Virus record (IMG/VR): IMGVR_UViG_3300042887_005170
Source of the DNA: an uncultured virus (IMG/VR IMGVR_UViG_3300042887_005170)
Taxonomy: Duplodnaviria > Heunggongvirae > Uroviricota > Caudoviricetes
Length of the DNA stretch: 64,000 nt
Strand: one strand, 5' to 3'
Positions 1 to 64,000 of the stretch are shown here, in pieces. Below the pieces are notes generated by a model. The model was not told where the DNA came from, searched no databases, and saw only the letters and a list, made by a program, of their open reading frames with translations. Every line of letters begins with the position of its first letter. Within the stretch, counting starts at the first letter, position 1. The position numbers were made by a program, and so were the translations under genes.

Positions 1-30
1 GGGGCGCGGGGCGCGGGGCGCGGGGCGCGG
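1..30. repeat. (GGGGCGC)n tandem repeat, 4+ copies
   Basis: Read directly at window start. Confidence 0.95.
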
Positions 31-31
31 A

Positions 32-156
32 GCAGAGCCCCGTTAGGACTAGACGGGCAGAGCCCCGTTAGGACTAGACGGGCAGAGCCCCGTTAGGACT
101 AGACGGGCAGAGCCCCGTTAGGACTAGACGGGCAGAGCCCCGTTAGGACTAGACGG
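32..156. repeat. 5 perfect tandem copies of 25-bp unit GCAGAGCCCCGTTAGGACTAGACGG
   Basis: Units start at 32, 57, 82, 107, 132; no spacers; degenerate partial copy at ~246-275. Confidence 0.95.
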
Positions 157-158
157 GC

Positions 159-225
<67 letters not shown>

Positions 226-408
226 GCCCCAGTGCGCGTGACGCTAGCCCCGTTAGCCTAGTTAGGACTAGACGGTCAGGCGGCAGGCGGCGAAAAAGAA
301 ACGCCCCCCGGAGGGCGATGAGAGAGAGGAGGGAACTCCCCGGGGGGCGCGGCGAGGGGTGGTGTTATCCGCTCCTGCCAATAGCCTGAACTAGTCAGGC
401 ATAACTCC

Positions 409-430
409 TAGACCCCAGCGCTGGGGTCTA
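409..430. repeat. Perfect 22-bp palindrome TAGACCCCAGCGCTGGGGTCTA
   Basis: Self-complementary; neighbouring inverted repeats at 384-400 and 481-494/522-535. Confidence 0.9.
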
Positions 431-750
431 AGTCTGTTTTCAATAAACGCATACATAGATACATAGATAAGTTATACTTACTCAGGCTCGCCCTATGCGA
501 AGGAGGACAGCACACGCGCTAAGGGCGAGCCTGAGCTTATCTGCTTTCGCAGAGACGGGTACACCACCACCCGCTAGTTAGTATAAATATACCTCATTAG
601 TTTGTTAGTCAATACTTCTTTTGACTTAAGTCTAACTTTATATTTGAGCGGGCCGGCGGCGCGCAGAATGTAGTTGACGAAGCGACTGATAGTTGATAAT
701 GTGCAACGGCCCAGTACACCGACTGGGCTTCTCAATACAAAGAGGGCAAC

Positions 751-1503
751 ATGGGAAGGCGAAAGAAAGAGCTTAGTGTAAACCTGCCTGCTAAGATGCC
801 GGCGGCTTTGGCCAAGCTCGCTGCTGAGGCTGTGCAGAGCGCGAGAGAAGAACAGCTAGCCGCCGAAAGTCTAATCAGCGGAACTAGCTTCTGCGAAGAT
901 GAAGATGAGGCTCCGGAGTCGCCTGGAGTTGCCATCAACATCAAGGCTCTATGGGGCGCTGTCTGCTCTTGTATTAAGGAGTTTGCTGACGCCAACAGCG
1001 CGAGCTGGCAGGTGAACTGGCCCACTCATGGCAAGGGTATGGCGGGCAACGTCAGCTCGAGAGACAGAAAGACACAAAAGATTTATGTTCGAGCCCCCAA
1101 AACATGGCTAGGTAACGACGACATAACTGCTGCAGAAGCTGTCGTGTACCTGAACCTCAACCTCCACCTTCCAGTTAAAGTAGACTTGTACATCCCTCAA
1201 TCAATCACGCGAAACGGCGGGGCGATACTCGGACTAGCTCTAATCTTAGAGCAGGCTGCCGAACTTGTTACGGCCCTAAACAATATAGACGCTGATGACT
1301 TTAGAGGGGTCCAAGACCCGGAAGATGCCTCGCTGCTCTCCTACAAGAACGCGGACGCGGACTATGAGGACGAGGACGAGACTGTCGGAGCAGATGCCGG
1401 CGTGTCAGAGAGTCAGGTTGAAGATAAAGCTTCTCAGAAGGACAGTGTCTCAACGGGGGGCGTGAGCGCGACCCCCGACGTAGAGGTAGAAGACTTCTTC
1501 TAA
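751..1503 (+). CDS. Hypothetical protein, acidic C-terminus ending EDFF
   Basis: 250-aa ORF, AGAGGG RBS. Confidence 0.75.
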   Translation: MGRRKKELSVNLPAKMPAALAKLAAEAVQSAREEQLAAESLISGTSFCEDEDEAPESPGVAINIKALWGAVCSCIKEFADANSASWQVNWPTHGKGMAGNVSSRDRKTQKIYVRAPKTWLGNDDITAAEAVVYLNLNLHLPVKVDLYIPQSITRNGGAILGLALILEQAAELVTALNNIDADDFRGVQDPEDASLLSYKNADADYEDEDETVGADAGVSESQVEDKASQKDSVSTGGVSATPDVEVEDFF

Positions 1504-1631
1504 CTCAATCGCGCTAGATGTAGCTCCACTCACACAAGGATAAGGACCATGATGAAACCACACAAAGAAAAGAGCAGCGCAGTCGCTAGTCAAACTAGTG
1601 CTACTCTCACTCCGCTTTCCATCGTGTCGAA

Positions 1632-2096
1632 ATGACCCCCTTTAATATCTGCGCTCTTGCTCTTGCGCTCTGGACGGACGGGCAGGAGACTGCCTACGCC
1701 TCTCGCCTCCCTGAGATGCAGGAAGCTTGCGAGAATGTAGTAGTCGAGGCTGAGGCCAAAGGTGTTGACACCTATACTGCTTTGTCTATGGCCTGGGAAG
1801 AAAGTAAGTTTCAGCCCTCCGCTAGGTCGCCAGAAGGTGCCATAGGTGTAATGCAGATCATCCCTAGGTACTGGTGTCCTGGAGGACGTGCTACGGGCTG
1901 TGACCTTACTGAAGCCGGAGTCAACGCCTACTATGTGTTGATGGTTAAGTACAAAGATAGATCAGAAGCATTGTGTCATTACAACAGCGGCAACAGGTGC
2001 AACAGTTCGAGCAGAGGCTATGCTAGAAAGGTAGTCAGGCGAGCAAAGTCTTTAAAGAAAATCGTCGAGACCTGCGAGTACAACTGCGGCTGCTGA
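1632..2096 (+). CDS. Lytic transglycosylase (SLT domain)
   Basis: WEESKF catalytic Glu motif, GAIGVMQI, ALCHYNSG. Confidence 0.9.
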   Translation: MTPFNICALALALWTDGQETAYASRLPEMQEACENVVVEAEAKGVDTYTALSMAWEESKFQPSARSPEGAIGVMQIIPRYWCPGGRATGCDLTEAGVNAYYVLMVKYKDRSEALCHYNSGNRCNSSSRGYARKVVRRAKSLKKIVETCEYNCGC

Positions 2097-2112
2097 CTCC
2101 CCTAAGGATCAG

Positions 2113-2355
2113 ATGTCTAAGTTAGAAAAAGAAAAGGTAAAGATAGAGAGCACCAGATACGAAAAGCTAGTGATGAGTTTAGTATGGCTTGTCTGCTTAG
2201 CGGGCTCGGTGGCAACGGCTTTAATAGCCTATACCCTCCTCATGAAGGGGGCTGTCGTTGCCCCAATCCTTCTCTCGCTGACGGCTCTCTTCCTTTTAAT
2301 CTCGGCCACCGAGACACTCTTAGAGTTCTTAGACAACATAAGTGGTCTGCTCTAA
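2113..2355 (+). CDS. Small two-TM membrane protein
   Basis: Two hydrophobic stretches, AAGGA RBS. Confidence 0.65.
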   Translation: MSKLEKEKVKIESTRYEKLVMSLVWLVCLAGSVATALIAYTLLMKGAVVAPILLSLTALFLLISATETLLEFLDNISGLL

Positions 2356-2426
2356 AGAGCTTGACAGACTGAGACTCTCTGCTAAAGTAGGCGCCGACAC
2401 TAACGCGCCTACTTAAAGGGAGAGCT

Positions 2427-2909
2427 ATGAACATCTTTGTCCTAGACAACGACCCCCACATTGCCGCCTCTCATCACTGCGACAAGCACGTTGTTAAGAT
2501 GATTCTAGAGAGCGTGCAGATGCTCTCTACTGTTAGAGTGCGCTATGGGGCTTCAGCGCCCTACAAGCCATGCCACAAACACCACCCATGCACCCTATGG
2601 GTAGGTGCTAGCAAGGACAATTACATCTGGCTCGTCGAGCTTGCTCTGGCCTTAGGCCAAGAGTTTAAAAAGCGTTATGGCAAGACACACCTCTCCATCA
2701 TCAGGCTCATGGAGATCATAGACCCTCCGCGAGGCATTCCTGACATAGGGCTTACACCTTTCGCTCAAGCTATGCCGGAAGCCTACAAGCGCCCAGGTGA
2801 GGCCGTCGAGGCCTATCGCACTTACTACATCAACGACAAGGCCAGGTTTGCCGTTTGGACTAGAGGGGCTAGTGTGCCGGACTGGTGGCCTGTTGTCTCT
2901 GCCGCCTGA
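2427..2909 (+). CDS. Pyrimidine dimer DNA glycosylase / endonuclease V-like
   Basis: MNIFVLD...HCDKHVVKMILESVQMLST, HPCTLW, FAQAMP, AYRTYY motifs; TTGACA at ~2361 upstream. Confidence 0.9.
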   Translation: MNIFVLDNDPHIAASHHCDKHVVKMILESVQMLSTVRVRYGASAPYKPCHKHHPCTLWVGASKDNYIWLVELALALGQEFKKRYGKTHLSIIRLMEIIDPPRGIPDIGLTPFAQAMPEAYKRPGEAVEAYRTYYINDKARFAVWTRGASVPDWWPVVSAA

Positions 2910-2915
2910 TCTAAA

Positions 2916-4004
2916 TCAGTAGCCTCTGCGGCTGTAGTAGTCGCCGTAGGCGGAGTCGATTGTGTCAGGGTTAGGTGTGCGCTTTCTAATGCGGCGCACG
3001 ATTTCCGGCCCACCAAGATCGTCAGTCTCAAGCATTCTAGCGGGCGGACGAAGCTGTCCTCCCTGCGCATACCTGCTGTGATGGATCTTCATTTTACGGG
3101 CGAGCTTTTCTAGAGCGTCGACAAGCTCTCCCCTTGATCCGGCGAGTTCGCCTCTGCCGTATTGAGCAGGTCTCATTCTAAGCTCTCTGATTGCTGCCTC
3201 TCTGACCATGCCCTTTGCCATAAGATCAGCGATGGCCAGCGAAGCTTCCTCGAAGCGCTGCTCTACAGGGGCCGTGCCGATCGCTCCAGAGAATTGAACA
3301 GCAGATAGAATAAGAACAATTAACTGAGCGGCTAAGTTAGAGGCCAGCGCGGTCCTCTCTTTAGAGAGAGTGTCGCGCGACTCAAATTCCATTGAGAGTT
3401 CCTCAGCGGCCGTGCAGTAGGCTATTGCGAGGTCGAGCACTGAGATAGAGAGCTTCTTTACTATTTTATTGGCTTTAATTTTGTTAGCCTCGAGCGCGAT
3501 CTCAACAACCTCGCGTCTCTTTTTTTCTTTAAAGGCTCTGACGCCGTTGGAATCAGTGGGGTAGTCAGGGTACTTCTTCCGCGCCTCTACCTCGGCTGCA
3601 AGGATCGGGTCATGGCTGACTCCGTCCCTGGCTTCGGTATCTTTTTCTTTACTCAAAAAGTAGTCTCTAAGTCCTCGAGCGCTTCGCGTATAGCCTTCAA
3701 GGGAGGCGACATTATCGAGAGCCAGCTCTTCATCGCGCTCCGAGATCTTTAACGTCTCTCGGCTCTCGCCCTCTAAGCTTACTGCAATAGGGACAACATG
3801 TGCCGCAATGTAAGAGGCCATCATGTAGACTCTGTCTATCTCAGGGCGCGGAGCGTCAGAGCTGCCGGCAAGAGAGTCACGAAGCGCATTGATCACTTCT
3901 GCAGGGACCTGGCCTTCATTGCGAGAGAGACTGCGGACAAGCTCGCTCAGGAAAACGCTTTCTCTTTCGCCAGGGTTTGCGTGTCGGCTGCTGTGTGATG
4001 TCAT
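2916..4004 (-). CDS. Hypothetical helical protein with RHANP and RTPNP motifs
   Basis: 362-aa ORF, GAGG RBS. Confidence 0.75.
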   Translation of the reverse strand: MTSHSSRHANPGERESVFLSELVRSLSRNEGQVPAEVINALRDSLAGSSDAPRPEIDRVYMMASYIAAHVVPIAVSLEGESRETLKISERDEELALDNVASLEGYTRSARGLRDYFLSKEKDTEARDGVSHDPILAAEVEARKKYPDYPTDSNGVRAFKEKKRREVVEIALEANKIKANKIVKKLSISVLDLAIAYCTAAEELSMEFESRDTLSKERTALASNLAAQLIVLILSAVQFSGAIGTAPVEQRFEEASLAIADLMAKGMVREAAIRELRMRPAQYGRGELAGSRGELVDALEKLARKMKIHHSRYAQGGQLRPPARMLETDDLGGPEIVRRIRKRTPNPDTIDSAYGDYYSRRGY

Positions 4005-4124
4005 GTGGCCTCAGTGTCTCAGTAAAACAATGCCATAGCCTAGCTAGCTAAAGCTTATAGTCAAGCAATTGGGTTTAATTCTATTTTAGACTTTGTCTCT
4101 AAGCTATTTCCCAAAGCCTGGCTA

Positions 4125-4424
4125 CTATCGGCCATAGCCGCGACGATGGTAGTAGCCTGGGTTCGGGGCGCGGCTAGGCGCCGCAAATCTCTCCGAGAGC
4201 ACATTTTGGAGCTTGAGCTTCTTATAGAAGTTAGGCGTCTTATGCGTCCTATGAAATCCCATTTTAATCTCTTCGAGCACGAGCGCTTGTAGCATGTCCT
4301 CGAGTTCGTCCGTGCTCAAGGCCTCCAGGTCTTCATATTCCGCGATCTCTCCTTCTAGGAAAGAGATCTGCCTTTTTAATTCTTTAATATTGGCCTGTAT
4401 GCTTTTGATCGAAGCCGAATGCAT
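4125..4424 (-). CDS. Coiled-coil protein with RAPNP motif and GYYHRRGYGR tail
   Basis: 99-aa ORF, GGAGGTG RBS. Confidence 0.75.
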   Translation of the reverse strand: MHSASIKSIQANIKELKRQISFLEGEIAEYEDLEALSTDELEDMLQALVLEEIKMGFHRTHKTPNFYKKLKLQNVLSERFAAPSRAPNPGYYHRRGYGR

Positions 4425-4513
4425 TAAATCACCTCCGTGATCTTAATAAAAAATTGCTTGTAGATAAGAGACCAAGACTAACTTAAAAACTGAAACAGTC
4501 AAATGTGGTAGGC

Positions 4514-7500
4514 TCATCTTCGAGGCCTGCCGGGCAGTGCTACTATTGGGATAGTTATATAGCCCATGCTGCGCCACTCCTCTATCACACGGGCGCACTC
4601 GGGGATCTCTTCGGCATACTTAGGATAAGTAAGACCTACGATCTGCGCTTCGTCGCCGTTGATGAAGGCCTCTTTATGATGGTCAGGCCTGACCTCGAAC
4701 CTGTTGGGCATGAGTCGGCCGAAAACATCTACCGTGCTCCAGACATCGTCTGCGAAAAGCTCAGCCACGCCGTCCATGATGACGCCGAATATTCTGCCCC
4801 CTCGATAGAAGCGTTCCTCGGCATCGCTGTATGGCGAGACACAGAGCTCTCCGTGATACTCAAACTGAGGCTCATCTGTCTGGTGTATCCATAGCCCTTC
4901 AACAAAGCCGATGTAGGCTCCGGCTTCTATAGCACGCTGGCGCTTCTCTACATGTATGTGATCTAGCCATGCGCGGAAAACATTAAGAACAGAGTCTTTG
5001 TTTTCTTCTAGGCCTGAGCAATTATTCCTTTTGGCATAAGCTAAAACCTCAATGATGCCAGGGGTAACTGCCTGTGCATACCTATAGTCTGAGCGTATCT
5101 CTTTGACCCAATCCATAACCTCTTCTGAGTTGAGGTTGAACTTGGCTCCAGTGAAGTCTGAGTCGGCAATAAATAGCTGCGACACCTCGACGCCGCTTAG
5201 ATCGGCACCACGAAAGTTAATGCCTCGCTGCGGCAATGGGGTGCCGCGTATACGCGCATCGCGAAGATCTGCATCCTCAAATATGGCCCCGTCCATAGGG
5301 CAGGAGCTTATGTCTGCGCCAGCCATATTGGCGTCTTTAAAAATAGCTCCGCTCAGATCTGCCCCGGCAAACTTTGCGTCCTCTAGATTTGCGCCTGTGA
5401 AATCAGCGCCAGAGAAATTCAGACATATATCATAGCGATTATTTCTAAAGTCAGCGCCTCGCAGATCCATGCCGCTAAAGTCGACACCGGAGAAGTCTCC
5501 GCTATCTATATCGACGCCTGACCCCATATCGTACTCGAAGCCGTCTGCGCCCCTTATCTCAGGGTTCTTTCTTCTATACTTAGAGACCTTGCGCGCAATC
5601 TTCTTAGGCTGCGGAATGAACTGCGCGCCCGTGCGCATCCCCGCTCGCTTGGCTCGTGAAGTCTCTTTATACTCTTCGTCTGAGAGAGCTTTGATGGCCT
5701 TAGCCGGAAGGTAGCGCTCGCCTGTCTCCAGCGAAGCGCGTCCGCTCTTGGTGCGCCAATCTTGGACGGTCCACTTGTGAAGAGAGTTATCTTTACTCTT
5801 TTTACCTATGTAGCCACCGCCCGCTTCTTTGTACTGGGCCACGGCGAGCTGCGCCTTTCTAGCGCTCCATTGCCCCGGCCGCCCTCCCTTAGAGCCAGCA
5901 GTTATCTTTTTAACGATCTTCTGCCAGAGGGCTTCGTTGGTCCGCTTGGCGGAGACCCTGGGGTTGGGCTCGCGTGAGTCGTCGTCCTCGAGGGCATCCT
6001 CTAGCATCTCCTCCTCTTCTTCCTCTTCGTCCTCCATGATCTCTTCGTACCGAGTGCCGCGCTGGCTGGCTATGAAGGCTGCCATTGCTCTTAGTTCATC
6101 CTCTCTGAGCTTTTCTAATCCAGCAAAGTCAGGAGCTCCGAAGCCTATGCTATTAAGTCTATCTCTAAACGCATCGCGCTCTTCCGCTCGCTCCTCTTCT
6201 GTCATGCTCTCTCTGCGAGCGAGCTCTTCCATGCGCATCTGTTCGATTTCTTTCTTAGTGAAGTAGGCGAGCACGCCTAGCCGGGCGCGCTCGAGCCTTT
6301 CTCTTATTGCGGCATAGCGTATTCGTCTGCTTTCGTTGACTACCGCGCGCTCCTCGGGGGTCATAGCGGCCCTGCGCTCGCGTCTATTTTCGTTAAATGC
6401 CGCGCGCTCCTCTGGGGTCATAGCCCTGTGTTTTTCTACATGATCTAGGCGCTGTTTTTCGTTATAGGCCGCTCGCTGCTCTGGCGTCATGGCGGCGCGG
6501 AATCGTTGCATTCTCTGACGCTCGCTTTCCTTATGGGCCTCCCTCTCCTCAGGGCTCATTGCGTCCAGTTTCCTATGAAAAGACCTGTATTTAATTTCGT
6601 TATCGGCCTTTCGCTCCTCCGGGGTCATAGCCGCTCGCCGATTACGCTCATGTTCTCTAAGCGCTTCTCGCTCCTCTGTGGGCATAGCCGCTAGCTTTCT
6701 AAGCCTTTTTTGGCGCTTGCCTTCAAGATAGTCCGCGCGTTGCTCTGGAGTAAGCGAGAGATGGCGCTGTCTGTCATACGCTGCCTTGGCCGCTTTCTGC
6801 TCAGGGGTCTTAGGCTTACTGGGGTTATCTTCCCGCAAGTCGTCGTCGAAGTCCTCTCCCATATGCTTCTGGATCGCCTTGATGTCGGCCTGATCCTTCT
6901 CTCGGTTGAGTGCCTTCTTGAACGCCAGCGTGGCCTGAAGGCTCGCGAACTGAACCCCATGCTCGATCTGCCTTGTCCCGATCGTAAACTTTGTGAGGCC
7001 GTGTCCGAGGTCATCGATGTTGCCTCCGCCATCGACCTCGTATTTGCCGTGGACCTCGTTGAACTTCTTATTACCCAGGCCCGGCACCACGATGTCAGCG
7101 TCCTTGAGCTCGGGGCGCAGACCGTGGAAGTACATAGCCGCCCCTGCCAGAAGGGCATACGGGGTGTCTTTGGGGAGGCCCTTGGAGACCAGGAAGGACT
7201 CCACAGACTTTTTCACCTCTCGCGCAACTTGAGGATCTGGCTTGTGCGGCGGCCTGGTCTGCTGAGCGGCGTCCTTCAGGTACGCCGACTGCTTTGCCGC
7301 CTTCTGCTCTGGCGTTAGGGCTCTGAATGCGGCCCGTTCTTCTGGCGTCATGGCGGCTCGACGTCTGCGCTCACTCTCAACGTTTCTGGCCTTCTGCTCT
7401 GGCGTCATGGCGGCCCGTCGTTTACGCTCGCGCTCAACGACGGCGGCCCTCTCCTCGGGTGTCTTAGGCTTCCCCGGGTTATACTCCCGAGAGTAGTCTA

Positions 7501-7612
7501 ACTCTCCGAACTCTTCGAAGAGTTCATCTAAAAGAGACTCTTCTTCTATCAGCTCCGGCCTACTGTAGGCGTCACCGATAGAGTAAAAGTGGTTAGGGTA
7601 GCGGAAGCTCAT
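4514..7612 (-). CDS. Modular 1032-aa protein: (M)TPEER repeats, nucleotidyltransferase-like domain, DUF5872-like domain, pentapeptide repeats
   Basis: ~13 TPE(E/Q)R repeats; AGAAMYFHGL..KDADIVV...REKDQADI; GSKGGRPGQWSARKAQ...GGGY; A(D/N)LxG/FxGAD pentapeptides. Confidence 0.85.
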   Translation of the reverse strand: MSFRYPNHFYSIGDAYSRPELIEEESLLDELFEEFGELDYSREYNPGKPKTPEERAAVVERERKRRAAMTPEQKARNVESERRRRAAMTPEERAAFRALTPEQKAAKQSAYLKDAAQQTRPPHKPDPQVAREVKKSVESFLVSKGLPKDTPYALLAGAAMYFHGLRPELKDADIVVPGLGNKKFNEVHGKYEVDGGGNIDDLGHGLTKFTIGTRQIEHGVQFASLQATLAFKKALNREKDQADIKAIQKHMGEDFDDDLREDNPSKPKTPEQKAAKAAYDRQRHLSLTPEQRADYLEGKRQKRLRKLAAMPTEEREALREHERNRRAAMTPEERKADNEIKYRSFHRKLDAMSPEEREAHKESERQRMQRFRAAMTPEQRAAYNEKQRLDHVEKHRAMTPEERAAFNENRRERRAAMTPEERAVVNESRRIRYAAIRERLERARLGVLAYFTKKEIEQMRMEELARRESMTEEERAEERDAFRDRLNSIGFGAPDFAGLEKLREDELRAMAAFIASQRGTRYEEIMEDEEEEEEEMLEDALEDDDSREPNPRVSAKRTNEALWQKIVKKITAGSKGGRPGQWSARKAQLAVAQYKEAGGGYIGKKSKDNSLHKWTVQDWRTKSGRASLETGERYLPAKAIKALSDEEYKETSRAKRAGMRTGAQFIPQPKKIARKVSKYRRKNPEIRGADGFEYDMGSGVDIDSGDFSGVDFSGMDLRGADFRNNRYDICLNFSGADFTGANLEDAKFAGADLSGAIFKDANMAGADISSCPMDGAIFEDADLRDARIRGTPLPQRGINFRGADLSGVEVSQLFIADSDFTGAKFNLNSEEVMDWVKEIRSDYRYAQAVTPGIIEVLAYAKRNNCSGLEENKDSVLNVFRAWLDHIHVEKRQRAIEAGAYIGFVEGLWIHQTDEPQFEYHGELCVSPYSDAEERFYRGGRIFGVIMDGVAELFADDVWSTVDVFGRLMPNRFEVRPDHHKEAFINGDEAQIVGLTYPKYAEEIPECARVIEEWRSMGYITIPIVALPGRPRR

Positions 7613-7616
7613 AGTG

Positions 7617-7853
7617 CTACTCGTAGAATTGCGCCTCGACGCTGGTCACGCGCTTGTCCAGCTCCTGGATGCTTTCTCTTAGGCCCTCAACCTCTTCAGT
7701 CTTAATCTGAAGGTCTTGCTCAAGCTGGATTGCTTTCTTTTCAGCCCGGTCCGCTTTGCGCTCTGCGACTACGAGCGCGGCTGTGGTCGTAAATGACCCG
7801 ATCACCGATACGATGAGCCAGAACTTTGTGCTTTTAACTAATTTGTTTTTCAT
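7617..7853 (-). CDS. N-terminal TM anchor + coiled-coil protein
   Basis: Likely start MKNKLV after AAGAGGA RBS; hydrophobic segment followed by heptads. Confidence 0.65.
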   Translation of the reverse strand: MKNKLVKSTKFWLIVSVIGSFTTTAALVVAERKADRAEKKAIQLEQDLQIKTEEVEGLRESIQELDKRVTSVEAQFYE

Positions 7854-7875
7854 GTTTGTCCTCTTGGGTTTGTTA

Positions 7876-8433
7876 CTATTCTTCGGTGCCGCCAAAGTCT
7901 ACGACAACATCGCCGATGCTGCAGGCAAGAACTAGGTTGAAGCCTCGGCGGTGCTTTCCTCGCTTCTCTTTGCACTTAAAGTCTTCTTTGAAGGTGTGCG
8001 TGAGCGTGTGCTCCTTCATAAAAGAATCTGGAATCTTCCTCTGTCCGGCTGGCGACCTAGCTCCCTTACTTTTGAACTCGCTCGCGTGGGGGTAGGGGAA
8101 GGCGCCTATGCTGCCTGAGTCGACGCCGAGGCTGCGTTTGTACTTGCCGTTAACGTAAGCCTCGTAGGTGCCGTCGCCACCGAAGTCCGCAGTGAAATAG
8201 AAACAGATGCCTGTCGCAACATCTTCGTACATGCCAGTCTTTTCGACAGGCGGAGTATATTTAGTACCGTAGAAAATTATATTTATGACCTCGTAGCTAT
8301 ATGAGTCCTCTTTGAGCTTGGACTGCAAATAGCAGAGGTCGCCGATGTAATACTTGCCGGCGGGGAGCTCTTTGATCTTTTTTATTGTGTAGTCTATGTA
8401 ATCGTCGACTATAATTTTATGTTTTTTGGCCAC
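7876..8433 (-). CDS. Conserved phage hypothetical protein
   Basis: GKYYIGDLCY...GGDGTY...GVDSGSIG motifs; GTG start with GGAG RBS. Confidence 0.75.
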   Translation of the reverse strand: MAKKHKIIVDDYIDYTIKKIKELPAGKYYIGDLCYLQSKLKEDSYSYEVINIIFYGTKYTPPVEKTGMYEDVATGICFYFTADFGGDGTYEAYVNGKYKRSLGVDSGSIGAFPYPHASEFKSKGARSPAGQRKIPDSFMKEHTLTHTFKEDFKCKEKRGKHRRGFNLVLACSIGDVVVDFGGTEE

Positions 8434-8485
8434 GCTTAACTCCAGTTCGTGTTACTGTCTTTGGCTATTGGCTCTAAGGGCGGCA

Positions 8486-9154
8486 TTAGTTCCGCCAGAG
8501 GCCCACTACCTGGTACAGTGAGCCGTCAGACGTGAGCGAAATTATATTACCCGCATCTCTAATCGCTGCGGTGTATTCATCATAGGCTATGATTATGGGC
8601 ACAGGGGAAAATCCGCTGGAGGTCGACTGCTTGTAAGCCAGCGAAAGCGCGCTCACGGGCGAGGCAATTACTGGGCTGTTCGCAATACAAAAAACCTCTG
8701 TATACGTAGCTGCCCCTTCCGTCCCAGGCGGGACTACATTTCCCTGCGCAGGAAAGCCTGTGCAAAAAATGCCGGTGTCTGCTGTGTAACCAGAAAGAAC
8801 CTTTCCCTGGATGGGGATGGTAGCCAAAGTGCCGCCGCCGGGCGCTGTGGTTAAGAAGTCGACGCCGAGCGTATTTGCGGCTCCTGCCGAAAACTGCAAG
8901 TTTGTGTTCGTGTCGGTAGCTCGAAGTTCAAGAATGGCGGGGATATCGCTCGTGAACAATAGTAGATCAACGTAGCTCACATTATTCAGGTCTATGGTCG
9001 GAGTAATAGTATCCGGGGTAGTGAAGTTGCAGACTGTCGCCGTAAATGCGGACCAAGGGTAAAGCCCCTGCGCGTTCGCCGTTCCGGGCGATGCCGGGTC
9101 GGGGTAACGTTTGTAGGCGGTGCCGCCGAGGATTTTTTCTGTGCCTTGTGACAT
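8486..9154 (-). CDS. RYPDP-family beta-rich protein (paralog 1), putative structural
   Basis: LGGTAYKRYPDP..GLYPWS...YTAAIRDAGN..YQVVGLW. Confidence 0.85.
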   Translation of the reverse strand: MSQGTEKILGGTAYKRYPDPASPGTANAQGLYPWSAFTATVCNFTTPDTITPTIDLNNVSYVDLLLFTSDIPAILELRATDTNTNLQFSAGAANTLGVDFLTTAPGGGTLATIPIQGKVLSGYTADTGIFCTGFPAQGNVVPPGTEGAATYTEVFCIANSPVIASPVSALSLAYKQSTSSGFSPVPIIIAYDEYTAAIRDAGNIISLTSDGSLYQVVGLWRN

Positions 9155-9163
9155 TTTTAAACC

Positions 9164-9847
9164 TTAGCTGGTCCAGAGGCCTACGACCTGGTAGAGTGAC
9201 CCATCGCTCGCTTTTATTATGTTACCAGCATCCCTGATGGCCTCTGTGTAGGATCCATAAAGAATCATTACTGGAACGGGCGCAAAGGCGCTGCTTGCTG
9301 CCTGATCAAACGCGAGCGAAAGAGAGCTGCCGGGCGAGGCTATTACGGAGGAATTACTTAAACAAATAACCTCTGTATAAGTAGCGGCCCCTCCGCCGCC
9401 GCCAGGCACAAGAGATTCGCCCTGCGCAGGAAAGCCTGTGCAAAATACGTCCGCGCTCGGGCCCGTATAGCCGGCTAACACCTGCCCCTGATTAGTTATT
9501 GTTGCTGAGGTAGCCCCGCCTGGGGTCGTGAAAAGCTGTGGATAAGAAAGCGTGTTAGCTGCCGTCGAACTAGCTTGTAGGCTTGTTCCAGTAAGCACGC
9601 CCGTGTCTGTGGTTCTTACCTGCAATATCGCGGGGACATCACTGGTAAACAAAAGAAGATATACGGGGGCGTTTAGGCCTTCGTATGGGTTAGGCTTAGC
9701 CCCAGGCTCCGCGTAATCGCAAAGAGGCGCCTTGAACACAGACCACGGGTAGAGCCCTTGAGCGTTAGCCGTTCCGGGCGATGCCGGGTCCGGGTAACGC
9801 TTATAGGCGGTGCCGCCGAGGATTTTTGTTGTGCCTTGTGTGGCCAC
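9164..9847 (-). CDS. RYPDP-family protein (paralog 2)
   Basis: Same N- and C-terminal motifs. Confidence 0.85.
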   Translation of the reverse strand: MATQGTTKILGGTAYKRYPDPASPGTANAQGLYPWSVFKAPLCDYAEPGAKPNPYEGLNAPVYLLLFTSDVPAILQVRTTDTGVLTGTSLQASSTAANTLSYPQLFTTPGGATSATITNQGQVLAGYTGPSADVFCTGFPAQGESLVPGGGGGAATYTEVICLSNSSVIASPGSSLSLAFDQAASSAFAPVPVMILYGSYTEAIRDAGNIIKASDGSLYQVVGLWTS

Positions 9848-9902
9848 GCTTAGCTCCAGTTCGTGTTACTATCTTTAGCCGTTGGCTTTAAGGGCGGCAT
9901 TG

Positions 9903-10613
9903 TTACAGAGGGGCTAGAGGGAACCAAAGACCCACTACCACATACGAAACGGATGTGAACGCGCCGACAGGATCGGCGCAAGTTATCACATTATTGTTGG
10001 CTTTGATAGCGTCTGTGTAGTCAGTGCTTTTGAGGATGATGGGGGTGACACCCGTTCCGGTCTTCGATACAGGGAAGCTCTTTCGCGCGTCGCTCCCGGA
10101 GATTGGTGAATTTATTACGGGCCCGTTGGCTAGGGCCTCGACAAACAGGGCGTAATCATCCGGCGGAGGCTCGATGGGGACAAATAAGTACAAATACACC
10201 AGGAAGCCGGTGCAGTAAACATCGCTAGCGGCTCCGGTGTAGCCTTTAGCAACCTCGCCGAAAGTATTAAGTTCTACATTAGTGGTGCCGCCCGGCTGCG
10301 TAACAAGACCTTGCACCCCTAGCTCGAATGACAGTACGGCATCACCGTCTGAGTAGTAGAAGGGGCCGCCGGCATCGAGCCCCGCTCTAACGATAGAAGG
10401 CGCGTCGCTCAAGAACAATAATCCGTTGCTTTTTCCTACATCCGCAATCCCGGTAGCCTGAATGACCCCGTCCCCGTCAAACTGACCGAGCCGCGCCCGG
10501 AACGAGCTCCAGGGATAAAGCCCGTACTCGTTGGGGAGGTTGCTCACATTCGGGTCCGGGTAACGCTTATAGGGCGTCCCGCCGAGGATTTTTTCTGTGC
10601 CTTGTGTGGCCAT
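9903..10613 (-). CDS. RYPDP-family protein (paralog 3)
   Basis: Same motifs. Confidence 0.85.
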   Translation of the reverse strand: MATQGTEKILGGTPYKRYPDPNVSNLPNEYGLYPWSSFRARLGQFDGDGVIQATGIADVGKSNGLLFLSDAPSIVRAGLDAGGPFYYSDGDAVLSFELGVQGLVTQPGGTTNVELNTFGEVAKGYTGAASDVYCTGFLVYLYLFVPIEPPPDDYALFVEALANGPVINSPISGSDARKSFPVSKTGTGVTPIILKSTDYTDAIKANNNVITCADPVGAFTSVSYVVVGLWFPLAPL

Positions 10614-10630
10614 GCCATGCCTCGTTAAGG

Positions 10631-11293
10631 TTAATAAAAGATGCCCCAGAGGCCAACAATCTGAGCCAACGAGCCATTGCTGTCTAGAATCTGATTGCCG
10701 GCTGCGCGCATCGCCTCTGTGTAGTCTTGGGAGAAGAGTAGGATTGGGAAAGGCGCGATAGAGCTGCCGTAGTTAGGATCGAGGGGCCCTACAGGTCCAT
10801 TAATCACCGGTCCGTTGGCTACTACCATAAGATCGGCAGAGGTGACTGAGCCTTCAGACCCGGAGGACTGGATGTAAAAGTCTACGGGGAAGCCCATTAC
10901 GGGTACATCAAGTCCGCTGCCCGAATAGCCGCTTAATACCTTTCCTTGAACAGGAATCGCGGCAATGCCGCCAGATACGCCGGGGGTCGAGGAGACTAAT
11001 GCTGTGGTCAGCGCATTATTGGCCTGGGTGATCATAACTGTGCGGAAGTTTGCGTCGTTGCAAATAGGGAGGACAATTACGGGTATGTCCGTCGTAAACA
11101 GTATTGATGTAATGTTATTGTCGGTAAGAGTTTCGGCGGGGGAGATAACACCGTCGCGAAAATAGGATAGCCTAGCCTTGAACGCGCTCCACGGAGAGAG
11201 GCCGTAGGCATTGGGCGTGCCGGGTGATGCCGGGTCCGGGTAACGCTTATAGGGCGTTCCGCCAAAAACTTTATCTGTGCCTTGTGTTGCCAC
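10631..11293 (-). CDS. RYPDP-family protein (paralog 4)
   Basis: Same motifs. Confidence 0.85.
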   Translation of the reverse strand: MATQGTDKVFGGTPYKRYPDPASPGTPNAYGLSPWSAFKARLSYFRDGVISPAETLTDNNITSILFTTDIPVIVLPICNDANFRTVMITQANNALTTALVSSTPGVSGGIAAIPVQGKVLSGYSGSGLDVPVMGFPVDFYIQSSGSEGSVTSADLMVVANGPVINGPVGPLDPNYGSSIAPFPILLFSQDYTEAMRAAGNQILDSNGSLAQIVGLWGIFY

Positions 11294-11294
11294 A

Positions 11295-12041
11295 CTATGC
11301 CTTAGTCATAAAGTAAACTCCGGCCGCTGCGGCTAAGAGACCCAGGACACCTCCGCCTCCGCCCTTCTTCTTTTCCTTTTCCTCGTCATCAGCCGTGTCG
11401 AGCTTAGCGAAGGCAAAGTTAATCTGTTTGCCTGCCTCAAGCTCTGCAAGCTCCTCGGGCTTAAAGTTTGCCACTGTGGCTGCGACTGGGTCGAAGAACC
11501 CGACCATCTTCGGATCGGAGAACTTTCTTGTTTTCTGATAAACGCCATCGCCCTCTCGAGCGCCTGCAGAGTTTGTGTTACCTTCGGCAGTAATGAAGAC
11601 ATCCGGATCGTTGGGGTCGAGACCCACTACGATCCCTGTGTGACCGAGCGTGTATGCTCCCTTTCTAGCCTGCTTAGCGCCGTCTGCATCTCTAGACTGA
11701 GAGAATACCCAGCCCGGCTTTACTTTGTGGCGCTCCTCAGGGGTCGCATGGTACTCGTCCATGCCTAGCTTCCTCAGCGCGCCAGCGGCTTTGTGATAAA
11801 GACCGACGGCGCCGCCGCCTGCCCACTTAGGCTTTTTCTCCATGCCGAGGCCATTAGTAGTACACCAAGAAACGAAGGCCGCGCACCAGGGGGCGCCGGG
11901 TGGGATGTGAACAACTTTCTGATATTGCTCTACGCGCGCGCCTTTGTTGGAGCCGCCGACCTCGCGGATCTTAGACCCGACCTCGGTCATGGCTGAGTTC
12001 ACGACGGCTTCTCTGCCTTTAGACGTATCGAGCTTAATCAT
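11295..12041 (-). CDS. CHAP-domain peptidoglycan hydrolase with C-terminal membrane anchor
   Basis: PWCAAFVSWC, GHTGIV, EGNTN; tail GVLGLLAAAAGVYFMTKA. Confidence 0.85.
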   Translation of the reverse strand: MIKLDTSKGREAVVNSAMTEVGSKIREVGGSNKGARVEQYQKVVHIPPGAPWCAAFVSWCTTNGLGMEKKPKWAGGGAVGLYHKAAGALRKLGMDEYHATPEERHKVKPGWVFSQSRDADGAKQARKGAYTLGHTGIVVGLDPNDPDVFITAEGNTNSAGAREGDGVYQKTRKFSDPKMVGFFDPVAATVANFKPEELAELEAGKQINFAFAKLDTADDEEKEKKKGGGGGVLGLLAAAAGVYFMTKA

Positions 12042-12050
12042 AATTGCCTC

Positions 12051-12827
12051 TTAGACAGTTGCGGGATCAAACCAGCCGACCGTCTTGCCGACGATCTCAG
12101 CATCCGACCACTTGTGCGTCTTGCGGTAGACACCATCACCCTCGCGGCTGCCAGCTGCGTTAGTGTTACCCTCGATCGTGTGCCAGCCGATGTCGTCGAC
12201 AGCCACCACGATGCCCGTGTGACCCTGACACCAGACGCCCTTGCGAGCCGCCGATGCTGCCGCAGGGTCCTGAGCGCGCGACCAGATCATGCCGGGCTTA
12301 ACCTTGCTCTTGAAGTCGGCATCGAGCGGCGTGACCTTGACGGCTTTCTTGCCGCTCATCTGAAAGAGCGAGACGGCCGAACCCGAGCACCACTTCGGCG
12401 GCTTGGCGAGCCCTAGGCTGGTCATCACGCACCAGCTCACAAAGGCAGCGCACCAGGGCGAGCCCTTGGTCATGCCGAGGCAGTGAAGGTACTTCTCAAC
12501 ATCGGGGCCTGCATTCTTACCGACCTCTCGCACGCCCTTGTTGGCCTCAGCCGCGGCGGTAGCGATGAGAGCCAGAGCAGCCTTAGCGCTATTGACGGGA
12601 GCGGCAGGTGCGGCAGGCTCTGCCGAGGCAGGCGCCTTGAGAGCAGCGAGCGTGCCGGGTCCGAGCTTGCCGTCTGCGGGGACGCCTTTGGTCGCCTGAA
12701 GCTTAGCGACAGCGTCCGCGAAAGCGGCCGTCGCTGGATCCAGCGTGTTAAGGGGGGCCGGAAGCTCTGCGACCTTCCAGGTCTTAGTGGACTGAGAAAT
12801 ATTATACGTTACTCGCGTATCACTCAT
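12051..12827 (-). CDS. Endolysin-like: PG-binding motif + CHAP domain
   Basis: LQATKGVPADGKLGPGT; PWCAAFVSWC; GHTGIV; TIEGNTN. Confidence 0.88.
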   Translation of the reverse strand: MSDTRVTYNISQSTKTWKVAELPAPLNTLDPATAAFADAVAKLQATKGVPADGKLGPGTLAALKAPASAEPAAPAAPVNSAKAALALIATAAAEANKGVREVGKNAGPDVEKYLHCLGMTKGSPWCAAFVSWCVMTSLGLAKPPKWCSGSAVSLFQMSGKKAVKVTPLDADFKSKVKPGMIWSRAQDPAAASAARKGVWCQGHTGIVVAVDDIGWHTIEGNTNAAGSREGDGVYRKTHKWSDAEIVGKTVGWFDPATV

Positions 12828-12837
12828 GAGGGGGCCT

Positions 12838-13320
12838 CTATTCTAAATTGTTTTCTTGAGCTTGAACTTGTTCCACGGGCTTTGCGTCGGTGTTTCTTCC
12901 AGAAGACCGAGAATCAAAAACGCTCGCCATGGCACTACCTAAAATTCCCGTTAAAACAAGTAGAATATCTTTACTTGTTTGGAAGAACATAGCCCCGATG
13001 CCGTCTATGTCAGCGGTCCCGGGGATATACCAGTTAATGAGTACCAGAACACCTAAGTACCCCATGAGGATGGCAATACCCATGAAAATAAGCCGAAGCA
13101 TTCCGATCTTCTGCTCTGCGCGACCGTGAGCACTCCCGCGCTCACTCCCTCGCTCACTCCCGCGCTCACTAACGTAATTACGTGTTAGCTCGGCAGTAAG
13201 CCGAGCTACCTCGGCCTCTGCCTTTTCTGCCCGCGCTAGGAGCGCTCCATCTACTACTGGCTGTGTTGCTGGTGCCTGGATCTCTTCTTCCATAACGGCC
13301 TCTTTTTTACGTCTGCCCAT
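12838..13320 (-). CDS. Two-TM membrane protein (holin candidate), SERG x3 repeat
   Basis: Two TM helices, directly upstream of the endolysin. Confidence 0.65.
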   Translation of the reverse strand: MGRRKKEAVMEEEIQAPATQPVVDGALLARAEKAEAEVARLTAELTRNYVSERGSERGSERGSAHGRAEQKIGMLRLIFMGIAILMGYLGVLVLINWYIPGTADIDGIGAMFFQTSKDILLVLTGILGSAMASVFDSRSSGRNTDAKPVEQVQAQENNLE

Positions 13321-13324
13321 TTTA

Positions 13325-13759
13325 TTACTTCTTAGAAAGAGCGCCCAGTGCGAGAGCCGCTATCACGCAGGACGGAAGCTCTCTCGCCACTGTCGTTTTA
13401 TGCTTGTTTGTTATTAAGACTCTATGCATCTGGCAGTAGCCTTCTTTAGAGGGGCGCACAGATACTATGGCAAACAGGGTGCCATTAACGCGCTTGTTCT
13501 GAAGGTACTGCCCTATCTCGTAGAGGTCCTCGATAAGTTTTAGGTCTTGAGAGTTCTTGGCGATCCACTCAGCGCCGTAGACGGCTGCTGGTGTGCTGCC
13601 GAAAAAGCCGGCGAGCACTTGTGGTGTCATAGCCATGATCTCGGTGACCTTCTTGCCTTTGGCGTCAATGGCTCGGCCGTACAGAGCATGCATATCGTTG
13701 TAGATATGGATGCTGTTTATGTCTGGGAATGCTCCCAGCAAACAAAATTGTCTGCACAT
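13325..13759 (-). CDS. Hypothetical protein
   Basis: 144-aa ORF, AAGGAG RBS. Confidence 0.7.
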   Translation of the reverse strand: MCRQFCLLGAFPDINSIHIYNDMHALYGRAIDAKGKKVTEIMAMTPQVLAGFFGSTPAAVYGAEWIAKNSQDLKLIEDLYEIGQYLQNKRVNGTLFAIVSVRPSKEGYCQMHRVLITNKHKTTVARELPSCVIAALALGALSKK

Positions 13760-13779
13760 TTTATCTCCTTACCAGTCGC

Positions 13780-13953
13780 CTACTGCTTCTTATCTTTCTC
13801 TAGATCTTCTCTTGGCGGGATTAAACTATTTTTAATTTCTTTGGTCCATAAATACGCTGTGCATCCTATGATGAGCGTGCCGCAGACACCTATAACAATT
13901 CCTGACATGACGGCCTCTACGCTTTTAGTAATCGCAGGGGAGGGTTTGTTCAT
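13780..13953 (-). CDS. Small single-TM protein (not in ORF track)
   Basis: Translated by hand: MNKPSPAITKSVEAVMSGIVIGVCGTLIIGCTAYLW...KKQ*. Confidence 0.5.
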   Translation of the reverse strand: MNKPSPAITKSVEAVMSGIVIGVCGTLIIGCTAYLWTKEIKNSLIPPREDLEKDKKQ

Positions 13954-14049
13954 ACCTATATCCGCGTGGATTTAAGAGTAGTTATCAAACTAACTGAAAG
14001 TAGTAATATAATAGATAAAGTCCACTGACTGACTGTGTGCTTTAGCAAT

Positions 14050-14082
14050 AAAAAACCCCTCGAGCCGAAAAGCCTGAGGGGT
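14050..14082 (-). terminator. Probable intrinsic terminator after the GS-rich lipoprotein gene
   Basis: ACCCCTC...GAGGGGT stem followed by a T-run on the minus strand. Confidence 0.6.
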
Positions 14083-14110
14083 TGTTAAGAGATCTGATCT
14101 CTTATCTAGA

Positions 14111-14407
14111 TTACTCGCCCGAGCCGGCGTCCACAGCGCCCGAACCCGAACCCGAATCCGCGATTACATCGAGATCGCCAGCATCGGCCTCAGTCGCGCC
14201 CGAACCCGAACCCTCAGAACCCGAGCCGCTGCCCGAGCCCTCAGAGCCCTCAGAGCCCGAGCCGCTGCCCGAACCCTCAGCGCCCGAACCCGAGCCCGAA
14301 CCCGAACCGTCGCCCGACGACTCGCTCGAGCAGCTCGAGCAGCCGACGACCACAAAGGTAGCCACAGAGAGAAGAGAAAGAAGAACTGCGAAAGAATACT
14401 TAGACAT
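14111..14407 (-). CDS. Gly/Ser-rich lipoprotein
   Basis: Signal peptide with VVGC lipobox, GSGSG/EGSG repeats, DAG motifs; AGGAG RBS. Confidence 0.8.
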   Translation of the reverse strand: MSKYSFAVLLSLLSVATFVVVGCSSCSSESSGDGSGSGSGSGAEGSGSGSGSEGSEGSGSGSGSEGSGSGATEADAGDLDVIADSGSGSGAVDAGSGE

Positions 14408-14489
14408 GACAAACTCCTAGTGCTTAGCCCAATGGGCGGATTTATGACGCTATGCGATATACACATTCGCAGTTAGCGTCAACGTATTA

Positions 14490-14909
14490 TTAGTTTCTTC
14501 TCGATGGGGTATTGCTGTAGTCGGCCGGCGGCTGCGGAATGTTGGCGACAGGGGGCGTGCCCTCTGCGCTGGCTGCTACTAGCCTAACAATGAGAGTAAG
14601 AATGGCAGCGCCAATAGACCCAAAGACAGCAGAGGAGACTTTGTTCTGCTGAGACTGCGCTGCGAGCCTAGACTCAACAAGCACCTTCCACTCCATCACA
14701 TTCTGAAAGTTGTTCTGCATTCTGTCTTCATGTGCCTCAAAGCGCTTAACGATATCGCTCTGCCTGGCAGAACTGCCCTCGGAGTGCGCCTTTATGGCCT
14801 GCTCTATTCTGCAGACGGCGACCTCAAGATCCTTAGATAGCTCCAGCTTCAAGTCCTTAATGTCGGATCTGAACTCCGCGCGGAGCTTATCTACAGGGAG
14901 ATCAGCCAT
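14490..14909 (-). CDS. Coiled-coil + TM protein
   Basis: 139-aa ORF with C-proximal TM helix. Confidence 0.7.
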   Translation of the reverse strand: MADLPVDKLRAEFRSDIKDLKLELSKDLEVAVCRIEQAIKAHSEGSSARQSDIVKRFEAHEDRMQNNFQNVMEWKVLVESRLAAQSQQNKVSSAVFGSIGAAILTLIVRLVAASAEGTPPVANIPQPPADYSNTPSRRN

Positions 14910-14917
14910 GGGGCACC

Positions 14918-16039
14918 TTAGCGTGGAAGATACAGGCCGGAGTCAGACATGCTGTACTCCGCGTCATAGGTTTTGCCATTAGCCACACGCTCGGTCTGGT
15001 TCTGGGTCTGCCGGTTCATGTAGATCTTGTAGCCGCCATACAAAGCGACGCCCACCAGAGCGGTGGAGAAAATGCCTGCGAGATTCGCTATTGTCTGGCC
15101 CTTTTTATCTCTGTCCTTGTCGGCGGCCGCTTCGCATTTCTCCATCACGAGCTTCCACCTGGAAGCCTCTTCAGATGTCTTAGCCTGCGCGTACTTAAGC
15201 GATGCCTCGTCTAAGCATTTATATCTAGATGCAATAAGCTCGTTGTTCATTTTATCGGATGCCGTCCAGCTTTCGCATACCTTACTCACGGAGTAGGCGG
15301 CTAATGCAATGAGGGACATTACGACTGCAAAAACAAGATAGCCGGCATAAGGAAGCGCGAGCAAGAGAGGTATGATGCCCATGCCTTTCTCGGGGTTTCC
15401 GCGCATATGCCGCTGGTGAGCTAACGCGTGGGTCCCGTCCATTCCGCCGCGGAGAATGGTAGTGCCCCGCATAGAGTTAAGCTCTCTCACATCAATGTTG
15501 GGCGAATTCTGCTGAATCTGGGCAAAGACTCTGCTTAAAGTCTCCGACTCATCCATCATATCCTGCGCTGTGTTTAGCGTTTTGCTTGCTGCAGGGCGCA
15601 TAGTGACCGGGTCGTAATACTCTATGTTACAGAGATATCCGCGCTTAGCTCCGTGTGCCTTTGCGACAGGTCCCATGACATCAACTGGCTTAACATTATA
15701 CTTATCACATGCCGCGGCAAGGTAGGCGTAGTATCTGGCTATCTGAGCGGCGTTCTGATTTTGATGAGTGTGAGGAATAGAGAAAAGAACGCTGTTCTTA
15801 GTCTGCGCTCTTTCTCTAGATGACGAAGCTCTATAAAGCAGGTTACTCTGAATATCGGCTCCCCTAACGTTCAGAGACTTAGCTAAAAAGAAATGGTCAG
15901 CGAGGCACCCTACGACATCCCGGCTCTCGATCTTAACAAGCTTACCATCAATGCTGGTAATGTACCCCTTGGGAGAGGTCGCATCCATGAATTCGAGCTG
16001 ATCTGACAGTATTAATTTAGGCTCGGAGCTTGCGGGCAT
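14918..16039 (-). CDS. Membrane protein (two TM regions), hypothetical
   Basis: 373-aa ORF; RGNP precedes the first TM segment. Confidence 0.75.
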   Translation of the reverse strand: MPASSEPKLILSDQLEFMDATSPKGYITSIDGKLVKIESRDVVGCLADHFFLAKSLNVRGADIQSNLLYRASSSRERAQTKNSVLFSIPHTHQNQNAAQIARYYAYLAAACDKYNVKPVDVMGPVAKAHGAKRGYLCNIEYYDPVTMRPAASKTLNTAQDMMDESETLSRVFAQIQQNSPNIDVRELNSMRGTTILRGGMDGTHALAHQRHMRGNPEKGMGIIPLLLALPYAGYLVFAVVMSLIALAAYSVSKVCESWTASDKMNNELIASRYKCLDEASLKYAQAKTSEEASRWKLVMEKCEAAADKDRDKKGQTIANLAGIFSTALVGVALYGGYKIYMNRQTQNQTERVANGKTYDAEYSMSDSGLYLPR

Positions 16040-16054
16040 AGAAGATCCTCTTTG

Positions 16055-17206
16055 TTACAGTCCCGAAGACCAGCTAGCGTAAGCTGCCTTGTACTTGGGT
16101 ATAGCGCCGATAATGAAGTTCTTATCGCAAGAGGTCAAAGCAGCGTTGGGGTTTGGGACAGTCGTAGAGAGAGCCTCCATGAACTTCTTAAGCTGCGCCA
16201 TATTAGGCTTGCTACCGCGCTCCGTCACGGCTGAGAAGAGCCTAGGAAGGAACTTACAGCCTTCCTTATCGTCAGGTCGAGCGTTCTGGTAATCGGCATA
16301 GGCCTTATTGAGAAGACAGCACCACTTCATGCACTGCTGGCGTGCCGACAGATCGCTGAAATTAGTCGACGTCACAACGTTAATCGAAGCTGCGGAGAGC
16401 TGGCTTGCCATGGCGTTGTAGAGCTGCTTAGTGGCGATACCGTAGGAGGTCATCAGAGAGCTACTGACCTCGACCACTGGCGCGGGCGGCTTATTCGCGT
16501 CCGCGGCCGCCTTGGCTGCGCCAGCGTCGGCCTTATCGGCTGCGGCCTGAGCCTTCGCTGCATCGCTCGGGGCGGGCATTCTCTTTAGGGCTGCAACAAA
16601 GGCGGTGCTATCGTAAGGAGTAATAGGCGTCTTCCAGGAAATAAGGCCCTGAGCCAGTTTGCCGGTAGCGTCTATGTTAGTGAAAGTGAATCCGGATTTC
16701 ACCGTAGGCGCGGCTGCGGCTATGTGTCCGACAAAGGTATTAGCGGGCGCGCCGGATGCATCGACGTAGGTAAACAATCTAGCAAATGAGTTAAGAGCGG
16801 CCTGAGAGTTCGGGCCCCACTTACCGTCGGGCTTGCCGCTGGCTCCAACCCTCAGCCGGACTAGGCCCGATTTAGCCATGTCGAAAGCTCTGTTCTTAGC
16901 CATTTCGCCATAGAACCAGACGAGACGGGTCTGCAGATCAAAGGTCGCCTGGCTAGAGGTGTTAGTAGAGGCGCCTACGGAGGCTCTAGGCTGTTCTCTG
17001 GGCAAGGACTCAATGGGCTGCTCTATGGGGGTCTGCGGAAGAGGCTCGATCACCTGCGTAAGCTGCCTGCCGTAGAGCTGGTCATTAGAGGGTAGCTCTG
17101 CGGCGGCTGCCATTCTGGGACGAATCAAGAAATAGTAGGCTGCTGCGCCAGCGCCTGCTAAGCCAAGCAATAGAATAAGCTTAGTCGTATCTTTATCTTC
17201 CATCAT
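16055..17206 (-). CDS. N-anchored protein with PG-binding-like motif
   Basis: N-terminal TM; LQTRLVWF...PDGKWGPNSQAAL. Confidence 0.75.
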   Translation of the reverse strand: MMEDKDTTKLILLLGLAGAGAAAYYFLIRPRMAAAAELPSNDQLYGRQLTQVIEPLPQTPIEQPIESLPREQPRASVGASTNTSSQATFDLQTRLVWFYGEMAKNRAFDMAKSGLVRLRVGASGKPDGKWGPNSQAALNSFARLFTYVDASGAPANTFVGHIAAAAPTVKSGFTFTNIDATGKLAQGLISWKTPITPYDSTAFVAALKRMPAPSDAAKAQAAADKADAGAAKAAADANKPPAPVVEVSSSLMTSYGIATKQLYNAMASQLSAASINVVTSTNFSDLSARQQCMKWCCLLNKAYADYQNARPDDKEGCKFLPRLFSAVTERGSKPNMAQLKKFMEALSTTVPNPNAALTSCDKNFIIGAIPKYKAAYASWSSGL

Positions 17207-17218
17207 ATCTCCTTAAAA

Positions 17219-17731
17219 CTAAATATCGACATTAACGCCGAGTGCCTTTCCGAAAGCTCTGAGATCATAATTAGACATTCTGCCGTCGTACTTAGAAAGA
17301 GCGACTGCTGCCTTGTCCTGATCTGCTAACTCTGAAAGACCGCCACAAGCGCCGGCCATGTATTTCATAAAAGTGTAATTGTTTAAATTAGAAGCGTCAA
17401 CGTTTTCTGCTGCTTTAACTAAAAGATCGTGAAAGCTGTGGGTGGCCGCCATCGTATTGGGGCCCCACTGTCCGTCATATCCACCGCTAGACTTCGTTCT
17501 AACTCGGGTAAGGCCAGATTTAGATTCGCCTACACCGGGTATGCCGGCGATCATGTCACAGAACCAGTTAAGCTTAGTCTGAAGCGCCTTCATTCCGTCC
17601 TGCCCTAGCGGCGGCGCGTCCATGCTAGTAATCTTCTTCTTAATTGCTGCATATGCCGGCTTACCGAAAGCAAGACCTAAGCCTGCCCCAACGGCGGCTG
17701 ATATTAATATTTTTTTAGTCCTGTCGTCCAT
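17219..17731 (-). CDS. N-anchored protein with PG-binding-like motif (paralog)
   Basis: LQTKLNWF...SGLTRVR...DGQWGPNTMAA. Confidence 0.75.
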   Translation of the reverse strand: MDDRTKKILISAAVGAGLGLAFGKPAYAAIKKKITSMDAPPLGQDGMKALQTKLNWFCDMIAGIPGVGESKSGLTRVRTKSSGGYDGQWGPNTMAATHSFHDLLVKAAENVDASNLNNYTFMKYMAGACGGLSELADQDKAAVALSKYDGRMSNYDLRAFGKALGVNVDI

Positions 17732-17751
17732 CTAAGCCTCTGGCTGTTAGT

Positions 17752-18555
17752 TTATTGGGGCCAACTGCTGGGATAAGGAGGCGGCGCATTTTTATAGACT
17801 GGGTTTTCTTTATATTTTTCATAGGCGTTTTTTATGATTTCCCAATCTCTGGGGGCAGGTGGAACTCCGGCCGTATTCTTCATATGATTGATTAGTTTAT
17901 TAGAAAAAGCGCCTGTGAGATTGGGGTCTGACTGAGAATAGAGTCTATATATCGTATAGTCCTCTGGTCTGCCTCTACCCATAATTTCTGATGTGGGGAT
18001 ATAGTTAGATCTCTCTGGTTTAATGTCGGACATGGTCCACAGCCCCTTAACAACACCGAATCCAAGTGCATTCGGGTGAGGGGCTTTATATCCTAATAGG
18101 ACATCGTCACCCACAATAAGCCTGGCACGCCAGAGAATGTTTAGCCACAGCCAAAATGCCTTAAGGGTATTGGCGTCTGCCTGGCCATTGACCACCAATT
18201 TAGGTGTATTTATGCCTTCAGCGCCTTTGTATTTTAAACTATCAAAAAACCAATTAAGGTGCGCTTGGACCAGCTTTGCGCTTTCTTTGGGCATATACCC
18301 GGCTTCCGTCTCAGGGGCAGGACTCATAAGAGTCTTGCCTGCTGGTGTGACCACAGGGTTAGCGACCCTGGTGTCCACGAGCATCGCCTGTTTGCCCGGG
18401 TTCTTAAGCCCATCTCCGAAGATATTACTTAGTGAATCGGCTGACTTATCCCCGGCGCCTGTATCAGCAGTACCATCCCCGCTCTTCTTAAATATCAAAT
18501 ACAGGGCAGCCGCGCCGCCGGCTATATAAAGTATATTTTTATATTTGCTGTCCAT
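17752..18555 (-). CDS. N-anchored protein with divergent PG-binding-like motif
   Basis: VQAHLNWF...LVVNGQADANTLKAF; RVANP motif. Confidence 0.7.
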   Translation of the reverse strand: MDSKYKNILYIAGGAAALYLIFKKSGDGTADTGAGDKSADSLSNIFGDGLKNPGKQAMLVDTRVANPVVTPAGKTLMSPAPETEAGYMPKESAKLVQAHLNWFFDSLKYKGAEGINTPKLVVNGQADANTLKAFWLWLNILWRARLIVGDDVLLGYKAPHPNALGFGVVKGLWTMSDIKPERSNYIPTSEIMGRGRPEDYTIYRLYSQSDPNLTGAFSNKLINHMKNTAGVPPAPRDWEIIKNAYEKYKENPVYKNAPPPYPSSWPQ

Positions 18556-18658
18556 GCGGGCCTAAGTGCGGTAATTTGTATATGCACTAGCGGCCTACTA
18601 AAGAATATTCAAACACACATAGATGTGTTTTTATGAGTCATAGATATGTTCCGTCTAA

Positions 18659-19501
18659 CTAAAGGCTGTCTAAATAGCCCATAATCGCGCTAGTCCAGGT
18701 TCTGTTTCCTTTAGGCGTCATATGGAGCCGGTCGCTCTGCCTAGAAAGATTAAGCTGCTGCGTGTCGAAGAAGCCACCACCCCAACTACGCATCGCTTCC
18801 CTAAAGGCTCTGTCAGGCGGCCAACGAGGAGTCACCGGTGGACAGAGCCAAACTCTAGTTCTGACTCCGGCGAGCTTCTCTGAAAGCTCAATTATAGAAT
18901 CTCTTCTTAGTCTGGCCACGCTAAAGTTAGGGCCGTAGGGAGGCTTAATAGGGTCGCCTCTGTGGTCTACCGAGCCTCTAAAAGCTTCGTCATTCGTCCC
19001 CAGGCTAAAAATTACCATAGTGGGCTTAAACTCAGCTAACGCTCTGTCGAGTGACCGGGCTTGAGTATAACTTCTGCTCCAAGCCCACTGGTTTATCATG
19101 GTCCCGCCAACAGATATACTCTTAAAAGAACTAACTCCTCTCTCAGAGAGCTCTTTTTCTATAAAAGGAGCTAGACCCACAGCTAAAGAGTCGCCAAAGA
19201 GTAAAACGCGCTCTTTGCTCCAATCCAGCCCCGAGGGGGGTTGATCAACAGGCGCCTGCTGGGGCTCAAAAATGCTCATATCAGTAGGCGCCTGTGCTAC
19301 ATCTGCATAGGCTGCAGGAGAGTAGATCTCTGTAGGGGCTTCACACTCTAGCTGACCGGCTCTATCGACCTCTTCTGCCAGCGCTAAGGGCGTAGGCAGC
19401 ACCCCAGATCCGCAGTTATCCAAAACTGGCGAGCAGAAAAAGACAATAGCCACCTCCACAACAACTAGCCACTTAAGTAGGCTATTATCTCGATTTTTCA
19501 T
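18659..19501 (-). CDS. SGNH/GDSL hydrolase
   Basis: FGDSL, SLGTND, DRLH catalytic blocks; N-terminal hydrophobic segment. Confidence 0.88.
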   Translation of the reverse strand: MKNRDNSLLKWLVVVEVAIVFFCSPVLDNCGSGVLPTPLALAEEVDRAGQLECEAPTEIYSPAAYADVAQAPTDMSIFEPQQAPVDQPPSGLDWSKERVLLFGDSLAVGLAPFIEKELSERGVSSFKSISVGGTMINQWAWSRSYTQARSLDRALAEFKPTMVIFSLGTNDEAFRGSVDHRGDPIKPPYGPNFSVARLRRDSIIELSEKLAGVRTRVWLCPPVTPRWPPDRAFREAMRSWGGGFFDTQQLNLSRQSDRLHMTPKGNRTWTSAIMGYLDSL

Positions 19502-19548
19502 CCAAAATCCCCATGGAGAAAAAGAAAGAGTATAGGTGAGACAGGGCG

Positions 19549-19905
19549 TCAGAGCATGTTTGTAATAGGCGCCCGATTGCTCTCAAGTAGTCTGGCAAGG
19601 TTCTCTGCGTCTGTCTTAAGGTTACCGCTAGGCGTAAGGCCAGCGGCTATAACGGCGCGGCTCACGGCCCTCTCGATGTCGGGAACAGCTAGCTCCTCCA
19701 TATAGGCGAGCCGGCGGGCAGTGCCTTCTGCCCTGTTTATGTAGGTTCCTACCTCGTCGACAAGGCTGCCGTCATCTGCCGCATCGAAGTAATTTCGAAT
19801 AGAGAAGATGGTAGACTTGGCGGCTGAGAGAGCTTCCTCCGTGCGGGCGAGCTTATCTCTCTCAGACAAAAGCTTATTAAGAATCTGGTCTAAGATCTCG
19901 TTCAT
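19549..19905 (-). CDS. Hypothetical protein
   Basis: 118-aa ORF tightly packed in operon. Confidence 0.7.
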   Translation of the reverse strand: MNEILDQILNKLLSERDKLARTEEALSAAKSTIFSIRNYFDAADDGSLVDEVGTYINRAEGTARRLAYMEELAVPDIERAVSRAVIAAGLTPSGNLKTDAENLARLLESNRAPITNML

Positions 19906-19906
19906 A

Positions 19907-20608
19907 TCAGTCCTCGTCTGGTACGGATCTTTCTAAAATATCGCTAATGGCCTGAGCGGACCACTTAGTTTTATTTTTCTTAGTCTTATGTCCCTCGTCG
20001 GTGAGCACTTTCGCAATCTGCCTAAGAGATAGCCCGTCGCCCCGCATAAGAACGATGCGGCGTACATTCTCCATCTCTCCGATGTTGGGGACATCATAGC
20101 CATCTACTTGATCGTAGCCGTATCTAGGCGGGCTGTAGGTCTTACCCTGAATCTTTCGCGCTGACTTGTTCTCTCTAACTCTCAAGGCTGTCTGATCTCT
20201 CTCAAAGGAGGATGCGGCTGCCTTAACAGTAAACACAAGTCGGCCGGATGGGGACGAGGCGTCTAACGCCGTGCCGCCATCTTCGGCAAAGTAGACGGTT
20301 ACTCCCTGCTGCTTCCAGAGATCGACATACTCCAGCGCCTCTCTCGTGTTACGGAAAAGACGCTCCTGTCTCAGCGCAATGATAGCGTTAACGCTGCCGT
20401 TGGTGATCAGAGCCTGGACTCGCTTTCCCCCCGGGCGGCGCATAAAGGGGCAAGCCCCAGATATGCCGTTGTCCTGAACGCTCTCGACCAAGTTGGCTTC
20501 GATCTTAGCCGCCAGCGCGCCAATATGCTCTGACTGGACGGAGAACGAAATACTTCCAGTATACTTCTCGTCGGCAGATAGCCGCATGTATGCGATAGCG
20601 TTAATCAT
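19907..20608 (-). CDS. Serine recombinase (resolvase + recombinase DNA-binding domain)
   Basis: AYMRLS, DNGISG, RPG, RLFRN, PRYGY, SLRQIA..L...G..T....W. Confidence 0.9.
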   Translation of the reverse strand: MINAIAYMRLSADEKYTGSISFSVQSEHIGALAAKIEANLVESVQDNGISGACPFMRRPGGKRVQALITNGSVNAIIALRQERLFRNTREALEYVDLWKQQGVTVYFAEDGGTALDASSPSGRLVFTVKAAASSFERDQTALRVRENKSARKIQGKTYSPPRYGYDQVDGYDVPNIGEMENVRRIVLMRGDGLSLRQIAKVLTDEGHKTKKNKTKWSAQAISDILERSVPDED

Positions 20609-20616
20609 GTATCACC

Positions 20617-21087
20617 TCAGACATCCTTCTTGAAACAGCGCATAGCCTGAGTCCGCATGTTGCCGATAACCTCAGCGCTGCCGTAGTTATTAGCCATTTC
20701 GACAGCCTCCGGCGACTCGCTGAGAACTGTCTCTGCGCGATTACAGAAATCAGCGAAGGCCTCGGACGGGCTCTTACCCGTACCCATAAGGTGTTTATTA
20801 TCAGTCTGAACGTCAGACGCTTCGCAGACGTACCAGAGCGAGGTGCCGGCTGCCTCGCGGCCTTCCAAGATAATCACGAACTGCTGGCGGGCGACGTATC
20901 CGCTTCTGCGGAGAACGGGCTTGACCTCTGCGACGCCGCGAGAAATCTCCCAGACCACGTAAATTCCAGAAGGGCCGGGGACTGGCTCGGTGCGCTGACG
21001 CGCGGTGAACTCGACTTCTACTCGTCCGCCCTCATTGTAGCTAGACTCAAAAGAAATAACGTTAGCTGCGATCGAAAAACTGTCCAT
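20617..21087 (-). CDS. Hypothetical protein
   Basis: 156-aa ORF, GAGAGG RBS. Confidence 0.7.
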   Translation of the reverse strand: MDSFSIAANVISFESSYNEGGRVEVEFTARQRTEPVPGPSGIYVVWEISRGVAEVKPVLRRSGYVARQQFVIILEGREAAGTSLWYVCEASDVQTDNKHLMGTGKSPSEAFADFCNRAETVLSESPEAVEMANNYGSAEVIGNMRTQAMRCFKKDV

Positions 21088-21100
21088 TATGCTTTCCTCT

Positions 21101-21787
21101 CTAAAAGTCGTCTGCGATGTTGAGATCGACGTGGGTGGTAGTAGGCTTCTCTTTTAAATTTTCGTTAACGCTCTCTGGCGCGGCAGTAGGAGTAGGCGCC
21201 ACTCCAATAGAGGCAACCTTAGCTGCTGCGTCCTTGTGGCCGTCCGAGCAGACTTCGTTAATGGCGTCGACAATTACTTTGTGCCTATCACTGAGCGCAA
21301 TAGAGGCCGGCTCAAAAAGCTTAGACAAGGCAACTGCGACCTCGACAAGGTCACGTACATCTGAGCCCTTTTTGGCTAAACTAAGATAGCGCGTGAGCTT
21401 CTCTGTGTAGTAGGCGTCGAAAGAGTCGGCTACCGCATCGGGCATTCCGTCGAATGGGCCCATAACAGGAAGAACGTAAATTCGGACTCCGATCTTGGCC
21501 AGGTCGGCGATTGCGTCCTCCCAATATGGCTCAAGCTGCGTCACAAAGAAGGTCGCCGGCCTAGCGCTGTACTTACTGCGAGGTCCTATGTCCTTGAGAG
21601 GGACTGCTCCGCAATCCATTAGGGCCTCAGAGATTTTATTAATAATAAAACTCGCCGGGAAGGTGCGCCCACTCTTTCGCCCTCTGTTAGTCTGAACATA
21701 CAGAGAGTGATTCGAGATTACCTTCTTGTACTGATTAGTATATATCTTAGGGTCGCTGTGAACAGAGACATAAAATACATTGCTCAT
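21101..21787 (-). CDS. Hypothetical protein
   Basis: 228-aa ORF, translational coupling with the upstream gene. Confidence 0.7.
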   Translation of the reverse strand: MSNVFYVSVHSDPKIYTNQYKKVISNHSLYVQTNRGRKSGRTFPASFIINKISEALMDCGAVPLKDIGPRSKYSARPATFFVTQLEPYWEDAIADLAKIGVRIYVLPVMGPFDGMPDAVADSFDAYYTEKLTRYLSLAKKGSDVRDLVEVAVALSKLFEPASIALSDRHKVIVDAINEVCSDGHKDAAAKVASIGVAPTPTAAPESVNENLKEKPTTTHVDLNIADDF

Positions 21788-22446
21788 TTACCGATCTCCT
21801 TGCCCATAGCGGCAAAGCAGATGGGCTTAATGTAAGTCCGCACATAAGAGAGGATGGCGGGGAACTGCTCATCGTCTCTGTACTTAGAGAGTGCGTTGAA
21901 GGATACCCAGACCGGCATAGCCATCTCAACGCTCTGCGGCGTGACGACGAAATCATCCTTCTGAACCATGGCGCTGATCGTGCGGAAGGCAGGGAGCAGA
22001 GTAGTGACCTCCTCGTGAATTGGGTGGCCGGCAGGGACGCCATCTACAACTACTCCGGGCTCCTCTGGAGACTCAATGACTTCGGGCGCCGGCTCAAATG
22101 ACTCTGCGGGCTTATTGCTCTCAGAGTCGTCAACTTTTTCTAAATTTGCGTCAGCCGGCTCAGGAATATAAGAAGAATTTTCTACAGTATCCGGCGGCGC
22201 GTCTGCGTCGGTAGGGGGAGGAACGTCCTCATAAGAGGGCATAGAGCCATAGTCTACTTCTGGCTTAGAAAAAGACGTATGCTTCTGTAATTTGGCCGAA
22301 ATAATGTTCTCCGGCTCAGGGGTACTGCTGCTGTAATAGGGGGCCTTCTGAGTGGGAGCCTCCGCGGAGTCGCAGTAAGCGACGATGTAACGCGCCGCGC
22401 CTTCTAGAGCACAAGATAGTAGTTCAGAAAGATTATGAACCTTCAT
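21784..22446 (-). CDS. Hypothetical protein, Pro/Glu-rich linker
   Basis: 220-aa ORF. Confidence 0.7.
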   Translation of the reverse strand: MKVHNLSELLSCALEGAARYIVAYCDSAEAPTQKAPYYSSSTPEPENIISAKLQKHTSFSKPEVDYGSMPSYEDVPPPTDADAPPDTVENSSYIPEPADANLEKVDDSESNKPAESFEPAPEVIESPEEPGVVVDGVPAGHPIHEEVTTLLPAFRTISAMVQKDDFVVTPQSVEMAMPVWVSFNALSKYRDDEQFPAILSYVRTYIKPICFAAMGKEIGK

Positions 22447-22581
22447 TCGTTCACCTGCATTTGGGGTATTTACACAGTTAAAAATAGGTTGTAAGGAATA
22501 GCTAATTGATGTTTAGGGCGATGTCAACACCTACAGAGCAACTATATTGACGATGCCCTGATAAACCAGGAGGAAGGCTAC

Positions 22582-22947
22582 ATGGCGCAGGAGAGGCTCT
22601 CTAAGATACTTAAGACTATGTGGCCTAAATATAAGTGGATGCCGATAGAGACCGGCTACGAGCGCATATACAAATGCTCTGCCTCTCCCTATGAGCTCGC
22701 TATAGAGGCTAGAGGAGGTAACATCTACTTCACGCTATCGAGATACTATACCAATCCGGACATGCCTGTTAGCGTAGTAGGAGCATCAGTAGGCGTATCG
22801 GCGGAGTCCATCAGACGCGCATATTTAGAGGCTAAACTTGCATGGATGCTACTTCATAAGGTAGATATAGACCCCGGGCAGTCGTCGACTCAAGATATAG
22901 AGGACGACCAGGAATACTTCAAAAAACTATTCGACTCAGATATTTAG
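22582..22947 (+). CDS. Hypothetical protein
   Basis: AGGAGG RBS; divergent from 22446. Confidence 0.7.
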   Translation: MAQERLSKILKTMWPKYKWMPIETGYERIYKCSASPYELAIEARGGNIYFTLSRYYTNPDMPVSVVGASVGVSAESIRRAYLEAKLAWMLLHKVDIDPGQSSTQDIEDDQEYFKKLFDSDI

Positions 22948-22995
22948 TCTTACGCCCTAGTCTAATATTTTTGACTTGGGTAACCTAGGATATGT

Positions 22996-23235
22996 ATGAA
23001 CAACTATGTCATGAAAATAGAAGGCGTCGATGCTGTTTGGTCTCACCTAAAAGCCAAGACGGGCGTGGAGTGTATTAAGAATTTCTTCAGAGAAAACCCT
23101 AGTATTCTAAGAAAAGACGGTCTGCATCTTACACTCGAGAGGCATCCGTCGGGAGTAAAAATAAAGTATGCAGTCTCTGGGCGGCCGCCTAATCTCAAGA
23201 TCGAAATCTACACGAGGTTAGATAATGGAAAATAA
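22996..23235 (+). CDS. Hypothetical protein
   Basis: 79-aa ORF. Confidence 0.6.
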   Translation: MNNYVMKIEGVDAVWSHLKAKTGVECIKNFFRENPSILRKDGLHLTLERHPSGVKIKYAVSGRPPNLKIEIYTRLDNGK

Positions 23236-23509
23236 AAAAGAAGAGATAGATAGGCTCGCAAATGCGCTTATCTGTCTCGGCGCTATGTCTTCGTCTAGCG
23301 GTAGAGCTAGCTCTTTAGAGGAAATGAAGCTTCCGATTATACGCGGCCTCTATAGAGTTTCAGGAGTTCTCGAAGAGAATGCCGCCGCCTCTTACGAAGA
23401 CTCAGATGAGCTTGTCTGCTCTCTCTGCGGAGAGCGTTACCCTCGAGGTGCCGTAGGAAAAACCGCTATGACGGAGCACATTAACGGGCATGCGAGGTGC
23501 TGCGAATGA
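23225..23509 (+). CDS. C2H2-like zinc-finger protein
   Basis: CSLC...HINGH. Confidence 0.6.
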   Translation: MENKKEEIDRLANALICLGAMSSSSGRASSLEEMKLPIIRGLYRVSGVLEENAAASYEDSDELVCSLCGERYPRGAVGKTAMTEHINGHARCCE

Positions 23510-23721
23510 CGCCGGAATACGAGCTTAAGGTCACAGAAACGGAAAGCGGCAACTTCAGAGTGAGGATAAAGTGCCCTGAATGCGACACTTTTGTCGTGCC
23601 CAAAGGCATTCCACTTAAAATAAAATACATGACAGACACGGGCAAAGATGCGATATCTGAGGGGTACATGTTTCTCTCCCCAGGAAAACATGCCTGCGAG
23701 AAGAAAAATGAGCTGGGGTAG
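23506..23721 (+). CDS. Small Cys-containing protein
   Basis: CPEC...HAC; ATGA overlap with upstream stop. Confidence 0.55.
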   Translation: MTPEYELKVTETESGNFRVRIKCPECDTFVVPKGIPLKIKYMTDTGKDAISEGYMFLSPGKHACEKKNELG

Positions 23722-23951
23722 TGTGGCGCCCCTCCAACAATGAGAACATACAATCGTCGGAGGGGCTACATTGCCCTTGGCGTGAGCCTGGTCGCCGAAA
23801 GATGTACCCCTACATCTCCCACAAAGGCACCATAAGTGAACAAGATCCGTCGGTCAAGCTAGACTGAGACGGAAAAAGATGTGTGCTCTCATCTTGACAC
23901 ATGATAATTCTGGTGTATATTTGCGGTATCGGTAAAAAAAGCGGTGAAAAC

Positions 23952-24320
23952 GTGAAAGATCCTAAAAAAATTAAACTCTCCTCGGTAACTGAGCTTGCTA
24001 AAGTTGTTGAGTGCTACGAAGCCCTTAACAAAAATAAGCTTTTTTATGAAGAAAGCGATGATTTTTTCATTGTTTTTCGAGACGAAGATTCTCGAGAGAC
24101 GAACGAAAAAGAGTCGAAAAATGCGGCGGGTAGGCTCTGCACTAAGATAACCTCTCTGATAATGGTTATAAACGAGGCGCTGGAGTCGCAGGATACCGAA
24201 GTAGAAGTTGATAAGATTATAGAAAGGAAGTTCTTAGATAAGGTAAATACACAGATTATTTTAGATAAATTTGCTAAAAGCCTCAAGTTATCAGCTATGA
24301 AGTTAGGCGAAAAAAAGTAA
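23952..24320 (+). CDS. Hypothetical protein
   Basis: Probable GTG start downstream of a TTGACA-N17-TATATT promoter. Confidence 0.6.
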   Translation: MKDPKKIKLSSVTELAKVVECYEALNKNKLFYEESDDFFIVFRDEDSRETNEKESKNAAGRLCTKITSLIMVINEALESQDTEVEVDKIIERKFLDKVNTQIILDKFAKSLKLSAMKLGEKK

Positions 24321-24327
24321 TTAATGA

Positions 24328-24400
24328 GGGCCCATAGCTCAGTGGTCAGAGCTGGCGGCTCATAACCGCTTGGTCCCTGGTTCGAACCCAGGTGGGCCCA
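24328..24400 (+). tRNA. tRNA with CAT anticodon, Ile2-like (lysidine type) or elongator Met
   Basis: Cloverleaf: GGGCCCA/TGGGCCC acceptor, GGCGG-CTCATAA-CCGCT arm, GGTTCGAACC T-loop; resembles bacterial ileX-type sequence. Confidence 0.9.
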
Positions 24401-24421
24401 CTAAAAAACAAAAATTACCAC

Positions 24422-24494
24422 GGGCTCATAGCTCAAGGGTTAGAGCAGACGGCATATAACCGTCAGGTTCTGGGTTCGAATCCCAGTGGGCCCA
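24422..24494 (+). tRNA. tRNA-Ile(TAT) with non-canonical A33
   Basis: Cloverleaf; anticodon arm GACGG-CATATAA-CCGTC. Confidence 0.85.
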
Positions 24495-24513
24495 CTCAAA
24501 AAGGAGATAAAAA

Positions 24514-25215
24514 ATGGACAGCGTGATTTACACTGAAAACTGCATAACTGGGCTTAAGAAGCTTAGCTCTAGCTCTGTCGATGTCTGCTTCACTACTCCG
24601 CCCTCTTATGAGGAGTTTAAGAATAACCCTCAGCTCGGCAGGAAGACCACGTCGGTTAACGACTACGTACTGGGGCTCACCCAGGTCTTTCGCGGGGTTA
24701 AGAGAGTCATGAAGGATGGCGGGGTTCTCTGGATTAAGATCTCGGACCACTCCCTCGGTGAGAATGCCGGTTTTGTGGGCGTTTTGCCGCTACTTGCTGC
24801 TGCTTTAGTGAAGAGCAAGTGGACCTACCAGAGCATTGTCCCCTGGGGTCTGGTGGAAGAAAACAGTGAGAGATTCCCGGACTACGCGGGTAACTACAAA
24901 AACACTGAGAAGTCTGTAGTGCTTTGCCTGTCTAAGGGCCCCGTCGAGGATCCTAAGCGGGTTAAAGACGCCTCCGACGGCGCGTCTATCACTCTGGTAG
25001 AAAACATGAAGTATGTTTTTGCTTTCATGAAGCAAAATCAGGAGCTCTCTTGCATCGAGGCATCGTGCCCAATTGGTGGAACTGTTCTTGATCCGTTCAT
25101 GGGCGTCGGTAGCACGGCTGCTGTGTGTGCGGAGCTCAAGCTTAATTTTGTGGGATTTGAGGTAGACAAGACGACCTCAAGAAAGGCGGCCTCTAAAATT
25201 GTATTGGGAGCTTAG
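24514..25215 (+). CDS. N6/N4 DNA methyltransferase-like (beta class), altered catalytic motif
   Basis: ENCITGL, VDVCFTTPPSY, VLDPFMGVGST, FVGFEVD. Confidence 0.85.
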   Translation: MDSVIYTENCITGLKKLSSSSVDVCFTTPPSYEEFKNNPQLGRKTTSVNDYVLGLTQVFRGVKRVMKDGGVLWIKISDHSLGENAGFVGVLPLLAAALVKSKWTYQSIVPWGLVEENSERFPDYAGNYKNTEKSVVLCLSKGPVEDPKRVKDASDGASITLVENMKYVFAFMKQNQELSCIEASCPIGGTVLDPFMGVGSTAAVCAELKLNFVGFEVDKTTSRKAASKIVLGA

Positions 25216-25216
25216 A

Positions 25217-25663
25217 ATGGGTACGATTAAACTCGATGATTTTTGCGAAGAGAACGGGGTTGAGCTTCTGCGTGTCGACGGACACGACAACGCTATTTTA
25301 GGTATCATTCGCGGGACGGGCTTTCCCCACAACAGCGGATCACCCAGGCTCGTTTACAACATCCAGAAAATCATCGAAAATCTCATAGAATCCGGCATGG
25401 ATGATGAAGAAGCCGAGGAGTTTTTTGAGTACAACATCATCGGCTCCTATGTCGGTGAGCAGACCCCTCTGTTCGCGGATAGATACAGCTTTCTGGCCGT
25501 CGACACAGAGCCGGCAGCGCCTAAGGCTCTGTTTGACTCGGATGATGGCGACGTAGATGAGGTTGAGGAGAGCGAAGCGTCGGCTGAGGAGATCGAAGCG
25601 TCGGCTGAGGATTCGGATGAGGACGTGCCTTTTCCTAACGTGCCCGACGATATCCTGGGTTAG
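25217..25663 (+). CDS. Conserved phage hypothetical protein, acidic tail
   Basis: DGHDNAILG...[20 protein letters not shown]. Confidence 0.75.
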
Positions 25664-26606
25664 ACGACCTAATTCTCAAAGAGGCCTGCATACTATCGCA
25701 GGCCTTTTTTATTATATCTGCATGCTCTTGGGATACCTGAGCGTCACAAAGATTGGCGCCCATCAAGTTAGCCCCGACCAAGTTTGCGCCTATAAGATTA
25801 GCGCCGGTTAGGTTAGCGCCCATGAGGTTAGCGTAGAACAAAATGGCTCCGCTCAGATCCGCGCCGTGAAGATCCGCGCCCATAAGCTGCGCTCCTTTTA
25901 GGTTAGCGCCTTTAAGATTGGCGGGGACATAATGAACGGGGGCAAAGCGCGTGTGTTGTTTTCTGAGCGGACTTAGGTCTGCTCCGGCTAACTCTGCTGC
26001 CTCTAAGTCAGCTCCCTCTAAGTCTGCGCCGCGGAGGTCTGCGCCAGGTTCAATTTCATAGCCATCGACCATAATCCGTCGCGGATTAGGCGTTCTTGCT
26101 CGCTGCCAAGGAGGTGTAGGGTCGCCTTTGATCCAGTCTTTTTCGTAGCGCTCTCTCATAGTTTTAATTATGTCTAGAGGCACTTCATGCACATTTCGGG
26201 CGGCTAGCTGCTCATCACTCAGGCCTCCGTCATAAAGATCTACAACGCAAACAAGAGCGCCGGCTTCGTTGGCTATTTTCAGGTAGGGCTCAATCTCCCA
26301 TCTCTGAGTAAAAGTGTTAGCAACGGCTACCTCATGATCCTCGTCTAACAACTCAGCTACGCGTTTTTGGCAATAAGCGTGGGCTTCCCCGAGTTTGTTT
26401 CGGTCAAAGACGTATCTGCCGCCCTTCATAAAGTAATCGTCGGCGCTAACCGTATGGTCGGGCGTGATTTTTGTGGAAGCGAGCGTGCTTTTGCCGGAGC
26501 CGGGCAGGCCCCTAACAATGTACAAAATCTGCTCCCCGGAGGGATCTTCGACTACCTCGAGGTCCTCTGGCTCATAGATAACGTTCATGCCTTTAATGTC
26601 TGCCAT
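25635..26606 (-). CDS. P-loop kinase (AAA_33/N4BP2-like) fused to pentapeptide repeats
   Basis: [46 protein letters not shown] repeats. Confidence 0.9.
25682..25712 (+). terminator. Intrinsic terminator embedded in the 3' end of the opposing gene
   Basis: AGGCCTGC/GCAGGCCT stem + T-run. Confidence 0.7.
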
Positions 26607-26632
26607 AAAACACCTTTTTTTATTGTCTAATC

Positions 26633-27238
26633 TTAAATATCTCTACGGCCTATCATTGCGCCTCTCATACGGACTTGCTCCACTATGAATACGCCATTCC
26701 AAAGACCGCCCGTGGCAATATCCCAGGCCTGCTGGCATCTTGAGGCAAGCTCTATCGCATTTTCCATGACCGCGTTGTAATCTGCTGGGTTAGCAGATAC
26801 CTGCGAAAACACATCAAAGCCCCCGGTCTCAGTAGAGTAAAAAGCCACACGCACGGCTATTCTGTTTGCGAGTAGGTTATTCCAGCCGGGGGTTGGGTAC
26901 ATGCCTAGGAATTCGCCTGTTTCTTCGTGCGTTTCTGGGGCTTTTAAAATTTCTGCCAAAGATAAAAAGACAAGCTCTGAATCATATTTGTCATTCATTA
27001 GCATGTCTAACATCATATTTAAATTAAGATGCTCTATAAGAGGCATCATTCTATCCCAGTCTGCCTTTGGCATAACCTCGTAAGCCCCTTTTTTAGCCCC
27101 CAATCCGGTTACAAGTATGTTAATTACAGAGCTGCCGATGTACGGGCTACTGAGTAAGTACCTTTTATTTTTCTTCAAAAAAGAAACTATAAAAGGATCG
27201 GGGCCTGGGTTAGCTGCTCTAAGGTAATAGCCTATCAT
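26633..27238 (-). CDS. Hypothetical protein with N-terminal RAANP motif
   Basis: Start revised to MIGYY immediately after the upstream stop. Confidence 0.7.
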
Positions 27239-27239
27239 A

Positions 27240-28136
27240 TTACCCGTTTTTTTGGTCTTGGCGTTTGCCAAAAAGCTCAAGGATCTCGATGGAAGAGACG
27301 GCAAAGCCGCTCGCGCTAAGGAGAAGCTGCGCCACAGGTAGGATCCACTGAGAGAGCGGCGGGTTTGGCGTTCTGCCTACAATGGGGTATTTACTCTGAA
27401 TTCCGCTGGCGAGGGCAGGCGAAAGCTGGCAGAGACAGGTTTCGTGCTCTCTAAAATGCGGGACATTGGTAGACACGTCATCTACAAACATCTCTGCCAT
27501 TGCAGATGCCTGATCTCGAGCTGAGGCCGGGTAATCCGTGTAGTCTTTGAGAATGCCGATCGTAAACACCATGTCTCCGACAGGTACGATGGTGCGGGAA
27601 TCTTGGAAGGTAACACCGTCATCGGTGCAGCCTAACGCGTATTTTCCAGGCATTGTTCTGTAAATGTCGATGTCCGCGCCCTCTAAGCTAGTCTCCATAA
27701 AGGGAGAAAACTCCTCTACAAGCTCTACCTGATCGGCGGGCGCCTCAACCTCGGTGATTACGACTGGGTTTTTGACTCTTCCGAGTCTTCTCGCCAGTGC
27801 GCCTTCGTGCTCTGCGAGCCATTTCCGGTCAGCCTTGTGGAGTGGCGAGTCGGATTTACTCGGGTCATGCCCCCAATTACGGAGAGCGATTGCTCGTTTG
27901 CTCCACCCAGAGTGGCCGACTTCTTTGCCAAAAAGATTGGTAGACAGTCCGTGTCGCGTATTGAAGTTATCGACCTTTCTAGCGAAAGCCGTATCGCGCG
28001 CATGGTCGCCTTTTGCGAGTCTTCGCAAAGACTCGTGCCCGGTCTCAATGCTGGCTAAGAGATTTCTTGGGTTTTTAATCCAGGCCTTAAGCTCGGCCTG
28101 GCTCATGTTTACGGTATGTGTGAGGAGTCTGCTCAT
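27240..28136 (-). CDS. DUF3140-like domain + unknown domain + C-terminal hydrophobic tail
   Basis: VNMSQAELKAW...GHES.RR...RKV..F..RH...ALRNWGHDP. Confidence 0.8.
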   Translation of the reverse strand: MSRLLTHTVNMSQAELKAWIKNPRNLLASIETGHESLRRLAKGDHARDTAFARKVDNFNTRHGLSTNLFGKEVGHSGWSKRAIALRNWGHDPSKSDSPLHKADRKWLAEHEGALARRLGRVKNPVVITEVEAPADQVELVEEFSPFMETSLEGADIDIYRTMPGKYALGCTDDGVTFQDSRTIVPVGDMVFTIGILKDYTDYPASARDQASAMAEMFVDDVSTNVPHFREHETCLCQLSPALASGIQSKYPIVGRTPNPPLSQWILPVAQLLLSASGFAVSSIEILELFGKRQDQKNG

Positions 28137-28161
28137 GATGCGGACCTATTCTGTAATAAAA

Positions 28162-28959
28162 TTAGGGGGCGGGCGGTTGTATAAGATACGCGGGGGTTTC
28201 TACCTGCCAGATTCCGACTACCTGCATACTCGACACTAGCGCGGGACTAGATGAGATGTCGAAAGTTGCGTTTTTAATTATAAAATTATTATCTACGATT
28301 TCCTGTGTGAAATGATTCTCCCACATAATAACAGGGAGCGCCTCATAGTTTCTAGTCGTGGCATACCGAGAAAACGGGCTCGGGCCGTCTATTACGGCGC
28401 CGTTTGCTATTACACTGAGATCTACGCTAAAAACTGCTGACTCTCCAGTAAGATCTGCTGATGATTGTAGCAAAAAACTGCCGGAGTCCACTCCCCAAGA
28501 AAAGCCGCTCACATTGACTTGGTTTGTGATTGTTTTACCGCTTACAATTTTTTTATAAGTGGTTGGGTTGTTTTCAGAGTTAGATAATATTTTACCTATT
28601 GTTGCTCTACCGCCTGCGTAGTGGGAGGGTGAGATGTAAGGAAAGGGCCTAACGGTGCTCTGCGGCACAGGTAGCGCGCTTGGGGGGGCATTAGGGTTAG
28701 AAAAATATCCTCCGGCATAATAGGTGGCGGAGGCTCTTACAATTGCTGGATAATCAGAGCAAAAAAGCAAAAGATCTGAGAAGAAGGCGCCGGAAATTGT
28801 CTGTAAATTAGCAGAATAGGTCTTCTCTGCCGGGTCACTTAGCCAGACAAAGGGCGCATCAAAAGCGGATGCTGGCTGGAGGCCTTGCGGGGAGACCTGC
28901 CTCACGAGGGGGTCTGGGTATCTTATTGCGGGAGTTCCGGCGAGTGTTACATTTGCCAT
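28162..28959 (-). CDS. RYPDP-family protein (paralog 5)
   Basis: LAGTPAIRYPDPLVR...QVVGIW; closest to 60041-60910. Confidence 0.85.
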   Translation of the reverse strand: MANVTLAGTPAIRYPDPLVRQVSPQGLQPASAFDAPFVWLSDPAEKTYSANLQTISGAFFSDLLLFCSDYPAIVRASATYYAGGYFSNPNAPPSALPVPQSTVRPFPYISPSHYAGGRATIGKILSNSENNPTTYKKIVSGKTITNQVNVSGFSWGVDSGSFLLQSSADLTGESAVFSVDLSVIANGAVIDGPSPFSRYATTRNYEALPVIMWENHFTQEIVDNNFIIKNATFDISSSPALVSSMQVVGIWQVETPAYLIQPPAP

Positions 28960-28983
28960 GGGTTTATTACTCTTTGTGCGGGG

Positions 28984-29778
28984 CTAAACGCTCTGCGACT
29001 TAGCGCCGATTCTGTAGTATTCTGCATTGCTCGCGCCGTTGGCGTCTTTTCTGGTCTTGCCGCTTGCCAGCGCTTTTGCTCCGGTGTGGCCGGTAAGGTG
29101 CGCTGCTGCGAGGTAGCCGCCAATGTCTTGCGCCGATGTGGTGGGAGACAAAATACTGCGGATGTAGATTTTATTCCTATTTGTGAATTTAGCAAACGCC
29201 AGCTCCTGCAGCTCAGGGCTGTTCAAAAACTGTTCAAGTCCACCCGGGCACATGTCTGTCCAGTTACTCTGGTCCATCATGCAGGCGCGATTGCCTTTTT
29301 TAGACATACCCGGCTTTATGAAGCCTGCCTCTTCTAGTCCAGCTGCTCCGACCTGATACATGCCGACAAAGCCGGACTGATTCATACCTAGCGGATAGCC
29401 TCTGGCTCTAGCAGTATTGTTTAGCGGCCGGTAGTTACTTCCTGACTCTCTCTGACCTATAAAAAGAGCGAGCGAAACGTGGTTTAGGTTAGGAATTTCA
29501 CGGCCCTGCCAGGCAGCTCGAATGCGTGAAACTCGTTCGGCCGTCGCGGCGGAACGCGCGCCTGCCTCCACTTTATCACCCGTTCCGCTACTGGCCCCGG
29601 CAAATGCTCCGGCCACACCAGCGCTGCTGCCTCCCCCAACGGGGGCGGGCGGGGAATAGCTCGAAATCTGAGGAGAGACAGTGGGCTCGGGGCTAACTGG
29701 TTCAGCCTTAGGCGCTTTTTTAGAAGCGAGTTTATATGCCGCAAGTCCGACTAGCCCATATATAATTTCGTCTATCAT
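28984..29778 (-). CDS. N-anchored lysozyme-fold/transglycosylase-like protein
   Basis: RESGSNY, VGMYQVG, PELQELAF, YLAAAHLTG. Confidence 0.75.
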   Translation of the reverse strand: MIDEIIYGLVGLAAYKLASKKAPKAEPVSPEPTVSPQISSYSPPAPVGGGSSAGVAGAFAGASSGTGDKVEAGARSAATAERVSRIRAAWQGREIPNLNHVSLALFIGQRESGSNYRPLNNTARARGYPLGMNQSGFVGMYQVGAAGLEEAGFIKPGMSKKGNRACMMDQSNWTDMCPGGLEQFLNSPELQELAFAKFTNRNKIYIRSILSPTTSAQDIGGYLAAAHLTGHTGAKALASGKTRKDANGASNAEYYRIGAKSQSV

Positions 29779-30240
29779 TTATGCTCCTGACCTAAGCTTG
29801 CTTACAACCCAAAAAGATAAAAGCGCGCCCGCCGTTAAAGTGGCGACCGTATAATACTGCGTTTTTTTCTTGAGCGATTCGGCCCAGGCCTTTGTTTCAG
29901 GGAAAGCAGCAACAAATTTGGACATTTCGTCTTCGACGGAGAGACCCTTATTTGAGCAGATACGTCTAAGGTTGTCGAGTGCCAAGTAAGCCGCGTCTTT
30001 GTAGGCCCTAGCTGCTTGGTCGTCTGCCGTATCACCAACTCTAAGATTGCAAAAATAGTATAAAACATAGGCTTCTGGCCAGTCCGTGCTGGCATAAACA
30101 GCTTGTTTAGCTAGATCCAGCGCCGTTTTGTAATGTCCTAGGGCGTAGGTCTCTTTTGCCGAGTCATAATAAGACTTTGCCTCGTCTTTGGAAGAGACTC
30201 GCATGGTTAGCGGGTATGGTCTAGTCGCCCCGTGGTACAC
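29779..30240 (-). CDS. TPR-like protein with C-terminal TM anchor
   Basis: AKSYY..A...Y..G.Y..AL...KQAV...DWPEAY; terminal hydrophobic helix. Confidence 0.65.
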   Translation of the reverse strand: MYHGATRPYPLTMRVSSKDEAKSYYDSAKETYALGHYKTALDLAKQAVYASTDWPEAYVLYYFCNLRVGDTADDQAARAYKDAAYLALDNLRRICSNKGLSVEDEMSKFVAAFPETKAWAESLKKKTQYYTVATLTAGALLSFWVVSKLRSGA

Positions 30241-30248
30241 AGTTGGTC

Positions 30249-30725
30249 TTACTTATTGCACTTGCAGTCTTTGCTGAAGTAGTACTTGTAGGCGCCGTAG
30301 TAGACGGCGCAGCTTATGCCGATGCCAATAATACTAGGAATAGCGCCGAGTACAGTACCAATTCCGTTCATGGGCGCCGAACCTGTACCGAGCATGACCG
30401 GAGTCGGGGCGTTTTTCCAGTTACCCGTAGGCATCGGGATATCGGTAAAGATCTCACCGGGGAAGCCGCCGCGAGTCAGAGGCGCCGCAAAGCTAACTCC
30501 AAGAGAGCCGGTAGTTCCCATAGTCTGGTGGCAACCACACCCAGATCCCATCGGGGCTCCGCAGCTACAGGTTGGTCCCCTCATATTCTGGTGGCAACCA
30601 CACCCAGATCCCATCGGCGCTCCGCAGCCGCATTTGTTCTCCATGACAGCCTGGCCATCCATTATATTATAACCACCGGAAGTGCCGTTCATATAGTCGG
30701 GATTGGGTACGCTCTGTAGTAACAT
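30249..30725 (-). CDS. Cys/Gly-rich repeat protein with C-terminal TM
   Basis: Duplicated C.CGAPMGSGCGCHQ; GAGG RBS. Confidence 0.7.
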   Translation of the reverse strand: MLLQSVPNPDYMNGTSGGYNIMDGQAVMENKCGCGAPMGSGCGCHQNMRGPTCSCGAPMGSGCGCHQTMGTTGSLGVSFAAPLTRGGFPGEIFTDIPMPTGNWKNAPTPVMLGTGSAPMNGIGTVLGAIPSIIGIGISCAVYYGAYKYYFSKDCKCNK

Positions 30726-30838
30726 TTTAACCTCGTCTCTTAGAGCCGAGCTTAGTCGGCAGAAGGTAGTGTAATTCTATTTTGAAATTACAGACTAAAC
30801 GGAGTTATGTAAATAAGGCACTCAAAAAGACACGGCGT

Positions 30839-31966
30839 TTAAGAAGCCAGCTTCCTGACCAGCTTAAGCGCTTTTTCTAAGTTTGCTTTAGGGACCTGCT
30901 CTTTGAGTCGAATATAGGCCGCCTTGCTTCTAGTTTCACAATAAAGATCGGCAAAAACATCATCAGTCAGCATAACATTGGCTATCATGTATACGACAAA
31001 GCCCAAAGTTATTCCGATATTCATTGTGTAATAAATATAGGCTCCTTCTTGGTCGGCCTCTTGCTCCAGGTACTTTTTATATACGCTGTAGCTTCCGGTA
31101 GCATCCCCGTGATTATTTTTAATTAATTCACCATACGTAATCAATCCGCTTAGGCTCATGAGGTTGTCGGCCGCCTGGTCAAGGATTGAGAGTATTGCCG
31201 TGATTTGCGCAAAGAAAAACTCGTCCTCGGTAACGGCATGTTCACCTCGGGGAGTTCTTTTTGTATAAACGCTCCGCGCTTTTTTTAGCTGCTGCCCGGC
31301 AACAATTGCCGCGATGCTCTTGTTTAAATTAGGGTCGTATACCCCCTCTGGCATTCCGAAGGACTCGACAAACCAAAGCGCTAAATCTGCGGCATCCTCA
31401 AACTCATCCAAAAAGAGCGGGGTGTCGTCGTCTTCATCGCCGTCTTCATCGTCGTCTTCGTCGTAATTATCGTCGTATTGATCTTCGTCTTCCTCAAAGT
31501 TTTCAGACATTGCGCCAGCAGTAAGATACTCTGGCTCGTCTCCGTCTTCCTCGGAATAGTCCTCTAAGTCGTAGGCTCTGAGGTCACCCGTTAGGGGTCT
31601 GTACTTTAGTATGTTTTTTGCGACATCATTGTATAAAACACGGTCTATTTTATCTATTAAATAATAGGCTTGAAGCAGCCCGTCGGCGTCCTTGATAGGC
31701 GGAACTAGAGCTAAAGAGCTTGTTAAATAGGTGTTTGAGAGCCGCTTAACGAAGGGTGCCAGGACATCTCGAAATACAAAGGAAAACAGAGCGAATGCAT
31801 TATTTAGCTCCCGCTCTTTTTCCTCCATATTATTATACTTAATTTTTATATCAGGCGCTTTATCCAGCATTATCTTCTCGATCGGATAACCATATGATCG
31901 AAGGTTCATGCCGCTTATAAAATAGCCAAGCAGTAATTTTTTTTGTTTGTGGTTGTAAGCCGGCAT
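30839..31966 (-). CDS. Hypothetical protein, AT-rich, poly-acidic tract
   Basis: 375-aa ORF. Confidence 0.75.
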   Translation of the reverse strand: MPAYNHKQKKLLLGYFISGMNLRSYGYPIEKIMLDKAPDIKIKYNNMEEKERELNNAFALFSFVFRDVLAPFVKRLSNTYLTSSLALVPPIKDADGLLQAYYLIDKIDRVLYNDVAKNILKYRPLTGDLRAYDLEDYSEEDGDEPEYLTAGAMSENFEEDEDQYDDNYDEDDDEDGDEDDDTPLFLDEFEDAADLALWFVESFGMPEGVYDPNLNKSIAAIVAGQQLKKARSVYTKRTPRGEHAVTEDEFFFAQITAILSILDQAADNLMSLSGLITYGELIKNNHGDATGSYSVYKKYLEQEADQEGAYIYYTMNIGITLGFVVYMIANVMLTDDVFADLYCETRSKAAYIRLKEQVPKANLEKALKLVRKLAS

Positions 31967-31971
31967 TTTAA

Positions 31972-33360
31972 CTACTCCTCGGGATTGTCTGGGGTCTCAC
32001 CCAGCCCCGAAAAAGAATCTGCAATTGCGCAACAGTCTTCTATAGTATCAAAGATAGTGTCGATTATTAAATCTATTTTATCTTGCTCTACTGTTTTTTT
32101 AAGGGCCAGTCTTATTGTCTCTATGTCGTCACGCTCTGGGGTTATTTTAGCAATTTTTCTTGCCGTTTCTGCGCATTCTTTAACTCTTTTGTTTATGGCG
32201 GGGCGAGCCTCAGGAATGTTAGTGTCCGCTATGTTTATAGACGCAGGGTCAACCTCTATGATTTTAATGAGCTCAAGAATTTTTTTGTTTGACGTCGATA
32301 ACGCGCGCGTAGTTTTTCCCGATCTAAACTGCGCGTACGGCTGCAAGCTGTCTTCAATAAGCTGCTCTACTTTACCTTGTGCTCCGGGTAATTTACTAAC
32401 ATAAGCCATAATGTTGCCTATCTGATAGTTTCCCCAAAAATCATAAAGACGCCCTCGGCCCTCTGGATTCCAGGTGCTATTTTTACGCTTAGAGGAAAGT
32501 CTCAAGTTACGCGACAAGGCAGAAAGCCCATAATAGATTGCGTGCATTAGTTTAGCAAAAACAAAATTAAAATTTACTATTTCTCTTGAGCCAGAGTCCA
32601 GATTTAAATATTTAATATATTTATTTATTCTAGCATCGCCGCTGCCTTGGCGCCAAGAATAAGAATATAGGCCGTAGCCTTCGCCCATAATATCTTTCAA
32701 CACTCTTAGTTTTTTAGATTTTCTACTCTCACTGTAGTAATTATAAAAATCTCTTTGTTCCCGGATGTCATACTGGCTTTGTGAGAGCCCAGCCAAGTCT
32801 GGTGTTTGAATGACTGCTAGCTTAGTATCTGCTAGTTTTTTTCCGTCTTCTCTATACCTGGCTATCAGGTCCATACATAGGTCGTATGTGGCTTGGAAGT
32901 TATTGGCTTCTGCGTTTATCTGAATGCCTGGGTGGGCGTTTTTTTGCGCCTCCAAAAGTTCTTTTGCAAATTTTAATAATAATTCTATTAAACCACAAGT
33001 AATATTGGTTTGAGCGCTGAACTGTATGATGTCCATTATATGCCACTGATGATTAAAATCATTATACATTGCCGGGTCGATCATGAAGTCGTCGACTCTT
33101 AGGTCTGGTTTCGGCAAAGTATTAAAAAAATAGTCACCAGTACCGGGGTTGATAGTGTCGCCAATAAGCAATGGCGCATTACCGTTTTTTGCTAATTTTT
33201 TTAATTTTATAACAAAATCTTCGATAAGAAATGCGCTTACGCCGTAATAATTTACGGCATCGTATAAGCTGCTCTGACTAATTTTTTTAAAATATTCAGA
33301 GGGTCTTACCTGCCCTTTAAAATACTTTATTAAATTTAAATTAGTTTTTTTGGGTGCCAT
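31972..33360 (-). CDS. AT-rich family protein with shared C-terminal domain
   Basis: C-term ...IFDTIEDCCAIADS. Confidence 0.8.
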   Translation of the reverse strand: MAPKKTNLNLIKYFKGQVRPSEYFKKISQSSLYDAVNYYGVSAFLIEDFVIKLKKLAKNGNAPLLIGDTINPGTGDYFFNTLPKPDLRVDDFMIDPAMYNDFNHQWHIMDIIQFSAQTNITCGLIELLLKFAKELLEAQKNAHPGIQINAEANNFQATYDLCMDLIARYREDGKKLADTKLAVIQTPDLAGLSQSQYDIREQRDFYNYYSESRKSKKLRVLKDIMGEGYGLYSYSWRQGSGDARINKYIKYLNLDSGSREIVNFNFVFAKLMHAIYYGLSALSRNLRLSSKRKNSTWNPEGRGRLYDFWGNYQIGNIMAYVSKLPGAQGKVEQLIEDSLQPYAQFRSGKTTRALSTSNKKILELIKIIEVDPASINIADTNIPEARPAINKRVKECAETARKIAKITPERDDIETIRLALKKTVEQDKIDLIIDTIFDTIEDCCAIADSFSGLGETPDNPEE

Positions 33361-33406
33361 GTGTAACCTCTTAAGTCAATTTAACTTATAGTTATTTATT
33401 GTGGAT

Positions 33407-34999
33407 TTATACGCCGTCTTCATCGCCTGGCGATTCTCCGAACGCTAGATCATAACACTCATTTACAGCCGCATCCACTAAGTCATAAATCTCATTCATC
33501 TTTGCGTCGTCGTTGGAGTATTTTCTTAGCGCGAAAGAGACCGTCTCCTCTGGCTCCGGCTTAAGAGGTACGCCCGCTAAAGCAGATACTTTTTTTGCTA
33601 AATTTTTAAGGATTTTAGAGATCTCTTTGGTGTTATCCTCTGAGTCCACGTCCTCTGTGTCATAGGCTCCGCCGATGCCGATAACAAACGCATCAAACGG
33701 CCCCGCGGATTTTTCCGAGGCGGATTTGCCTTTTGGCTCATAAACTTTAATTTTAGCAATGAGTTTATTTAAGAATTTTTGGAAATCAGGAAAATCAAGG
33801 CTACCAAAGGCTATTGCCCCATTTAATAAATCTCTCACGTGGGTGTAGCATGGCAGTATTATGTCTAGCTGGCTGGGTCTGACGCGCCTCATCTTGTAGC
33901 AGTCGCTATAAGGATTAGACAAATCTGTAAGTGCGTCTCCTAGATCCCTCATGCTCTGTGCGTTTTGCAGCAACAGTCGAGAGGCTGCTGTTATAGCGAT
34001 TAATTCTTTTATATCAGCCTCACCCATCTTCTCGTTATTCTCTAAATATTTAACAAGTAGATCTCTGTAGAAGCTGTCTCTTATATCATTTTTCTTAACC
34101 TCTCTAATATTTACTCTGCCTAAAGTATTATTTGCGGCTATTAATTTAGCATATTCTGCGCTATGCCTGTTGTCTCTTACCCATATTTTATAACCCCCCT
34201 GTTCTGAGAGGCTGTTTGCCTTAGAGCTCGGTGAGTCTGCGGATCTAAATAAAGCAAACAGTCTTTGTATAACCTCTGCCTCATTTTTTTCTGTTACATT
34301 TTTTAATAGGGACAGTACATCTGGGTTGTTTGTCAGGCATTTTTCTAAAGCTTCAATCATTTCTAAAATAAAATAACGGCCATCTAGAAGGTCGGCTTTA
34401 ATATTTTCGGGCAAATATTTAGCGTTTAAAATAGTTTGGTACAATGGGGCTAACGCCTTTGTGTATAAATATTTTAAAATCTCAACCTGAAGCGACAAAT
34501 TTATAAAGTAAGATTGGAAGGGAATGTCCTCATTTAAGTAAACTTTTTTAATATCTATTTTTTTTCCGGTACTTTTGGCTGGGTATAGGCTAACGTTAAA
34601 TATTGAGCGTGATATATAACTATCTAAGTCAGATAGCTTGCTTCTCTCTATTGCTGAGCTCGTGAAACCCATTTTTTCTATTGCTTCCTCTTCAATAGGT
34701 ACGACGAAATAGACAAAGGGGGAGATCAGGTTTTCAGAGCCCTGAGGTATTCCAAACCTCTCGCAAATGAGCCTAGCGGCCATGTTATTATAATAGCCTT
34801 CTATTTCTATGACGCCTTCCGTGTCGGCCTCTCTTAATATACTAGCTACTATATTTTGGTGGCTGCCATCTCGGTTTAGAGGGTCTTTTGCGCTTGAGTA
34901 AGGTATAATACTAATACCGCTGCGAGAGTACGGCGACTCTGCCTCTTTGTTAATGGCTTTAGTTATATTATTTAGATCTGTAATCCCTTTTCTCTTCAT
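33407..34999 (-). CDS. AT-rich family protein with shared C-terminal domain
   Basis: GGAYDT...IYDLVDAAVNECYDLAFG. Confidence 0.8.
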   Translation of the reverse strand: MKRKGITDLNNITKAINKEAESPYSRSGISIIPYSSAKDPLNRDGSHQNIVASILREADTEGVIEIEGYYNNMAARLICERFGIPQGSENLISPFVYFVVPIEEEAIEKMGFTSSAIERSKLSDLDSYISRSIFNVSLYPAKSTGKKIDIKKVYLNEDIPFQSYFINLSLQVEILKYLYTKALAPLYQTILNAKYLPENIKADLLDGRYFILEMIEALEKCLTNNPDVLSLLKNVTEKNEAEVIQRLFALFRSADSPSSKANSLSEQGGYKIWVRDNRHSAEYAKLIAANNTLGRVNIREVKKNDIRDSFYRDLLVKYLENNEKMGEADIKELIAITAASRLLLQNAQSMRDLGDALTDLSNPYSDCYKMRRVRPSQLDIILPCYTHVRDLLNGAIAFGSLDFPDFQKFLNKLIAKIKVYEPKGKSASEKSAGPFDAFVIGIGGAYDTEDVDSEDNTKEISKILKNLAKKVSALAGVPLKPEPEETVSFALRKYSNDDAKMNEIYDLVDAAVNECYDLAFGESPGDEDGV

Positions 35000-35032
35000 G
35001 CAAAACCCACTAGTTATAAGCTAAAAGACGTA

Positions 35033-36775
35033 TTAGTCTTCGTTCTCTGCCGGACCAAAGACTACGTCATAGCACTCATTAATGGCAGCATCCACCATAT
35101 CGTAGATTGCGTCCATCTTGCTTTCGTTATCTGAGAAAGCCCGCATGGCATAGGCCACAGTCTCCCCAGGTGTGGCTTTTTCTACCGTGCCGGCAAAGTC
35201 CGCTATTTTTTTAGCTACGCCCTGCAGGATCTTTTTTATTTGCTTACTGTGTGCCGTTTCTCCCATTCCGGCGGTGTCGTAAGTTCCGCCTATGGTGTCT
35301 ACAAAATCATAAAAAGAACCTTTTTTATATACGTTGGCGGCTGACTTTGACTTTGGTTGTAAAGCCCTGCACTTGGTTACAGCTTTGTCTATTACTTTTT
35401 GGAGCTCCTCTATTTCCAGGCCGCCAGTAATGAGCATTTCTGTGAGCAAATCTCTTTGTATGCGTAGAACAGAGGTCGCATCAGTGTAATGACTTTTTCT
35501 CGCTCTATCGGTCGAATATTTGTAGTTATCTGACCAATAAAGTCCTACCTTCTTTGCCATTTCCGTAAGAAAACTAATAACCAGCTTTGCCAGCGCAAAA
35601 GCTCTAGCTGCCTCAATCTCTTCAGGGCCAACGCGTTTATTGTCGTATAAAAAATCAATTAGCAATTTTTGTTTAAATGCGGAAAAATGAGTTTTTTCAT
35701 CTTCCCTGCCCGAGTAGACCCAATTGCTGCTGTTGCTTAACTCTGAAATAAGCGCGGCGGCTTTTCCCCTGTAATCCGTTAAATTAATAAAATCTAAATC
35801 TTTAGTTGGGTCCTTTGCAGTTTCAGCAAGGGCGTCACTTCCATACCCGGTAACATGCCTAGTTCTCCGTGTATCGGACATTTCTTTTCTTTTGTCCAAA
35901 ATTATTTTATTTAAAGCATTATTAGACTCCTCCTCATTTAACTCAGAGGCATTTCTTAGAATGTTTAAAACAGCTTCATCCGCTAATGTAGAGTTATAAA
36001 ACGCATCCAGGGTCTCTATTGTTTTATATCTATAAAAAACAATAGCTTCTTTAACCTCGTCTGGCACATACTTAGAGTCTAAAATAATTTTATAGATAGG
36101 CGCCAGCGCCGTTGTTAAAAAATATTTATATATATCGTATTGAAAAAGAGCTGATGTGAAAAAAGAAGAATATAAATTATCTCTATTACACAATACTTTT
36201 TCTGATGAGAGCTCTTTATAATTAGCTGGCTGGGAGTGACTGGCGAGAAGCCCCAATTCGCCGGCATACCCGCCATGAATAAAAATAGGCCCGCCTAGGT
36301 TAAAAGGTAACTCCTCTTGGTTGTAAGCTGAGGCCGATTCTCCGAGTCTCTGATTACCTACAATGATGTCGGTAAAATGTCTATTATTCGGTATGTCTAT
36401 GGGCAAAAGCATATACATATTCTTATCATCGTCCTCAGATACCCCAGGGGTCACCGGGGAAGTCCCGTCCATACGACGCCCTTGGACTCGTAAAATAAAA
36501 GATTTTGGGTACCGCTTGGCCAATTCTCTCATTCTATACGCAATTTCGTTATTTACCGCGTCGACATCAGACAAATCGCCACCTTGCTCATAGTAGCGCC
36601 TCGCTATTGCCGTGGTGACTGTGTCCGGCTCTAACTTTAAGTTTTTTGCAATCTCTAGATTGCAGGGGCCGACTATATACCCTCCGATAGAGGAGGTAGT
36701 AACCTCATTGTTTTTGATTACCCTGTTTACGTGGTCTATAAAATTTTTAATGCTTTCTAAATTTTCTCTTTTCAT
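35033..36775 (-). CDS. AT-rich family protein with shared C-terminal domain
   Basis: GGTYDT...IYDMVDAAINECYDVVFG. Confidence 0.8.
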   Translation of the reverse strand: MKRENLESIKNFIDHVNRVIKNNEVTTSSIGGYIVGPCNLEIAKNLKLEPDTVTTAIARRYYEQGGDLSDVDAVNNEIAYRMRELAKRYPKSFILRVQGRRMDGTSPVTPGVSEDDDKNMYMLLPIDIPNNRHFTDIIVGNQRLGESASAYNQEELPFNLGGPIFIHGGYAGELGLLASHSQPANYKELSSEKVLCNRDNLYSSFFTSALFQYDIYKYFLTTALAPIYKIILDSKYVPDEVKEAIVFYRYKTIETLDAFYNSTLADEAVLNILRNASELNEEESNNALNKIILDKRKEMSDTRRTRHVTGYGSDALAETAKDPTKDLDFINLTDYRGKAAALISELSNSSNWVYSGREDEKTHFSAFKQKLLIDFLYDNKRVGPEEIEAARAFALAKLVISFLTEMAKKVGLYWSDNYKYSTDRARKSHYTDATSVLRIQRDLLTEMLITGGLEIEELQKVIDKAVTKCRALQPKSKSAANVYKKGSFYDFVDTIGGTYDTAGMGETAHSKQIKKILQGVAKKIADFAGTVEKATPGETVAYAMRAFSDNESKMDAIYDMVDAAINECYDVVFGPAENED

Positions 36776-36802
36776 TTAGTTTAACCTTTTAGAGAGTTAT
36801 AG

Positions 36803-38662
36803 CTATTCGCCGGAGTCTTCCAGAGCGCTGTCTGGGCCAAAAACAATGTCGTAGCAGCTATTAACGGCTTTATCTAAAACACCATAGACTCTGTCTAAAA
36901 CCTCTTCGTCGTCTACTACAGCGCGCATCGCCTGCGCTACTGTGTCTCCTGGCTCTGCTCTCTCTGCAGTTCCGGCTATTTTAGCGATATCTGCCGCGGC
37001 TCTATTTAGTATTCTTTTAATCTTGGCGCTGTTTTCGCTGTCGTCCATACCTTCTGTGTCGTAGGCAAGGCCGGCGTCCTCTACAAAGCTAACAAAAACG
37101 CTTTTCTTTTTAATTTTCCCTGCTGAGCCTGGTTCTAGGTTTTTATATTTAGAAACAATTTTGCCTATCTGCTTACTAAAATCCGCTATGTCTATATCGC
37201 TAAAGTAAAGCATATTGTGTAAAATATTATTTATAACGTTATGGGTCTTTATTCTTAAATATTGTTCTGATTTCGAGGGAGTGCTTCGCTCTATCCTAGG
37301 GCTTAACATAAACGAGTAATAGTTTTGGGAAAGGGATCTAATAATTTCTCGACTTGTGTATAACAAATCATAAGCGGCCTTCTCATGCAGCAGTTTTTCC
37401 ATGTCGGCAGCATTTATCTTTTCTCCCTTATATAAAAATTTAATTAAAATATCATATAGAAGGTCGAATTTTAAAGCCGTGTCTTGAATCTGTTCAGGCG
37501 GGATGGGGAGATTTGGATCCATGTTTAGTGTATATATCTGGGCCAAAGACGTTAATTGGCAAGATAAATCATAGTAAAAACTGGATACGTTTAATTTTTT
37601 CATCTCCGGGGTCTGTTGCAGCGCTGAGGTATTTATAATTTCAACAGCCTCGGGGCTGTTTGCTCTTAATTGCTCAGACCTGGCGTCGTTAAGCGCTCTG
37701 TATTTTTCTTGCGTTCCTCGAGCATTAAGTAATTTACGTAACTCATCTCGTATAATAGCTTCGGTAGTTAAACTTTTTTTGTTAGTTATTAAATTTATTA
37801 TTTCTTTTTCCGACGACAGGTTGCCGCTTATCTCATCTATTAAATCTAAAATTAAATACCGGGCTGTTACAATTGTCTCCTTAGTAGTGTCTGAGACGCT
37901 AGTAGATTCAAGAACTGCCTTATAGTGGGGGGCAAAAAAAGTGCCCATAAGGTATTTTAAAAGGTCTAGCTCTAAAAGAGCGCCTACAAATCTGCCACAA
38001 AAAGGGATTTCTTCAATGTATAATATTTTCCCAGTATCAATTTTTAAATTAGTTGCTTTATCCCTATTAATATTAGGTAAATATACCACAGTGTTAAAAC
38101 GCTGAGAGTATACACCTCCGCAAAGCACGGGTTTGCTCATATCAACTGTGTGACCTAAGTTCTCACTCTCTATATAGCTATTGCTGTAAGATATGCGGTT
38201 AATTAGTGGATCTATTAAATTATCCTCAAAAGGTACAAAAAGAGCAATTGGGTCTTTTTTCTTAGTTAAATCTATAACCTCTACATCACGTACAAAATTA
38301 GGGGTCTTTGGGCTGCCGTAAGTTGTGACGTTTTTTCTAGGGATGTGGGGGTATTCGCGCTGTAGATCAGCCATTACTCGGTCCAGCTCCTCTCTCCAGT
38401 CTTCCGGTGGGCGCCCCTCTTCGACGCATTTCCTAGCTAAAATTCTAGCTATCACGTTCATTTGGTTGAGGTTTTTGAAATTCGAGGTATTGGGTTCCAC
38501 AGAAAAACCTATATCTCTCGTGCTGGTCCCCCTAGCTGAGGTCAAGTCAAGACTGCCGCCTAGGTACCCGGGTATAACAATAGCTGGTCCGTAGCCGCGC
38601 ATTAATGTCTGCTCTAAGTGCTCTAAAGTATCAAAAACTGCTGTTAAGTTTTTTCTTTTCAT
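36803..38662 (-). CDS. AT-rich family protein with shared C-terminal domain
   Basis: GLAYDT...VYGVLDKAVNSCYDIVFG. Confidence 0.8.
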   Translation of the reverse strand: MKRKNLTAVFDTLEHLEQTLMRGYGPAIVIPGYLGGSLDLTSARGTSTRDIGFSVEPNTSNFKNLNQMNVIARILARKCVEEGRPPEDWREELDRVMADLQREYPHIPRKNVTTYGSPKTPNFVRDVEVIDLTKKKDPIALFVPFEDNLIDPLINRISYSNSYIESENLGHTVDMSKPVLCGGVYSQRFNTVVYLPNINRDKATNLKIDTGKILYIEEIPFCGRFVGALLELDLLKYLMGTFFAPHYKAVLESTSVSDTTKETIVTARYLILDLIDEISGNLSSEKEIINLITNKKSLTTEAIIRDELRKLLNARGTQEKYRALNDARSEQLRANSPEAVEIINTSALQQTPEMKKLNVSSFYYDLSCQLTSLAQIYTLNMDPNLPIPPEQIQDTALKFDLLYDILIKFLYKGEKINAADMEKLLHEKAAYDLLYTSREIIRSLSQNYYSFMLSPRIERSTPSKSEQYLRIKTHNVINNILHNMLYFSDIDIADFSKQIGKIVSKYKNLEPGSAGKIKKKSVFVSFVEDAGLAYDTEGMDDSENSAKIKRILNRAAADIAKIAGTAERAEPGDTVAQAMRAVVDDEEVLDRVYGVLDKAVNSCYDIVFGPDSALEDSGE

Positions 38663-38964
38663 GTCTGGCTCTTGGATATGTGAGGCCGCGTACCTGTCTA
38701 GCCGCCCGACTATACACAGAAAGAAGCGTTAATCAACAGGTACAGGTGAGCTACACAAAAACATACATTGAGCAGTGCTATAAATAGCTCCCGTTTACAA
38801 AAAGTAAATCACCACCCAAAAAATGATACTTTTATGATACTTCGGTACTAATTCACTAGTATTTACCTAGTACTTGATAATCGATCCGGAAGAGGCCGGT
38901 GGTGGTATTTTGGTAGTATTAGCATAGTACTTTTTAGCGCGCTATTATGGTTCTGGCACATCGT

Positions 38965-39596
38965 GTAGTAAAACTGCCAAAAAAAGTATGACCCCTATAC
39001 AAAGTATCATTACCGCTTACTAGCTGATCGCGACGGCCTTTTTTTGTTAGCAGACTAATTTTCGCTAGTACTTTTAGGGGTATGTGGTGATATAGCACAA
39101 TCGAGTATCGCTAGGTTCTATGCGGTGATTTCAGTGGTGGTAAAAGTGAGGGAAAAAAATGATATCTACTAATGTGTCATTATCACCGCTATTTTGCTGG
39201 AGTTGCGGCCTCTTTTCTTCAACTGTGTATTTTTTCCTATTTACTAGGGAAAAATTTTAACGTTAATTTATGGGTTAGAACAAGATGGAACTGATAATTT
39301 TAGCGATTAGTGTAGTAAAGATAGGGAAGTTCGTGCGAACTTTCCAAAATGCTGCCGGAACCAGTGAAATAGCGGTGATAATGCCCCATTAGTAGATATC
39401 ATTTTTTAGAGCCACTTTTACCACCACTAATAGCTCCGCATAGAACCTGGGGATTTCGGGCGTACTAAACCACCATCACCCTTAGTCTTACTATCGAAAA
39501 ATTAGTCTACTAATGCAAAAAGCGGCCTCAGCTCCAGCAATCTAGAGGTAATAATACTTTTGGGGCATGTAGTACTTTTTTTGCGACTTTTACCAC
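38965..39596. repeat. Long imperfect inverted repeat (arms ~38965-39200 and ~39361-39596) in a 1-kb non-coding region; candidate origin or structured RNA
   Basis: Block matches e.g. CATTATCACCGCTATTT/AAATAGCGGTGATAATG, AAAAAATGATATCTACTAATG/CATTAGTAGATATCATTTTTT, AGTGGTGGTAAAAGTG/CACTTTTACCACCACT, GGTTCTATGCGG/CCGCATAGAACC. Confidence 0.9.
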
Positions 39597-39714
39597 CTCG
39601 CTTCGGCCAACGATCAGTTGACTATTAGCACAAGGCGTGTATAGTGCTATTCAATAGCAGTGCCGAGGCACCTCTCGCGTACCTGCTTAACCCCCCACTG
39701 TAGAGAGGACTTAG

Positions 39715-40452
39715 ATGCTCACGATTCCTGAAATGCCAGAAGATTCAGCTACTTACGCTCTTACGGAGCAGCAGGAGAGGGTCTGGAAACAGATGCGGCT
39801 CCTCCAGTCCCTCAACGGAGGGCGCCCCGCCACACAGACGGAAATCAGCAAAGCTCTCGGACTTAAGTCTAAGCAGGGTTGCGCAGTTCACTTCGAGCCG
39901 CTCTCTCGCATGGGCTACATCGTCTGCACCAAGGCTAACGGCTGGCGCTGCTGGCTCGCTGTCGACCCCGACCCTACCCGCCCTCTCACGCCTTATACAA
40001 GGAACAGAACAAAGGGCTTCTTCAAGAACAGCAACAGCTACATCCCTGAGGGCGCCAAGTTCGACACAAGTAAGCCCCTCGACGACGATGGCTACATCGT
40101 CGATCAGGGCCCCACTGAAGAGGAGGGGCTGAGCGATAGGGCAGTCGAGACCTGGCGGGTCATGTACAGGCTGCAGAGCATGAGCGCAGGCTCTCCTCCG
40201 ACGCAGCAGCAGATTAGTCAGGCCCTAGGAATGTCTTCCGTGCAAGGAGCTCGTAGCCATCTTACCCGCCTTGTTCAGACCGGCTACGTTGTACATAGCC
40301 ACAGAAAGTGGTATGCTGTCATTCCGCCCCACAAGCGTCGCCCAGATTTCTATGAATCCGACGACACAGCCAATGAGCAGGTGCCTGCCTCATCGGATAA
40401 GCCTGTCCTCGCCCTAGAGAGCCACGACCTGCCCGACGATTTCGCAGAATAA
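39715..40452 (+). CDS. Tandem LexA-like winged-HTH DNA-binding protein
   Basis: LTEQQERV...PATQTEISKALGLKS...H...L...GYI occurs twice; no peptidase domain. Confidence 0.8.
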   Translation: MLTIPEMPEDSATYALTEQQERVWKQMRLLQSLNGGRPATQTEISKALGLKSKQGCAVHFEPLSRMGYIVCTKANGWRCWLAVDPDPTRPLTPYTRNRTKGFFKNSNSYIPEGAKFDTSKPLDDDGYIVDQGPTEEEGLSDRAVETWRVMYRLQSMSAGSPPTQQQISQALGMSSVQGARSHLTRLVQTGYVVHSHRKWYAVIPPHKRRPDFYESDDTANEQVPASSDKPVLALESHDLPDDFAE

Positions 40453-40501
40453 TAAACCAAAATAATAAACACAGTAACACCCCCACCCACAGGAGAGCAA
40501 G

Positions 40502-40843
40502 ATGAGCCTGATGACTAGAGACCTTATGATGAAGATCCCCTTCCACGAGAGCCGGCGTGGCCCTGACCCCACGGTCTACGCCAAGTTCTTCTGCCCCTAC
40601 TCCGCAGCCGCGTGGTGGGTCCTGGCCTACGACAAGGACGACACCCTTCTTTGCTTCGCCTACCTGGGCGATGAGGACATGGCTGAGATGGGCGACGTCT
40701 CGCTCTCTGAGTTAGACAACCTAGTTCACACACTAGGCCCCCACGGCGTAGTCGAGCGTGATATTGCTTTTGATCAAAAGAAGCTCTCTGAGGCCCTCAA
40801 AGAGCACGGCCTAGCCAAGGCAGCAGCGCGCTTCGCGCGCTAA
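40502..40843 (+). CDS. DUF2958-like protein
   Basis: AKFFCP...WW...LG..EMGDVSLSEL...VERD..F. Confidence 0.8.
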   Translation: MSLMTRDLMMKIPFHESRRGPDPTVYAKFFCPYSAAAWWVLAYDKDDTLLCFAYLGDEDMAEMGDVSLSELDNLVHTLGPHGVVERDIAFDQKKLSEALKEHGLAKAAARFAR

Positions 40844-40892
40844 GACTCGCATCAACTAAACGGTTACCCCACCTTAGAGAGAGGAAGAGAGC

Positions 40893-41357
40893 ATGGACAC
40901 CATCAAGCTAGCACAGAAATATGTAAACCTCCCGCAGTGGAGATGGATGCCCGGCATGAAGACCCTGGAGGGTGACCGCGTAATCGCTGCCTACAACGGC
41001 GGCGAAACGGTATACATTGACTCCCTCGAGCCTTCTTACACTCAATCTTACAATCTCTTCCCGCCGGAGCTAGACGCTATCGGGGAAATCCCGGAGCCGG
41101 GGACACATGTCGGCAGAGAGTTTTCCTTCCGGAAGCTTTCTGAGGATCAGCTCCCGGACCTCTCCGACCCGGCAACAATCGGCTGCATCGTTAGTCTGCT
41201 GCGCGTCACCTTCGGCAGCAATACAGCTTCAGCCACTAAAGACTATACCGGATGGGTCGTCGACGTTGAGTCCGACGGAGTAATCCCATCAGCCCTACCT
41301 TACCGCCCTACAGAGGCCGAGGCCATCTACGCCGCCTTTGTATACATTAACGAATAG
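40893..41357 (+). CDS. WxWxPGM/DPAT family small protein (paralog 1)
   Basis: WRWMPGM...LPDLSDPATIGC...TEAEAI. Confidence 0.8.
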   Translation: MDTIKLAQKYVNLPQWRWMPGMKTLEGDRVIAAYNGGETVYIDSLEPSYTQSYNLFPPELDAIGEIPEPGTHVGREFSFRKLSEDQLPDLSDPATIGCIVSLLRVTFGSNTASATKDYTGWVVDVESDGVIPSALPYRPTEAEAIYAAFVYINE

Positions 41358-41367
41358 AGGATAAGTC

Positions 41368-41748
41368 ATGGAGAATAGAGAAATAGGAGAGAACAACCCG
41401 TTTCTTGGCGACGTTAGCCAAGAAACCTTAGCTCAAGCTGTACGCGCCATGCGCTGCGAAAAGTGGTCAATCTCGGACGGGGTTCTGGACATCAGAGGGA
41501 CGCGCTTTAAGAATCTGCCAGATATGGCCGGCTTCAACATCGTCATCGCTTTCCCTGACTTCCGGGACGAGCTTACGCTAGGCAGGCTTAAGGAGCTGAC
41601 TCGCGCAGCACACCAAGACCCCGAGCTTTCGCCCACTAAGGTTCTCCCTGGAGTCTGGAGAATCACCGTCAATAATGGCGGCAGCAAGGTCACTGTCGAA
41701 GAGCCTACTGAGGCTGACGCATACCTTTATGCCTTGGAGAACGTCTAA
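41368..41748 (+). CDS. WxWxPGM/DPAT family (paralog 2, divergent)
   Basis: RAMRCEKW...FPDFRDELTLG...TEADAYLYALE. Confidence 0.75.
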   Translation: MENREIGENNPFLGDVSQETLAQAVRAMRCEKWSISDGVLDIRGTRFKNLPDMAGFNIVIAFPDFRDELTLGRLKELTRAAHQDPELSPTKVLPGVWRITVNNGGSKVTVEEPTEADAYLYALENV

Positions 41749-41749
41749 G

Positions 41750-42145
41750 ATGCCCGAGCCTAGCCTCTACAAAAAGGGTAAAAGCACGCCTAGGTGGGGG
41801 CTAAGTCGCGCAGCTTTCGATCTCGAGAACATAAAATCTTTTGCCCCCGGTGACTGGCAGGAGCTATCTCCTTCTGACTTTAGCCTCACGACGAGTGAGC
41901 TCAGAATTGTACTCTCAGTAACGCGCTTCAACAGATACGCGGCATTTGTCTACATTATTGAGCCTGCCATGATGGGCCCCTCTGAGCCCGTGCTCTGGTT
42001 TCACAAAGAAAATTTAGACTGGCGCCAGTCTCTATATTCTGTAATAGCAGGAGTGAGAGATGGAGTCGCAGGCTTCCCGGAGGTTCCGGAAGGCCCGCCT
42101 GAAATCGCCCCACAAAAAGAAGAGGCCAACAATAAAGCGAGCTAA
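41750..42145 (+). CDS. Hypothetical protein
   Basis: Start revised to MPEPSL. Confidence 0.65.
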   Translation: MPEPSLYKKGKSTPRWGLSRAAFDLENIKSFAPGDWQELSPSDFSLTTSELRIVLSVTRFNRYAAFVYIIEPAMMGPSEPVLWFHKENLDWRQSLYSVIAGVRDGVAGFPEVPEGPPEIAPQKEEANNKAS

Positions 42146-42164
42146 AGCTCAAGAAGGAGATACT

Positions 42165-42377
42165 ATGCCCCAAATCATTGAGACTACTGAGACGCCCGAG
42201 ACACCAAAGCCAGATATAGAAGCCGTTTATGAAGATGTCGAACAGCGAGCTAAAGCCAGGATAAAGACACGATTTTACGACTCGCTTAAACTTTTGTGGA
42301 CGGCTCTCACAGAGGCAACAGCCATAGCAGTCGTCGTGTTCTTTGTCGGCTTCCTATTAGACGGAACCTGCAGTTAA
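42165..42377 (+). CDS. Small C-terminal TM protein
   Basis: AAGGAG RBS before MPQIIE. Confidence 0.65.
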   Translation: MPQIIETTETPETPKPDIEAVYEDVEQRAKARIKTRFYDSLKLLWTALTEATAIAVVVFFVGFLLDGTCS

Positions 42378-42381
42378 CCAC

Positions 42382-42409
42382 TTGACATCCCAACGTTAGG
42401 TGATATTAT
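42382..42409 (+). promoter_or_regulatory. Sigma70-like promoter upstream of thyX
   Basis: TTGACA-N16-TATTAT. Confidence 0.55.
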
Positions 42410-42410
42410 A

Positions 42411-42447
42411 AAACCCTGCCCAAGCTAAAGCTAGGCAGGGTTTTTTT
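42411..42447 (+). terminator. Intrinsic terminator
   Basis: AAACCCTGCC/GGCAGGGTTT stem + T-run. Confidence 0.7.
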
Positions 42448-42609
42448 CGGAGAGCGCGTCGTGCCTAATGTCGTGGATATCTACGCAGCCACATCTGAAA
42501 TGTTTTCTTTTCTAGGCCCAGATGGGTTTAGTATGTTTTTTTGTTTTGTTTTGTTTTTAGGCGTTTTCTACCTTCTAGACTAACGCGAACTCTACCCCAG
42601 AGGCATACC

Positions 42610-43434
42610 ATGAGCAGAAAGATAGATGTTTTGGACCGCGGCTTTGTGCGTCTTGTCGACGCAATGCCAAATCTCCCTGGCTCCGCCGACACAGCAATTG
42701 TGGAGGCAGCGCGAGTATCCTATCAGCAGGGCACGACAGCTAGCCGCAATGAGCGAGGGCTTATCCGCTACCTTATGAGGAACTGGCACACCTCGCCGTT
42801 CGAGATGGTGGAGCTCAAGTTCCACCTCAAGATGCCGATCTTCGTGGCGCGTCAGTGGATGCGGCACCGCACGGCTAGCATCAATGAAGTCTCTGCCCGT
42901 TACTCCGTTTTGCCGGACGAGGCCTATGTCCCAAAGAGCAGCGACATTGGCGTTCAGTCTAAGACCAACAAGCAGGGCAGAGAGGATGGACTTTCCGCCG
43001 CGGACTCAGCTCATGTGAAGGATCTGATCTCCCATCAGAGCGCCGAAGCTTTTTCTGCTTATGGAGAGCTACTGAGCAAAGGCGTAGCTCGGGAACAGTC
43101 GCGCCTTGTGCTGCCGGTGAATACCTACACCGAGTTTTACTGGAAGGCTAACCTGCTAAACACCATGCGGCTCCTTCAGCTGAGAATGGATCCTCATGCT
43201 CAGAAAGAGTGCCAGGTCTATGCAGAGGCCATCTATGAAATGGCTAAAGAGATAGCGCCTATCACTATGGAGGCTTTTAGTGATTACTGGCTTGAGGGAG
43301 CTAAGTTCTCAGCGCAGGAGTGGACTTTACTCAAAAAGACGCTATCTTACAGCCAGATAGAAGCTGTTTTGTCCGGCGCCACATCGGTCTTATCTACGAC
43401 AGAGATAGCGGAGCTGCGAAAAAAGCTAACTTAG
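42610..43434 (+). CDS. thyX: FAD-dependent thymidylate synthase
   Basis: AARVSY, HTSPFEM, RQWMRHRTASINEVSARY, REQSRLVLP, HAQKE. Confidence 0.96.
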   Translation: MSRKIDVLDRGFVRLVDAMPNLPGSADTAIVEAARVSYQQGTTASRNERGLIRYLMRNWHTSPFEMVELKFHLKMPIFVARQWMRHRTASINEVSARYSVLPDEAYVPKSSDIGVQSKTNKQGREDGLSAADSAHVKDLISHQSAEAFSAYGELLSKGVAREQSRLVLPVNTYTEFYWKANLLNTMRLLQLRMDPHAQKECQVYAEAIYEMAKEIAPITMEAFSDYWLEGAKFSAQEWTLLKKTLSYSQIEAVLSGATSVLSTTEIAELRKKLT

Positions 43435-43444
43435 GGGATAGTAT

Positions 43445-43738
43445 ATGTCCGACAAAAAAGACGAAGACAAAGCCCAGGAACGAGATATCGTCACAAAAGA
43501 CATGGTCGAAGATGCACGCGCGGAGCTCGTGAGCGCCCAGTCTTTTTATGAGAGCTGTATCGCGGCTAGAAAAACAGCTGTATCCGAGACAGAAAAAGCC
43601 AGAAGCACGCTCGGCTCCCTCGAAGCGCTGCTGCAGCAGACAATTATTTTGGAAGGAGAGGCAAAAAGGCGGGTTCTTGAGTTTAAAGACAGGTATCTCG
43701 CTTTAGTCCTTGCACAATCTAAAGAGTTAGACAGTTAG
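43445..43738 (+). CDS. Coiled-coil hypothetical protein
   Basis: 97-aa ORF. Confidence 0.65.
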   Translation: MSDKKDEDKAQERDIVTKDMVEDARAELVSAQSFYESCIAARKTAVSETEKARSTLGSLEALLQQTIILEGEAKRRVLEFKDRYLALVLAQSKELDS

Positions 43739-43805
43739 CTTTCTTGCGCTGCGCATCTTATGTGCTATTATGTCGCGGCTTAAGATTAAACTCTAAGAGG
43801 TCTAC

Positions 43806-44810
43806 ATGTCTATATCTGAAACTGCCGACTCTTTTTTAAAGGGCGTCATTAATGTTCGCGACTCTGACACCCGCTCTATGTACGGCCTAACTGGCTTCAC
43901 TATTGTAGACAGAGCTCAAGCATTCCCCGGTATTTACGACTTTACCAACGGCACTAGCTTTGTAGAGCGCGGCTACAGAGGAGAGGTAGGCGGGGCGGAT
44001 TACAATATTGAGAAAGACGCAGACGACCCCACAGTAGCCCACAGAGGCCTCACTACAGCTTTAACCAAAACCATAAAAGAGGTTTTGCCTGTATACATAG
44101 AAGGGTATAATAACACGATAGTTTTAGGGAGCATCTTAGAGGACCTCAGCGAAGCAGTGAGCATAGACCAACTTGTTTATAAGGAGTCAGAGCTCGATAA
44201 AATGTTATCTGACATAGCAGCCGTCGCCACTAGACTGGACGAGGCAGCAGATGAGGAAGACGACTCAACTCTTAACGCCAGCATTGCCCAATCGCTTTCG
44301 TACGCCATTAGACAGTACGCCTTATTTAATACTATGCTCAATTCCCAGAAAGGAGGAAATATTTCTCTTTCTCCGAGCATTCTAGGAGACTTAAAAAGAG
44401 CCTCTGTGGCCTGCGCTAGCTCGCTTGGAAACTCATACGCTAAGATGCTCGTGGGCTCTGATACTTTTAGCGATGCGGATAGATTTAAAGACCTTACCCG
44501 GTCCATAGTCCTTGAGCTTGGCGGCGGCATAGCCACAAGCGAGTCGCTGGAAGAGTTTGTTAGAAATCTCTCCTTTATCGTAGATCTCTCCGATACCTAT
44601 AATCTTGATAAAGAGCCGCTTATTGAACAGCGCCTTAGAGACTGCGCTATGGCAGCGGCGGATCATTGCGGTGTAGAGTATAACCCGTCTTATCCACCCG
44701 GCATGTTTATTTACAGACTGACTCTCAACATGGCACCCGATCTGTCGGCCGATGTCCTGGATATGGCCTATGACGCAGTCGAGGACTGTTTAAATATCGC
44801 CGACTCTTAA
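43806..44810 (+). CDS. Protein with the shared C-terminal domain of the AT-rich family
   Basis: ...RLRDCAMAAADHCGV...DVLDMAYDAVEDCLNIADS. Confidence 0.75.
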   Translation: MSISETADSFLKGVINVRDSDTRSMYGLTGFTIVDRAQAFPGIYDFTNGTSFVERGYRGEVGGADYNIEKDADDPTVAHRGLTTALTKTIKEVLPVYIEGYNNTIVLGSILEDLSEAVSIDQLVYKESELDKMLSDIAAVATRLDEAADEEDDSTLNASIAQSLSYAIRQYALFNTMLNSQKGGNISLSPSILGDLKRASVACASSLGNSYAKMLVGSDTFSDADRFKDLTRSIVLELGGGIATSESLEEFVRNLSFIVDLSDTYNLDKEPLIEQRLRDCAMAAADHCGVEYNPSYPPGMFIYRLTLNMAPDLSADVLDMAYDAVEDCLNIADS

Positions 44811-44846
44811 TAAAATTAGTAACCTCAACTACCCCAAGAAGAGAAC

Positions 44847-45185
44847 ATGACCCAAGATAAGCTTTTAGCCTTAGGCAAGAAGGCCGCGCGCGCTCGGCGC
44901 TGGCAGTGGCTTCCTGGTATGCTCACCGTCGGCGGCTTTCGAGTCATGGACGCTCCTCCGGAGCAACCCGCCACCCCAGATTTCTCAGACCCCGCAACCT
45001 TTGGCGGGCTTGTCGCCATTTTCAGAGCCACAGGCAACGATTTCTATCTACGTCCGGCTTTCAATGAAGCAGACAATCAGATATGGGAGGTCGGCTACAA
45101 GGACGGCACAGAGTACGTTTGGAGTGTTTTCTCGGGCGATACGCAGCTCGAGGCCCTTATCTCAGCCCTGGTGAATCTACAATGA
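44847..45185 (+). CDS. WxWxPGM/DPAT family (paralog 3)
   Basis: WQWLPGM...PDFSDPATFGGL...TQLEALISAL. Confidence 0.8.
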   Translation: MTQDKLLALGKKAARARRWQWLPGMLTVGGFRVMDAPPEQPATPDFSDPATFGGLVAIFRATGNDFYLRPAFNEADNQIWEVGYKDGTEYVWSVFSGDTQLEALISALVNLQ

Positions 45186-45343
45186 ACAGAAGAGAAGATA
45201 GATTGGAGAGCCTTCGAGAGCAGCGCAGAGCCCTTGAGCGTTTTTTGCTCGCAGGGGCCTATCTTAAGCCCGAGACGCTGAATGACTTCAAGGACCGACT
45301 AAAGAATGTCGAGGAAGAGATAAAAAATACTGAAAATTTTTAA
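45182..45343 (+). CDS. Small helical-hairpin protein
   Basis: MNRREDRLESLREQ..., coupled to the upstream stop. Confidence 0.6.
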   Translation: MNRREDRLESLREQRRALERFLLAGAYLKPETLNDFKDRLKNVEEEIKNTENF

Positions 45344-45355
45344 AAGAGGTATGCC

Positions 45356-45514
45356 GTGGCTACTAGAGAAGAGCAGCTGGAGTTTTATAAGCAGCAGAGA
45401 GATTATGTTTTAGCTGAGCTGGCAGACCCAAACACCCCTGAGTACGCAAAGCCAGCCCTGCGCTACCGGATAGAGTTTTTAGATTTTCAAATTAAAAGTT
45501 TAGAGCTCGGCTAA
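45356..45514 (+). CDS. Small helical-hairpin protein (not in ORF track)
   Basis: GTG start after AGAGGT; MATREEQLEFYKQQRDYVLAEL...LELG*; resembles the previous ORF. Confidence 0.55.
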   Translation: MATREEQLEFYKQQRDYVLAELADPNTPEYAKPALRYRIEFLDFQIKSLELG

Positions 45515-45664
45515 TAGCCTATACTACCCCAACGAGAGCAGCCATGCCGGTAGCCCACACTCTACTAGCAGCCGCAGCGAGTCAAAATAACGACCCGCTG
45601 CTTCTGCTGTTTATGATTATCTTTTTTGTTTACGTTATTGTACTCATGCTTAGGGAGCTCTGAG

Positions 45665-46045
45665 ATGTCGTTAAATTATAAGAAGCTGATTGAGCTCGGC
45701 GTACGATGCACTAAGGCGCCCGCATGGCGCTGGGGGCCAGGAATGAAGACACTCACAGGCGCAAGAGTGCTTGACATTGAGAAAGACACTGGTATAGTGT
45801 GGGCCGCAAGTTACAAAGACAAACTCTTCGAGCTTGACCTCACCACAGAGCTGCCGGATTTGTCTGATTCTGCCACTCGAGGCTGTGTAGTTACTTTGAT
45901 TAGAGAGCGTCTAAAGTCTCCGAGCGCCTCTACCACCCTCATTGCAGGGTCCTGGCTAATCTCCATGGGCACTATTTTATTGATAGACCTAGGATACAAT
46001 ACAGAAGAAGAGGCAATCACTAGCGCTCTTCAGGACGACACTTAA
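45665..46045 (+). CDS. WxWxPGM/DPAT family (paralog 4)
   Basis: WRWGPGM...LPDLSDSATRGC...TEEEAITSAL. Confidence 0.8.
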   Translation: MSLNYKKLIELGVRCTKAPAWRWGPGMKTLTGARVLDIEKDTGIVWAASYKDKLFELDLTTELPDLSDSATRGCVVTLIRERLKSPSASTTLIAGSWLISMGTILLIDLGYNTEEEAITSALQDDT

Positions 46046-46056
46046 GGACAAAGACA

Positions 46057-46509
46057 ATGAATAAAGAGCTTCAGGATAAACTCTACAGCAAATACCCGGA
46101 CCTCTTCGCGCAGAAAGACCTACCGATGACGGTCACCGCCATGTGCTGGGGCATCGACACGGGAGATGGCTGGTACGATTTAATCGATAAGATGTGCGCA
46201 GACATCACGGCATATGTAGCCGCTAAAAAGGCCGAGCTTGGCGACATCTTCCCTAATATTGAGTTCTTCCAGGTAAAAGAGAAGTTTGGAATACTTAGGG
46301 TATACACCAACTATCACAACGAAGCGGTGGATCAGATTGTCCAAGCCGCCGCCGTACGCTCCAGGACTACCTGCTCTAACTGCGGCTCACCGGAAGCAAA
46401 AAACAGCCATATCGCACACTGGGTTCACACATACTGCACACCCTGCAGAGATGAGTACGTAAGACAGACAGGCCGCGAACAGGACCTCGATGAAGACGAC
46501 GACGATTAA
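46057..46509 (+). CDS. Conserved phage hypothetical protein (QVKEKFG family) with Zn ribbon
   Basis: GDGWYDLI...QVKEKFGILRVY...CSNCG...CTPC. Confidence 0.8.
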   Translation: MNKELQDKLYSKYPDLFAQKDLPMTVTAMCWGIDTGDGWYDLIDKMCADITAYVAAKKAELGDIFPNIEFFQVKEKFGILRVYTNYHNEAVDQIVQAAAVRSRTTCSNCGSPEAKNSHIAHWVHTYCTPCRDEYVRQTGREQDLDEDDDD

Positions 46510-46729
46510 ATTGTGACTAACTTGTTTTGATGTAGTTTAGATAAATAGCCCTGTCGCTAGCCTGTAGAGAGGCCAACATGAAAATGCTCCTGTATATACC
46601 TACTAGCGCCACTATTAATGACTACGCCACTGCTGCTTACATACTCTTAGTTTTGTACTGGGTTATCTGGGCTCTGTTTCCGGCTTCGGAGCATGAAAAT
46701 AAAAACACTGAGTCCTAGGAGCAGAAATT

Positions 46730-47122
46730 ATGGATAATGCAGAGTTAATCGATGAGATTTATGAAAGGTCCCTCGCCGAGCGCGCCATTGTCTGCAAGGG
46801 GTGGATTTGGGGAGCCGGTATGCTTGTCTCATTGCCTCCTGAGAAAGGGAGCGAGAAGAGAACAACTCGGCGCCTAGTCGACGGGGAGTCAGTAAGTGCT
46901 AAATCCGGCGTTCTTCCTGTCCTGCGTGACGCCCCTACTCGCGGATGTCTTTTGGCGATTGTACGAAGAGCCTACAACGCAGACGTGCTCGTTGTCCCCG
47001 ACGTGACTTCGAGAACGTCACCTAGCTGGAGAATTTTAGCCAAGAAAGGCCTTGAGAAGAAACTGTATGCAACGGAGGCCGAGGCCTTAGTGGCAGCTTT
47101 GGAGGCAGCTAATGGGGACTAA
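46730..47122 (+). CDS. WxWxPGM/DPAT family (paralog 5)
   Basis: RAIVCKGWIWGAGM...DAPTRGCLL...TEAEALVAALE. Confidence 0.8.
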   Translation: MDNAELIDEIYERSLAERAIVCKGWIWGAGMLVSLPPEKGSEKRTTRRLVDGESVSAKSGVLPVLRDAPTRGCLLAIVRRAYNADVLVVPDVTSRTSPSWRILAKKGLEKKLYATEAEALVAALEAANGD

Positions 47123-47516
47123 TTACTACATGAGGAAGGGCGAGTGGTTGCCCGAAGTTTCCGATTGGGGCCACCCGCTGTATGGCCTTATCCGAGATGG
47201 GTCGGGCCGTCCTGCGCAGATCCACATCGGCAAGTCGAGTTTCGGTTGGTGCTTCTCGCTCCATGTGATCCCCGAGCAAGGCATTAGCAATCTGCGCGAT
47301 TGGAAGGCGTTGGTTGAGCGGCTACTCGCAGACGGTTGGCGCATCGAGGACGAGTACCGAGAAATCATCGCGCTTGACGAACTGTGGAAGATTGTTGAGC
47401 GGGTCGATTGGGAACGGCAGTACGGAAGGCCGCTCAATCGGCACGATGTTGACGGCGACCACTGCATCGGCCACGGCGAGGGTCTTTATGATTACGTCGT
47501 CGGCGACTTCTCCTAA
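47112..47516 (+). CDS. Conserved phage hypothetical protein
   Basis: MGTNYY...HIGKSSFGWCFSL...IEDEY...GDFS. Confidence 0.75.
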   Translation: MGTNYYMRKGEWLPEVSDWGHPLYGLIRDGSGRPAQIHIGKSSFGWCFSLHVIPEQGISNLRDWKALVERLLADGWRIEDEYREIIALDELWKIVERVDWERQYGRPLNRHDVDGDHCIGHGEGLYDYVVGDFS

Positions 47517-47530
47517 CATCAGGAACAACA

Positions 47531-47896
47531 ATGACCCCTATTGAGTTTACCATCTTAGCAAACCGAGCAATTGCCTGCCCTAAGTGGCAGTGGCTTCCTG
47601 GAATGCATGTGATCTGCCCGCCAAAGCACGATGGCTCTACCGGATTTTTTGTCCGGGTAGATAGCGAGGACTGGCTCGCATCGCCCACAGATCTTCCTAA
47701 CTTTTACGACGGATGCACCCTCGGCGGGATGCTAGCTCTGGTCCGTAAAGCGTGGAACGACAGCAAGGCACACGTATCTCCCGTCACCCCAGGGGATACA
47801 TGGTGTGTTACAATTAAGCACGACATGGGCCATAAGTGGTTCTACGGAGCCACGGAGGCCGAAGCCCTCATTGCAGCCTTGGAGACCGCGCCGTGA
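47531..47896 (+). CDS. WxWxPGM/DPAT family (paralog 6)
   Basis: RAIACPKWQWLPGM...TEAEALIAALETAP. Confidence 0.8.
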   Translation: MTPIEFTILANRAIACPKWQWLPGMHVICPPKHDGSTGFFVRVDSEDWLASPTDLPNFYDGCTLGGMLALVRKAWNDSKAHVSPVTPGDTWCVTIKHDMGHKWFYGATEAEALIAALETAP

Positions 47897-48147
47897 TCAC
47901 CTCAGCACACAACAGCTCCCTTAATCTTGATGTTTACCTCACGCCACAGAGCGCGATAATGGCGTCCATCGAAGGCGCCGGCAAGATCGTAGCCCTCCCC
48001 TGGAGCCACGATAACTGGACGCATCTCTTTGAGAACGCGGGCTTTATCCGTCAGTTCACTGATGGAACATACTACGCCTCTCGGTCTAAAGAGCCGAGCT
48101 GGTGTGTAAAGCTCCTGCCCCGCGTTGCGAAGAATACAAACAGCTAA
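47893..48147 (+). CDS. Hypothetical protein
   Basis: GTGA overlap start. Confidence 0.5.
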   Translation: MITSAHNSSLNLDVYLTPQSAIMASIEGAGKIVALPWSHDNWTHLFENAGFIRQFTDGTYYASRSKEPSWCVKLLPRVAKNTNS

Positions 48148-48165
48148 CCCCAGCCAGGACACACA

Positions 48166-48651
48166 ATGGAAGAGATCTACGAATTTGAGACCCTCGCCCG
48201 CCGAGCCGTCGCCTGCAAACATTGGAAGTGGATGCCTGGCATGGCCGTTACGAGAAAAGATAACGACGTGATAGTCGACGATCGCTCAAAACTGTCGTTC
48301 AAAATAAGCGAGATTCGCGTCACCGCCGCCGCCTTTGAGGTCTGCGAGCCGCAACATCGTTTTGTGGACGTAGCAACGCTACTGAACGACAAAACGCGGA
48401 GTGTCGGCAGTATGTTCATAAAGGATCTGATCCCCGACCTCACCGACCCCGCCACACGCGGGTGTCTTCTTGAGCTTGTGAGGAAGGCGTGGAAACAGCC
48501 GAGCATCTCGACCCGCTATTCTGAGTACCAGGACCGCGTTGAGTGGGACGTACCTACGCCGGTAGAACAAGAAAGAATGCTTGATATTGTCTTTTTCACA
48601 GGCAAGACCGAAGCCGAAGCTCTGGTCGCTGCGCTCGAAGCCGCGCCTTGA
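48166..48651 (+). CDS. WxWxPGM/DPAT family (paralog 7)
   Basis: LARRAVACKHWKWMPGM...PDLTDPATRGCLL...TEAEALVAALEAAP. Confidence 0.85.
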   Translation: MEEIYEFETLARRAVACKHWKWMPGMAVTRKDNDVIVDDRSKLSFKISEIRVTAAAFEVCEPQHRFVDVATLLNDKTRSVGSMFIKDLIPDLTDPATRGCLLELVRKAWKQPSISTRYSEYQDRVEWDVPTPVEQERMLDIVFFTGKTEAEALVAALEAAP

Positions 48652-48674
48652 CCCCATCCGCGCCTATAAAACAC

Positions 48675-48702
48675 TTGACGGGCTTATATAAGTGGCTATA
48701 GT
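48675..48702 (+). promoter_or_regulatory. Sigma70-like promoter for tRNA-Tyr
   Basis: TTGACG-N16-TATAGT, 10 bp before the tRNA. Confidence 0.6.
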
Positions 48703-48712
48703 CGCCACTGCC

Positions 48713-48794
48713 GGGAGCATCGCATAGCGGCAATTGCAGGAGGCTGTAAACTTCCCGACTTCGGTCTACGATGGTTCGAGTCCATCTGCTCCCA
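48713..48794 (+). tRNA. tRNA-Tyr(GTA)
   Basis: GGGAGCA/TGCTCCC acceptor; GGAGG-CTGTAAA-CTTCC; long variable arm; GGTTCGAGTCC. Confidence 0.92.
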
Positions 48795-48818
48795 CTACCA
48801 TGACAGCGCGAGGACAAG

Positions 48819-49214
48819 ATGAGTGAACTGTCAAGGAATCCTTCTGAGTTGGAGACCCTCGCCCGCCGAGCCGCCTCCTGCAAGCACTTCCGATGGATGC
48901 CGGGTATGATAGCCTCGTTTGAGTCCTGGGCATGGCGCATCGGAAATGGCGAGGAGGTCAAAGGAGATTTTTTGCCCGACCTGCTTGACCCAGCTACGGT
49001 AGGCTGCCTGCTCGCAATGGCGAGAGTGGCCTGGGCCGAAAACCTAGGAAAAGGCGCTGTACCGTCTACAGTACAGACTCCTACCGGGTGGGGCGTCGGA
49101 GCTCAGTTCAGCAACGAAGGCTTTTCTTATATTGTTCTACCTAATCACCCTAACGAAGCGTCGGCCTTAGTCGCAGCGCTGGAGTCGGCGCCATCAGCTA
49201 AGGAGAAAAAATGA
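48819..49214 (+). CDS. WxWxPGM/DPAT family (paralog 8)
   Basis: LARRAASCKHFRWMPGM...PDLLDPATVGCLL...EASALVAALESAP. Confidence 0.85.
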   Translation: MSELSRNPSELETLARRAASCKHFRWMPGMIASFESWAWRIGNGEEVKGDFLPDLLDPATVGCLLAMARVAWAENLGKGAVPSTVQTPTGWGVGAQFSNEGFSYIVLPNHPNEASALVAALESAPSAKEKK

Positions 49215-49489
49215 GCAAGGAACACCCGCATAAAAAGTTTATTCTGGCCGAAGCGCATAAGTGTGTTAAGTCTCTGCGCTCTACTAGGGCCAAGTTAGAA
49301 AACGCAATAAAACAGGCAAACGACGCGGCTCAGGAAATTGCACACATGGACACTGTGAAAACAAACAGAATCCTAGATAAAGCCTGTGATATTATTACTG
49401 ATTCTTCAATAAAAATTGCACAGATAGAGATTTCGCTAAAGAGAGCACTAAAGCTCATAGAGGAATTGGAGAGTGAGGACAATGACTAG
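49211..49489 (+). CDS. Coiled-coil hypothetical protein
   Basis: AAGGAG RBS. Confidence 0.65.
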   Translation: MSKEHPHKKFILAEAHKCVKSLRSTRAKLENAIKQANDAAQEIAHMDTVKTNRILDKACDIITDSSIKIAQIEISLKRALKLIEELESEDND

Positions 49490-49853
49490 CCCTATGAAGT
49501 GGTACAACTGCCCAAAGTGTGATGCCGGATACCTAGACCAGGCCTGTACCTGTGCCTCTGAGACTAAGAAGCTTAAAGGCGAAAACCTTAGCCAGGACAA
49601 TTGGGACACTATGAACACATTTGTAGAAGAGCTTAATTTTCTCTGGAAAGAGTATGCGCTCGCCGACGACAGCACTCTCACAGAAGACGCAAAAGAGCTA
49701 AAGAGGCAGCTTTTGGCCGCCGTCAGAGAGTCCACGGACGCAGCTTACTACAAAGGAATGAGAGACGGCGTCGAGGAATACAAGAAAGCCTTTGCCGCAG
49801 GCTTTGCGGTGGGGCTGGAAGAGAGAGCGCGTCTCGCGGCAGAAAAGAAGTAG
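49482..49853 (+). CDS. Hypothetical protein with CPKC..CTC motif
   Basis: GAGG RBS. Confidence 0.65.
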   Translation: MTSPMKWYNCPKCDAGYLDQACTCASETKKLKGENLSQDNWDTMNTFVEELNFLWKEYALADDSTLTEDAKELKRQLLAAVRESTDAAYYKGMRDGVEEYKKAFAAGFAVGLEERARLAAEKK

Positions 49854-50062
49854 CTAACCTTGTTCTAAAATTGGGGCGGACTAATGAGAATCTTTAAAGA
49901 AAAAGCCGGAATCCTCGCAGACGAGGCTGTCTGGGTCTGTATTTACCCAGGATATCTCCACGCAGACGCGAGCTTAATAAGGCTTCTCTGGGAAGTATTA
50001 ACCGAGTACAAGAGAGACAAGCACAGCATCTAAGACAGCGCAAATTACCCCAAGGAGAAGAC

Positions 50063-50263
50063 ATGGACCTTTTAGAGATCTTTTTAGCCGTTTCGTTTTT
50101 TCTAGTCGGCGCTATAACTTTTTTTTCTTTAATCGCTGCTCAATCTAAAGATTTCAAAGATTACCCGGAAATCTACACAGTCTCTATCTTCCTAGCAGTC
50201 ACATCCTTGGTATTTTTTGCCTTATCTGGCGCCACCGTCTACCTGGGACTAGCTTCTAAATAA
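50063..50263 (+). CDS. Small two-TM protein
   Basis: AAGGAG RBS; two hydrophobic helices. Confidence 0.65.
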   Translation: MDLLEIFLAVSFFLVGAITFFSLIAAQSKDFKDYPEIYTVSIFLAVTSLVFFALSGATVYLGLASK

Positions 50264-50406
50264 TACACTTGTGTTTCTGTGTGTAGTTTACTACGTGAAC
50301 CACAGAGATTCAGTTACCCCACCGAGATCGAATAATTAATACTTTCAGTGGCCAACTAGGCCTTTCTTGGAGCCGTAACAGGTAGTGTAGGGTTAAGGAG
50401 TGAGCT

Positions 50407-50820
50407 ATGTCTAACGAGTTTAAAGCAGATATGTCCCGTAGAGCCCTTCGTTGCAAAAGCTGGTCCTGGACGCCAGGGATGCTCGCCATGGATTTTATGA
50501 GCGAGGGCAATAACGAGATAGATACCGCTTACTATAAGCGACTCGACGATAGCACCGAGGAGGGAATGCGTGTTTCTCCCGCAGCTCTCCCCGTTATTAC
50601 TGATCACGCCACCCGCGGCTGTATGCTTGGGCTTATTCAGAGAGCAGCAGGCAACGAAACGGTCAGCCTTCAGTGCCTGGTAAAGGCGAACGGAAGCATC
50701 GAGTGGAGCGTCACCGGAGTCGCCGATGGCCGCCGCTTTTTCATCGGGGACGGCTCCACGATGGAGAACGCTCTGATTTCAGCGTTGGAGACTACGGGGA
50801 ATTCGAATGGCCGTCGATGA
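50407..50820 (+). CDS. WxWxPGM/DPAT family (paralog 9)
   Basis: RRALRCKSWSWTPGM...TDHATRGCML...ENALISALE. Confidence 0.8.
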   Translation: MSNEFKADMSRRALRCKSWSWTPGMLAMDFMSEGNNEIDTAYYKRLDDSTEEGMRVSPAALPVITDHATRGCMLGLIQRAAGNETVSLQCLVKANGSIEWSVTGVADGRRFFIGDGSTMENALISALETTGNSNGRR

Positions 50821-51028
50821 TTGCGTTTTAGAGGCCGATTCCTGGCCCTTTTCTGTAATCATCGAAGAGGGCAGCGCTCAGAGCTATTTTCTTAGCATCT
50901 ACGCCCGCGATGAGCTCCTTCACTCCGGAAAACACAGAACAGAAGACGAAGCCAGGCACTCAGCTCAGGTAGAAATTAAGAAGTACATCAACAGCCTCCA
51001 TGTACTAATAAACCTAGTTAGAGACTGA
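50807..51028 (+). CDS. Hypothetical protein
   Basis: Coupled ORF. Confidence 0.55.
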   Translation: MAVDDCVLEADSWPFSVIIEEGSAQSYFLSIYARDELLHSGKHRTEDEARHSAQVEIKKYINSLHVLINLVRD

Positions 51029-51396
51029 TGGCCAACAAGATGGACATCAGGTTCCTTCTTATGCAGATCTTCCCGGACGTATCCGAGAGAGCTGTCTACG
51101 AGGGGATGAAGTATATTCGACTTAGGTATAAGCTTAACGAGGAGGCCGTCGTTACAATGCTTTTCGCCGAGTACCAATCTCAGAGAGATAAGGTCAGCCC
51201 TAGGTATGCTGTCTACGATAGAAAGTACATGCCTGGAGAAGCTAATCTAAGGCGAGCTAGGTTTATAACAAACGTTAAGACCTCTAAAATCAGCGAGAGA
51301 GAGCACATCCGGCACTTTGATTTTACGATGGAAGGCCAGTCGGCGCTCAATGACATCTATAGGTACTTTGAGGGCTGCATTAAGAGCGGATATTGA
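51028..51396 (+). CDS. Hypothetical protein
   Basis: TGATG coupling. Confidence 0.65.
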   Translation: MANKMDIRFLLMQIFPDVSERAVYEGMKYIRLRYKLNEEAVVTMLFAEYQSQRDKVSPRYAVYDRKYMPGEANLRRARFITNVKTSKISEREHIRHFDFTMEGQSALNDIYRYFEGCIKSGY

Positions 51397-51511
51397 CATC
51401 TAAAAAAATAGGATAAGCCTAAATAGTATTTACAAGTTTAATATACTTGTTATATTTCGCTATGTAAGCCCTCATTGAGGCAAGCGAGGTACCCCTACAG
51501 ATGGATTTTAC

Positions 51512-51952
51512 ATGTCCGCTACGACTATGAATACCGACTACGAAGCAGATAGAAACTTAGCCATTAGGGCCATTAAGTGCTCTAACTTTAGATGGCTCCC
51601 CGGTATGCAGACAAGGGATGGCGATAGAGTCCTTATGATCAGCGGATCGGAGGATACCCCTAAGATCGCTCGTTGGCGAATGGGCGGAAACGAAGCCCCC
51701 TACATGAAGTCCGTTATCTGGAAGTTCGACGCCATCGGCGAAGAGGCGCTCCCTGATCTGGCGGACCCTGGGACTTTAGGCTGCCTACTTTCTCTCGTCC
51801 GAGAGCTGACTAGCGATATTGAAGCCTACATCGAGCGCCGGTCTGAAGGCACATACATGGGCTGGATGCTCTGGGCCAAAGGCCGTGGTTTTCACGCAGA
51901 CTCTGAGGCAGAGGCTTTAGTCTTGGCGCTTGAAGTCACGAGCAAGCATTAA
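51512..51952 (+). CDS. WxWxPGM/DPAT family (paralog 10)
   Basis: RAIKCSNFRWLPGM...LPDLADPGTLGCLL...SEAEALVLALE. Confidence 0.82.
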   Translation: MSATTMNTDYEADRNLAIRAIKCSNFRWLPGMQTRDGDRVLMISGSEDTPKIARWRMGGNEAPYMKSVIWKFDAIGEEALPDLADPGTLGCLLSLVRELTSDIEAYIERRSEGTYMGWMLWAKGRGFHADSEAEALVLALEVTSKH

Positions 51953-51957
51953 CTCAT

Positions 51958-52179
51958 TTAGCGCCTAGCTTTTCTCTTCTTCCTGCGACGCGGGTTAGAG
52001 ATCCTAGAGTAGAGCGGTGTTACGTGTTTATTCCACGCGCCCTTAGCCACTATATAGATAATACCAGCCACTAATACGCCCCCAATAAGGAATACCATCT
52101 TAGCGGATTCCTTAGGGTCACTATCTCTAGACATTAAAATAGTTTTAGTAGCATCATCTAAGAGATTATCCTCAGCCAT
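51958..52179 (-). CDS. Small TM protein with RISNP motif and basic tail
   Basis: TM helix then RISNPRRRKKRKARR; AAGGA RBS. Confidence 0.7.
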   Translation of the reverse strand: MAEDNLLDDATKTILMSRDSDPKESAKMVFLIGGVLVAGIIYIVAKGAWNKHVTPLYSRISNPRRRKKRKARR

Positions 52180-52316
52180 TACGTATCCTTGGTTAGGAGG
52201 TTTTATTCTCGCTTATGACTACATACTATAGATAATGTGCCCCTTAAGTCAAATTTTGACTCCAGTAGTTTATATGCTATTATGTCTAGCATATACTAAA
52301 TAACAGAGGGTCTAAC

Positions 52317-53069
52317 ATGGCTAGAGGCAGGAAAAGAAACGGCGCAGATGTCTTTGATCTACTGCTTCCAGCAGCAGCCGTAGTGGCAGCAGTATTCGCG
52401 CTGAAGCCAAAAGCAGCCAAAGCCGCGACACCGGCTACAGATATCTACAGGCAGCCAACCCGACCCGAACCTTCCGTAGCGGAGGTAGAGAGGGCCGCAA
52501 TTGCAGGAGACACATCTGTCGGCCTAGCTAAGATCGTCTCAATAGTGAAAAGGGAAAATGACTCTCACATCAGAGAGATCGGCGGCAACACGGATAGAGG
52601 CCCAAGAATTGAGCAGTATCAGCGCTTTGTAGGGGATTACAAGCACCTCCACTGGTGCATGGCCTTCGTTCAATTTTGTATTGCCGAGGCAATGGGTCTC
52701 TCCTCAAAAGTGCGCTGGGGAAATGGGTCATGCAGCGGCACTTATGCCAATGTTAAAAAAGCCGTAGATGCCGGGTATCTTGACCCTAAATACGTTATCC
52801 TGGCCAGCGACCCAGATAGACGCACTAAGGTTAAACCCGGCTATGTCTGGATCATGGAGGGACACACAGGCATTGTAGTGTCTCTTCAGGGATCCTCACC
52901 AGAGCACTATACTACGATTGAGGGCAACACCTGGCGCGCTGGTAAAGGACATGGCGTGTTAGAGATGGACCGTCCTTGGGGCCACCCCAAGAGCGGCAAG
53001 AACGTAGCCTGGTTCGACCCCATCGCTATGCAGGAAGCTTGGGTTAAAATGAAAGCAGCCACATCTTAA
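52317..53069 (+). CDS. N-anchored CHAP-domain hydrolase
   Basis: GPRIEQYQ, HWCMAFV, GHTGIV, TIEGNT, WFDP. Confidence 0.85.
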   Translation: MARGRKRNGADVFDLLLPAAAVVAAVFALKPKAAKAATPATDIYRQPTRPEPSVAEVERAAIAGDTSVGLAKIVSIVKRENDSHIREIGGNTDRGPRIEQYQRFVGDYKHLHWCMAFVQFCIAEAMGLSSKVRWGNGSCSGTYANVKKAVDAGYLDPKYVILASDPDRRTKVKPGYVWIMEGHTGIVVSLQGSSPEHYTTIEGNTWRAGKGHGVLEMDRPWGHPKSGKNVAWFDPIAMQEAWVKMKAATS

Positions 53070-53085
53070 TTAATAGGGAGAAAAT

Positions 53086-53538
53086 ATGCCTTCTAAACAT
53101 TACATAAAATACACAGGCGGCTGGAAGTACCAGCTCAAGGAAGCTTACTCATGCCGAACGGGCATTGAGGGCCACGCAGCTGTCACTGATTATCTCACCC
53201 TTGAGCTCGACGGAGCTCTCACGATCAAAGAGGGCTATGCCTGGGACGGTCCCTCAGGTCCGACGATAGACACTAAAGATTTCATGAGAGGCTCTTTAGT
53301 CCACGATGCACTGTATCAGCTCATTCGCGAGGGCCATCTCCCTGAGTCGCTTAGAGACGACGCCGATAGAATCTTGCGCCGGCATTGCGAAGAAGACGGT
53401 ATGTGGAGCGTTCGGGCCTGGTGGGTTTACACGGCCGTTCGGAAATTTGGAAAAGACGCGGTCGGTAAAGCCGGCAGACACCCGACGCTCTATGCACCAG
53501 AGAAGCCTAAGAGAGCCGAGCTTTCCCCTGGCGACTAG
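53086..53538 (+). CDS. DUF1353-like protein
   Basis: GYAWDGPS...SLVHDALYQ...AD...VYTAVRKFG. Confidence 0.8.
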   Translation: MPSKHYIKYTGGWKYQLKEAYSCRTGIEGHAAVTDYLTLELDGALTIKEGYAWDGPSGPTIDTKDFMRGSLVHDALYQLIREGHLPESLRDDADRILRRHCEEDGMWSVRAWWVYTAVRKFGKDAVGKAGRHPTLYAPEKPKRAELSPGD

Positions 53539-53609
53539 GAAATAGCTTGACTAAGCGAGTTGACCGCAGTATTATAGCACGGCCAAGAATCACCAGTTAA
53601 GAGATTTGT

Positions 53610-53846
53610 ATGGTCATTGATACTGAAGCGTTTTTCACCGCGCGCGTTTTTATAAGTGCCGACGCAGCTATTGCGCACTCTTTAGAAAGCACAAAAACAT
53701 CGCTATGTTCTTACTCTGAATGTAATAAAATATGGCTACATGATCTATCCACCGAGGCAGATAGCTTGCCTAATGGAAGAACAATTTTCGTCCGCCAACA
53801 CCTCGACGAGGTGTGGGCTGTAGAACTTCTACCCCCGGCACACTAA
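53610..53846 (+). CDS. Hypothetical protein
   Basis: 78-aa ORF coupled to the next gene. Confidence 0.45.
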   Translation: MVIDTEAFFTARVFISADAAIAHSLESTKTSLCSYSECNKIWLHDLSTEADSLPNGRTIFVRQHLDEVWAVELLPPAH

Positions 53847-54295
53847 TGAATGATTACGAAAACTATATTAACAGTATAGCTAAAAAACTCTCAGAGTCCC
53901 CCAACTTTCGTTGGGTGGGCGGAATGCTAGCTATCGGTAGCTCTTCTCCGACAGGGTCGCGCCTTAGGTTCAGAATAACGAATGAGCCGGCATCAATCGG
54001 GCGAGATAACTACCCGGTAATCACAGACGCAGCGACGGCAGGCTGCCTGCTTAAGCTAATTCGAGAGATCTATAGCGATCCTACAGCGACTCTGACCTGT
54101 AATGATATTTTAAATCAGCGGCAGTGGATCTGCTCCGGCGTCGAAAATACCTACTCTAGAGCAGCCTCTGAGGCCGAAGCTCTCGCATTCGCTTTATTAG
54201 GAGCACAAGCAGAGCATGTTGAACCTACGGAAGACGACTCGTCGTATGATGATATCCCCGGTCCTATGCCGGGAAGAAACGGTTTCCCTTTCTAG
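53846..54295 (+). CDS. WxWxPGM/DPAT family (paralog 11)
   Basis: NFRWVGGM...TDAATAGCLL...SEAEALAFAL. Confidence 0.8.
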   Translation: MNDYENYINSIAKKLSESPNFRWVGGMLAIGSSSPTGSRLRFRITNEPASIGRDNYPVITDAATAGCLLKLIREIYSDPTATLTCNDILNQRQWICSGVENTYSRAASEAEALAFALLGAQAEHVEPTEDDSSYDDIPGPMPGRNGFPF

Positions 54296-54607
54296 TTTTA
54301 GAGGCCTGCTACTTCTACTCCAGGTAATTGTTTTTTCTGCATCAATCGTTGAGGCCGGCACACTCGCCGGGACCGTTTTGTGCCTACTTTCAGTACTAGT
54401 CGCAGCCTCTGACGTAATACTTTTTATGTGCCAGAGAGCAAAATCTATGGCTTATTGCGAGTGCGTTGGGCCAGCTAATTTTCACAACCTTGAGATCTTT
54501 ATAGAGATAGACAGGTAGATACTACCTTTGTAGTCTATCTGTGTCGTTTTGTGCTTGCGAAAGAGCATACGTCTGCTATAGTGGATCATCCCCGGTCATT
54601 AGAGGTA

Positions 54608-55111
54608 ATGATTATGACTGAAGAGACAAATAATTCCTCCCCCGCTGAAGAGACCAGCTCCACTCCTGTGGATAAGAAGCGTAAATATGCGCACCTCTCT
54701 GCTTTTCTCTCGGCGAGAGTGGAGTTTCTTTATTACACTCAGAGCAATTTAACCCGAGTCGCCGGATTTAATACCCGCCAGGCAATCAACGAGAGAATGG
54801 TCGCGGCTTGCAATCGCGTAACAACGCATGACTGGTGGGAGGCGGTCCTTCTTATGCCAAAGGGCTCTCTGGAGCAGATCGGAGTTAGCGAGAAAAAGGT
54901 TAACGCGGCCATCGCTAAATACAATAACGACGCTTATTACAAGGGCCCTGTTAGAGCATCGATCGTTCGCGCGGTCGTCAAGGCGATGGCAGCAGCAGTA
55001 TCGCCCTGGGATGTCGCTATTCGCCAGGAGCGAATGAACAGAAAGGCGGCCGATCGGACCCGTCTCCTCAATGAAGCTCGAAAACGCAGAGCGGATATTT
55101 ACGGCTTCTAG
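54608..55111 (+). CDS. Hypothetical basic protein
   Basis: AGAGGT RBS before the ATG at 54608/54614. Confidence 0.7.
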   Translation: MIMTEETNNSSPAEETSSTPVDKKRKYAHLSAFLSARVEFLYYTQSNLTRVAGFNTRQAINERMVAACNRVTTHDWWEAVLLMPKGSLEQIGVSEKKVNAAIAKYNNDAYYKGPVRASIVRAVVKAMAAAVSPWDVAIRQERMNRKAADRTRLLNEARKRRADIYGF

Positions 55112-55119
55112 CCGTTAAT

Positions 55120-55192
55120 GCGCCCATAACTCAGTTGGTAGAGTAGCGGACTTTTAATCCGTCAGTCGATGGTTCGAGTCCATCTGGGCGTA
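55120..55192 (+). tRNA. tRNA-Lys(TTT)
   Basis: GCGGA-CTTTTAA-TCCGT arm; canonical D and T loops. Confidence 0.93.
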
Positions 55193-55201
55193 CTAGAGTC
55201 A

Positions 55202-55275
<74 letters not shown>

Positions 55276-55369
55276 CTAAGAATATTACAGCCGGCGCCTG
55301 GATGTGCATTTAGTTATCTACTAAGATATGCACCCCACGCCGGCTGTTTTTATTGCCTCTGGAGCTTTT

Positions 55370-56545
55370 ATGAAATTTAAAAACGTTCAAGCAGATCAAT
55401 TTTTCGGCAACAGGTATAATAAAATTTTTTCTCCTGAGGAAATAGAAACCTTTATTAGGAGTAAAAAAAATTTTAATAAAAATAAAAAGTTTATGACCGC
55501 CAGAGAGACTTCTTTTATAAAATCTGGCGACGAGTTTTATAAAAAAGGATTTTTGCCAGAAAATGAAAATTATAAGCCTTTTTATGGCAAATTAAGCAGA
55601 GACCAAGAAGAGGAAGGGCTACCTAGGATATACAGGTACTCCCCCAATATTTTAACATCTGTCTTCCCTATCGATTCATTTTTAGCGATTCAAAATAAGA
55701 ATAATTTATTTGAAAACTTTGATTTTATATTAAATTTATTTAATGGAGTCGCTCTTAAAATTTTACCTATTTTGGGAAATTATTCGAATAACCAAAGAGC
55801 TATAAAAAAAATAGAAAAGATAAAGCCGCTCGTTGCTAATGACACTATCCCTCTCTTAAGCCCCGCCGACACAGAATATACAAAAGCCAGGTTGGCTGAT
55901 GTGGAAAAAATTCTGTATTGTTGGGACGGCGAAGAAAATACCGGAAATACACCAGCAGAAGGCTCACCTTTTCCACATGCTTTTTGTGAAGCTCGGCAGC
56001 TTCTTTATTGTATAACTGAGTTTGAGCGTGTTATATCATACGAAATAGTACAAGATGTCTACAATCGAGCGGAAACATTAGACGAGCTGGAAGAATCGCA
56101 AAAGCGACACGCAGAGAGAACTATAGCGCGAGCTATAGAGTATTTTATATCTTTTCTCTGGTATCTGGAGATGTGCCTATTATCTATAGACGCTGATCCG
56201 CAAATAGTCTCAGACATAATAAATGAAATTGTAATAGAATCTGCATGCAGCGCTTATATGATGACTAATATCTATGCTCACCCAGATTTAGTGGATCTAG
56301 TAAGCAAGACTGGACTTAGTTACAGCGTAGACCGCACAGATTCTGCCCTCACGGCATCAGCTATCGCTAAGCGAGTATCAGACTGCGTAAACGATGTAGC
56401 GGCGCTTACCGGAGTGCCCCTTTCAGGGACATGTGGGTATATAATAAACCGCGCTATATTCAGAAACACCCACACAGAAGATATTTTAGATATGGTAGAC
56501 GTCTGCGTCAAAGACTGTATAGACATCGCAGATGGCGGCCTATAA
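55370..56545 (+). CDS. AT-rich protein with the shared C-terminal domain
   Basis: GLSYSVD...AIAKRVSDC..DVAALTGV...DILDMVDVCVKDCIDIADG. Confidence 0.78.
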   Translation: MKFKNVQADQFFGNRYNKIFSPEEIETFIRSKKNFNKNKKFMTARETSFIKSGDEFYKKGFLPENENYKPFYGKLSRDQEEEGLPRIYRYSPNILTSVFPIDSFLAIQNKNNLFENFDFILNLFNGVALKILPILGNYSNNQRAIKKIEKIKPLVANDTIPLLSPADTEYTKARLADVEKILYCWDGEENTGNTPAEGSPFPHAFCEARQLLYCITEFERVISYEIVQDVYNRAETLDELEESQKRHAERTIARAIEYFISFLWYLEMCLLSIDADPQIVSDIINEIVIESACSAYMMTNIYAHPDLVDLVSKTGLSYSVDRTDSALTASAIAKRVSDCVNDVAALTGVPLSGTCGYIINRAIFRNTHTEDILDMVDVCVKDCIDIADGGL

Positions 56546-56561
56546 CCATCAAAGGTAAAAA

Positions 56562-56963
56562 ATGAGCTACGCAAAACACATCAATAAAGGCATTATTTTA
56601 GCCATAGACGACATGCCGGAGAGATACGTTAAGCTCTCCGATATGCTCAAGAGCGTAGGGATTGTCACCGTTTGCGTGCAGCACCCGATCGCAGCAGAGA
56701 CAATTCTGCGAAGCGACTGCGTATGCGGTATTCTTTTAGATCACGATATGCCGCACTGGGACGGGCAATATTACGCGCGAGAGATCTTGAGCCGTTACAG
56801 TAGACCGCCTGTTTGCGTAAGCAGCGCTAACCCTTGGGGCGCTGATAAAATTGAACAAATTTTATTGTCTCAGGGTCGCGCACCTGCTAAAATATCCGCA
56901 ATCCGCAGTAACGCCCCCGAACTCTGGTATAGATGGGTGTTACTAAACGCATTCCCACGGTAA
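56562..56963 (+). CDS. Stand-alone receiver-like domain (cyclic-phosphate-processing REC type)
   Basis: LAIDDMPER, ILLDHDM, SSANPWGA. Confidence 0.75.
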   Translation: MSYAKHINKGIILAIDDMPERYVKLSDMLKSVGIVTVCVQHPIAAETILRSDCVCGILLDHDMPHWDGQYYAREILSRYSRPPVCVSSANPWGADKIEQILLSQGRAPAKISAIRSNAPELWYRWVLLNAFPR

Positions 56964-56965
56964 AA

Positions 56966-57418
56966 ATGGCAATCTTCGTTTTTAAAGACTATTCCGCCCC
57001 TGATAAGACGCTGGATAAGCAGCACAGGACCTTTACTCCCGGGCAGAGCGGAGGCCAGGCAGCCGGCGACAACTCCGACTATGGCAGAGAGTCTAAAAAC
57101 TTTAAGCAGACTAGCTATAGAATCAGGCAAGAGGCACCCTCTTATAAAGACTCCTCCCCCGGAGCCTCTAACAGCCAGGGCCTAGCTGGCGATCTTACTC
57201 CGCGCCAGTTCGAAGTCTTCAGACACATGCTAGCTTTCCAGGATGAGCACGGCCGACCGCCTACTCAGATGGAGCTTAGCACCCGTCTGGGCATGAAATC
57301 AGAGCAGGGTGTTAAAGCCCACCTGGCGATTTTGGAAGCGAAGGGCTACATTGTGGCCGGCCAGAAATTCGGACACAGAAACAAGATGGCCATGTGGCCA
57401 GGCTCAGACAGGGGCTAG
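56966..57418 (+). CDS. LexA-like winged-HTH protein
   Basis: LTPRQFEVF...HGRPPTQMELSTRLGMKS..GV.AHL..LE.KGYI. Confidence 0.82.
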   Translation: MAIFVFKDYSAPDKTLDKQHRTFTPGQSGGQAAGDNSDYGRESKNFKQTSYRIRQEAPSYKDSSPGASNSQGLAGDLTPRQFEVFRHMLAFQDEHGRPPTQMELSTRLGMKSEQGVKAHLAILEAKGYIVAGQKFGHRNKMAMWPGSDRG

Positions 57419-57463
57419 CTCTTATAGTTTAATTTAGTAACATACTTTGAGGCGGCGCTGATC

Positions 57464-57973
57464 ATGAGCAAATTTAATTTTAGAAGAGACGAAGTGCCTG
57501 AAGAAGAGATCACAGAAGAGTCCTTGGAGCCCCCTGCCGAGGAAGTGCTTTTATTTAAGCGAAATCTGCAGACATTTGACGAGGCCTCTAAGGCAGACGG
57601 CGATCTAGAGACGTTCACCAGCAACACGCTAAATAGCATAGACACGCTGGCCCGATTTACTCGAATTCTAAACCTCGAGCGTGAGGGCTTAGTAGAGAAC
57701 TATAGACTAAAGGCTCAGGCGCTAATAGATAAGGCCGATGAGTTTGAGAGCATGGACTACGTTTTTGAGTCCCTCCATAGTGACATTCTCAATCTTAAGA
57801 GAAAAATGGAGGACTACTTAAACACGGCAGCGCGCCTGGCTGAGGAGAACACGGCAGACTCCGACAGAGAGGCTTTTGGTTATCTCAAACATGCCTATGG
57901 CATCTTAGAGCAAGCTGAATACATACATCGGAAAGCGGAGACGATACTCCACAGCAAAAAAGAGCTCTACTGA
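57464..57973 (+). CDS. Helical hypothetical protein
   Basis: 169-aa ORF, GAGG RBS. Confidence 0.7.
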   Translation: MSKFNFRRDEVPEEEITEESLEPPAEEVLLFKRNLQTFDEASKADGDLETFTSNTLNSIDTLARFTRILNLEREGLVENYRLKAQALIDKADEFESMDYVFESLHSDILNLKRKMEDYLNTAARLAEENTADSDREAFGYLKHAYGILEQAEYIHRKAETILHSKKELY

Positions 57974-58075
57974 GTACCTCAAATAAACACAGTAACCTGC
58001 TTGCATTATCGGACCTTATATAGTTTATATATGGTCCGTTTTATTATAGTCACTAACACTCCAAGAGGTTAAACC

Positions 58076-58615
58076 ATGTCTTACATTCCCCCTAAAGCCA
58101 ACAAAGGCCAAGTTGCACTACTGGCCCTTCTGATCCCTGGCGATCTTTGCGCCTACTACAACATTGGCGGAGACGATCTTAAGAAAGCCCTGATTCTAAT
58201 TAAGCAGTATTGCGGCATGCCCGAGATTGGGGCGAGCTGGCGCAAGCAGGTTCAGTTCTCTCCTCCGCCCGGAGCCGCTGGCGGTATGCCTGGTGGTATG
58301 CCTGGCGGTATGCCCGGATCGCCTTTCGGCGGTTTTGGTCTCGGCAGCTTCTCTTACGCCGGCTCACCTCCTTTTGGTGGTTTAGGCGCCTATTCGCTCC
58401 CCAACGAGTCGCTTCTTCGCGAGGCAGTTATCACTCTCCTGACCGCTGTTTTCCTCTCTCCGGAAGGGCCCTTCACGCTCACTAAGCCGCTGCCGATCAG
58501 ACGGCAGTTCGCAGAGATGATGGGCGGTAACCTTAACGACTTCGTTGAGTGCCTGCGTATTGTGGAGAAGGATTTTAACCTTCTCTCCTCTCCTTATGAC
58601 GCGCGCCCCCGGTAA
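58076..58615 (+). CDS. Hypothetical protein with GGMP/GFG low-complexity insert
   Basis: Paralog of the next gene. Confidence 0.75.
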   Translation: MSYIPPKANKGQVALLALLIPGDLCAYYNIGGDDLKKALILIKQYCGMPEIGASWRKQVQFSPPPGAAGGMPGGMPGGMPGSPFGGFGLGSFSYAGSPPFGGLGAYSLPNESLLREAVITLLTAVFLSPEGPFTLTKPLPIRRQFAEMMGGNLNDFVECLRIVEKDFNLLSSPYDARPR

Positions 58616-58634
58616 TAGCTAATAGAGGTACCTC

Positions 58635-59342
58635 ATGGCCACTAATAGACTTAGAGGAACTAAAGGGGGGCAGAGAGGTCTTGAGTACCTCCTTACGCCC
58701 GCTAACTACATACTATCTCAGCGCCCCAATGACGATGACTTAGGGAAAGCACTTAATGTTATTCGTTTTTATACGGATAACAAGGATCAGGGCAGGGCCT
58801 GGAGAAGCTTCGCGAGCGGCATCGAGCGCGTAAACTTTAAGCCACCTGGCGGCTTCGATGACACAGAGTATGTCTACGACAGAGTCATCTACGGCAATGA
58901 AGATTTACTCAGAGAATGCGCCGCCGTTATGATCAAAAGTATTTTTGGTGTTGACTATAAAAATCCACCTGACGAGCCGACTCCCCCTCCCTTCACCCCG
59001 CAGCCCGGCCACCACGGCATGCCTCCTGGATTTGGTCCGGGCGCTTATGTGCGAGGGGCCTCACCATTTCAGCACCCATTTAACTATCACCAAGGCGCAG
59101 CTTTCGCCGCAGGCGCTGGAGTGCCCCCGCATTTTTCTTACGGCCCGCGGCCCGTGCCCTACATGGATAAGCTCGATCTCCGCGCCCCGTTCAATGAGAC
59201 GGTGCCCTACGAACAGAAGAGAGCTCTCGCTAAATACCTCGGTCTTCAGATCGCCCCAATGGTGGATAGCTGGCAGGCTATTGAGAAGGACTTTGGATTC
59301 CCCGAAGTCCCCTACTATGCCGACCCAAATAACAGAAGCTAA
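58635..59342 (+). CDS. Hypothetical protein with Pro/Gly/Phe-rich insert
   Basis: Paralog of the previous gene (DDL.KAL..I..Y...G..WR; NE.LLRE; EKDF....PY). Confidence 0.75.
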   Translation: MATNRLRGTKGGQRGLEYLLTPANYILSQRPNDDDLGKALNVIRFYTDNKDQGRAWRSFASGIERVNFKPPGGFDDTEYVYDRVIYGNEDLLRECAAVMIKSIFGVDYKNPPDEPTPPPFTPQPGHHGMPPGFGPGAYVRGASPFQHPFNYHQGAAFAAGAGVPPHFSYGPRPVPYMDKLDLRAPFNETVPYEQKRALAKYLGLQIAPMVDSWQAIEKDFGFPEVPYYADPNNRS

Positions 59343-59351
59343 GGAAACCGA

Positions 59352-60023
59352 ATGCCCCAGAAAGTACTCGGCGGAAAGCCCTACAAGCGGTATCCCGATC
59401 CCAACGTAAGCAATCTCCCGAACGAGTACGGTCTGTATCCGTGGAGTGTTCTCTACGCACACCTGTCCTACATTGACGATGCTGGCGCCGTGCAGAACAC
59501 CAGTGGGATTACCAACCTCTCGACGACGACGGCACAACTGCTGCTGTTCATGTCGGACATCCCCGTACTTGGGCAGATGAAGTGCTACCACACGGACGCC
59601 ACCAACTCTCCCCGGCTCAACGATCTGAGAAACGAGGTCAGTGCCCCGTTCCTTGTGACGACCATCGGCGGCGCAACGGCTGTTACTGTGGACATTGGCG
59701 AGGTCGCCGTAGGCTACACGGGGCCATCGCGTGCGGTTTTCTGCACGGGCTTTCCGGCCTCGTCGCTGTTCAAGGTCGCCGGAAACAACGCGCAGACGAC
59801 TGACGAGGCTGCGGTGCTTGTGTGGGCAAACGGCGCGACACTCAATGGGCCAGTGAGCCAGAACAAAGACGAAGGCAGCACAATCGTTCCTCAGCCCATC
59901 ATTTTGTGGGCAGAACAGTACGCGGCCTCTATTCCGACCAACGACAACATCTTTACCGATACAGCGGGCAAGATATGGCTCGTGGTCGGACTCCACGATG
60001 TCGAGCAGCCGGCGCCGCCCTAA
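59352..60023 (+). CDS. RYPDP-family protein (paralog 6)
   Basis: YKRYPDPNVSNLPNEYGLYPWS...VVGL. Confidence 0.85.
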   Translation: MPQKVLGGKPYKRYPDPNVSNLPNEYGLYPWSVLYAHLSYIDDAGAVQNTSGITNLSTTTAQLLLFMSDIPVLGQMKCYHTDATNSPRLNDLRNEVSAPFLVTTIGGATAVTVDIGEVAVGYTGPSRAVFCTGFPASSLFKVAGNNAQTTDEAAVLVWANGATLNGPVSQNKDEGSTIVPQPIILWAEQYAASIPTNDNIFTDTAGKIWLVVGLHDVEQPAPP

Positions 60024-60040
60024 GCCGTAATAGGTAATCC

Positions 60041-60910
60041 ATGGCGCAGAAAACCCTAGCCGGCACCCCCGCAATCCGTTACCCCGATCCGCTCGTTCGG
60101 CGGGTTAACCCTAACGGCACGCAGCCCTACACTGCATATCGCGCGTCTCTTTTTTACTTCCTAAGCGACAGCGCCTACGTCGTGCTATCGGCACCACCAG
60201 AATTTCTTTTTGTCGAACTGCTGTTGTTTGGCGCTGACTATGCGGTGCAGGTGGCTGGGACGCAGGAATTTACCGGCTACTACAATTCCCCTACTTATGA
60301 AGGCGAGATATTCGACGCGGCAGGCGCACCCATCCCATTCAGGGATTTAGCGCTACCACTAGGCGGGTTCCCATCCAATCCAGGCGTAGAGACAGTAAGC
60401 ACCATTCTCACAGACGCGCCGCCCGTGTCGTACAAGAAGATTGCTACAGGCAAAACAGCGACCAACGGCGTTACGGTCAGCGGCTTCCCCCATCTCTCTA
60501 TTATTCCATCTCGGAACCTGTGGCAGACGCCCGCCGGAGACACCGGCGAACGCGCTAGCTATCTTGTTACTTATGACGTCATTCTAAACGGCGCGACAGT
60601 GGACGGCCCTGCGCTGTTCCTCAGTCAGGGTGGCGGCGGCGGCACCCTTCCCATCATCCTATGGGAGCCAGACCTTACACAAAAAATTGTGGACGATGGG
60701 TACATCGTTGACGTTCTCGGCGACGGCACTGCGGTCTTTGATGTGGTCGGCCTGTGGGCATCAGCAGGTTATTCACCCCTAGGCCCCGGCATTGGCGCTC
60801 GCTCTTTTGGCGCACCTCCGACCATTGCGCCCACATCACCCCTCTCTTATATTTCACCCGCTATGGCAGAAGCGGCCGCCGCCTACGCCGCCCGAGTTAA
60901 AAACAGATAA
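60041..60910 (+). CDS. RYPDP-family protein (paralog 7)
   Basis: LAGTPAIRYPDPLVR...DVVGLW plus C-terminal extension. Confidence 0.85.
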   Translation: MAQKTLAGTPAIRYPDPLVRRVNPNGTQPYTAYRASLFYFLSDSAYVVLSAPPEFLFVELLLFGADYAVQVAGTQEFTGYYNSPTYEGEIFDAAGAPIPFRDLALPLGGFPSNPGVETVSTILTDAPPVSYKKIATGKTATNGVTVSGFPHLSIIPSRNLWQTPAGDTGERASYLVTYDVILNGATVDGPALFLSQGGGGGTLPIILWEPDLTQKIVDDGYIVDVLGDGTAVFDVVGLWASAGYSPLGPGIGARSFGAPPTIAPTSPLSYISPAMAEAAAAYAARVKNR

Positions 60911-61033
60911 TCTAACTACATAAAAACACATATAGTATACTTGTAATAAAGTTATACCGATGTAGTGAAAATACTAAACAACAACTGCGGAATCCCCGCT
61001 AAGATTAACGTCTACGGACAAAGGAGAAAGACA

Positions 61034-61759
61034 ATGGCTGTTAATTACTATATCAATCAGACTGTTCTTGGTGGCACCTCGGCTCCCCGGTACTCGGACC
61101 CGCTCGTTACGGGCGCTCCGAACGCCGATGGCCTCTACCCCTGGAGCTCGTTCCGCGCCCGTCTTGGCACGATCGCTGCCGGCGCGTTCGTCCCGACCGT
61201 CGGTACGACCCTCGACGCCGGCGATACCATCAACCTGCTCCTCTTCACGAGCGACGTGCCCGCGGGCGGCTCGCTTGTCGAGACGCCGGCTGCAGCCGCT
61301 ATCGTGACTCAGGGCCTGCTCGCCCCGACCACCGCGGTCGGCGGCGCTGGCGCCCTGGCCTTCTTCAAGACGACCTCGACGGGCGGCACGAACGTAACCG
61401 TCTCTGCCGGCCAGGTCGGCGTTGGTTATGTCATCACCGGCGCGGCCGCACCTAACGCAGCCATCAGCACCACCGGCTTCCCGGCGACCGTCGGCGTCGG
61501 CGTTAATGGCGCTGCCGATACTTTCGATCTTCTTGTGACCGCGAATGGCGCGACCATCGCCTCGCCCGTTAGCACGCTTAACTTCGGCGCGCTTACCGCC
61601 GATGCCGCTACCTGCGGTTTCCTCCCGATCATTCTGGACTACGCGGTCTACACCCAGGCGATCCGCGATGCCGGTAATGTCTACACCGCCACCGAAGCCA
61701 CAACGCTCGGCGTTAGATACCTGGTTGTCGGCCTTTACAGCCTCACCCCTGCCGCCTAG
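61034..61759 (+). CDS. RYPDP-family protein (paralog 8), probably the most highly expressed
   Basis: AAGGAG RBS, strong C/G-ending codon bias, own terminator. Confidence 0.87.
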   Translation: MAVNYYINQTVLGGTSAPRYSDPLVTGAPNADGLYPWSSFRARLGTIAAGAFVPTVGTTLDAGDTINLLLFTSDVPAGGSLVETPAAAAIVTQGLLAPTTAVGGAGALAFFKTTSTGGTNVTVSAGQVGVGYVITGAAAPNAAISTTGFPATVGVGVNGAADTFDLLVTANGATIASPVSTLNFGALTADAATCGFLPIILDYAVYTQAIRDAGNVYTATEATTLGVRYLVVGLYSLTPAA

Positions 61760-61784
61760 TAATTAAAATCCGCCTAGCGGATTT

Positions 61785-61811
61785 AAAGGCGCCCGAGAGG
61801 GCGCCTTTTTT
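61785..61811 (+). terminator. Intrinsic terminator (preceded by a second hairpin at 61766-61784)
   Basis: AAAGGCGCCC-GAGA-GGGCGCCTTTTTT. Confidence 0.85.
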
Positions 61812-61861
61812 GCCTAAAAGTAGAGAGCCTTAAAACACTAAGCTCATACTAGGAAAAGCCA

Positions 61862-62518
61862 ATGCCAGCTTACACATCTAGAAAGACCCTTGGTACTCTT
61901 CCTGTTATTAGACAGCCTCTAGCAGCCAGCACCGGCTCAGCTAACTACGCCGGTACTTACGGCTGGAGCGCGTTTAGAGCTAGATTAGGTCGTTGCACGA
62001 ACACGACTTTCACCACCACTCTCGCAGCGGCAATCACGGCAGGTCAGACGGTTAACCTTCTCCTTTTCACTACGGATGTGCCGGCTATCGGCCTAGCATT
62101 CGATGTCGGCACTCCCGGCGCGATCGGGATCACCGGTTTAGTGAGCTCGGCACTCTCCGTGCCCTTTCTTGTCACGACTAGCGGCGGTGGCGTACCGGCA
62201 ACGGCGTTAGTTGGCGAGGTTAATGACGGGTATGTCGGCACAGTGAAGACCAGCGGCTTTAGCGCTAAATTTTTTAGCACGGTGGCGGCAGCTACGAGTA
62301 CGGCCGTTGATCTGGCTGTTATTTCAAATAGCACTCAGGGCATCACGACGCCAATTAGCTTGTCTGACTGGGACGCACCCTCCACGACAGCTTCCGGCAA
62401 CGTGCCCGTTCTTATTCCGGCAACCAGCTACACCAGCGTAATAAAGGCTGCCGGAAATCAGATCGTTACGGCCACCGGCGTTGTTTATCAGGTAGTCGGC
62501 CTCTACAGCGTCGTCTAA
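61862..62518 (+). CDS. RYPDP-family protein (paralog 9, divergent N-term)
   Basis: GTYGWSAFRARLG...NLLLFTTDVPA...YQVVGLY. Confidence 0.85.
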   Translation: MPAYTSRKTLGTLPVIRQPLAASTGSANYAGTYGWSAFRARLGRCTNTTFTTTLAAAITAGQTVNLLLFTTDVPAIGLAFDVGTPGAIGITGLVSSALSVPFLVTTSGGGVPATALVGEVNDGYVGTVKTSGFSAKFFSTVAAATSTAVDLAVISNSTQGITTPISLSDWDAPSTTASGNVPVLIPATSYTSVIKAAGNQIVTATGVVYQVVGLYSVV

Positions 62519-62537
62519 ACAACCAGAGTGAGCTAAA

Positions 62538-63263
62538 ATGGCCGTAAATTACTACGCAAATCAGACCGTCCTCGGCGGAACTTCCTACCCCCGCTACCCC
62601 GACCCGCTCGTTACGGGCGCGCCCAACGAGTACGGTCTCTACCCGTGGAGTAATTTTAGGGCGCGGTTTGCGACTTATAACGGCACGCTTGTTGATTCGG
62701 CCATCGATCTTAACACCGGCTCCGGCGGCGCTAACCGGGTTAACCTTCTCCTCTTCACGAGTGATATCCCAGCCGTCGGCTATATTGCCCCTGCGGCAAC
62801 TGGTCTTTCTGTTAGCCCTGTCGCCCCTGCCGCCAAGGTCGGCGTGGCCGGAACGCCAGCTTTCTTCAAGGCCACCCCCGGCGGCACCGATGTCACCGTC
62901 GCGGCCGGCCAAGTCGGCGTTGGCTACAGCTACAATGCCGCCGCCACTACCGACGCCAACAAAAACATCTACGTTGCGGGTTTCCCCGCCGTCACGACCT
63001 CCAGCGCTACCACTGACGCAGAACTCTGGCTCTGGACCAACAGCCCCAACATCTGCTCGCCCGTCAGCTTTCAGAACTGGGATTTGCAGGCCGGACTTCC
63101 CACCGTCGCAGAGCGGGCGGCTTCCGGCGCCTTGCCGATTGTCCTCCGCTACTCGGACTACACGCAGGCGATCCGCGACGCCGGTAACATCATCGTTAAC
63201 ACCGTTGCCCCGATTGGCGCGACCTACCAGGTCGTCGGACTCTTCAGCCGCTTCGCGGTGTAA
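62538..63263 (+). CDS. RYPDP-family protein (paralog 10)
   Basis: QTVLGGTSYPRYPDPLVTGAPNEYGLYPWS. Confidence 0.87.
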   Translation: MAVNYYANQTVLGGTSYPRYPDPLVTGAPNEYGLYPWSNFRARFATYNGTLVDSAIDLNTGSGGANRVNLLLFTSDIPAVGYIAPAATGLSVSPVAPAAKVGVAGTPAFFKATPGGTDVTVAAGQVGVGYSYNAAATTDANKNIYVAGFPAVTTSSATTDAELWLWTNSPNICSPVSFQNWDLQAGLPTVAERAASGALPIVLRYSDYTQAIRDAGNIIVNTVAPIGATYQVVGLFSRFAV

Positions 63264-63298
63264 TATCTAGAGAGACCTAATTTTATAGGAAAATACCT

Positions 63299-63964
63299 AT
63301 GGCCGTTACTTATTATAATCAGACCGTCCTCGGCGGAACCTCCAACCCCCGCTACCCCGACCCGCTCGTTACGGGCGCGCCCAACGAGTACGGTCTTTAC
63401 CCGTGGAGCGCATTTCGCGCTCGCGTCAGCAATATTGTAGATGGCGAGGTTGTAAGTCTAAACGTAGCAATCAGCTCCCCGGAGATTCTTCTTTTCATCA
63501 GCGATGAGCTAGCGACTGGCTACTTCCAGGATGTAACTACAGCCGCCGTTGAGGCCCCGCTTGCGCCGGCGCCTTCCGCCAGCTTCTTCCTTAGTGCGCC
63601 TGCCGGCAGTGTTGTCACCCGCCCCGCGGGCCAGGTCGCGACTGGCTATGTTGCGACGGGCTCGGCAAATATTGCGACTACAGGCTTCACCGCCACTGGC
63701 CCCGCAAGCATCACGGTCGATGCCACTAACCTTATCGTATTTGCCAACTCGCCTAACATCTGCTCGCCGATCAGCTTCCAGAACTGGGATACCGTTGATA
63801 CTGCAACGGCCAAGGCCTCTGGCGCGCTCCCGATTATCCTTCTCTACAGCTCTTACACGCAAGCTATTAGAGACGCTGGTAATATCTTTGTCGCCACCGC
63901 CGGCGCCGCCACGGGCGCGACCTATCAGGTAGTCGGCCTTATTAATCCCGACACAGGCGGCTAA
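63299..63964 (+). CDS. RYPDP-family protein (paralog 11)
   Basis: QTVLGGTSNPRYPDPLVTGAPNEYGLYPWS. Confidence 0.87.
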   Translation: MAVTYYNQTVLGGTSNPRYPDPLVTGAPNEYGLYPWSAFRARVSNIVDGEVVSLNVAISSPEILLFISDELATGYFQDVTTAAVEAPLAPAPSASFFLSAPAGSVVTRPAGQVATGYVATGSANIATTGFTATGPASITVDATNLIVFANSPNICSPISFQNWDTVDTATAKASGALPIILLYSSYTQAIRDAGNIFVATAGAATGATYQVVGLINPDTGG

Positions 63965-64000
63965 TCTGTTTTACTTTAACAGTATAGTAGCGCTAATTAA

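Follow-up and report, generated by a model that had tools for sequence, protein, structure and literature searches.

A conserved R-x-x-N-P motif at module joints and protein ends in an uncultured tailed phage: a probable functional signal, possibly read by a protease

The T4 prohead protease gp21 removes capsid-targeting leaders at an L/I-x-E consensus, and many virion precursors of adenovirus are cut by the viral protease at a consensus of their own, (M/I/L)-x-G-x-G or -G-G-x; leaders or short basic peptides are trimmed off in this way. Asn-Pro bonds are broken in a different way by the asparagine peptide lyases, a class reportedly treated by Rawlings and colleagues in 2011, which includes FlhB/YscU/EscU (NPTH) and reovirus mu1 (Asn42-Pro43; MEROPS N6 and N7). 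These known Asn-Pro self-cleavers need a folded catalytic environment and further conserved positions, for example the TH in NPTH. A third Asn-Pro sequence is the 2A 'StopGo' consensus, D-V/I-E-x-N-P-G-P.

Here, we describe a recurrent pentapeptide, R-x-x-N-P (Arg, any two residues, Asn, Pro), which occurs at 14 sites in 8 otherwise unrelated minus-strand proteins of an uncultured tailed phage, probably a cyanophage, within the 64-kb stretch of DNA that was analysed (the window). As in the T4 and adenovirus systems, and in other virus precursors that contain consensus sites for a protease, unrelated proteins share a short consensus close to their termini, and here also at joints within them. 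The consensus itself differs, and whereas theirs marks termini, R-x-x-N-P stands at every joint of a multi-module chain; moreover, no cognate protease was recognised in the 64-kb window. The motif also shares with the asparagine peptide lyases, which are viral or injection-machine proteins, an Asn-Pro that may be the bond cut, but no TH follows the NP, no Pfam or fold-search match to such lyases was obtained, the carriers are many and unrelated, and two sites in the largest carrier have a pLDDT below 50.

The closest described proteins are the polyvalent proteins of phages and conjugative elements, in which several unrelated effector-type domains share one polypeptide (Iyer, Burroughs, Anand, de Souza, Aravind 2017, PMC5512222). 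These authors noted extensive module shuffling and proposed processing into separate units, which they ascribed to a built-in zincin-like MPTase domain; the passages of that paper on cleavage, processing or asparagine describe no junction motif. Much like polyvalent proteins, the product of 4514-7612 joins a DUF5872 domain, pentapeptide repeats and two helical modules, and that of 25635-26606 joins an AAA_33 kinase to pentapeptide repeats. Unlike them, the window's proteins have none of the hallmark domains (MPTase, ART-PolyVal, InPase, LPD domains or the MTase-helicase dyad) in Pfam searches, and R-x-x-N-P is found in small single-module proteins as well. Metagenomic relatives that share modules with the 4514-7612 protein do contain ART-PolyVal (P0151, E 4e-47; P0282, E 1e-47) or InPase (P0124, E 2e-39) domains according to Pfam.

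An earlier note on this DNA had listed the 14 sites, and a six-frame scan placed all of them at the same coordinates on the minus strand. The two variants that it named, RGNP in gene 14918-16039 and SVPNP at the N-terminus of 30249-30725, are present as well. The note's rough estimate that only a couple would be expected by chance was borne out by within-protein shuffles of the 89 curated proteins of the window (18,943 aa), which gave 1.95 expected (sd 1.40; maximum 9 in 3,000 shuffles) against 15 observed; composition alone predicts 2.22. The NP dipeptide itself is not enriched (41 observed, 42.5 expected). It is the register of the arginine that stands out, with Arg at -3 in 15 of 41 NP and Lys at -3 in none, and with only 1, 4 and 1 Arg at -1, -2 and -4. 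Among some 120,000 gapped three-residue patterns, R..NP ranks eighth (P 1.2e-8), behind patterns that reflect a Trp-rich paralogue family, an Ala/Leu pattern or a PEP repeat; with only 13 independent sites, P is 1.6e-7, or 0.019 after multiplication by 120,000. The fifteenth site, RRVNP in the plus-strand gene 60041-60910, was absent from the earlier list; its carrier belongs to an 11-member paralogue family, and we count it as chance because one paralogue reads RQVSP at the same position.

The distribution of the motif is strongly skewed. Minus-strand proteins (n=38) carry 14 copies with 1.29 expected, and plus-strand proteins (n=51) carry 1 with 0.93 expected, which agrees with the note's remark that the motif is essentially absent from the small-gene region at 40-51 kb. 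Two three-gene clusters (2916-7612 and 25635-28136) contain 12 of the 14 sites, 6 of 14 lie at most 20 residues from a terminus (2.4 expected, P 0.011), and half the carriers are small, with the motif at their termini. Multi-domain proteins elsewhere in the window lack it, among them the PG_binding+CHAP protein of 12051-12827, the resolvase of 19907-20608 and the double wHTH protein of 39715-40452. Codon usage at the 14 sites is diverse, with five of the six Arg codon types used and all four letters at the Pro wobble base, so the signal resides in the peptide and not in the DNA, and this same diversity rules out a DNA-level element. The Asn codon is AAC in 13 of 14 sites, compared with 55% across the window's genes. 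Site flanks agree on average in 1.9 of 25 residues and are unrelated except for one internal repeat.

In the largest carrier, four copies of the motif, hereafter seams, separate five parts:

4514..7612, minus strand: 1032-aa modular protein with four seams (motif scan, Pfam, PHROGs, homologue alignments, AlphaFold)
residues 1-41, minus strand: leader, then REYNP
7475..7489, minus strand: REYNP seam, residues 42-46, kept in the 141-aa homologue P0161
6836-7474, minus strand: helical module, residues 47-259, then REDNP
6821..6835, minus strand: REDNP seam, residues 260-264, in coil 259-269 between helices 220-258 and 270-286
5975-6820, minus strand: helical repeat module, residues 265-546, then REPNP
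5960..5974, minus strand: REPNP seam, residues 547-551, directly before the DUF5872 module
5576-5959, minus strand: DUF5872 module, residues 552-679 (PF19197, E 3.3e-7), then RRKNP
5561..5575, minus strand: RRKNP seam, residues 680-684, directly after the DUF5872 module
4517-5560, minus strand: pentapeptide-repeat plus C-terminal part, residues 685-1032 (Pentapeptide, E 3.6e-23)

PHROG matches to this protein end at the seams (phrog_14910 covers residues 604-681). Two of the seams, at residues ~554 and ~682, also delimit 145 of the 150 homologue alignments, and just 8 alignments continue across a seam for over 15 residues in each direction. AlphaFold models every one of the four seams as coil between confident blocks, with a pLDDT below 50 at the first and third (REYNP lies inside the stretch 1-48 and REPNP inside 543-553, both below 50), 65-69 at the second and 46-51 around the fourth. 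REDNP and REYNP have similar flanks, which match at 9 of 30 residues; this is the internal repeat mentioned above. Homologues P0171 and P0210 retain SREPNP at their C-terminal end, and the joint after DUF5872 reads R[KR]NP, RNP or RKVNP in homologues, at the same place as RRKNP.

Conservation of the motif is seen in a three-part protein:

27240..28136, minus strand: 298-aa three-part protein (alignment A4, AlphaFold)
residues 1-119, minus strand: conserved helical N-domain
27765-27779, minus strand: RVKNP, residues 120-124, after the N-domain
residues 125-254, minus strand: hypervariable alpha/beta module
27360-27374, minus strand: RTPNP, residues 255-259, followed by a hydrophobic C-terminal segment

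In alignment A4, R120, N123 and P124 are invariant in 27 of 27 sequences, down to ~40% identity, while the two x positions take five and six different residues; R255, N258 and P259 of the second seam are kept in 26 of 27. After the shared N-domain and its R-x-x-N-P, the 298-aa query, P0307 and P0309 each continue with a different module. Of 26 IMG/VR loci whose N-domain is 25-39% identical to this one, 0 have R-x-x-N-P at the domain end. The AlphaFold model (pTM 0.82) places the first seam in a short loop between H113-118 and E125-133 (pLDDT ~90) and the second in low-confidence coil. We also considered whether the 298-aa protein might itself be a protease. It has the only HxxEH zincin-type motif found, at residue 227, and weak Foldseek matches to M16 peptidases (E 0.3-1, TM 0.11-0.18); we rejected the assignment because the first His varies among homologues and the M16 matches are too weak.

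Another carrier is a kinase fusion:

25635..26606, minus strand: 323-aa AAA_33 kinase plus pentapeptide-repeat protein (Pfam: AAA_33 at 28-155, Pentapeptide)
26082-26096, minus strand: RTPNP, residues 171-175, between kinase and pentapeptide domains
25656-25670, minus strand: RSSNP, residues 313-317, 6 residues from the end of the protein

All seven kinase homologues that extend past the kinase have R-x-x-N-P directly after it, and six stand-alone homologues end just short of the seam position. In homologues with other partner modules (P0011, P0012), RRANP/RRRNP, RTSNP/RASNP and RLKNP are found at each joint. L001, the IMG/VR match to the kinase at 38% identity, lacks seams.

The remaining carriers are smaller or of families that were not recognised:

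2916..4004, minus strand: 362-aa protein, family not recognised, two seams
3972-3986, minus strand: RHANP, residues 7-11 of the 362-aa protein
2967-2981, minus strand: RTPNP, residues 342-346 of the 362-aa protein, then a 16-residue Tyr/Arg/Gly-rich tail
4125..4424, minus strand: 99-aa coiled-coil-like protein ending ...SRAPNP GYYHRRGYGR (RAPNP at 4158-4172)
17752..18555, minus strand: 267-aa protein with an N-terminal hydrophobic helix; RVANP, residues 63-67 (18355-18369), in a low-complexity stretch
26633..27238, minus strand: 201-aa protein, family not recognised, start [13 protein letters not shown]; RAANP at 27206-27220
51958..52179, minus strand: 73-aa membrane-helix protein ending ...SRISNP RRRKKRKARR (RISNP at 51991-52005)

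RHANP is kept in P0002, the only homologue of the 362-aa protein that covers the N-terminus, and RKRTPNP is kept in both homologues of this protein despite indels of at least 44 residues, the tail of P0002 being different. For the 201-aa protein, the start codon is that chosen in the earlier note; a TTG at 27304 would place the motif at residue 29. ESM Atlas searches with the 2916-4004 and 26633-27238 proteins returned no usable match. Taken together, domain matches, homologue-alignment ends and two AlphaFold models agree with the earlier claim that the sites sit at module joints or near termini. Enrichment, a peptide-level signal, placement at joints and termini, and purifying selection in homologues are what a recognition signal predicts, and to this extent the earlier reading of the motif as a signal stands; its description as 'genome-wide' does not, as the motif is confined to eight minus-strand genes. 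We consider it very probable that R-x-x-N-P is a selected functional signal of some kind.

Relatives and a protease were sought more widely. Neither Pfam nor PHROGs (88 proteins each) nor NCBIfam (70 of 89 proteins) recognised a protease family in the window, and the sole peptidase-fold matches were three CHAP peptidoglycan-hydrolase-type proteins; this search covered 64 kb, and the longest contig with the gene in question (76,711 bases) extends at least 12.7 kb beyond the window. Nothing was returned by searches of phage records with the DNA of 2900-8000 and with the 530-aa protein, by scans of IMG/VR for the 1032-aa protein and the 11-member paralogue family, or by two metagenome-contig scans and one genome-contig scan for relatives. 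In 80 IMG/VR DUF5872 loci (268,374 aa), Arg occurs within -3 to -1 of NP 115 times with 81 expected, and none of the 80 comes near the strength of the window (best P 2e-3). Joints of DUF5872 in other metagenomic proteins have NP in ~43-46%, against a background of 5.8%. In the cultured cyanophage S-CRES1, Arg is at -3 in 3 of 54 NP, and distant viruses have the same domains without a seam. Literature searches found no description of Asn-Pro seams. The carriers sit in a minus-strand block with CHAP, SLT, lysis-like and tail-lysozyme-like genes, and it is this position that suggests a location in the virion; polyvalent proteins are packaged or transferred together with the DNA.

What, then, might read the motif? 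We propose that R-x-x-N-P acts as lineage-specific, protein-level punctuation, placed where interchangeable modules meet and within a few residues of protein ends, and that its few carriers would be phage proteins of the polyvalent, multi-effector type. The seam would be read by a trans-acting factor, most likely a phage- or host-encoded processing protease, which would separate the modules and remove short terminal peptides that are basic or rich in Tyr/Arg/Gly, much as the T4 and adenovirus proteases act on their substrates. A seam at each joint, together with seams near both termini, fits the release of every module better than it fits a single address tag. A processing-protease site is the most likely reading, albeit one that we hold tentatively. 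No protease family was recognised in the window, and to our knowledge few proteases cut at or beside Asn-Pro. Cleavage at seams 6 residues from the N-terminus, or before a 6-residue tail, would yield peptides without obvious use, and a docking motif accounts equally well for such extreme-terminal seams. Furthermore, the first seam of the 298-aa protein is modelled as a confident short loop, which a protease may reach poorly.

A somewhat unlikely alternative is that the motif is never cut, and instead serves as a short linear docking motif that binds a common partner (scaffold, portal, inner capsid, ejection machinery or chaperone) and so loads or guides each module. The presence of the motif even in single-module proteins, only 6-16 residues from termini and adjoining basic or Tyr/Arg/Gly-rich tails, is consistent with docking, as are the invariance of R, N and P beside free x positions, typical of linear motifs, and the restriction of the motif to this lineage (S-CRES1; 0 of 26 IMG/VR loci). 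One tag per protein would suffice for docking, yet the 1032-aa protein has one at every joint. Less probable still is a passive joint, a helix-breaking or capping hinge that insulates modules, tolerates shuffling and is read by no factor. Such a hinge agrees with the location of seams in coil between modules, with the different modules that follow the same seam, and with the frequency of NP at DUF5872 joints elsewhere, but leaves unexplained the strict Arg at -3 and never Lys (15 versus 0 of 41), the 27/27 conservation beside freely varying neighbours, and the extreme-terminal seams, where nothing is joined; other viruses, in addition, fuse the same domains without a seam.

Self-cleavage at Asn-Pro, in which the Asn side chain attacks its own carbonyl as in asparagine peptide lyases, would make a protease unnecessary, and accords with the invariant Asn-Pro, with the failure to recognise a protease family in the window and with chemistry for which viral precedents exist. 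We nevertheless regard it as improbable, since the residue after NP is variously G, D, S, R, E, V or P with no conserved TH, of the four seams in the 1032-aa protein at least two are coil modelled with low confidence, and no sequence or fold match to such lyase families was obtained. Further candidates were rejected on sequence: 2A-like skipping, because NPGP occurs in 1 of 14 sites only (RAANPGP in 26633-27238) and the upstream D-x-E consensus in none, and sortase-type sorting signals and NPxY motifs, on the sequence of the sites. Finally, the whole pattern could be an artefact of chance, composition, paralogy or a DNA-level element (a repeat, recombination site or regulatory site) that happens to translate as R-x-x-N-P. 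Two sites are indeed an internal repeat, one plus-strand site is chance, and the AAC bias is in keeping with such an origin. This explanation, to which we give almost no weight, is already contradicted by the observations: no shuffle of 3,000 attains the observed count, significance outlives correction for ~120,000 patterns even with 13 independent sites, flanks are unrelated, Arg and Pro codons vary freely, and homologues at 40% identity retain R, N and P.

Returning to the protease reading, it is tempting to speculate, more cautiously again than for the protease site itself, that tailed phages of several lineages use an Asn-Pro punctuation code, each in its own register (strictly R-x-x-N-P here). 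The reader of such a code might be a new class of protease, or perhaps assisted self-cleavage. Polyvalent and small tagged proteins would then be broken up into short basic peptides and individual effectors, among them the kinase, the DNA-mimic-like pentapeptide domain and DUF5872, either at virion maturation or after ejection. If true, this would amount to polyprotein processing of the RNA-virus type, but in dsDNA phages.

If the seams are cut, they would offer an easy way to divide large 'hypothetical' phage proteins into functional units from sequence, point to a protease specificity, next to Asn-Pro, that has not been described for phages, and mark which proteins of an uncultured phage share one delivery or processing pathway. 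Even if they are not cut, the conserved five-residue joint would be a handy marker of module boundaries for the annotation of polyvalent proteins.

R-x-x-N-P, a peptide motif here called a seam, occurs 15 times in the 89 curated proteins of the window (18,943 aa), in clear excess of the mean of 1.95 (sd 1.40, maximum 9) over 3,000 within-protein shuffles and of the 2.22 expected from composition alone. The 14 sites of the earlier note were all found where it placed them, all on the minus strand (14 vs 1.29 expected; plus strand, 1 vs 0.93), and its description of the signal as genome-wide has to be given up because only eight genes carry it. The NP dipeptide is not itself enriched (41 vs 42.5 expected); the excess lies in Arg at -3, found before 15 of the 41 NP (binomial 1e-9), where Lys never occurs (0/41) and Arg is seen once at -1, four times at -2 and once at -4. 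A stricter count, leaving out one of two internal-repeat sites and the plus-strand site, whose paralogue has RQVSP instead, still gives 13 vs 1.95 (P 1.6e-7, or 0.019 after multiplication by 120,000 patterns), and an artefact is hardly credible.

R..NP comes eighth in a ranking of some 120,000 gapped three-residue patterns; those ahead of it stem from a Trp-rich small-gene paralogue family, a PEP-repeat ORF and an Ala/Leu pattern. The top-ranked Trp patterns come from small proteins of one family (112-161 aa; 40893-51952, plus strand), which have WxWxPGM some 20 residues after the N-terminus, strictly in six members and by eye in about three more, and an 'EAEAL..ALE'-like motif near the C-terminus in most. 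The PEP-repeat ORF (14082-14420, plus strand), whose Pro/Glu repeat contains PEP 13 times, overlaps minus-strand ORFs at 14111-14466; it is a doubtful gene, and the motif statistics for PEP are inflated by it.

Since the codons vary across the 14 sites (Arg as CGA, CGC, CGG, AGA or AGG; Pro with T, A, G or C at the wobble base) and the flanks are unrelated, the constraint acts on the peptide. Over 30 flanking residues, pairs of sites have on average 1.9 of 25 positions in common, the sole related pair being REYNP and REDNP within the 1032-aa protein (4514-7612, minus strand), with 9 of 30. Asn is encoded by AAC at 13 of 14 sites vs 55% overall, from which we draw no further meaning.

Six of the 14 seams lie within 20 residues of a terminus, where 2.4 would be expected (P 0.011).

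Terminal seams, and the seam of 17752-18555
2916-4004, minus strand: RHANP, N-terminal, reading MTSHSS-RHANP
26633-27238, minus strand: RAANP, N-terminal
2916-4004, minus strand: RTPNP, C-terminal, then DTIDSAYGDYYSRRGY
4125-4424, minus strand: RAPNP, C-terminal, then GYYHRRGYGR
25635-26606, minus strand: RSSNP, C-terminal, then GYRRAR
51958-52179, minus strand: RISNP, C-terminal, then RRRKKRKARR
17752-18555, minus strand: RVANP, placed from sequence alone

The peptides outside the terminal seams are alike in composition, with many Tyr, Arg, Gly and His residues (GYYHRRGYGR, SAYGDYYSRRGY, GYRRAR and MHYGHGRYGHHYGR), in a comparison of the C-termini of 2916-4004, 4125-4424 and 25635-26606 with the N-termini of the database homologues P0011 and P0012. 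This likeness suggests that the seam-flanking tails serve a separate function, for example nucleic-acid binding or targeting.

Mapping of the motif to domain boundaries, by domain matches, alignment ends and AlphaFold models, placed seams at module joints. In the 1032-aa protein, seams at residues 42, 260, 547 and 680 delimit recognisable units, with DUF5872 (PF19197) at 552-679 (E 3.3e-7) and pentapeptide repeats beginning past 685, and PHROG matches end at seams. Residues 1-689, used as query in an exhaustive HMMER search, matched 1,415 proteins; in 145 of the best 150 the DUF5872 unit alone was aligned (median start 554, median end 682), and only eight of these 150 alignments ran across a seam with over 15 residues aligned to either side of it. 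All four seams were modelled as coil between confident blocks (33-row alignment, mean pLDDT 63), with pLDDT below 50 in 1-48 and 543-553, a coil at 259-269 (block means 65-69), and blocks of mean 46-51 over 681-700, below 50 from 687. In the kinase-pentapeptide protein (25635-26606), RTPNP separates AAA_33 (28-155) from the repeats. The model of the 298-aa protein (27240-28136, minus strand; 27-row alignment, pTM 0.82) shows its second seam as low-confidence coil ahead of a hydrophobic tail and its first as a short confident loop from a helical N-domain to an alpha/beta module, so that seams are junctions though not all of them floppy. The inter-seam alpha/beta unit had no significant PDB match in Foldseek.

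Among 27 sequences of the 298-aa family, down to about 40% identity, R120, N123 and P124 are present in 27/27, with five residues seen at position 121 and six at 122; R255, N258 and P259 are present in 26/27, the exception being P0307, with a different module. Residues 125-254, past the first seam, are hypervariable in these homologues, and the N-domain and hydrophobic tail are conserved; the same N-domain and seam lead into three different modules in the query, P0307 and P0309. Both homologues of 2916-4004 keep RKRTPNP despite insertions of at least 44 residues and an altered tail, and P0002, the only one reaching the N-terminus, has RHANP. R-x-x-N-P follows the kinase end by a few residues in all seven kinase-family members with an extension, and six stand-alone kinases end just short of that point. 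P0011 and P0012 have other partner modules and extra seams beside the kinase (GRRANP/GRRRNP after a His/Tyr/Gly-rich leader, RLKNP ahead of the tail).

Conservation, which the earlier note proposed to test in related phage contigs, does not extend to distant viruses: in 26 IMG/VR loci with the 298-aa N-domain at 25-39% identity in other fusions, R-x-x-N-P at the N-domain end is found in 0/26, one having RRNP 25 residues later. The cultured cyanophage S-CRES1, with a stand-alone DUF5872 gene, has 54 NP vs 43 expected, three with Arg at -3; 80 IMG/VR loci with DUF5872 show a weak excess of Arg at -3 to -1 before NP (115 vs 81), none close to the window's strength. In the best 150 of the 1,415 metagenomic representatives (55,833 aa), R-x-x-N-P occurs 55 times vs 7.9, and NP marks DUF5872 joints downstream in 36/84 and upstream in 31/68 vs a 5.8% background, mostly as R[KR]NP or RNP, another register. 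Since distant viruses have the same domains without R-x-x-N-P, the domains themselves do not need the seam. Among phage records H1-H10 (e.g. MW514247.1, 51242-51609), the DUF5872 match falls in two pieces over at least two annotated ORFs in cultured roseophages, in most of the pelagiphages and in a Methylophilales phage; an interruption, split or frameshift of the domain is possible there.

In the 64-kb window, which is phage-like and sparsely annotated, Pfam, PHROGs and NCBIfam identified no family of terminase, portal, capsid or protease.

Gene content of the window
2.9-38.7 kb, minus strand: block with two CHAP/peptidoglycan-binding proteins, SGNH hydrolase, serine recombinase, tail-lysozyme-like protein
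Adjoining or inside that block, plus strand: SLT transglycosylase, endonuclease-V-like protein, DNA methylase
39.7-52 kb, plus strand: small-gene block, including ThyX and LexA-type wHTH proteins
11295-12041, minus strand: CHAP-domain protein
12051-12827, minus strand: CHAP-domain protein, adjoining the preceding one
52317-53069, plus strand: CHAP-domain protein

The protein of 2916-4004 is also recorded on a 76,711-base contig, of which at least 12.7 kb must lie outside the window. The pentapeptide repeats find their best matches beyond the phage's own lineage in Microcystis, which, with below-threshold NCBIfam matches to the HetL, Alr5209 and XisF models, hints at a cyanobacterial host. Eleven paralogous genes (218-289 aa; 8486-11293 and 28162-28959, minus strand; 59352-63964, plus strand) encode N-terminal '..RYPDP..' and C-terminal '..VVGL(W/Y)' motifs at 27-66% identity to the first member (alignment A2), with no Pfam or PHROG match and no relatives in two collection scans. 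Three large paralogues of 530, 580 and 619 aa lie in a low-GC block (32000-38700, minus strand; 39-40% vs about 50% elsewhere); their C-termini have a common Asp/Cys-containing motif, found in looser form in the plus-strand proteins 43806-44810 and 55328-56545; none of the five has a family match.

Enrichment, position and conservation of R, N and P bear out one part of the earlier interpretation, that of a selected junction and terminus signal, with cleavage or virion targeting as its hypothetical function. The strict Arg at -3, the invariant Asn and Pro, a seam at every joint of the four-seam protein, seams near N- as well as C-termini, tails beyond the terminal ones that are basic or Tyr/Arg/Gly-rich, and restriction to some lineages point to a site that a trans-acting factor would read, tentatively and most probably a processing protease. 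No peptidase family was found in the window by Pfam and PHROGs (88 proteins each) or NCBIfam (70/89 proteins), the sole peptidase-fold matches being CHAP, in 11295-12041 and 12051-12827 and, too weak to pass the Pfam cut-off, in 52317-53069. One CHAP protein has a peptidoglycan-binding domain, and one an N-terminal hydrophobic segment with a score under the Pfam cut-off. The single HxxEH motif in the window, considered as a protease sign, is not conserved, and a fold search with the 298-aa model gave nothing at E <0.28.

A docking motif that is never cut fits the seams at termini well, yet it would leave a seam at every joint unexplained, and is possible though unlikely. Quite unlikely is a passive hinge, which would account neither for the strict Arg register nor for terminal seams, nor for seam-free fusions elsewhere. 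Although the chemistry of self-cleavage at Asn-Pro is plausible, the NPTH-type context is missing and the sites are mostly unstructured, making such cleavage very unlikely.

Relatives with modules in common with the 1032-aa protein carry Pfam ART-PolyVal (P0151, P0282) and InPase (P0124), two families whose names refer to the polyvalent proteins described by Iyer et al. 2017 (PMC5512222), who assign processing to a built-in MPTase domain; the passages of that paper on cleavage, processing or asparagine contain no junction motif, and the word 'linker' is absent. The carriers have modules in common with polyvalent proteins and seem to work like them, but Pfam finds no polyvalent hallmark domains in the window's own proteins, and for this reason we do not count their membership as proven. 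No paper describing Asn-Pro or R-x-x-N-P as a junction motif of phage proteins came up in a limited full-text literature search. Judging from sequence, the carriers would be a polyvalent or precursor kind of protein with a junction code that we did not find in print, and the seam behaves like part of a system present in some virus lineages, each with its own register.

Follow-up and report, generated by a model that had tools for sequence, protein, structure and literature searches.

Eleven paralogous, predicted beta-sandwich proteins in an uncultured freshwater phage

A 64-kb stretch of DNA from an uncultured freshwater (lake-water) phage, which we call the window, contains 11 paralogous genes at three loci and on both strands. 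What kind of protein do these genes encode, and what might a phage do with eleven versions of it? We found that the genes belong to a single, undescribed family, and that the paralogy is old and maintained; the proteins are predicted to be single-domain beta-sandwiches. As to function, we tentatively propose that each copy forms a homotrimer on the outside of the virion.

An old family of eleven copies

We compared a profile of the family to the window's stop-to-stop open reading frames (six frames, at least 30 amino acids). There were 11 matches (E = 1.9e-65 to 1.9e-43) and no twelfth copy at E values of up to 10. An earlier note, made from the DNA sequence, had listed eleven genes; all 11 are present at those coordinates and strands, and the profile adds no more. 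(Only 36 bases of the window are left after the last copy, 63299-63964.) The copies and the elements near them are as follows; P numbers are relatives from outside the window.

8486-9154, minus strand: family copy, 222 amino acids (aa), short "MxxQGT..LGGT.YKRYPDP" subgroup (alignment and profile); nearest outside relative 90% identical
9164-9847, minus strand: family copy, 227 aa, GTG start (alignment and profile); shares a clade with 8486-9154 and P0003 (support 99)
9903-10613, minus strand: family copy, 236 aa; outside sister P0004 (support 100)
10631-11293, minus strand: family copy, 220 aa, GTG start; outside sister P0002 (support 100); immediately 3' of a CHAP hydrolase gene (11295-12041)
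28162-28959, minus strand: family copy, 265 aa, long "LAGTPAIRYPDP" subgroup (alignment, profile, and tree); immediately 3' of a membrane-anchored lysozyme-like gene (28984-29778)
59352-60023, plus strand: family copy, 223 aa, opens a six-gene array; outside sister P0001 (support 99)
60041-60910, plus strand: family copy, 289 aa, long subgroup; its C-terminal tail is basic and rich in Ala; outside sister P0225 (support 95)
61021-61026, plus strand: ribosome-binding site AAGGAG, 7 nt 5' of the ATG at 61034
61034-61759, plus strand: family copy, 241 aa, candidate abundant member (pLDDT 85.7, predicted homotrimer)
61766-61812, plus strand: two hairpins; a U run comes after the second, which is GC-rich, as in an intrinsic terminator (folding energy)
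61862-62518, plus strand: family copy, 218 aa, most divergent N-terminal arm (LGTLPVIRQP) (alignment and profile)
62538-63263, plus strand: family copy, 241 aa, effective number of codons (ENC) 44.7, GC3 0.74; outside sister P0005 (support 99)
63299-63964, plus strand: family copy, 221 aa, ENC 39.8, final gene in the window (alignment and profile)

A full-length alignment of the 11 copies (A1) has 344 columns, with a mean column identity of 37% and 14 invariant columns. Across A1, identity to the first copy ranges from 27% to 66%. The constant blocks that had been named from the sequence, with variable segments between them, are visible in the consensus: LGGT..RYPDP..GLYPWS.F.A, LLLF.SD.P, G.V..GY, TGFP, ANG..I.SP.S, PIIL...YT.AIRDAGN, and YQVVGL. 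The copies were also said to lack signal peptides and transmembrane helices. This holds for all 11 N-termini, but one protein (61862-62518) is flagged internally: residues 86-104, in a beta-strand region, score 1.76 on the Kyte-Doolittle scale (19-residue window, threshold 1.7).

The family is missing from the collections that we searched. We found no meaningful match to any of the 11 copies in Pfam-A (best E = 0.16) or in PHROGs v4 (one copy hit an unnamed family at E = 0.032), and none of the 11 matched NCBIfam 20 or PADLOC 2.0. A profile from a 150-row alignment (A2) had no matches at E values of up to 10 among 177,635 distinct PDB sequences. Metagenomic relatives fall into 252 representative clusters, and every named one is a "hypothetical protein." One metagenomic contig of 3,332 nt carries five tandem family copies. 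Two family domains are naturally fused in P0055 (556 aa), and P0115 is a fragment of this two-domain type.

In a phylogenetic tree, six of the 11 copies have an outside sister with support of at least 95, and 11 label changes are required for the 11 copies. The expansion is thus an old one: every copy can be paired with an ortholog of its own from outside the window. The positions that vary among the paralogs also tend to vary among close orthologs: the Spearman correlations were 0.50, 0.44, 0.36, and 0.19 for four ortholog groups of 24, 11, 6, and 13 rows, respectively.

A predicted trimer with a conserved arm

We used AlphaFold and the 150-row alignment to model the protein encoded by 61034-61759. 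The predicted structure is an all-beta, single-domain sandwich (pLDDT 85.7, pTM 0.84) with conserved strands and variable loops, in keeping with the sandwich that the earlier note had suggested. Each copy in the window is a single domain of about 200 residues. The N-terminal arm of about 37 residues (GT..RYPDP..GLYPWS.F.A) is highly conserved and yet disordered in the model, with residues 1-19 having pLDDT below 50. The sandwich begins right after it, at about residue 38, and the model has no repeat or coiled segment between the two that could be a shaft.

When three copies were modeled together (the one stoichiometry that we modeled), the prediction was a homotrimer, with ipSAE values of 0.92, 0.92, and 0.93; the best control scored 0.00. 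At least 69% of the contacts agreed between runs, and partner pLDDT was 82-84. Residue 175 contacts its own counterpart in another copy, which makes the predicted assembly cyclic. For comparison, 20 of 30 proteins that were solved as pairs reached the same ipSAE mark, as did one of 23 that were solved as single chains. These counts are a rough guide, since the calibration was made with two copies and with other alignments.

The most conserved parts of the protein are the arm (mean 1.47) and LLLFTSD.P, TGFP, PIIL..YTQAIRDAGN, and VVGL. Most of these lie off the modeled contact surface of the trimer, apart from residue 75 (in LLLFTSD.P) and residues 38-41 (where the arm ends). The interface is no more conserved than the remaining core (1.20 vs. 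1.39, Mann-Whitney p = 0.52). Conservation away from the modeled interface would fit a second binding partner that is shared by the paralogs.

We then compared the model to solved structures. None of 48,161 chains reached Z = 5, and the best Z was 4.2. The jelly-roll fold that had been suggested is a loose likeness only: single jelly-roll capsid proteins scored 2.5-2.8 (P23-77 VP16, 2.8; VP17, 2.5; HHIV-2, 2.7), which is tied with many carbohydrate-binding modules and within the noise of such sandwiches. The other weak matches include a cyanophage A4 capsid chain (9jwb_Z, at the noise level with Z = 3.6, rmsd 4.6, 115 residues aligned), YomS (Z = 3.4), IBDV VP2 (Z = 3.1-3.2), and XepA (Z = 2.5). 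No fibre or spike knob is among the structural hits listed. Neither family models nor structure comparison turned up an enzyme family or an enzyme fold, which the earlier note had named as a result that would count against it. The copies have no beta-helix depolymerase domain from Pfam, and the model is a sandwich rather than a beta-helix. The sole lead to a spike family is a language-model score of 0.80 for PRD1_P5_spike_N, which is under that tool's own bar.

A candidate abundant member

The 61034-61759 copy had been singled out for a strong ribosome-binding site, extreme codon bias, and a dedicated terminator. The ribosome-binding site is there (AAGGAG at 61021-61026, 7 nt upstream of the ATG). 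The ATG at 61034 is a better start than the GTG at 60965 because this site precedes it and the resulting N-terminus lines up with those of the other copies. The codon bias is strong, but "extreme" overstates it: the ENC of 38.7 is the third lowest among 92 ORFs. The gene's GC content is 65%, with GC3 of 0.76, versus 50% GC for the window. (Codon use is also biased in the last two genes of the array.) Two hairpins come after the stop codon, and the second (GGCGCCC-GAGA-GGGCGCC) is followed by UUUUUU, which bears out the terminator. This second hairpin folds at -31 kcal/mol (z = -4.8), and none of 200 shuffles fold as well. A simple terminator scan did not list this site. The product is rich in Ala, Gly, Thr, and Val.

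A contig from a metatranscriptome, representing a relative of this copy, spans 61067-61505 with 29 differences. Across a 6-kb stretch, RNA-library contigs cover only 58113-58868 and 61067-61505, but these could derive from contaminating DNA and are unfit for ranking genes. As for the suggestion that this copy is a major structural protein, it has the marks of a stand-alone, highly expressed gene, to which the RNA library adds a weak hint. We consider it a candidate for high expression. A stand-alone, strongly expressed gene is a better fit to a high-copy shell or decoration protein than to a receptor-binding protein.

Where the proteins might act

The genome looks like that of a phage: it has five tRNA genes, hydrolases of the CHAP and lysozyme-like types, ThyX, and an endonuclease-V-like gene that it shares with aquatic phages. 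From 7.6 to 31 kb, the minus strand codes for at least 12 proteins with membrane anchors, several of which also have cell-wall-binding or hydrolase domains. Another family, of about a dozen small proteins, is also expanded in this genome. We did not recognize capsid, portal, terminase, or tail hallmark genes in the 64 kb, and we therefore cannot assign the arrays to a structural module. Neither IMG/VR nor a set of 50,697 deposited phage genomes yielded a relative of this phage lineage with the queries tried. The whole contig measures 76.7 kb, and family relatives are on contigs of up to 101.8 kb.

Our best explanation, which we put at a little short of an even chance, is that each copy is a homotrimer on the outside of the virion that acts as a binding or decoration module. 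The near-invariant, unstructured arm and a conserved face (PIIL..YTQAIRDAGN and VVGL) would dock every paralog at a common site. The loops between strands, which differ by paralog and by strain, would make contact with the outside world, either to bind host surfaces or to decorate the particle. The 61034-61759 protein would be made in abundance, and the ten others would be variants present in fewer copies. Several observations go against virion-surface trimers. Most sets of receptor-binding genes are not scattered across three loci and both strands. The structural neighbors are all weak (Z of at most 4.2), with no known spike, knob, or decoration fold in support. The window has no hallmark structural gene, and conservation at the interface is not above that of the core.

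Known systems offer partial parallels. In the vertex spikes of PRD1 (P5) and the fibre of adenovirus, an N-terminal tail docks the protein, and the knob is a trimer. Similarly, the family has a predicted trimer after a conserved, unstructured tail rich in Pro and aromatic residues, but it has no shaft or collagen-like repeat, and hhalign gave a probability of just 0.4% against P5. Lambda gpD and the BPP-1 cement protein are trimeric proteins that decorate or cement the capsid. Such proteins are small and abundant, with an N-terminal arm that clamps the shell, much like the predicted trimer and arm here; but they are normally single-copy, and this family has eleven paralogs with strain-variable loops. 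The capsid chain of cyanophage A4 (9jwb_Z), one of the noise-level structural matches, belongs to this comparison as well. The Klebsiella phage PhiK64-1 is reported to have a set of multiple receptor-binding proteins. Another Klebsiella phage, phiKp24, has such a set in its "hyperbranched tail fibers" (PMC9700779). In such sets, one genome encodes roughly a dozen trimeric surface proteins, either paralogs or analogs of one another, which attach by conserved N-terminal parts and presumably widen or vary what the particle binds; the family may be similar in this respect. However, the Klebsiella proteins are large beta-helix depolymerases or fibres, while ours are sandwiches of 218-289 aa with neither shaft nor enzyme domain, and our genes are scattered across three loci, unlike the Klebsiella sets.

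The proteins could instead work inside the infected cell, as accessories to lysis or cell-wall attack, or as diversified binders for host takeover or counter-defence; we think this is unlikely. Two of the three loci are directly downstream of membrane-anchored cell-wall hydrolase genes, and the chance of this is about 0.03 (a rough estimate, given five hydrolase genes among about 92 ORFs), but the largest array (59352-63964) has no adjoining hydrolase. Given the second expanded family, paralog expansion in this genome is not confined to structural genes. XepA and YomS, from Bacillus prophages, are described as oligomeric beta-sandwiches from lytic cassettes, and XepA as a pentamer that resembles single jelly-roll capsid proteins (PMC6834076, PMC8812541). 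They are similar to the family in size, in being all-beta sandwiches, in oligomerizing (as predicted for the family), and, for two of the three loci, in lying beside lysis genes. But their Z scores (2.5-3.4) are at the noise level, there is no sequence similarity, and both are pentamers, whereas the prediction here (with three copies modeled) is a trimer. Also, no family member matched PADLOC, and 61034-61759, with its composition, its codon bias, and a terminator to itself, is more like the genes of abundant structural proteins than those of regulators.

Or the family might build the shell itself, as one major and several minor sandwich subunits of a non-HK97 capsid in a large phage with an internal membrane. 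We consider this quite improbable. It would parallel the single and double jelly-roll capsids of PRD1-like and P23-77-like viruses, and large jelly-roll viruses have capsid gene sets with one major protein and paralogs. The gene at 61034-61759 resembles a major structural gene, a trimer is predicted, the many membrane-anchored proteins recall membrane-containing phages, and HK97 capsid, portal, terminase, and tail genes were not detected in the 64 kb. P0055 (and the P0115 fragment) has the two-domain arrangement that defines double jelly-roll capsid proteins. (In PRD1 P3-type capsids, each chain has two jelly rolls and the trimers are pseudo-hexameric; the window's copies are single-domain, predicted trimers.) VP16, VP17, HHIV-2, and IBDV VP2 are among the weak structural matches, but at noise-level Z scores that are tied with dozens of carbohydrate-binding modules, and hhalign probabilities against PRD1 P3, P5, and P31 were 0.4%, 0.4%, and 0.1% (a weak comparison, with single-sequence templates). 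Furthermore, the window lacks a packaging ATPase of the FtsK/A32 type. Known membrane-containing jelly-roll phages have genomes several times smaller than this contig of 76.7 kb and the relatives' contigs of up to 101.8 kb, and at least 12.7 kb outside the window could carry a normal tailed-phage module. Loops that are hypervariable between close strains are also atypical of shell proteins. A more specific version is a long shot: the eleven genes (one major, ten minor) would be the capsid-building set of a freshwater lineage of about 80-100 kb with an internal membrane and no HK97 capsid, using a sandwich with no close solved relative, and P0055 would capture the transition from single- to double-domain capsomers that has been proposed for jelly-roll viruses. 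If the capsid reading were true, this would be a new capsid lineage.

With a confident model, no solved neighbor at Z of 5 or above, and 252 metagenomic clusters, the family is a good target for structure determination. It is also a good target for annotating the dark portion of freshwater viromes because the family is broad and its phage lineage has no detected relative in the searches above. If the copies are virion-surface trimers, then they would be a compact route to a varied binding repertoire, with one small scaffold and one docking arm. Each genome would carry eleven versions, with loops that change between strains, where other phages rely on large fibres or depolymerases.

An eleven-member family and its relatives

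The earlier note had described eleven beta-rich proteins with constant blocks separated by variable segments. All eleven ORFs are where it placed them, and an end-to-end alignment (A1) confirms that they form one family. A1 has 344 columns, 14 of them invariant, with an average column identity of 37%; identity to the first copy ranges from 27% to 66%, and the constant blocks are present in the consensus. When we compared a profile of the family to the six-frame translation of the window, we found exactly 11 matches (E from 1.9e-65 to 1.9e-43) and no further copies at E up to 10. The family was also said to lack signal peptides and transmembrane helices. This holds for the N-termini, none of which were flagged by a hydrophobicity scan, but one copy has an internal segment that was flagged at threshold.

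In the four-gene array on the minus strand, a spacer of about 50 nt is near-identical at 8434-8485 and 9848-9902 (..AGTAACACGAACTGGAG.TAAGC, then GTGGCC). One occurrence lies upstream of 9164-9847 and the other upstream of the next gene, 7876-8433, which is unrelated. The shared spacer looks like the footprint of the tandem duplication that built this array.

The family belongs to no curated family, has no sequence relative in the PDB, and a full-text literature search with its motif strings returned no relevant paper. Searching 1.84 billion representative proteins with a family profile, we obtained 252 matches at E up to 0.001, of which 127 reach 1e-10 and 52 reach 1e-30. A 90%-cluster search gave 140 matches. 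Among the 120 listed, precomputed Pfam domains are absent, and those with a name are all called "hypothetical protein." Several relatives lie together on one contig, and one metagenome contig of 3,332 nt carries five tandem copies. One metagenomic relative, P0055 (556 aa), joins a long-type family domain, a proline-rich linker, a second family domain that lacks the arm (the conserved N-terminal 37 or so residues), and a basic C-terminal tail; P0115 is a fragment listed with this fusion. A dedicated search for longer (fused) proteins found none, which is weak evidence by the tool's own account.

The closest outside relatives differ for each window copy and are often 80-100% identical to it, against 27-66% among the paralogs of the window. 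To the 11 copies we added 139 outside proteins for a tree of 150 rows; they were drawn from 246 by keeping lengths of 200-300 aa, dropping near-duplicates, and trimming to a total of 150. On this tree, the window copies require 11 label changes, and 6 of the 11 have an outside sister with support of 95 or more. The copies at 8486-9154 and 9164-9847 form one clade with the metagenomic protein P0003 (support 99), and a clade of 63 rows has no window member. Because the copies have their own outside relatives and because of this tree pattern, the expansion is, judging from the sequences, old and maintained rather than a recent burst.

Other collections gave little. We found no match for the 61034-61759 copy, or for a 619-aa neighbour, with tblastn against 50,697 phage records, and no relative in IMG/VR for three alignments (A1, A3, and A5 of large neighbouring proteins). 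A scan of genome contigs with a smaller alignment reported one relative but gave no locus for it. A pattern scan of metagenome contigs returned just two short contigs (L001 and L002), from a collection that evidently lacks the contigs of several JGI-sourced relatives having that pattern.

Predicted fold, trimer and variable loops

We modelled the copy at 61034-61759. With the 11 paralogs as the alignment, pLDDT was 78.4; with 150 rows, it was 85.7 (pTM 0.84). The modelled domain, about 200 residues long, is all-beta: it has ten to twelve strands, and its one short helix is at YTQAIRDAGN. The arm comes before it, with residues 1-19 below pLDDT 50. Foldseek found no match in the PDB or BFVD at E of 0.001 or better. 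When 48,161 representative chains were aligned to it exhaustively, none reached a Z of 5. The best was 4.2 (8pxt_A; rmsd 4.0 with 86 residues aligned), and since the aligner's note gives a best Z of 7-8 as typical even without a clear match, the model is unusually isolated. (The best Z was 3.4 for the first model, from the 11-paralog alignment, and 3.6 when Foldseek's top 986 chains were re-examined.) The weak matches are a mixture of carbohydrate-binding modules, C-terminal sandwiches of glycosidases, YomS, a capsid chain of cyanophage A4, and single jelly-roll capsid proteins. Of the proposal of a possibly jelly-roll-like beta-sandwich, the model supports the sandwich, but the matches say "generic sandwich" and nothing beyond. 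The ESM Atlas models a family protein poorly (pLDDT 0.27), and its matches were all unnamed viral clusters, at a score of 0.90 that was equalled by 4-10 of 100 shuffled proteins.

The multimer prediction that the earlier note had called for supports a homotrimer of the 61034-61759 protein, three copies being the only stoichiometry modelled. With the 150-row alignment, the three copies score ipSAE of 0.92, 0.92, and 0.93, and three unrelated replacement proteins, run as controls, score 0.00. Contact agreement across the trimer runs is at least 69%, with pLDDT of 82-84, and the contacts are cyclic, with residue 175 against residue 175. Conservation in the predicted interface does not exceed that of the remaining core (1.20 vs. 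1.39, p = 0.52), and the interface takes in the variable segments 84-100 and 179-195. Such variable segments in the modelled interface would fit self-pairing of each paralog.

The most conserved parts are the arm, LLLFTSD.P, TGFP, PIIL..YTQAIRDAGN, and VVGL. These lie mostly off the predicted interface, but residue 75 of LLLFTSD.P and residues 38-41, where the arm ends, belong to it. Part of the conservation of the blocks is surely due to the fold core. For an unstructured arm whose proline and aromatic residues are near-invariant, a shared binding partner would be the best explanation. As for the loops, changes within orthologs fall in the segments that vary between paralogs (after the first strand, at about 82-100, on both flanks of TGFP, at 175-196, and before the last strand). 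The Spearman correlations of within-ortholog with between-paralog entropy are 0.50, 0.44, 0.36, and 0.19. By these comparisons of sequences, the loops are still changing between strains while the scaffold and the arm are fixed.

Expression signals and genome setting

The strong expression signals ascribed to 61034-61759 were borne out. It has AAGGAG 7 nt upstream of its ATG, the third-lowest ENC (38.7) among 92 ORFs, and two hairpins after its stop codon, the second of which is GC-rich and followed by a run of U (-31 kcal/mol, z = -4.8, and 0 of 200 shuffles equally stable). A simple terminator scan missed the hairpin at 61787 (7 sites in the scan vs. 6.2 expected). The gene is 65% GC, vs. 50% for the window. 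Codon bias is also seen in 63299-63964 (ENC 39.8) and 62538-63263 (ENC 44.7), and the minus-strand copies are without it (ENC 54-60). We considered TATAGTA, which occurs upstream of 61034 and after 63964, as a promoter, and dropped it because it is not enriched (8 found vs. 7.0 expected).

Contigs assembled from a freshwater metatranscriptome library cover only two ranges of a 6-kb stretch, 58113-58868 and 61067-61505; a lack of cover elsewhere is no evidence of silence. The 61067-61505 contig, inside 61034-61759, shows 29 differences over 439 nt and hence derives from a related strain. We consider this library to be weak support, as contigs do not allow genes to be ranked and some may stem from carried-over DNA. 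The other contigs (58113-58437, which is identical, and 58469-58868) are over a gene pair at 58076-59342 (plus strand), just upstream of the six-gene array; these two genes encode paralogs of 179 and 235 aa with low-complexity middles rich in Gly, Pro, and Met. DNA contigs with joints such as 59401 to 63398 might indicate rearrangement of the array, but we rejected this and read them as cross-paralog assembly effects, because the sides are only 23-24 letters and lie within the conserved N-terminal block.

The window is phage-like and very dark. The features discussed below are:

Features of the window (coordinates, strand, description)
4514-7612, minus: pentapeptide-repeat protein of 1,032 aa
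11295-12041, minus: CHAP protein with C-terminal anchor
16055-18555, minus: three paralog-like proteins with N-terminal anchor and peptidoglycan-binding-like segment
25635-26606, minus: pentapeptide-repeat protein fused to AAA_33 kinase-like domain
28984-29778, minus: lysozyme-like protein with N-terminal membrane anchor
30249-30725, minus: Cys-rich repeat protein with anchor
39715-40452, plus: protein with two LexA-type DNA-binding domains
40893, 41368, 44847, 45626, 46730, 47531, 48166, 48819, 50407, 51512, 53813 (positions), plus: members of a second expanded family
56933-57418, plus: third LexA-type domain, overlapping the end of a receiver-domain-like ORF (56562-56963)
24328-24495, 48713-48795, 55120-55276: five tRNA genes (Met-CAT, Ile-TAT, Tyr-GTA, Lys-TTT, Arg-TCT; ARAGORN)

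Rfam confirms four of the tRNA genes, the exception being the Tyr gene. A-ending codons are read by three of the five tRNAs (Ile-TAT, Lys-TTT, and Arg-TCT), and the codon-biased genes are GC3-rich, which suggests that the host has a higher GC content than the phage. Each of the 24 sequencing runs listed with the 58-64 kb stretch is labelled as a lake-water or freshwater metagenome; in 6 of them at least half of the sampled words are present, and 2 of these 6 may be the source. The window also encodes ThyX, an endonuclease-V-like gene, a DNA methylase, and a small serine recombinase. The nearest deposited relatives of the endonuclease-V-like gene and of part of the 1,032-aa protein are from aquatic phages (of Roseobacter, Caulobacter, Pelagibacter, and cyanobacteria); residues 554-682 of the latter are common to phages of Roseobacter, Pelagibacter, and Synechococcus.

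There are other expanded families. The second one (40893-54295, plus strand) comprises about a dozen proteins of 105-160 aa, with mutual blastp matches at E of 1e-5 to 1e-19 and no match in Pfam or PHROGs. (The LexA-type protein at 39715-40452 comes first in the plus-strand block, past a 1-kb gap.) At 33407-38662 (minus strand) are three large, mostly helical paralogs of 530, 580, and 619 aa that are 26-32% identical. They share a conserved acidic C-terminal domain (..ETV..A.R....D.VD.A.N.CYD..FG), which also ends a 405-aa protein at 55328-56545 (plus strand). We found no family, PDB, or IMG/VR relative for these paralogs; PDB sequence searches with four neighbours gave no E below 0.14, and the ESM Atlas returned nothing for the 580-aa protein.

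Possible roles of the family

The earlier note had proposed virion shell, spike, or receptor-binding subunits. The reading we lean towards, at a little under an even chance, is that the proteins are homotrimers on the virion surface, a location that we infer. The common arm would dock the trimers on the particle, the loops would contact host surfaces or decorate the particle, and 61034-61759 would be the abundant member. Alternatively, they would form the capsid shell of a non-HK97, membrane-containing phage. In its favour are the many membrane proteins, in which the minus strand from 7617 to 31966 is unusually dense (at least a dozen membrane-anchored proteins, several with cell-wall-binding or hydrolase domains). 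Also in favour of a shell are the natural two-domain fusion P0055 and the missing hallmarks of tailed phages: with Pfam or PHROGs, we found no terminase, portal, HK97 capsid, tail sheath or tube, polymerase, or helicase in the 64-kb window. However, window proteins are recorded on a contig of 76,711 nt, and relatives on contigs of up to 101,791 nt (contigs of 85-102 kb carry P0185, P0173, P0216/P0057, and P0225), so a substantial part of the genome lies outside the window. The likeness to jelly-roll capsids is at noise level, and profile comparisons with PRD1 gave probabilities of 0.1-0.4%. We regard a shell as quite improbable.

A role outside the virion, such as accessory proteins of a lysis cassette like XepA and YomS, seems to us unlikely, if less so than a shell. 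The window has five genes for cell-wall hydrolases (three with CHAP domains, an SLT transglycosylase, and a lysozyme-like protein), and two of the three family loci come directly after membrane-anchored hydrolase genes. XepA is also a sandwich that resembles jelly-roll capsid proteins, according to PMC8812541 and PMC6834076.

If the proteins are virion-surface trimers, they would not be the first of their kind. Many paralogous trimeric surface proteins in one phage are known from sets of large fibres and depolymerases, as described in PMC9700779. Compared to the sets described there, what would be new in this family is a small scaffold with no shaft, an arm shared by all copies, its own copy number, and an isolated fold.
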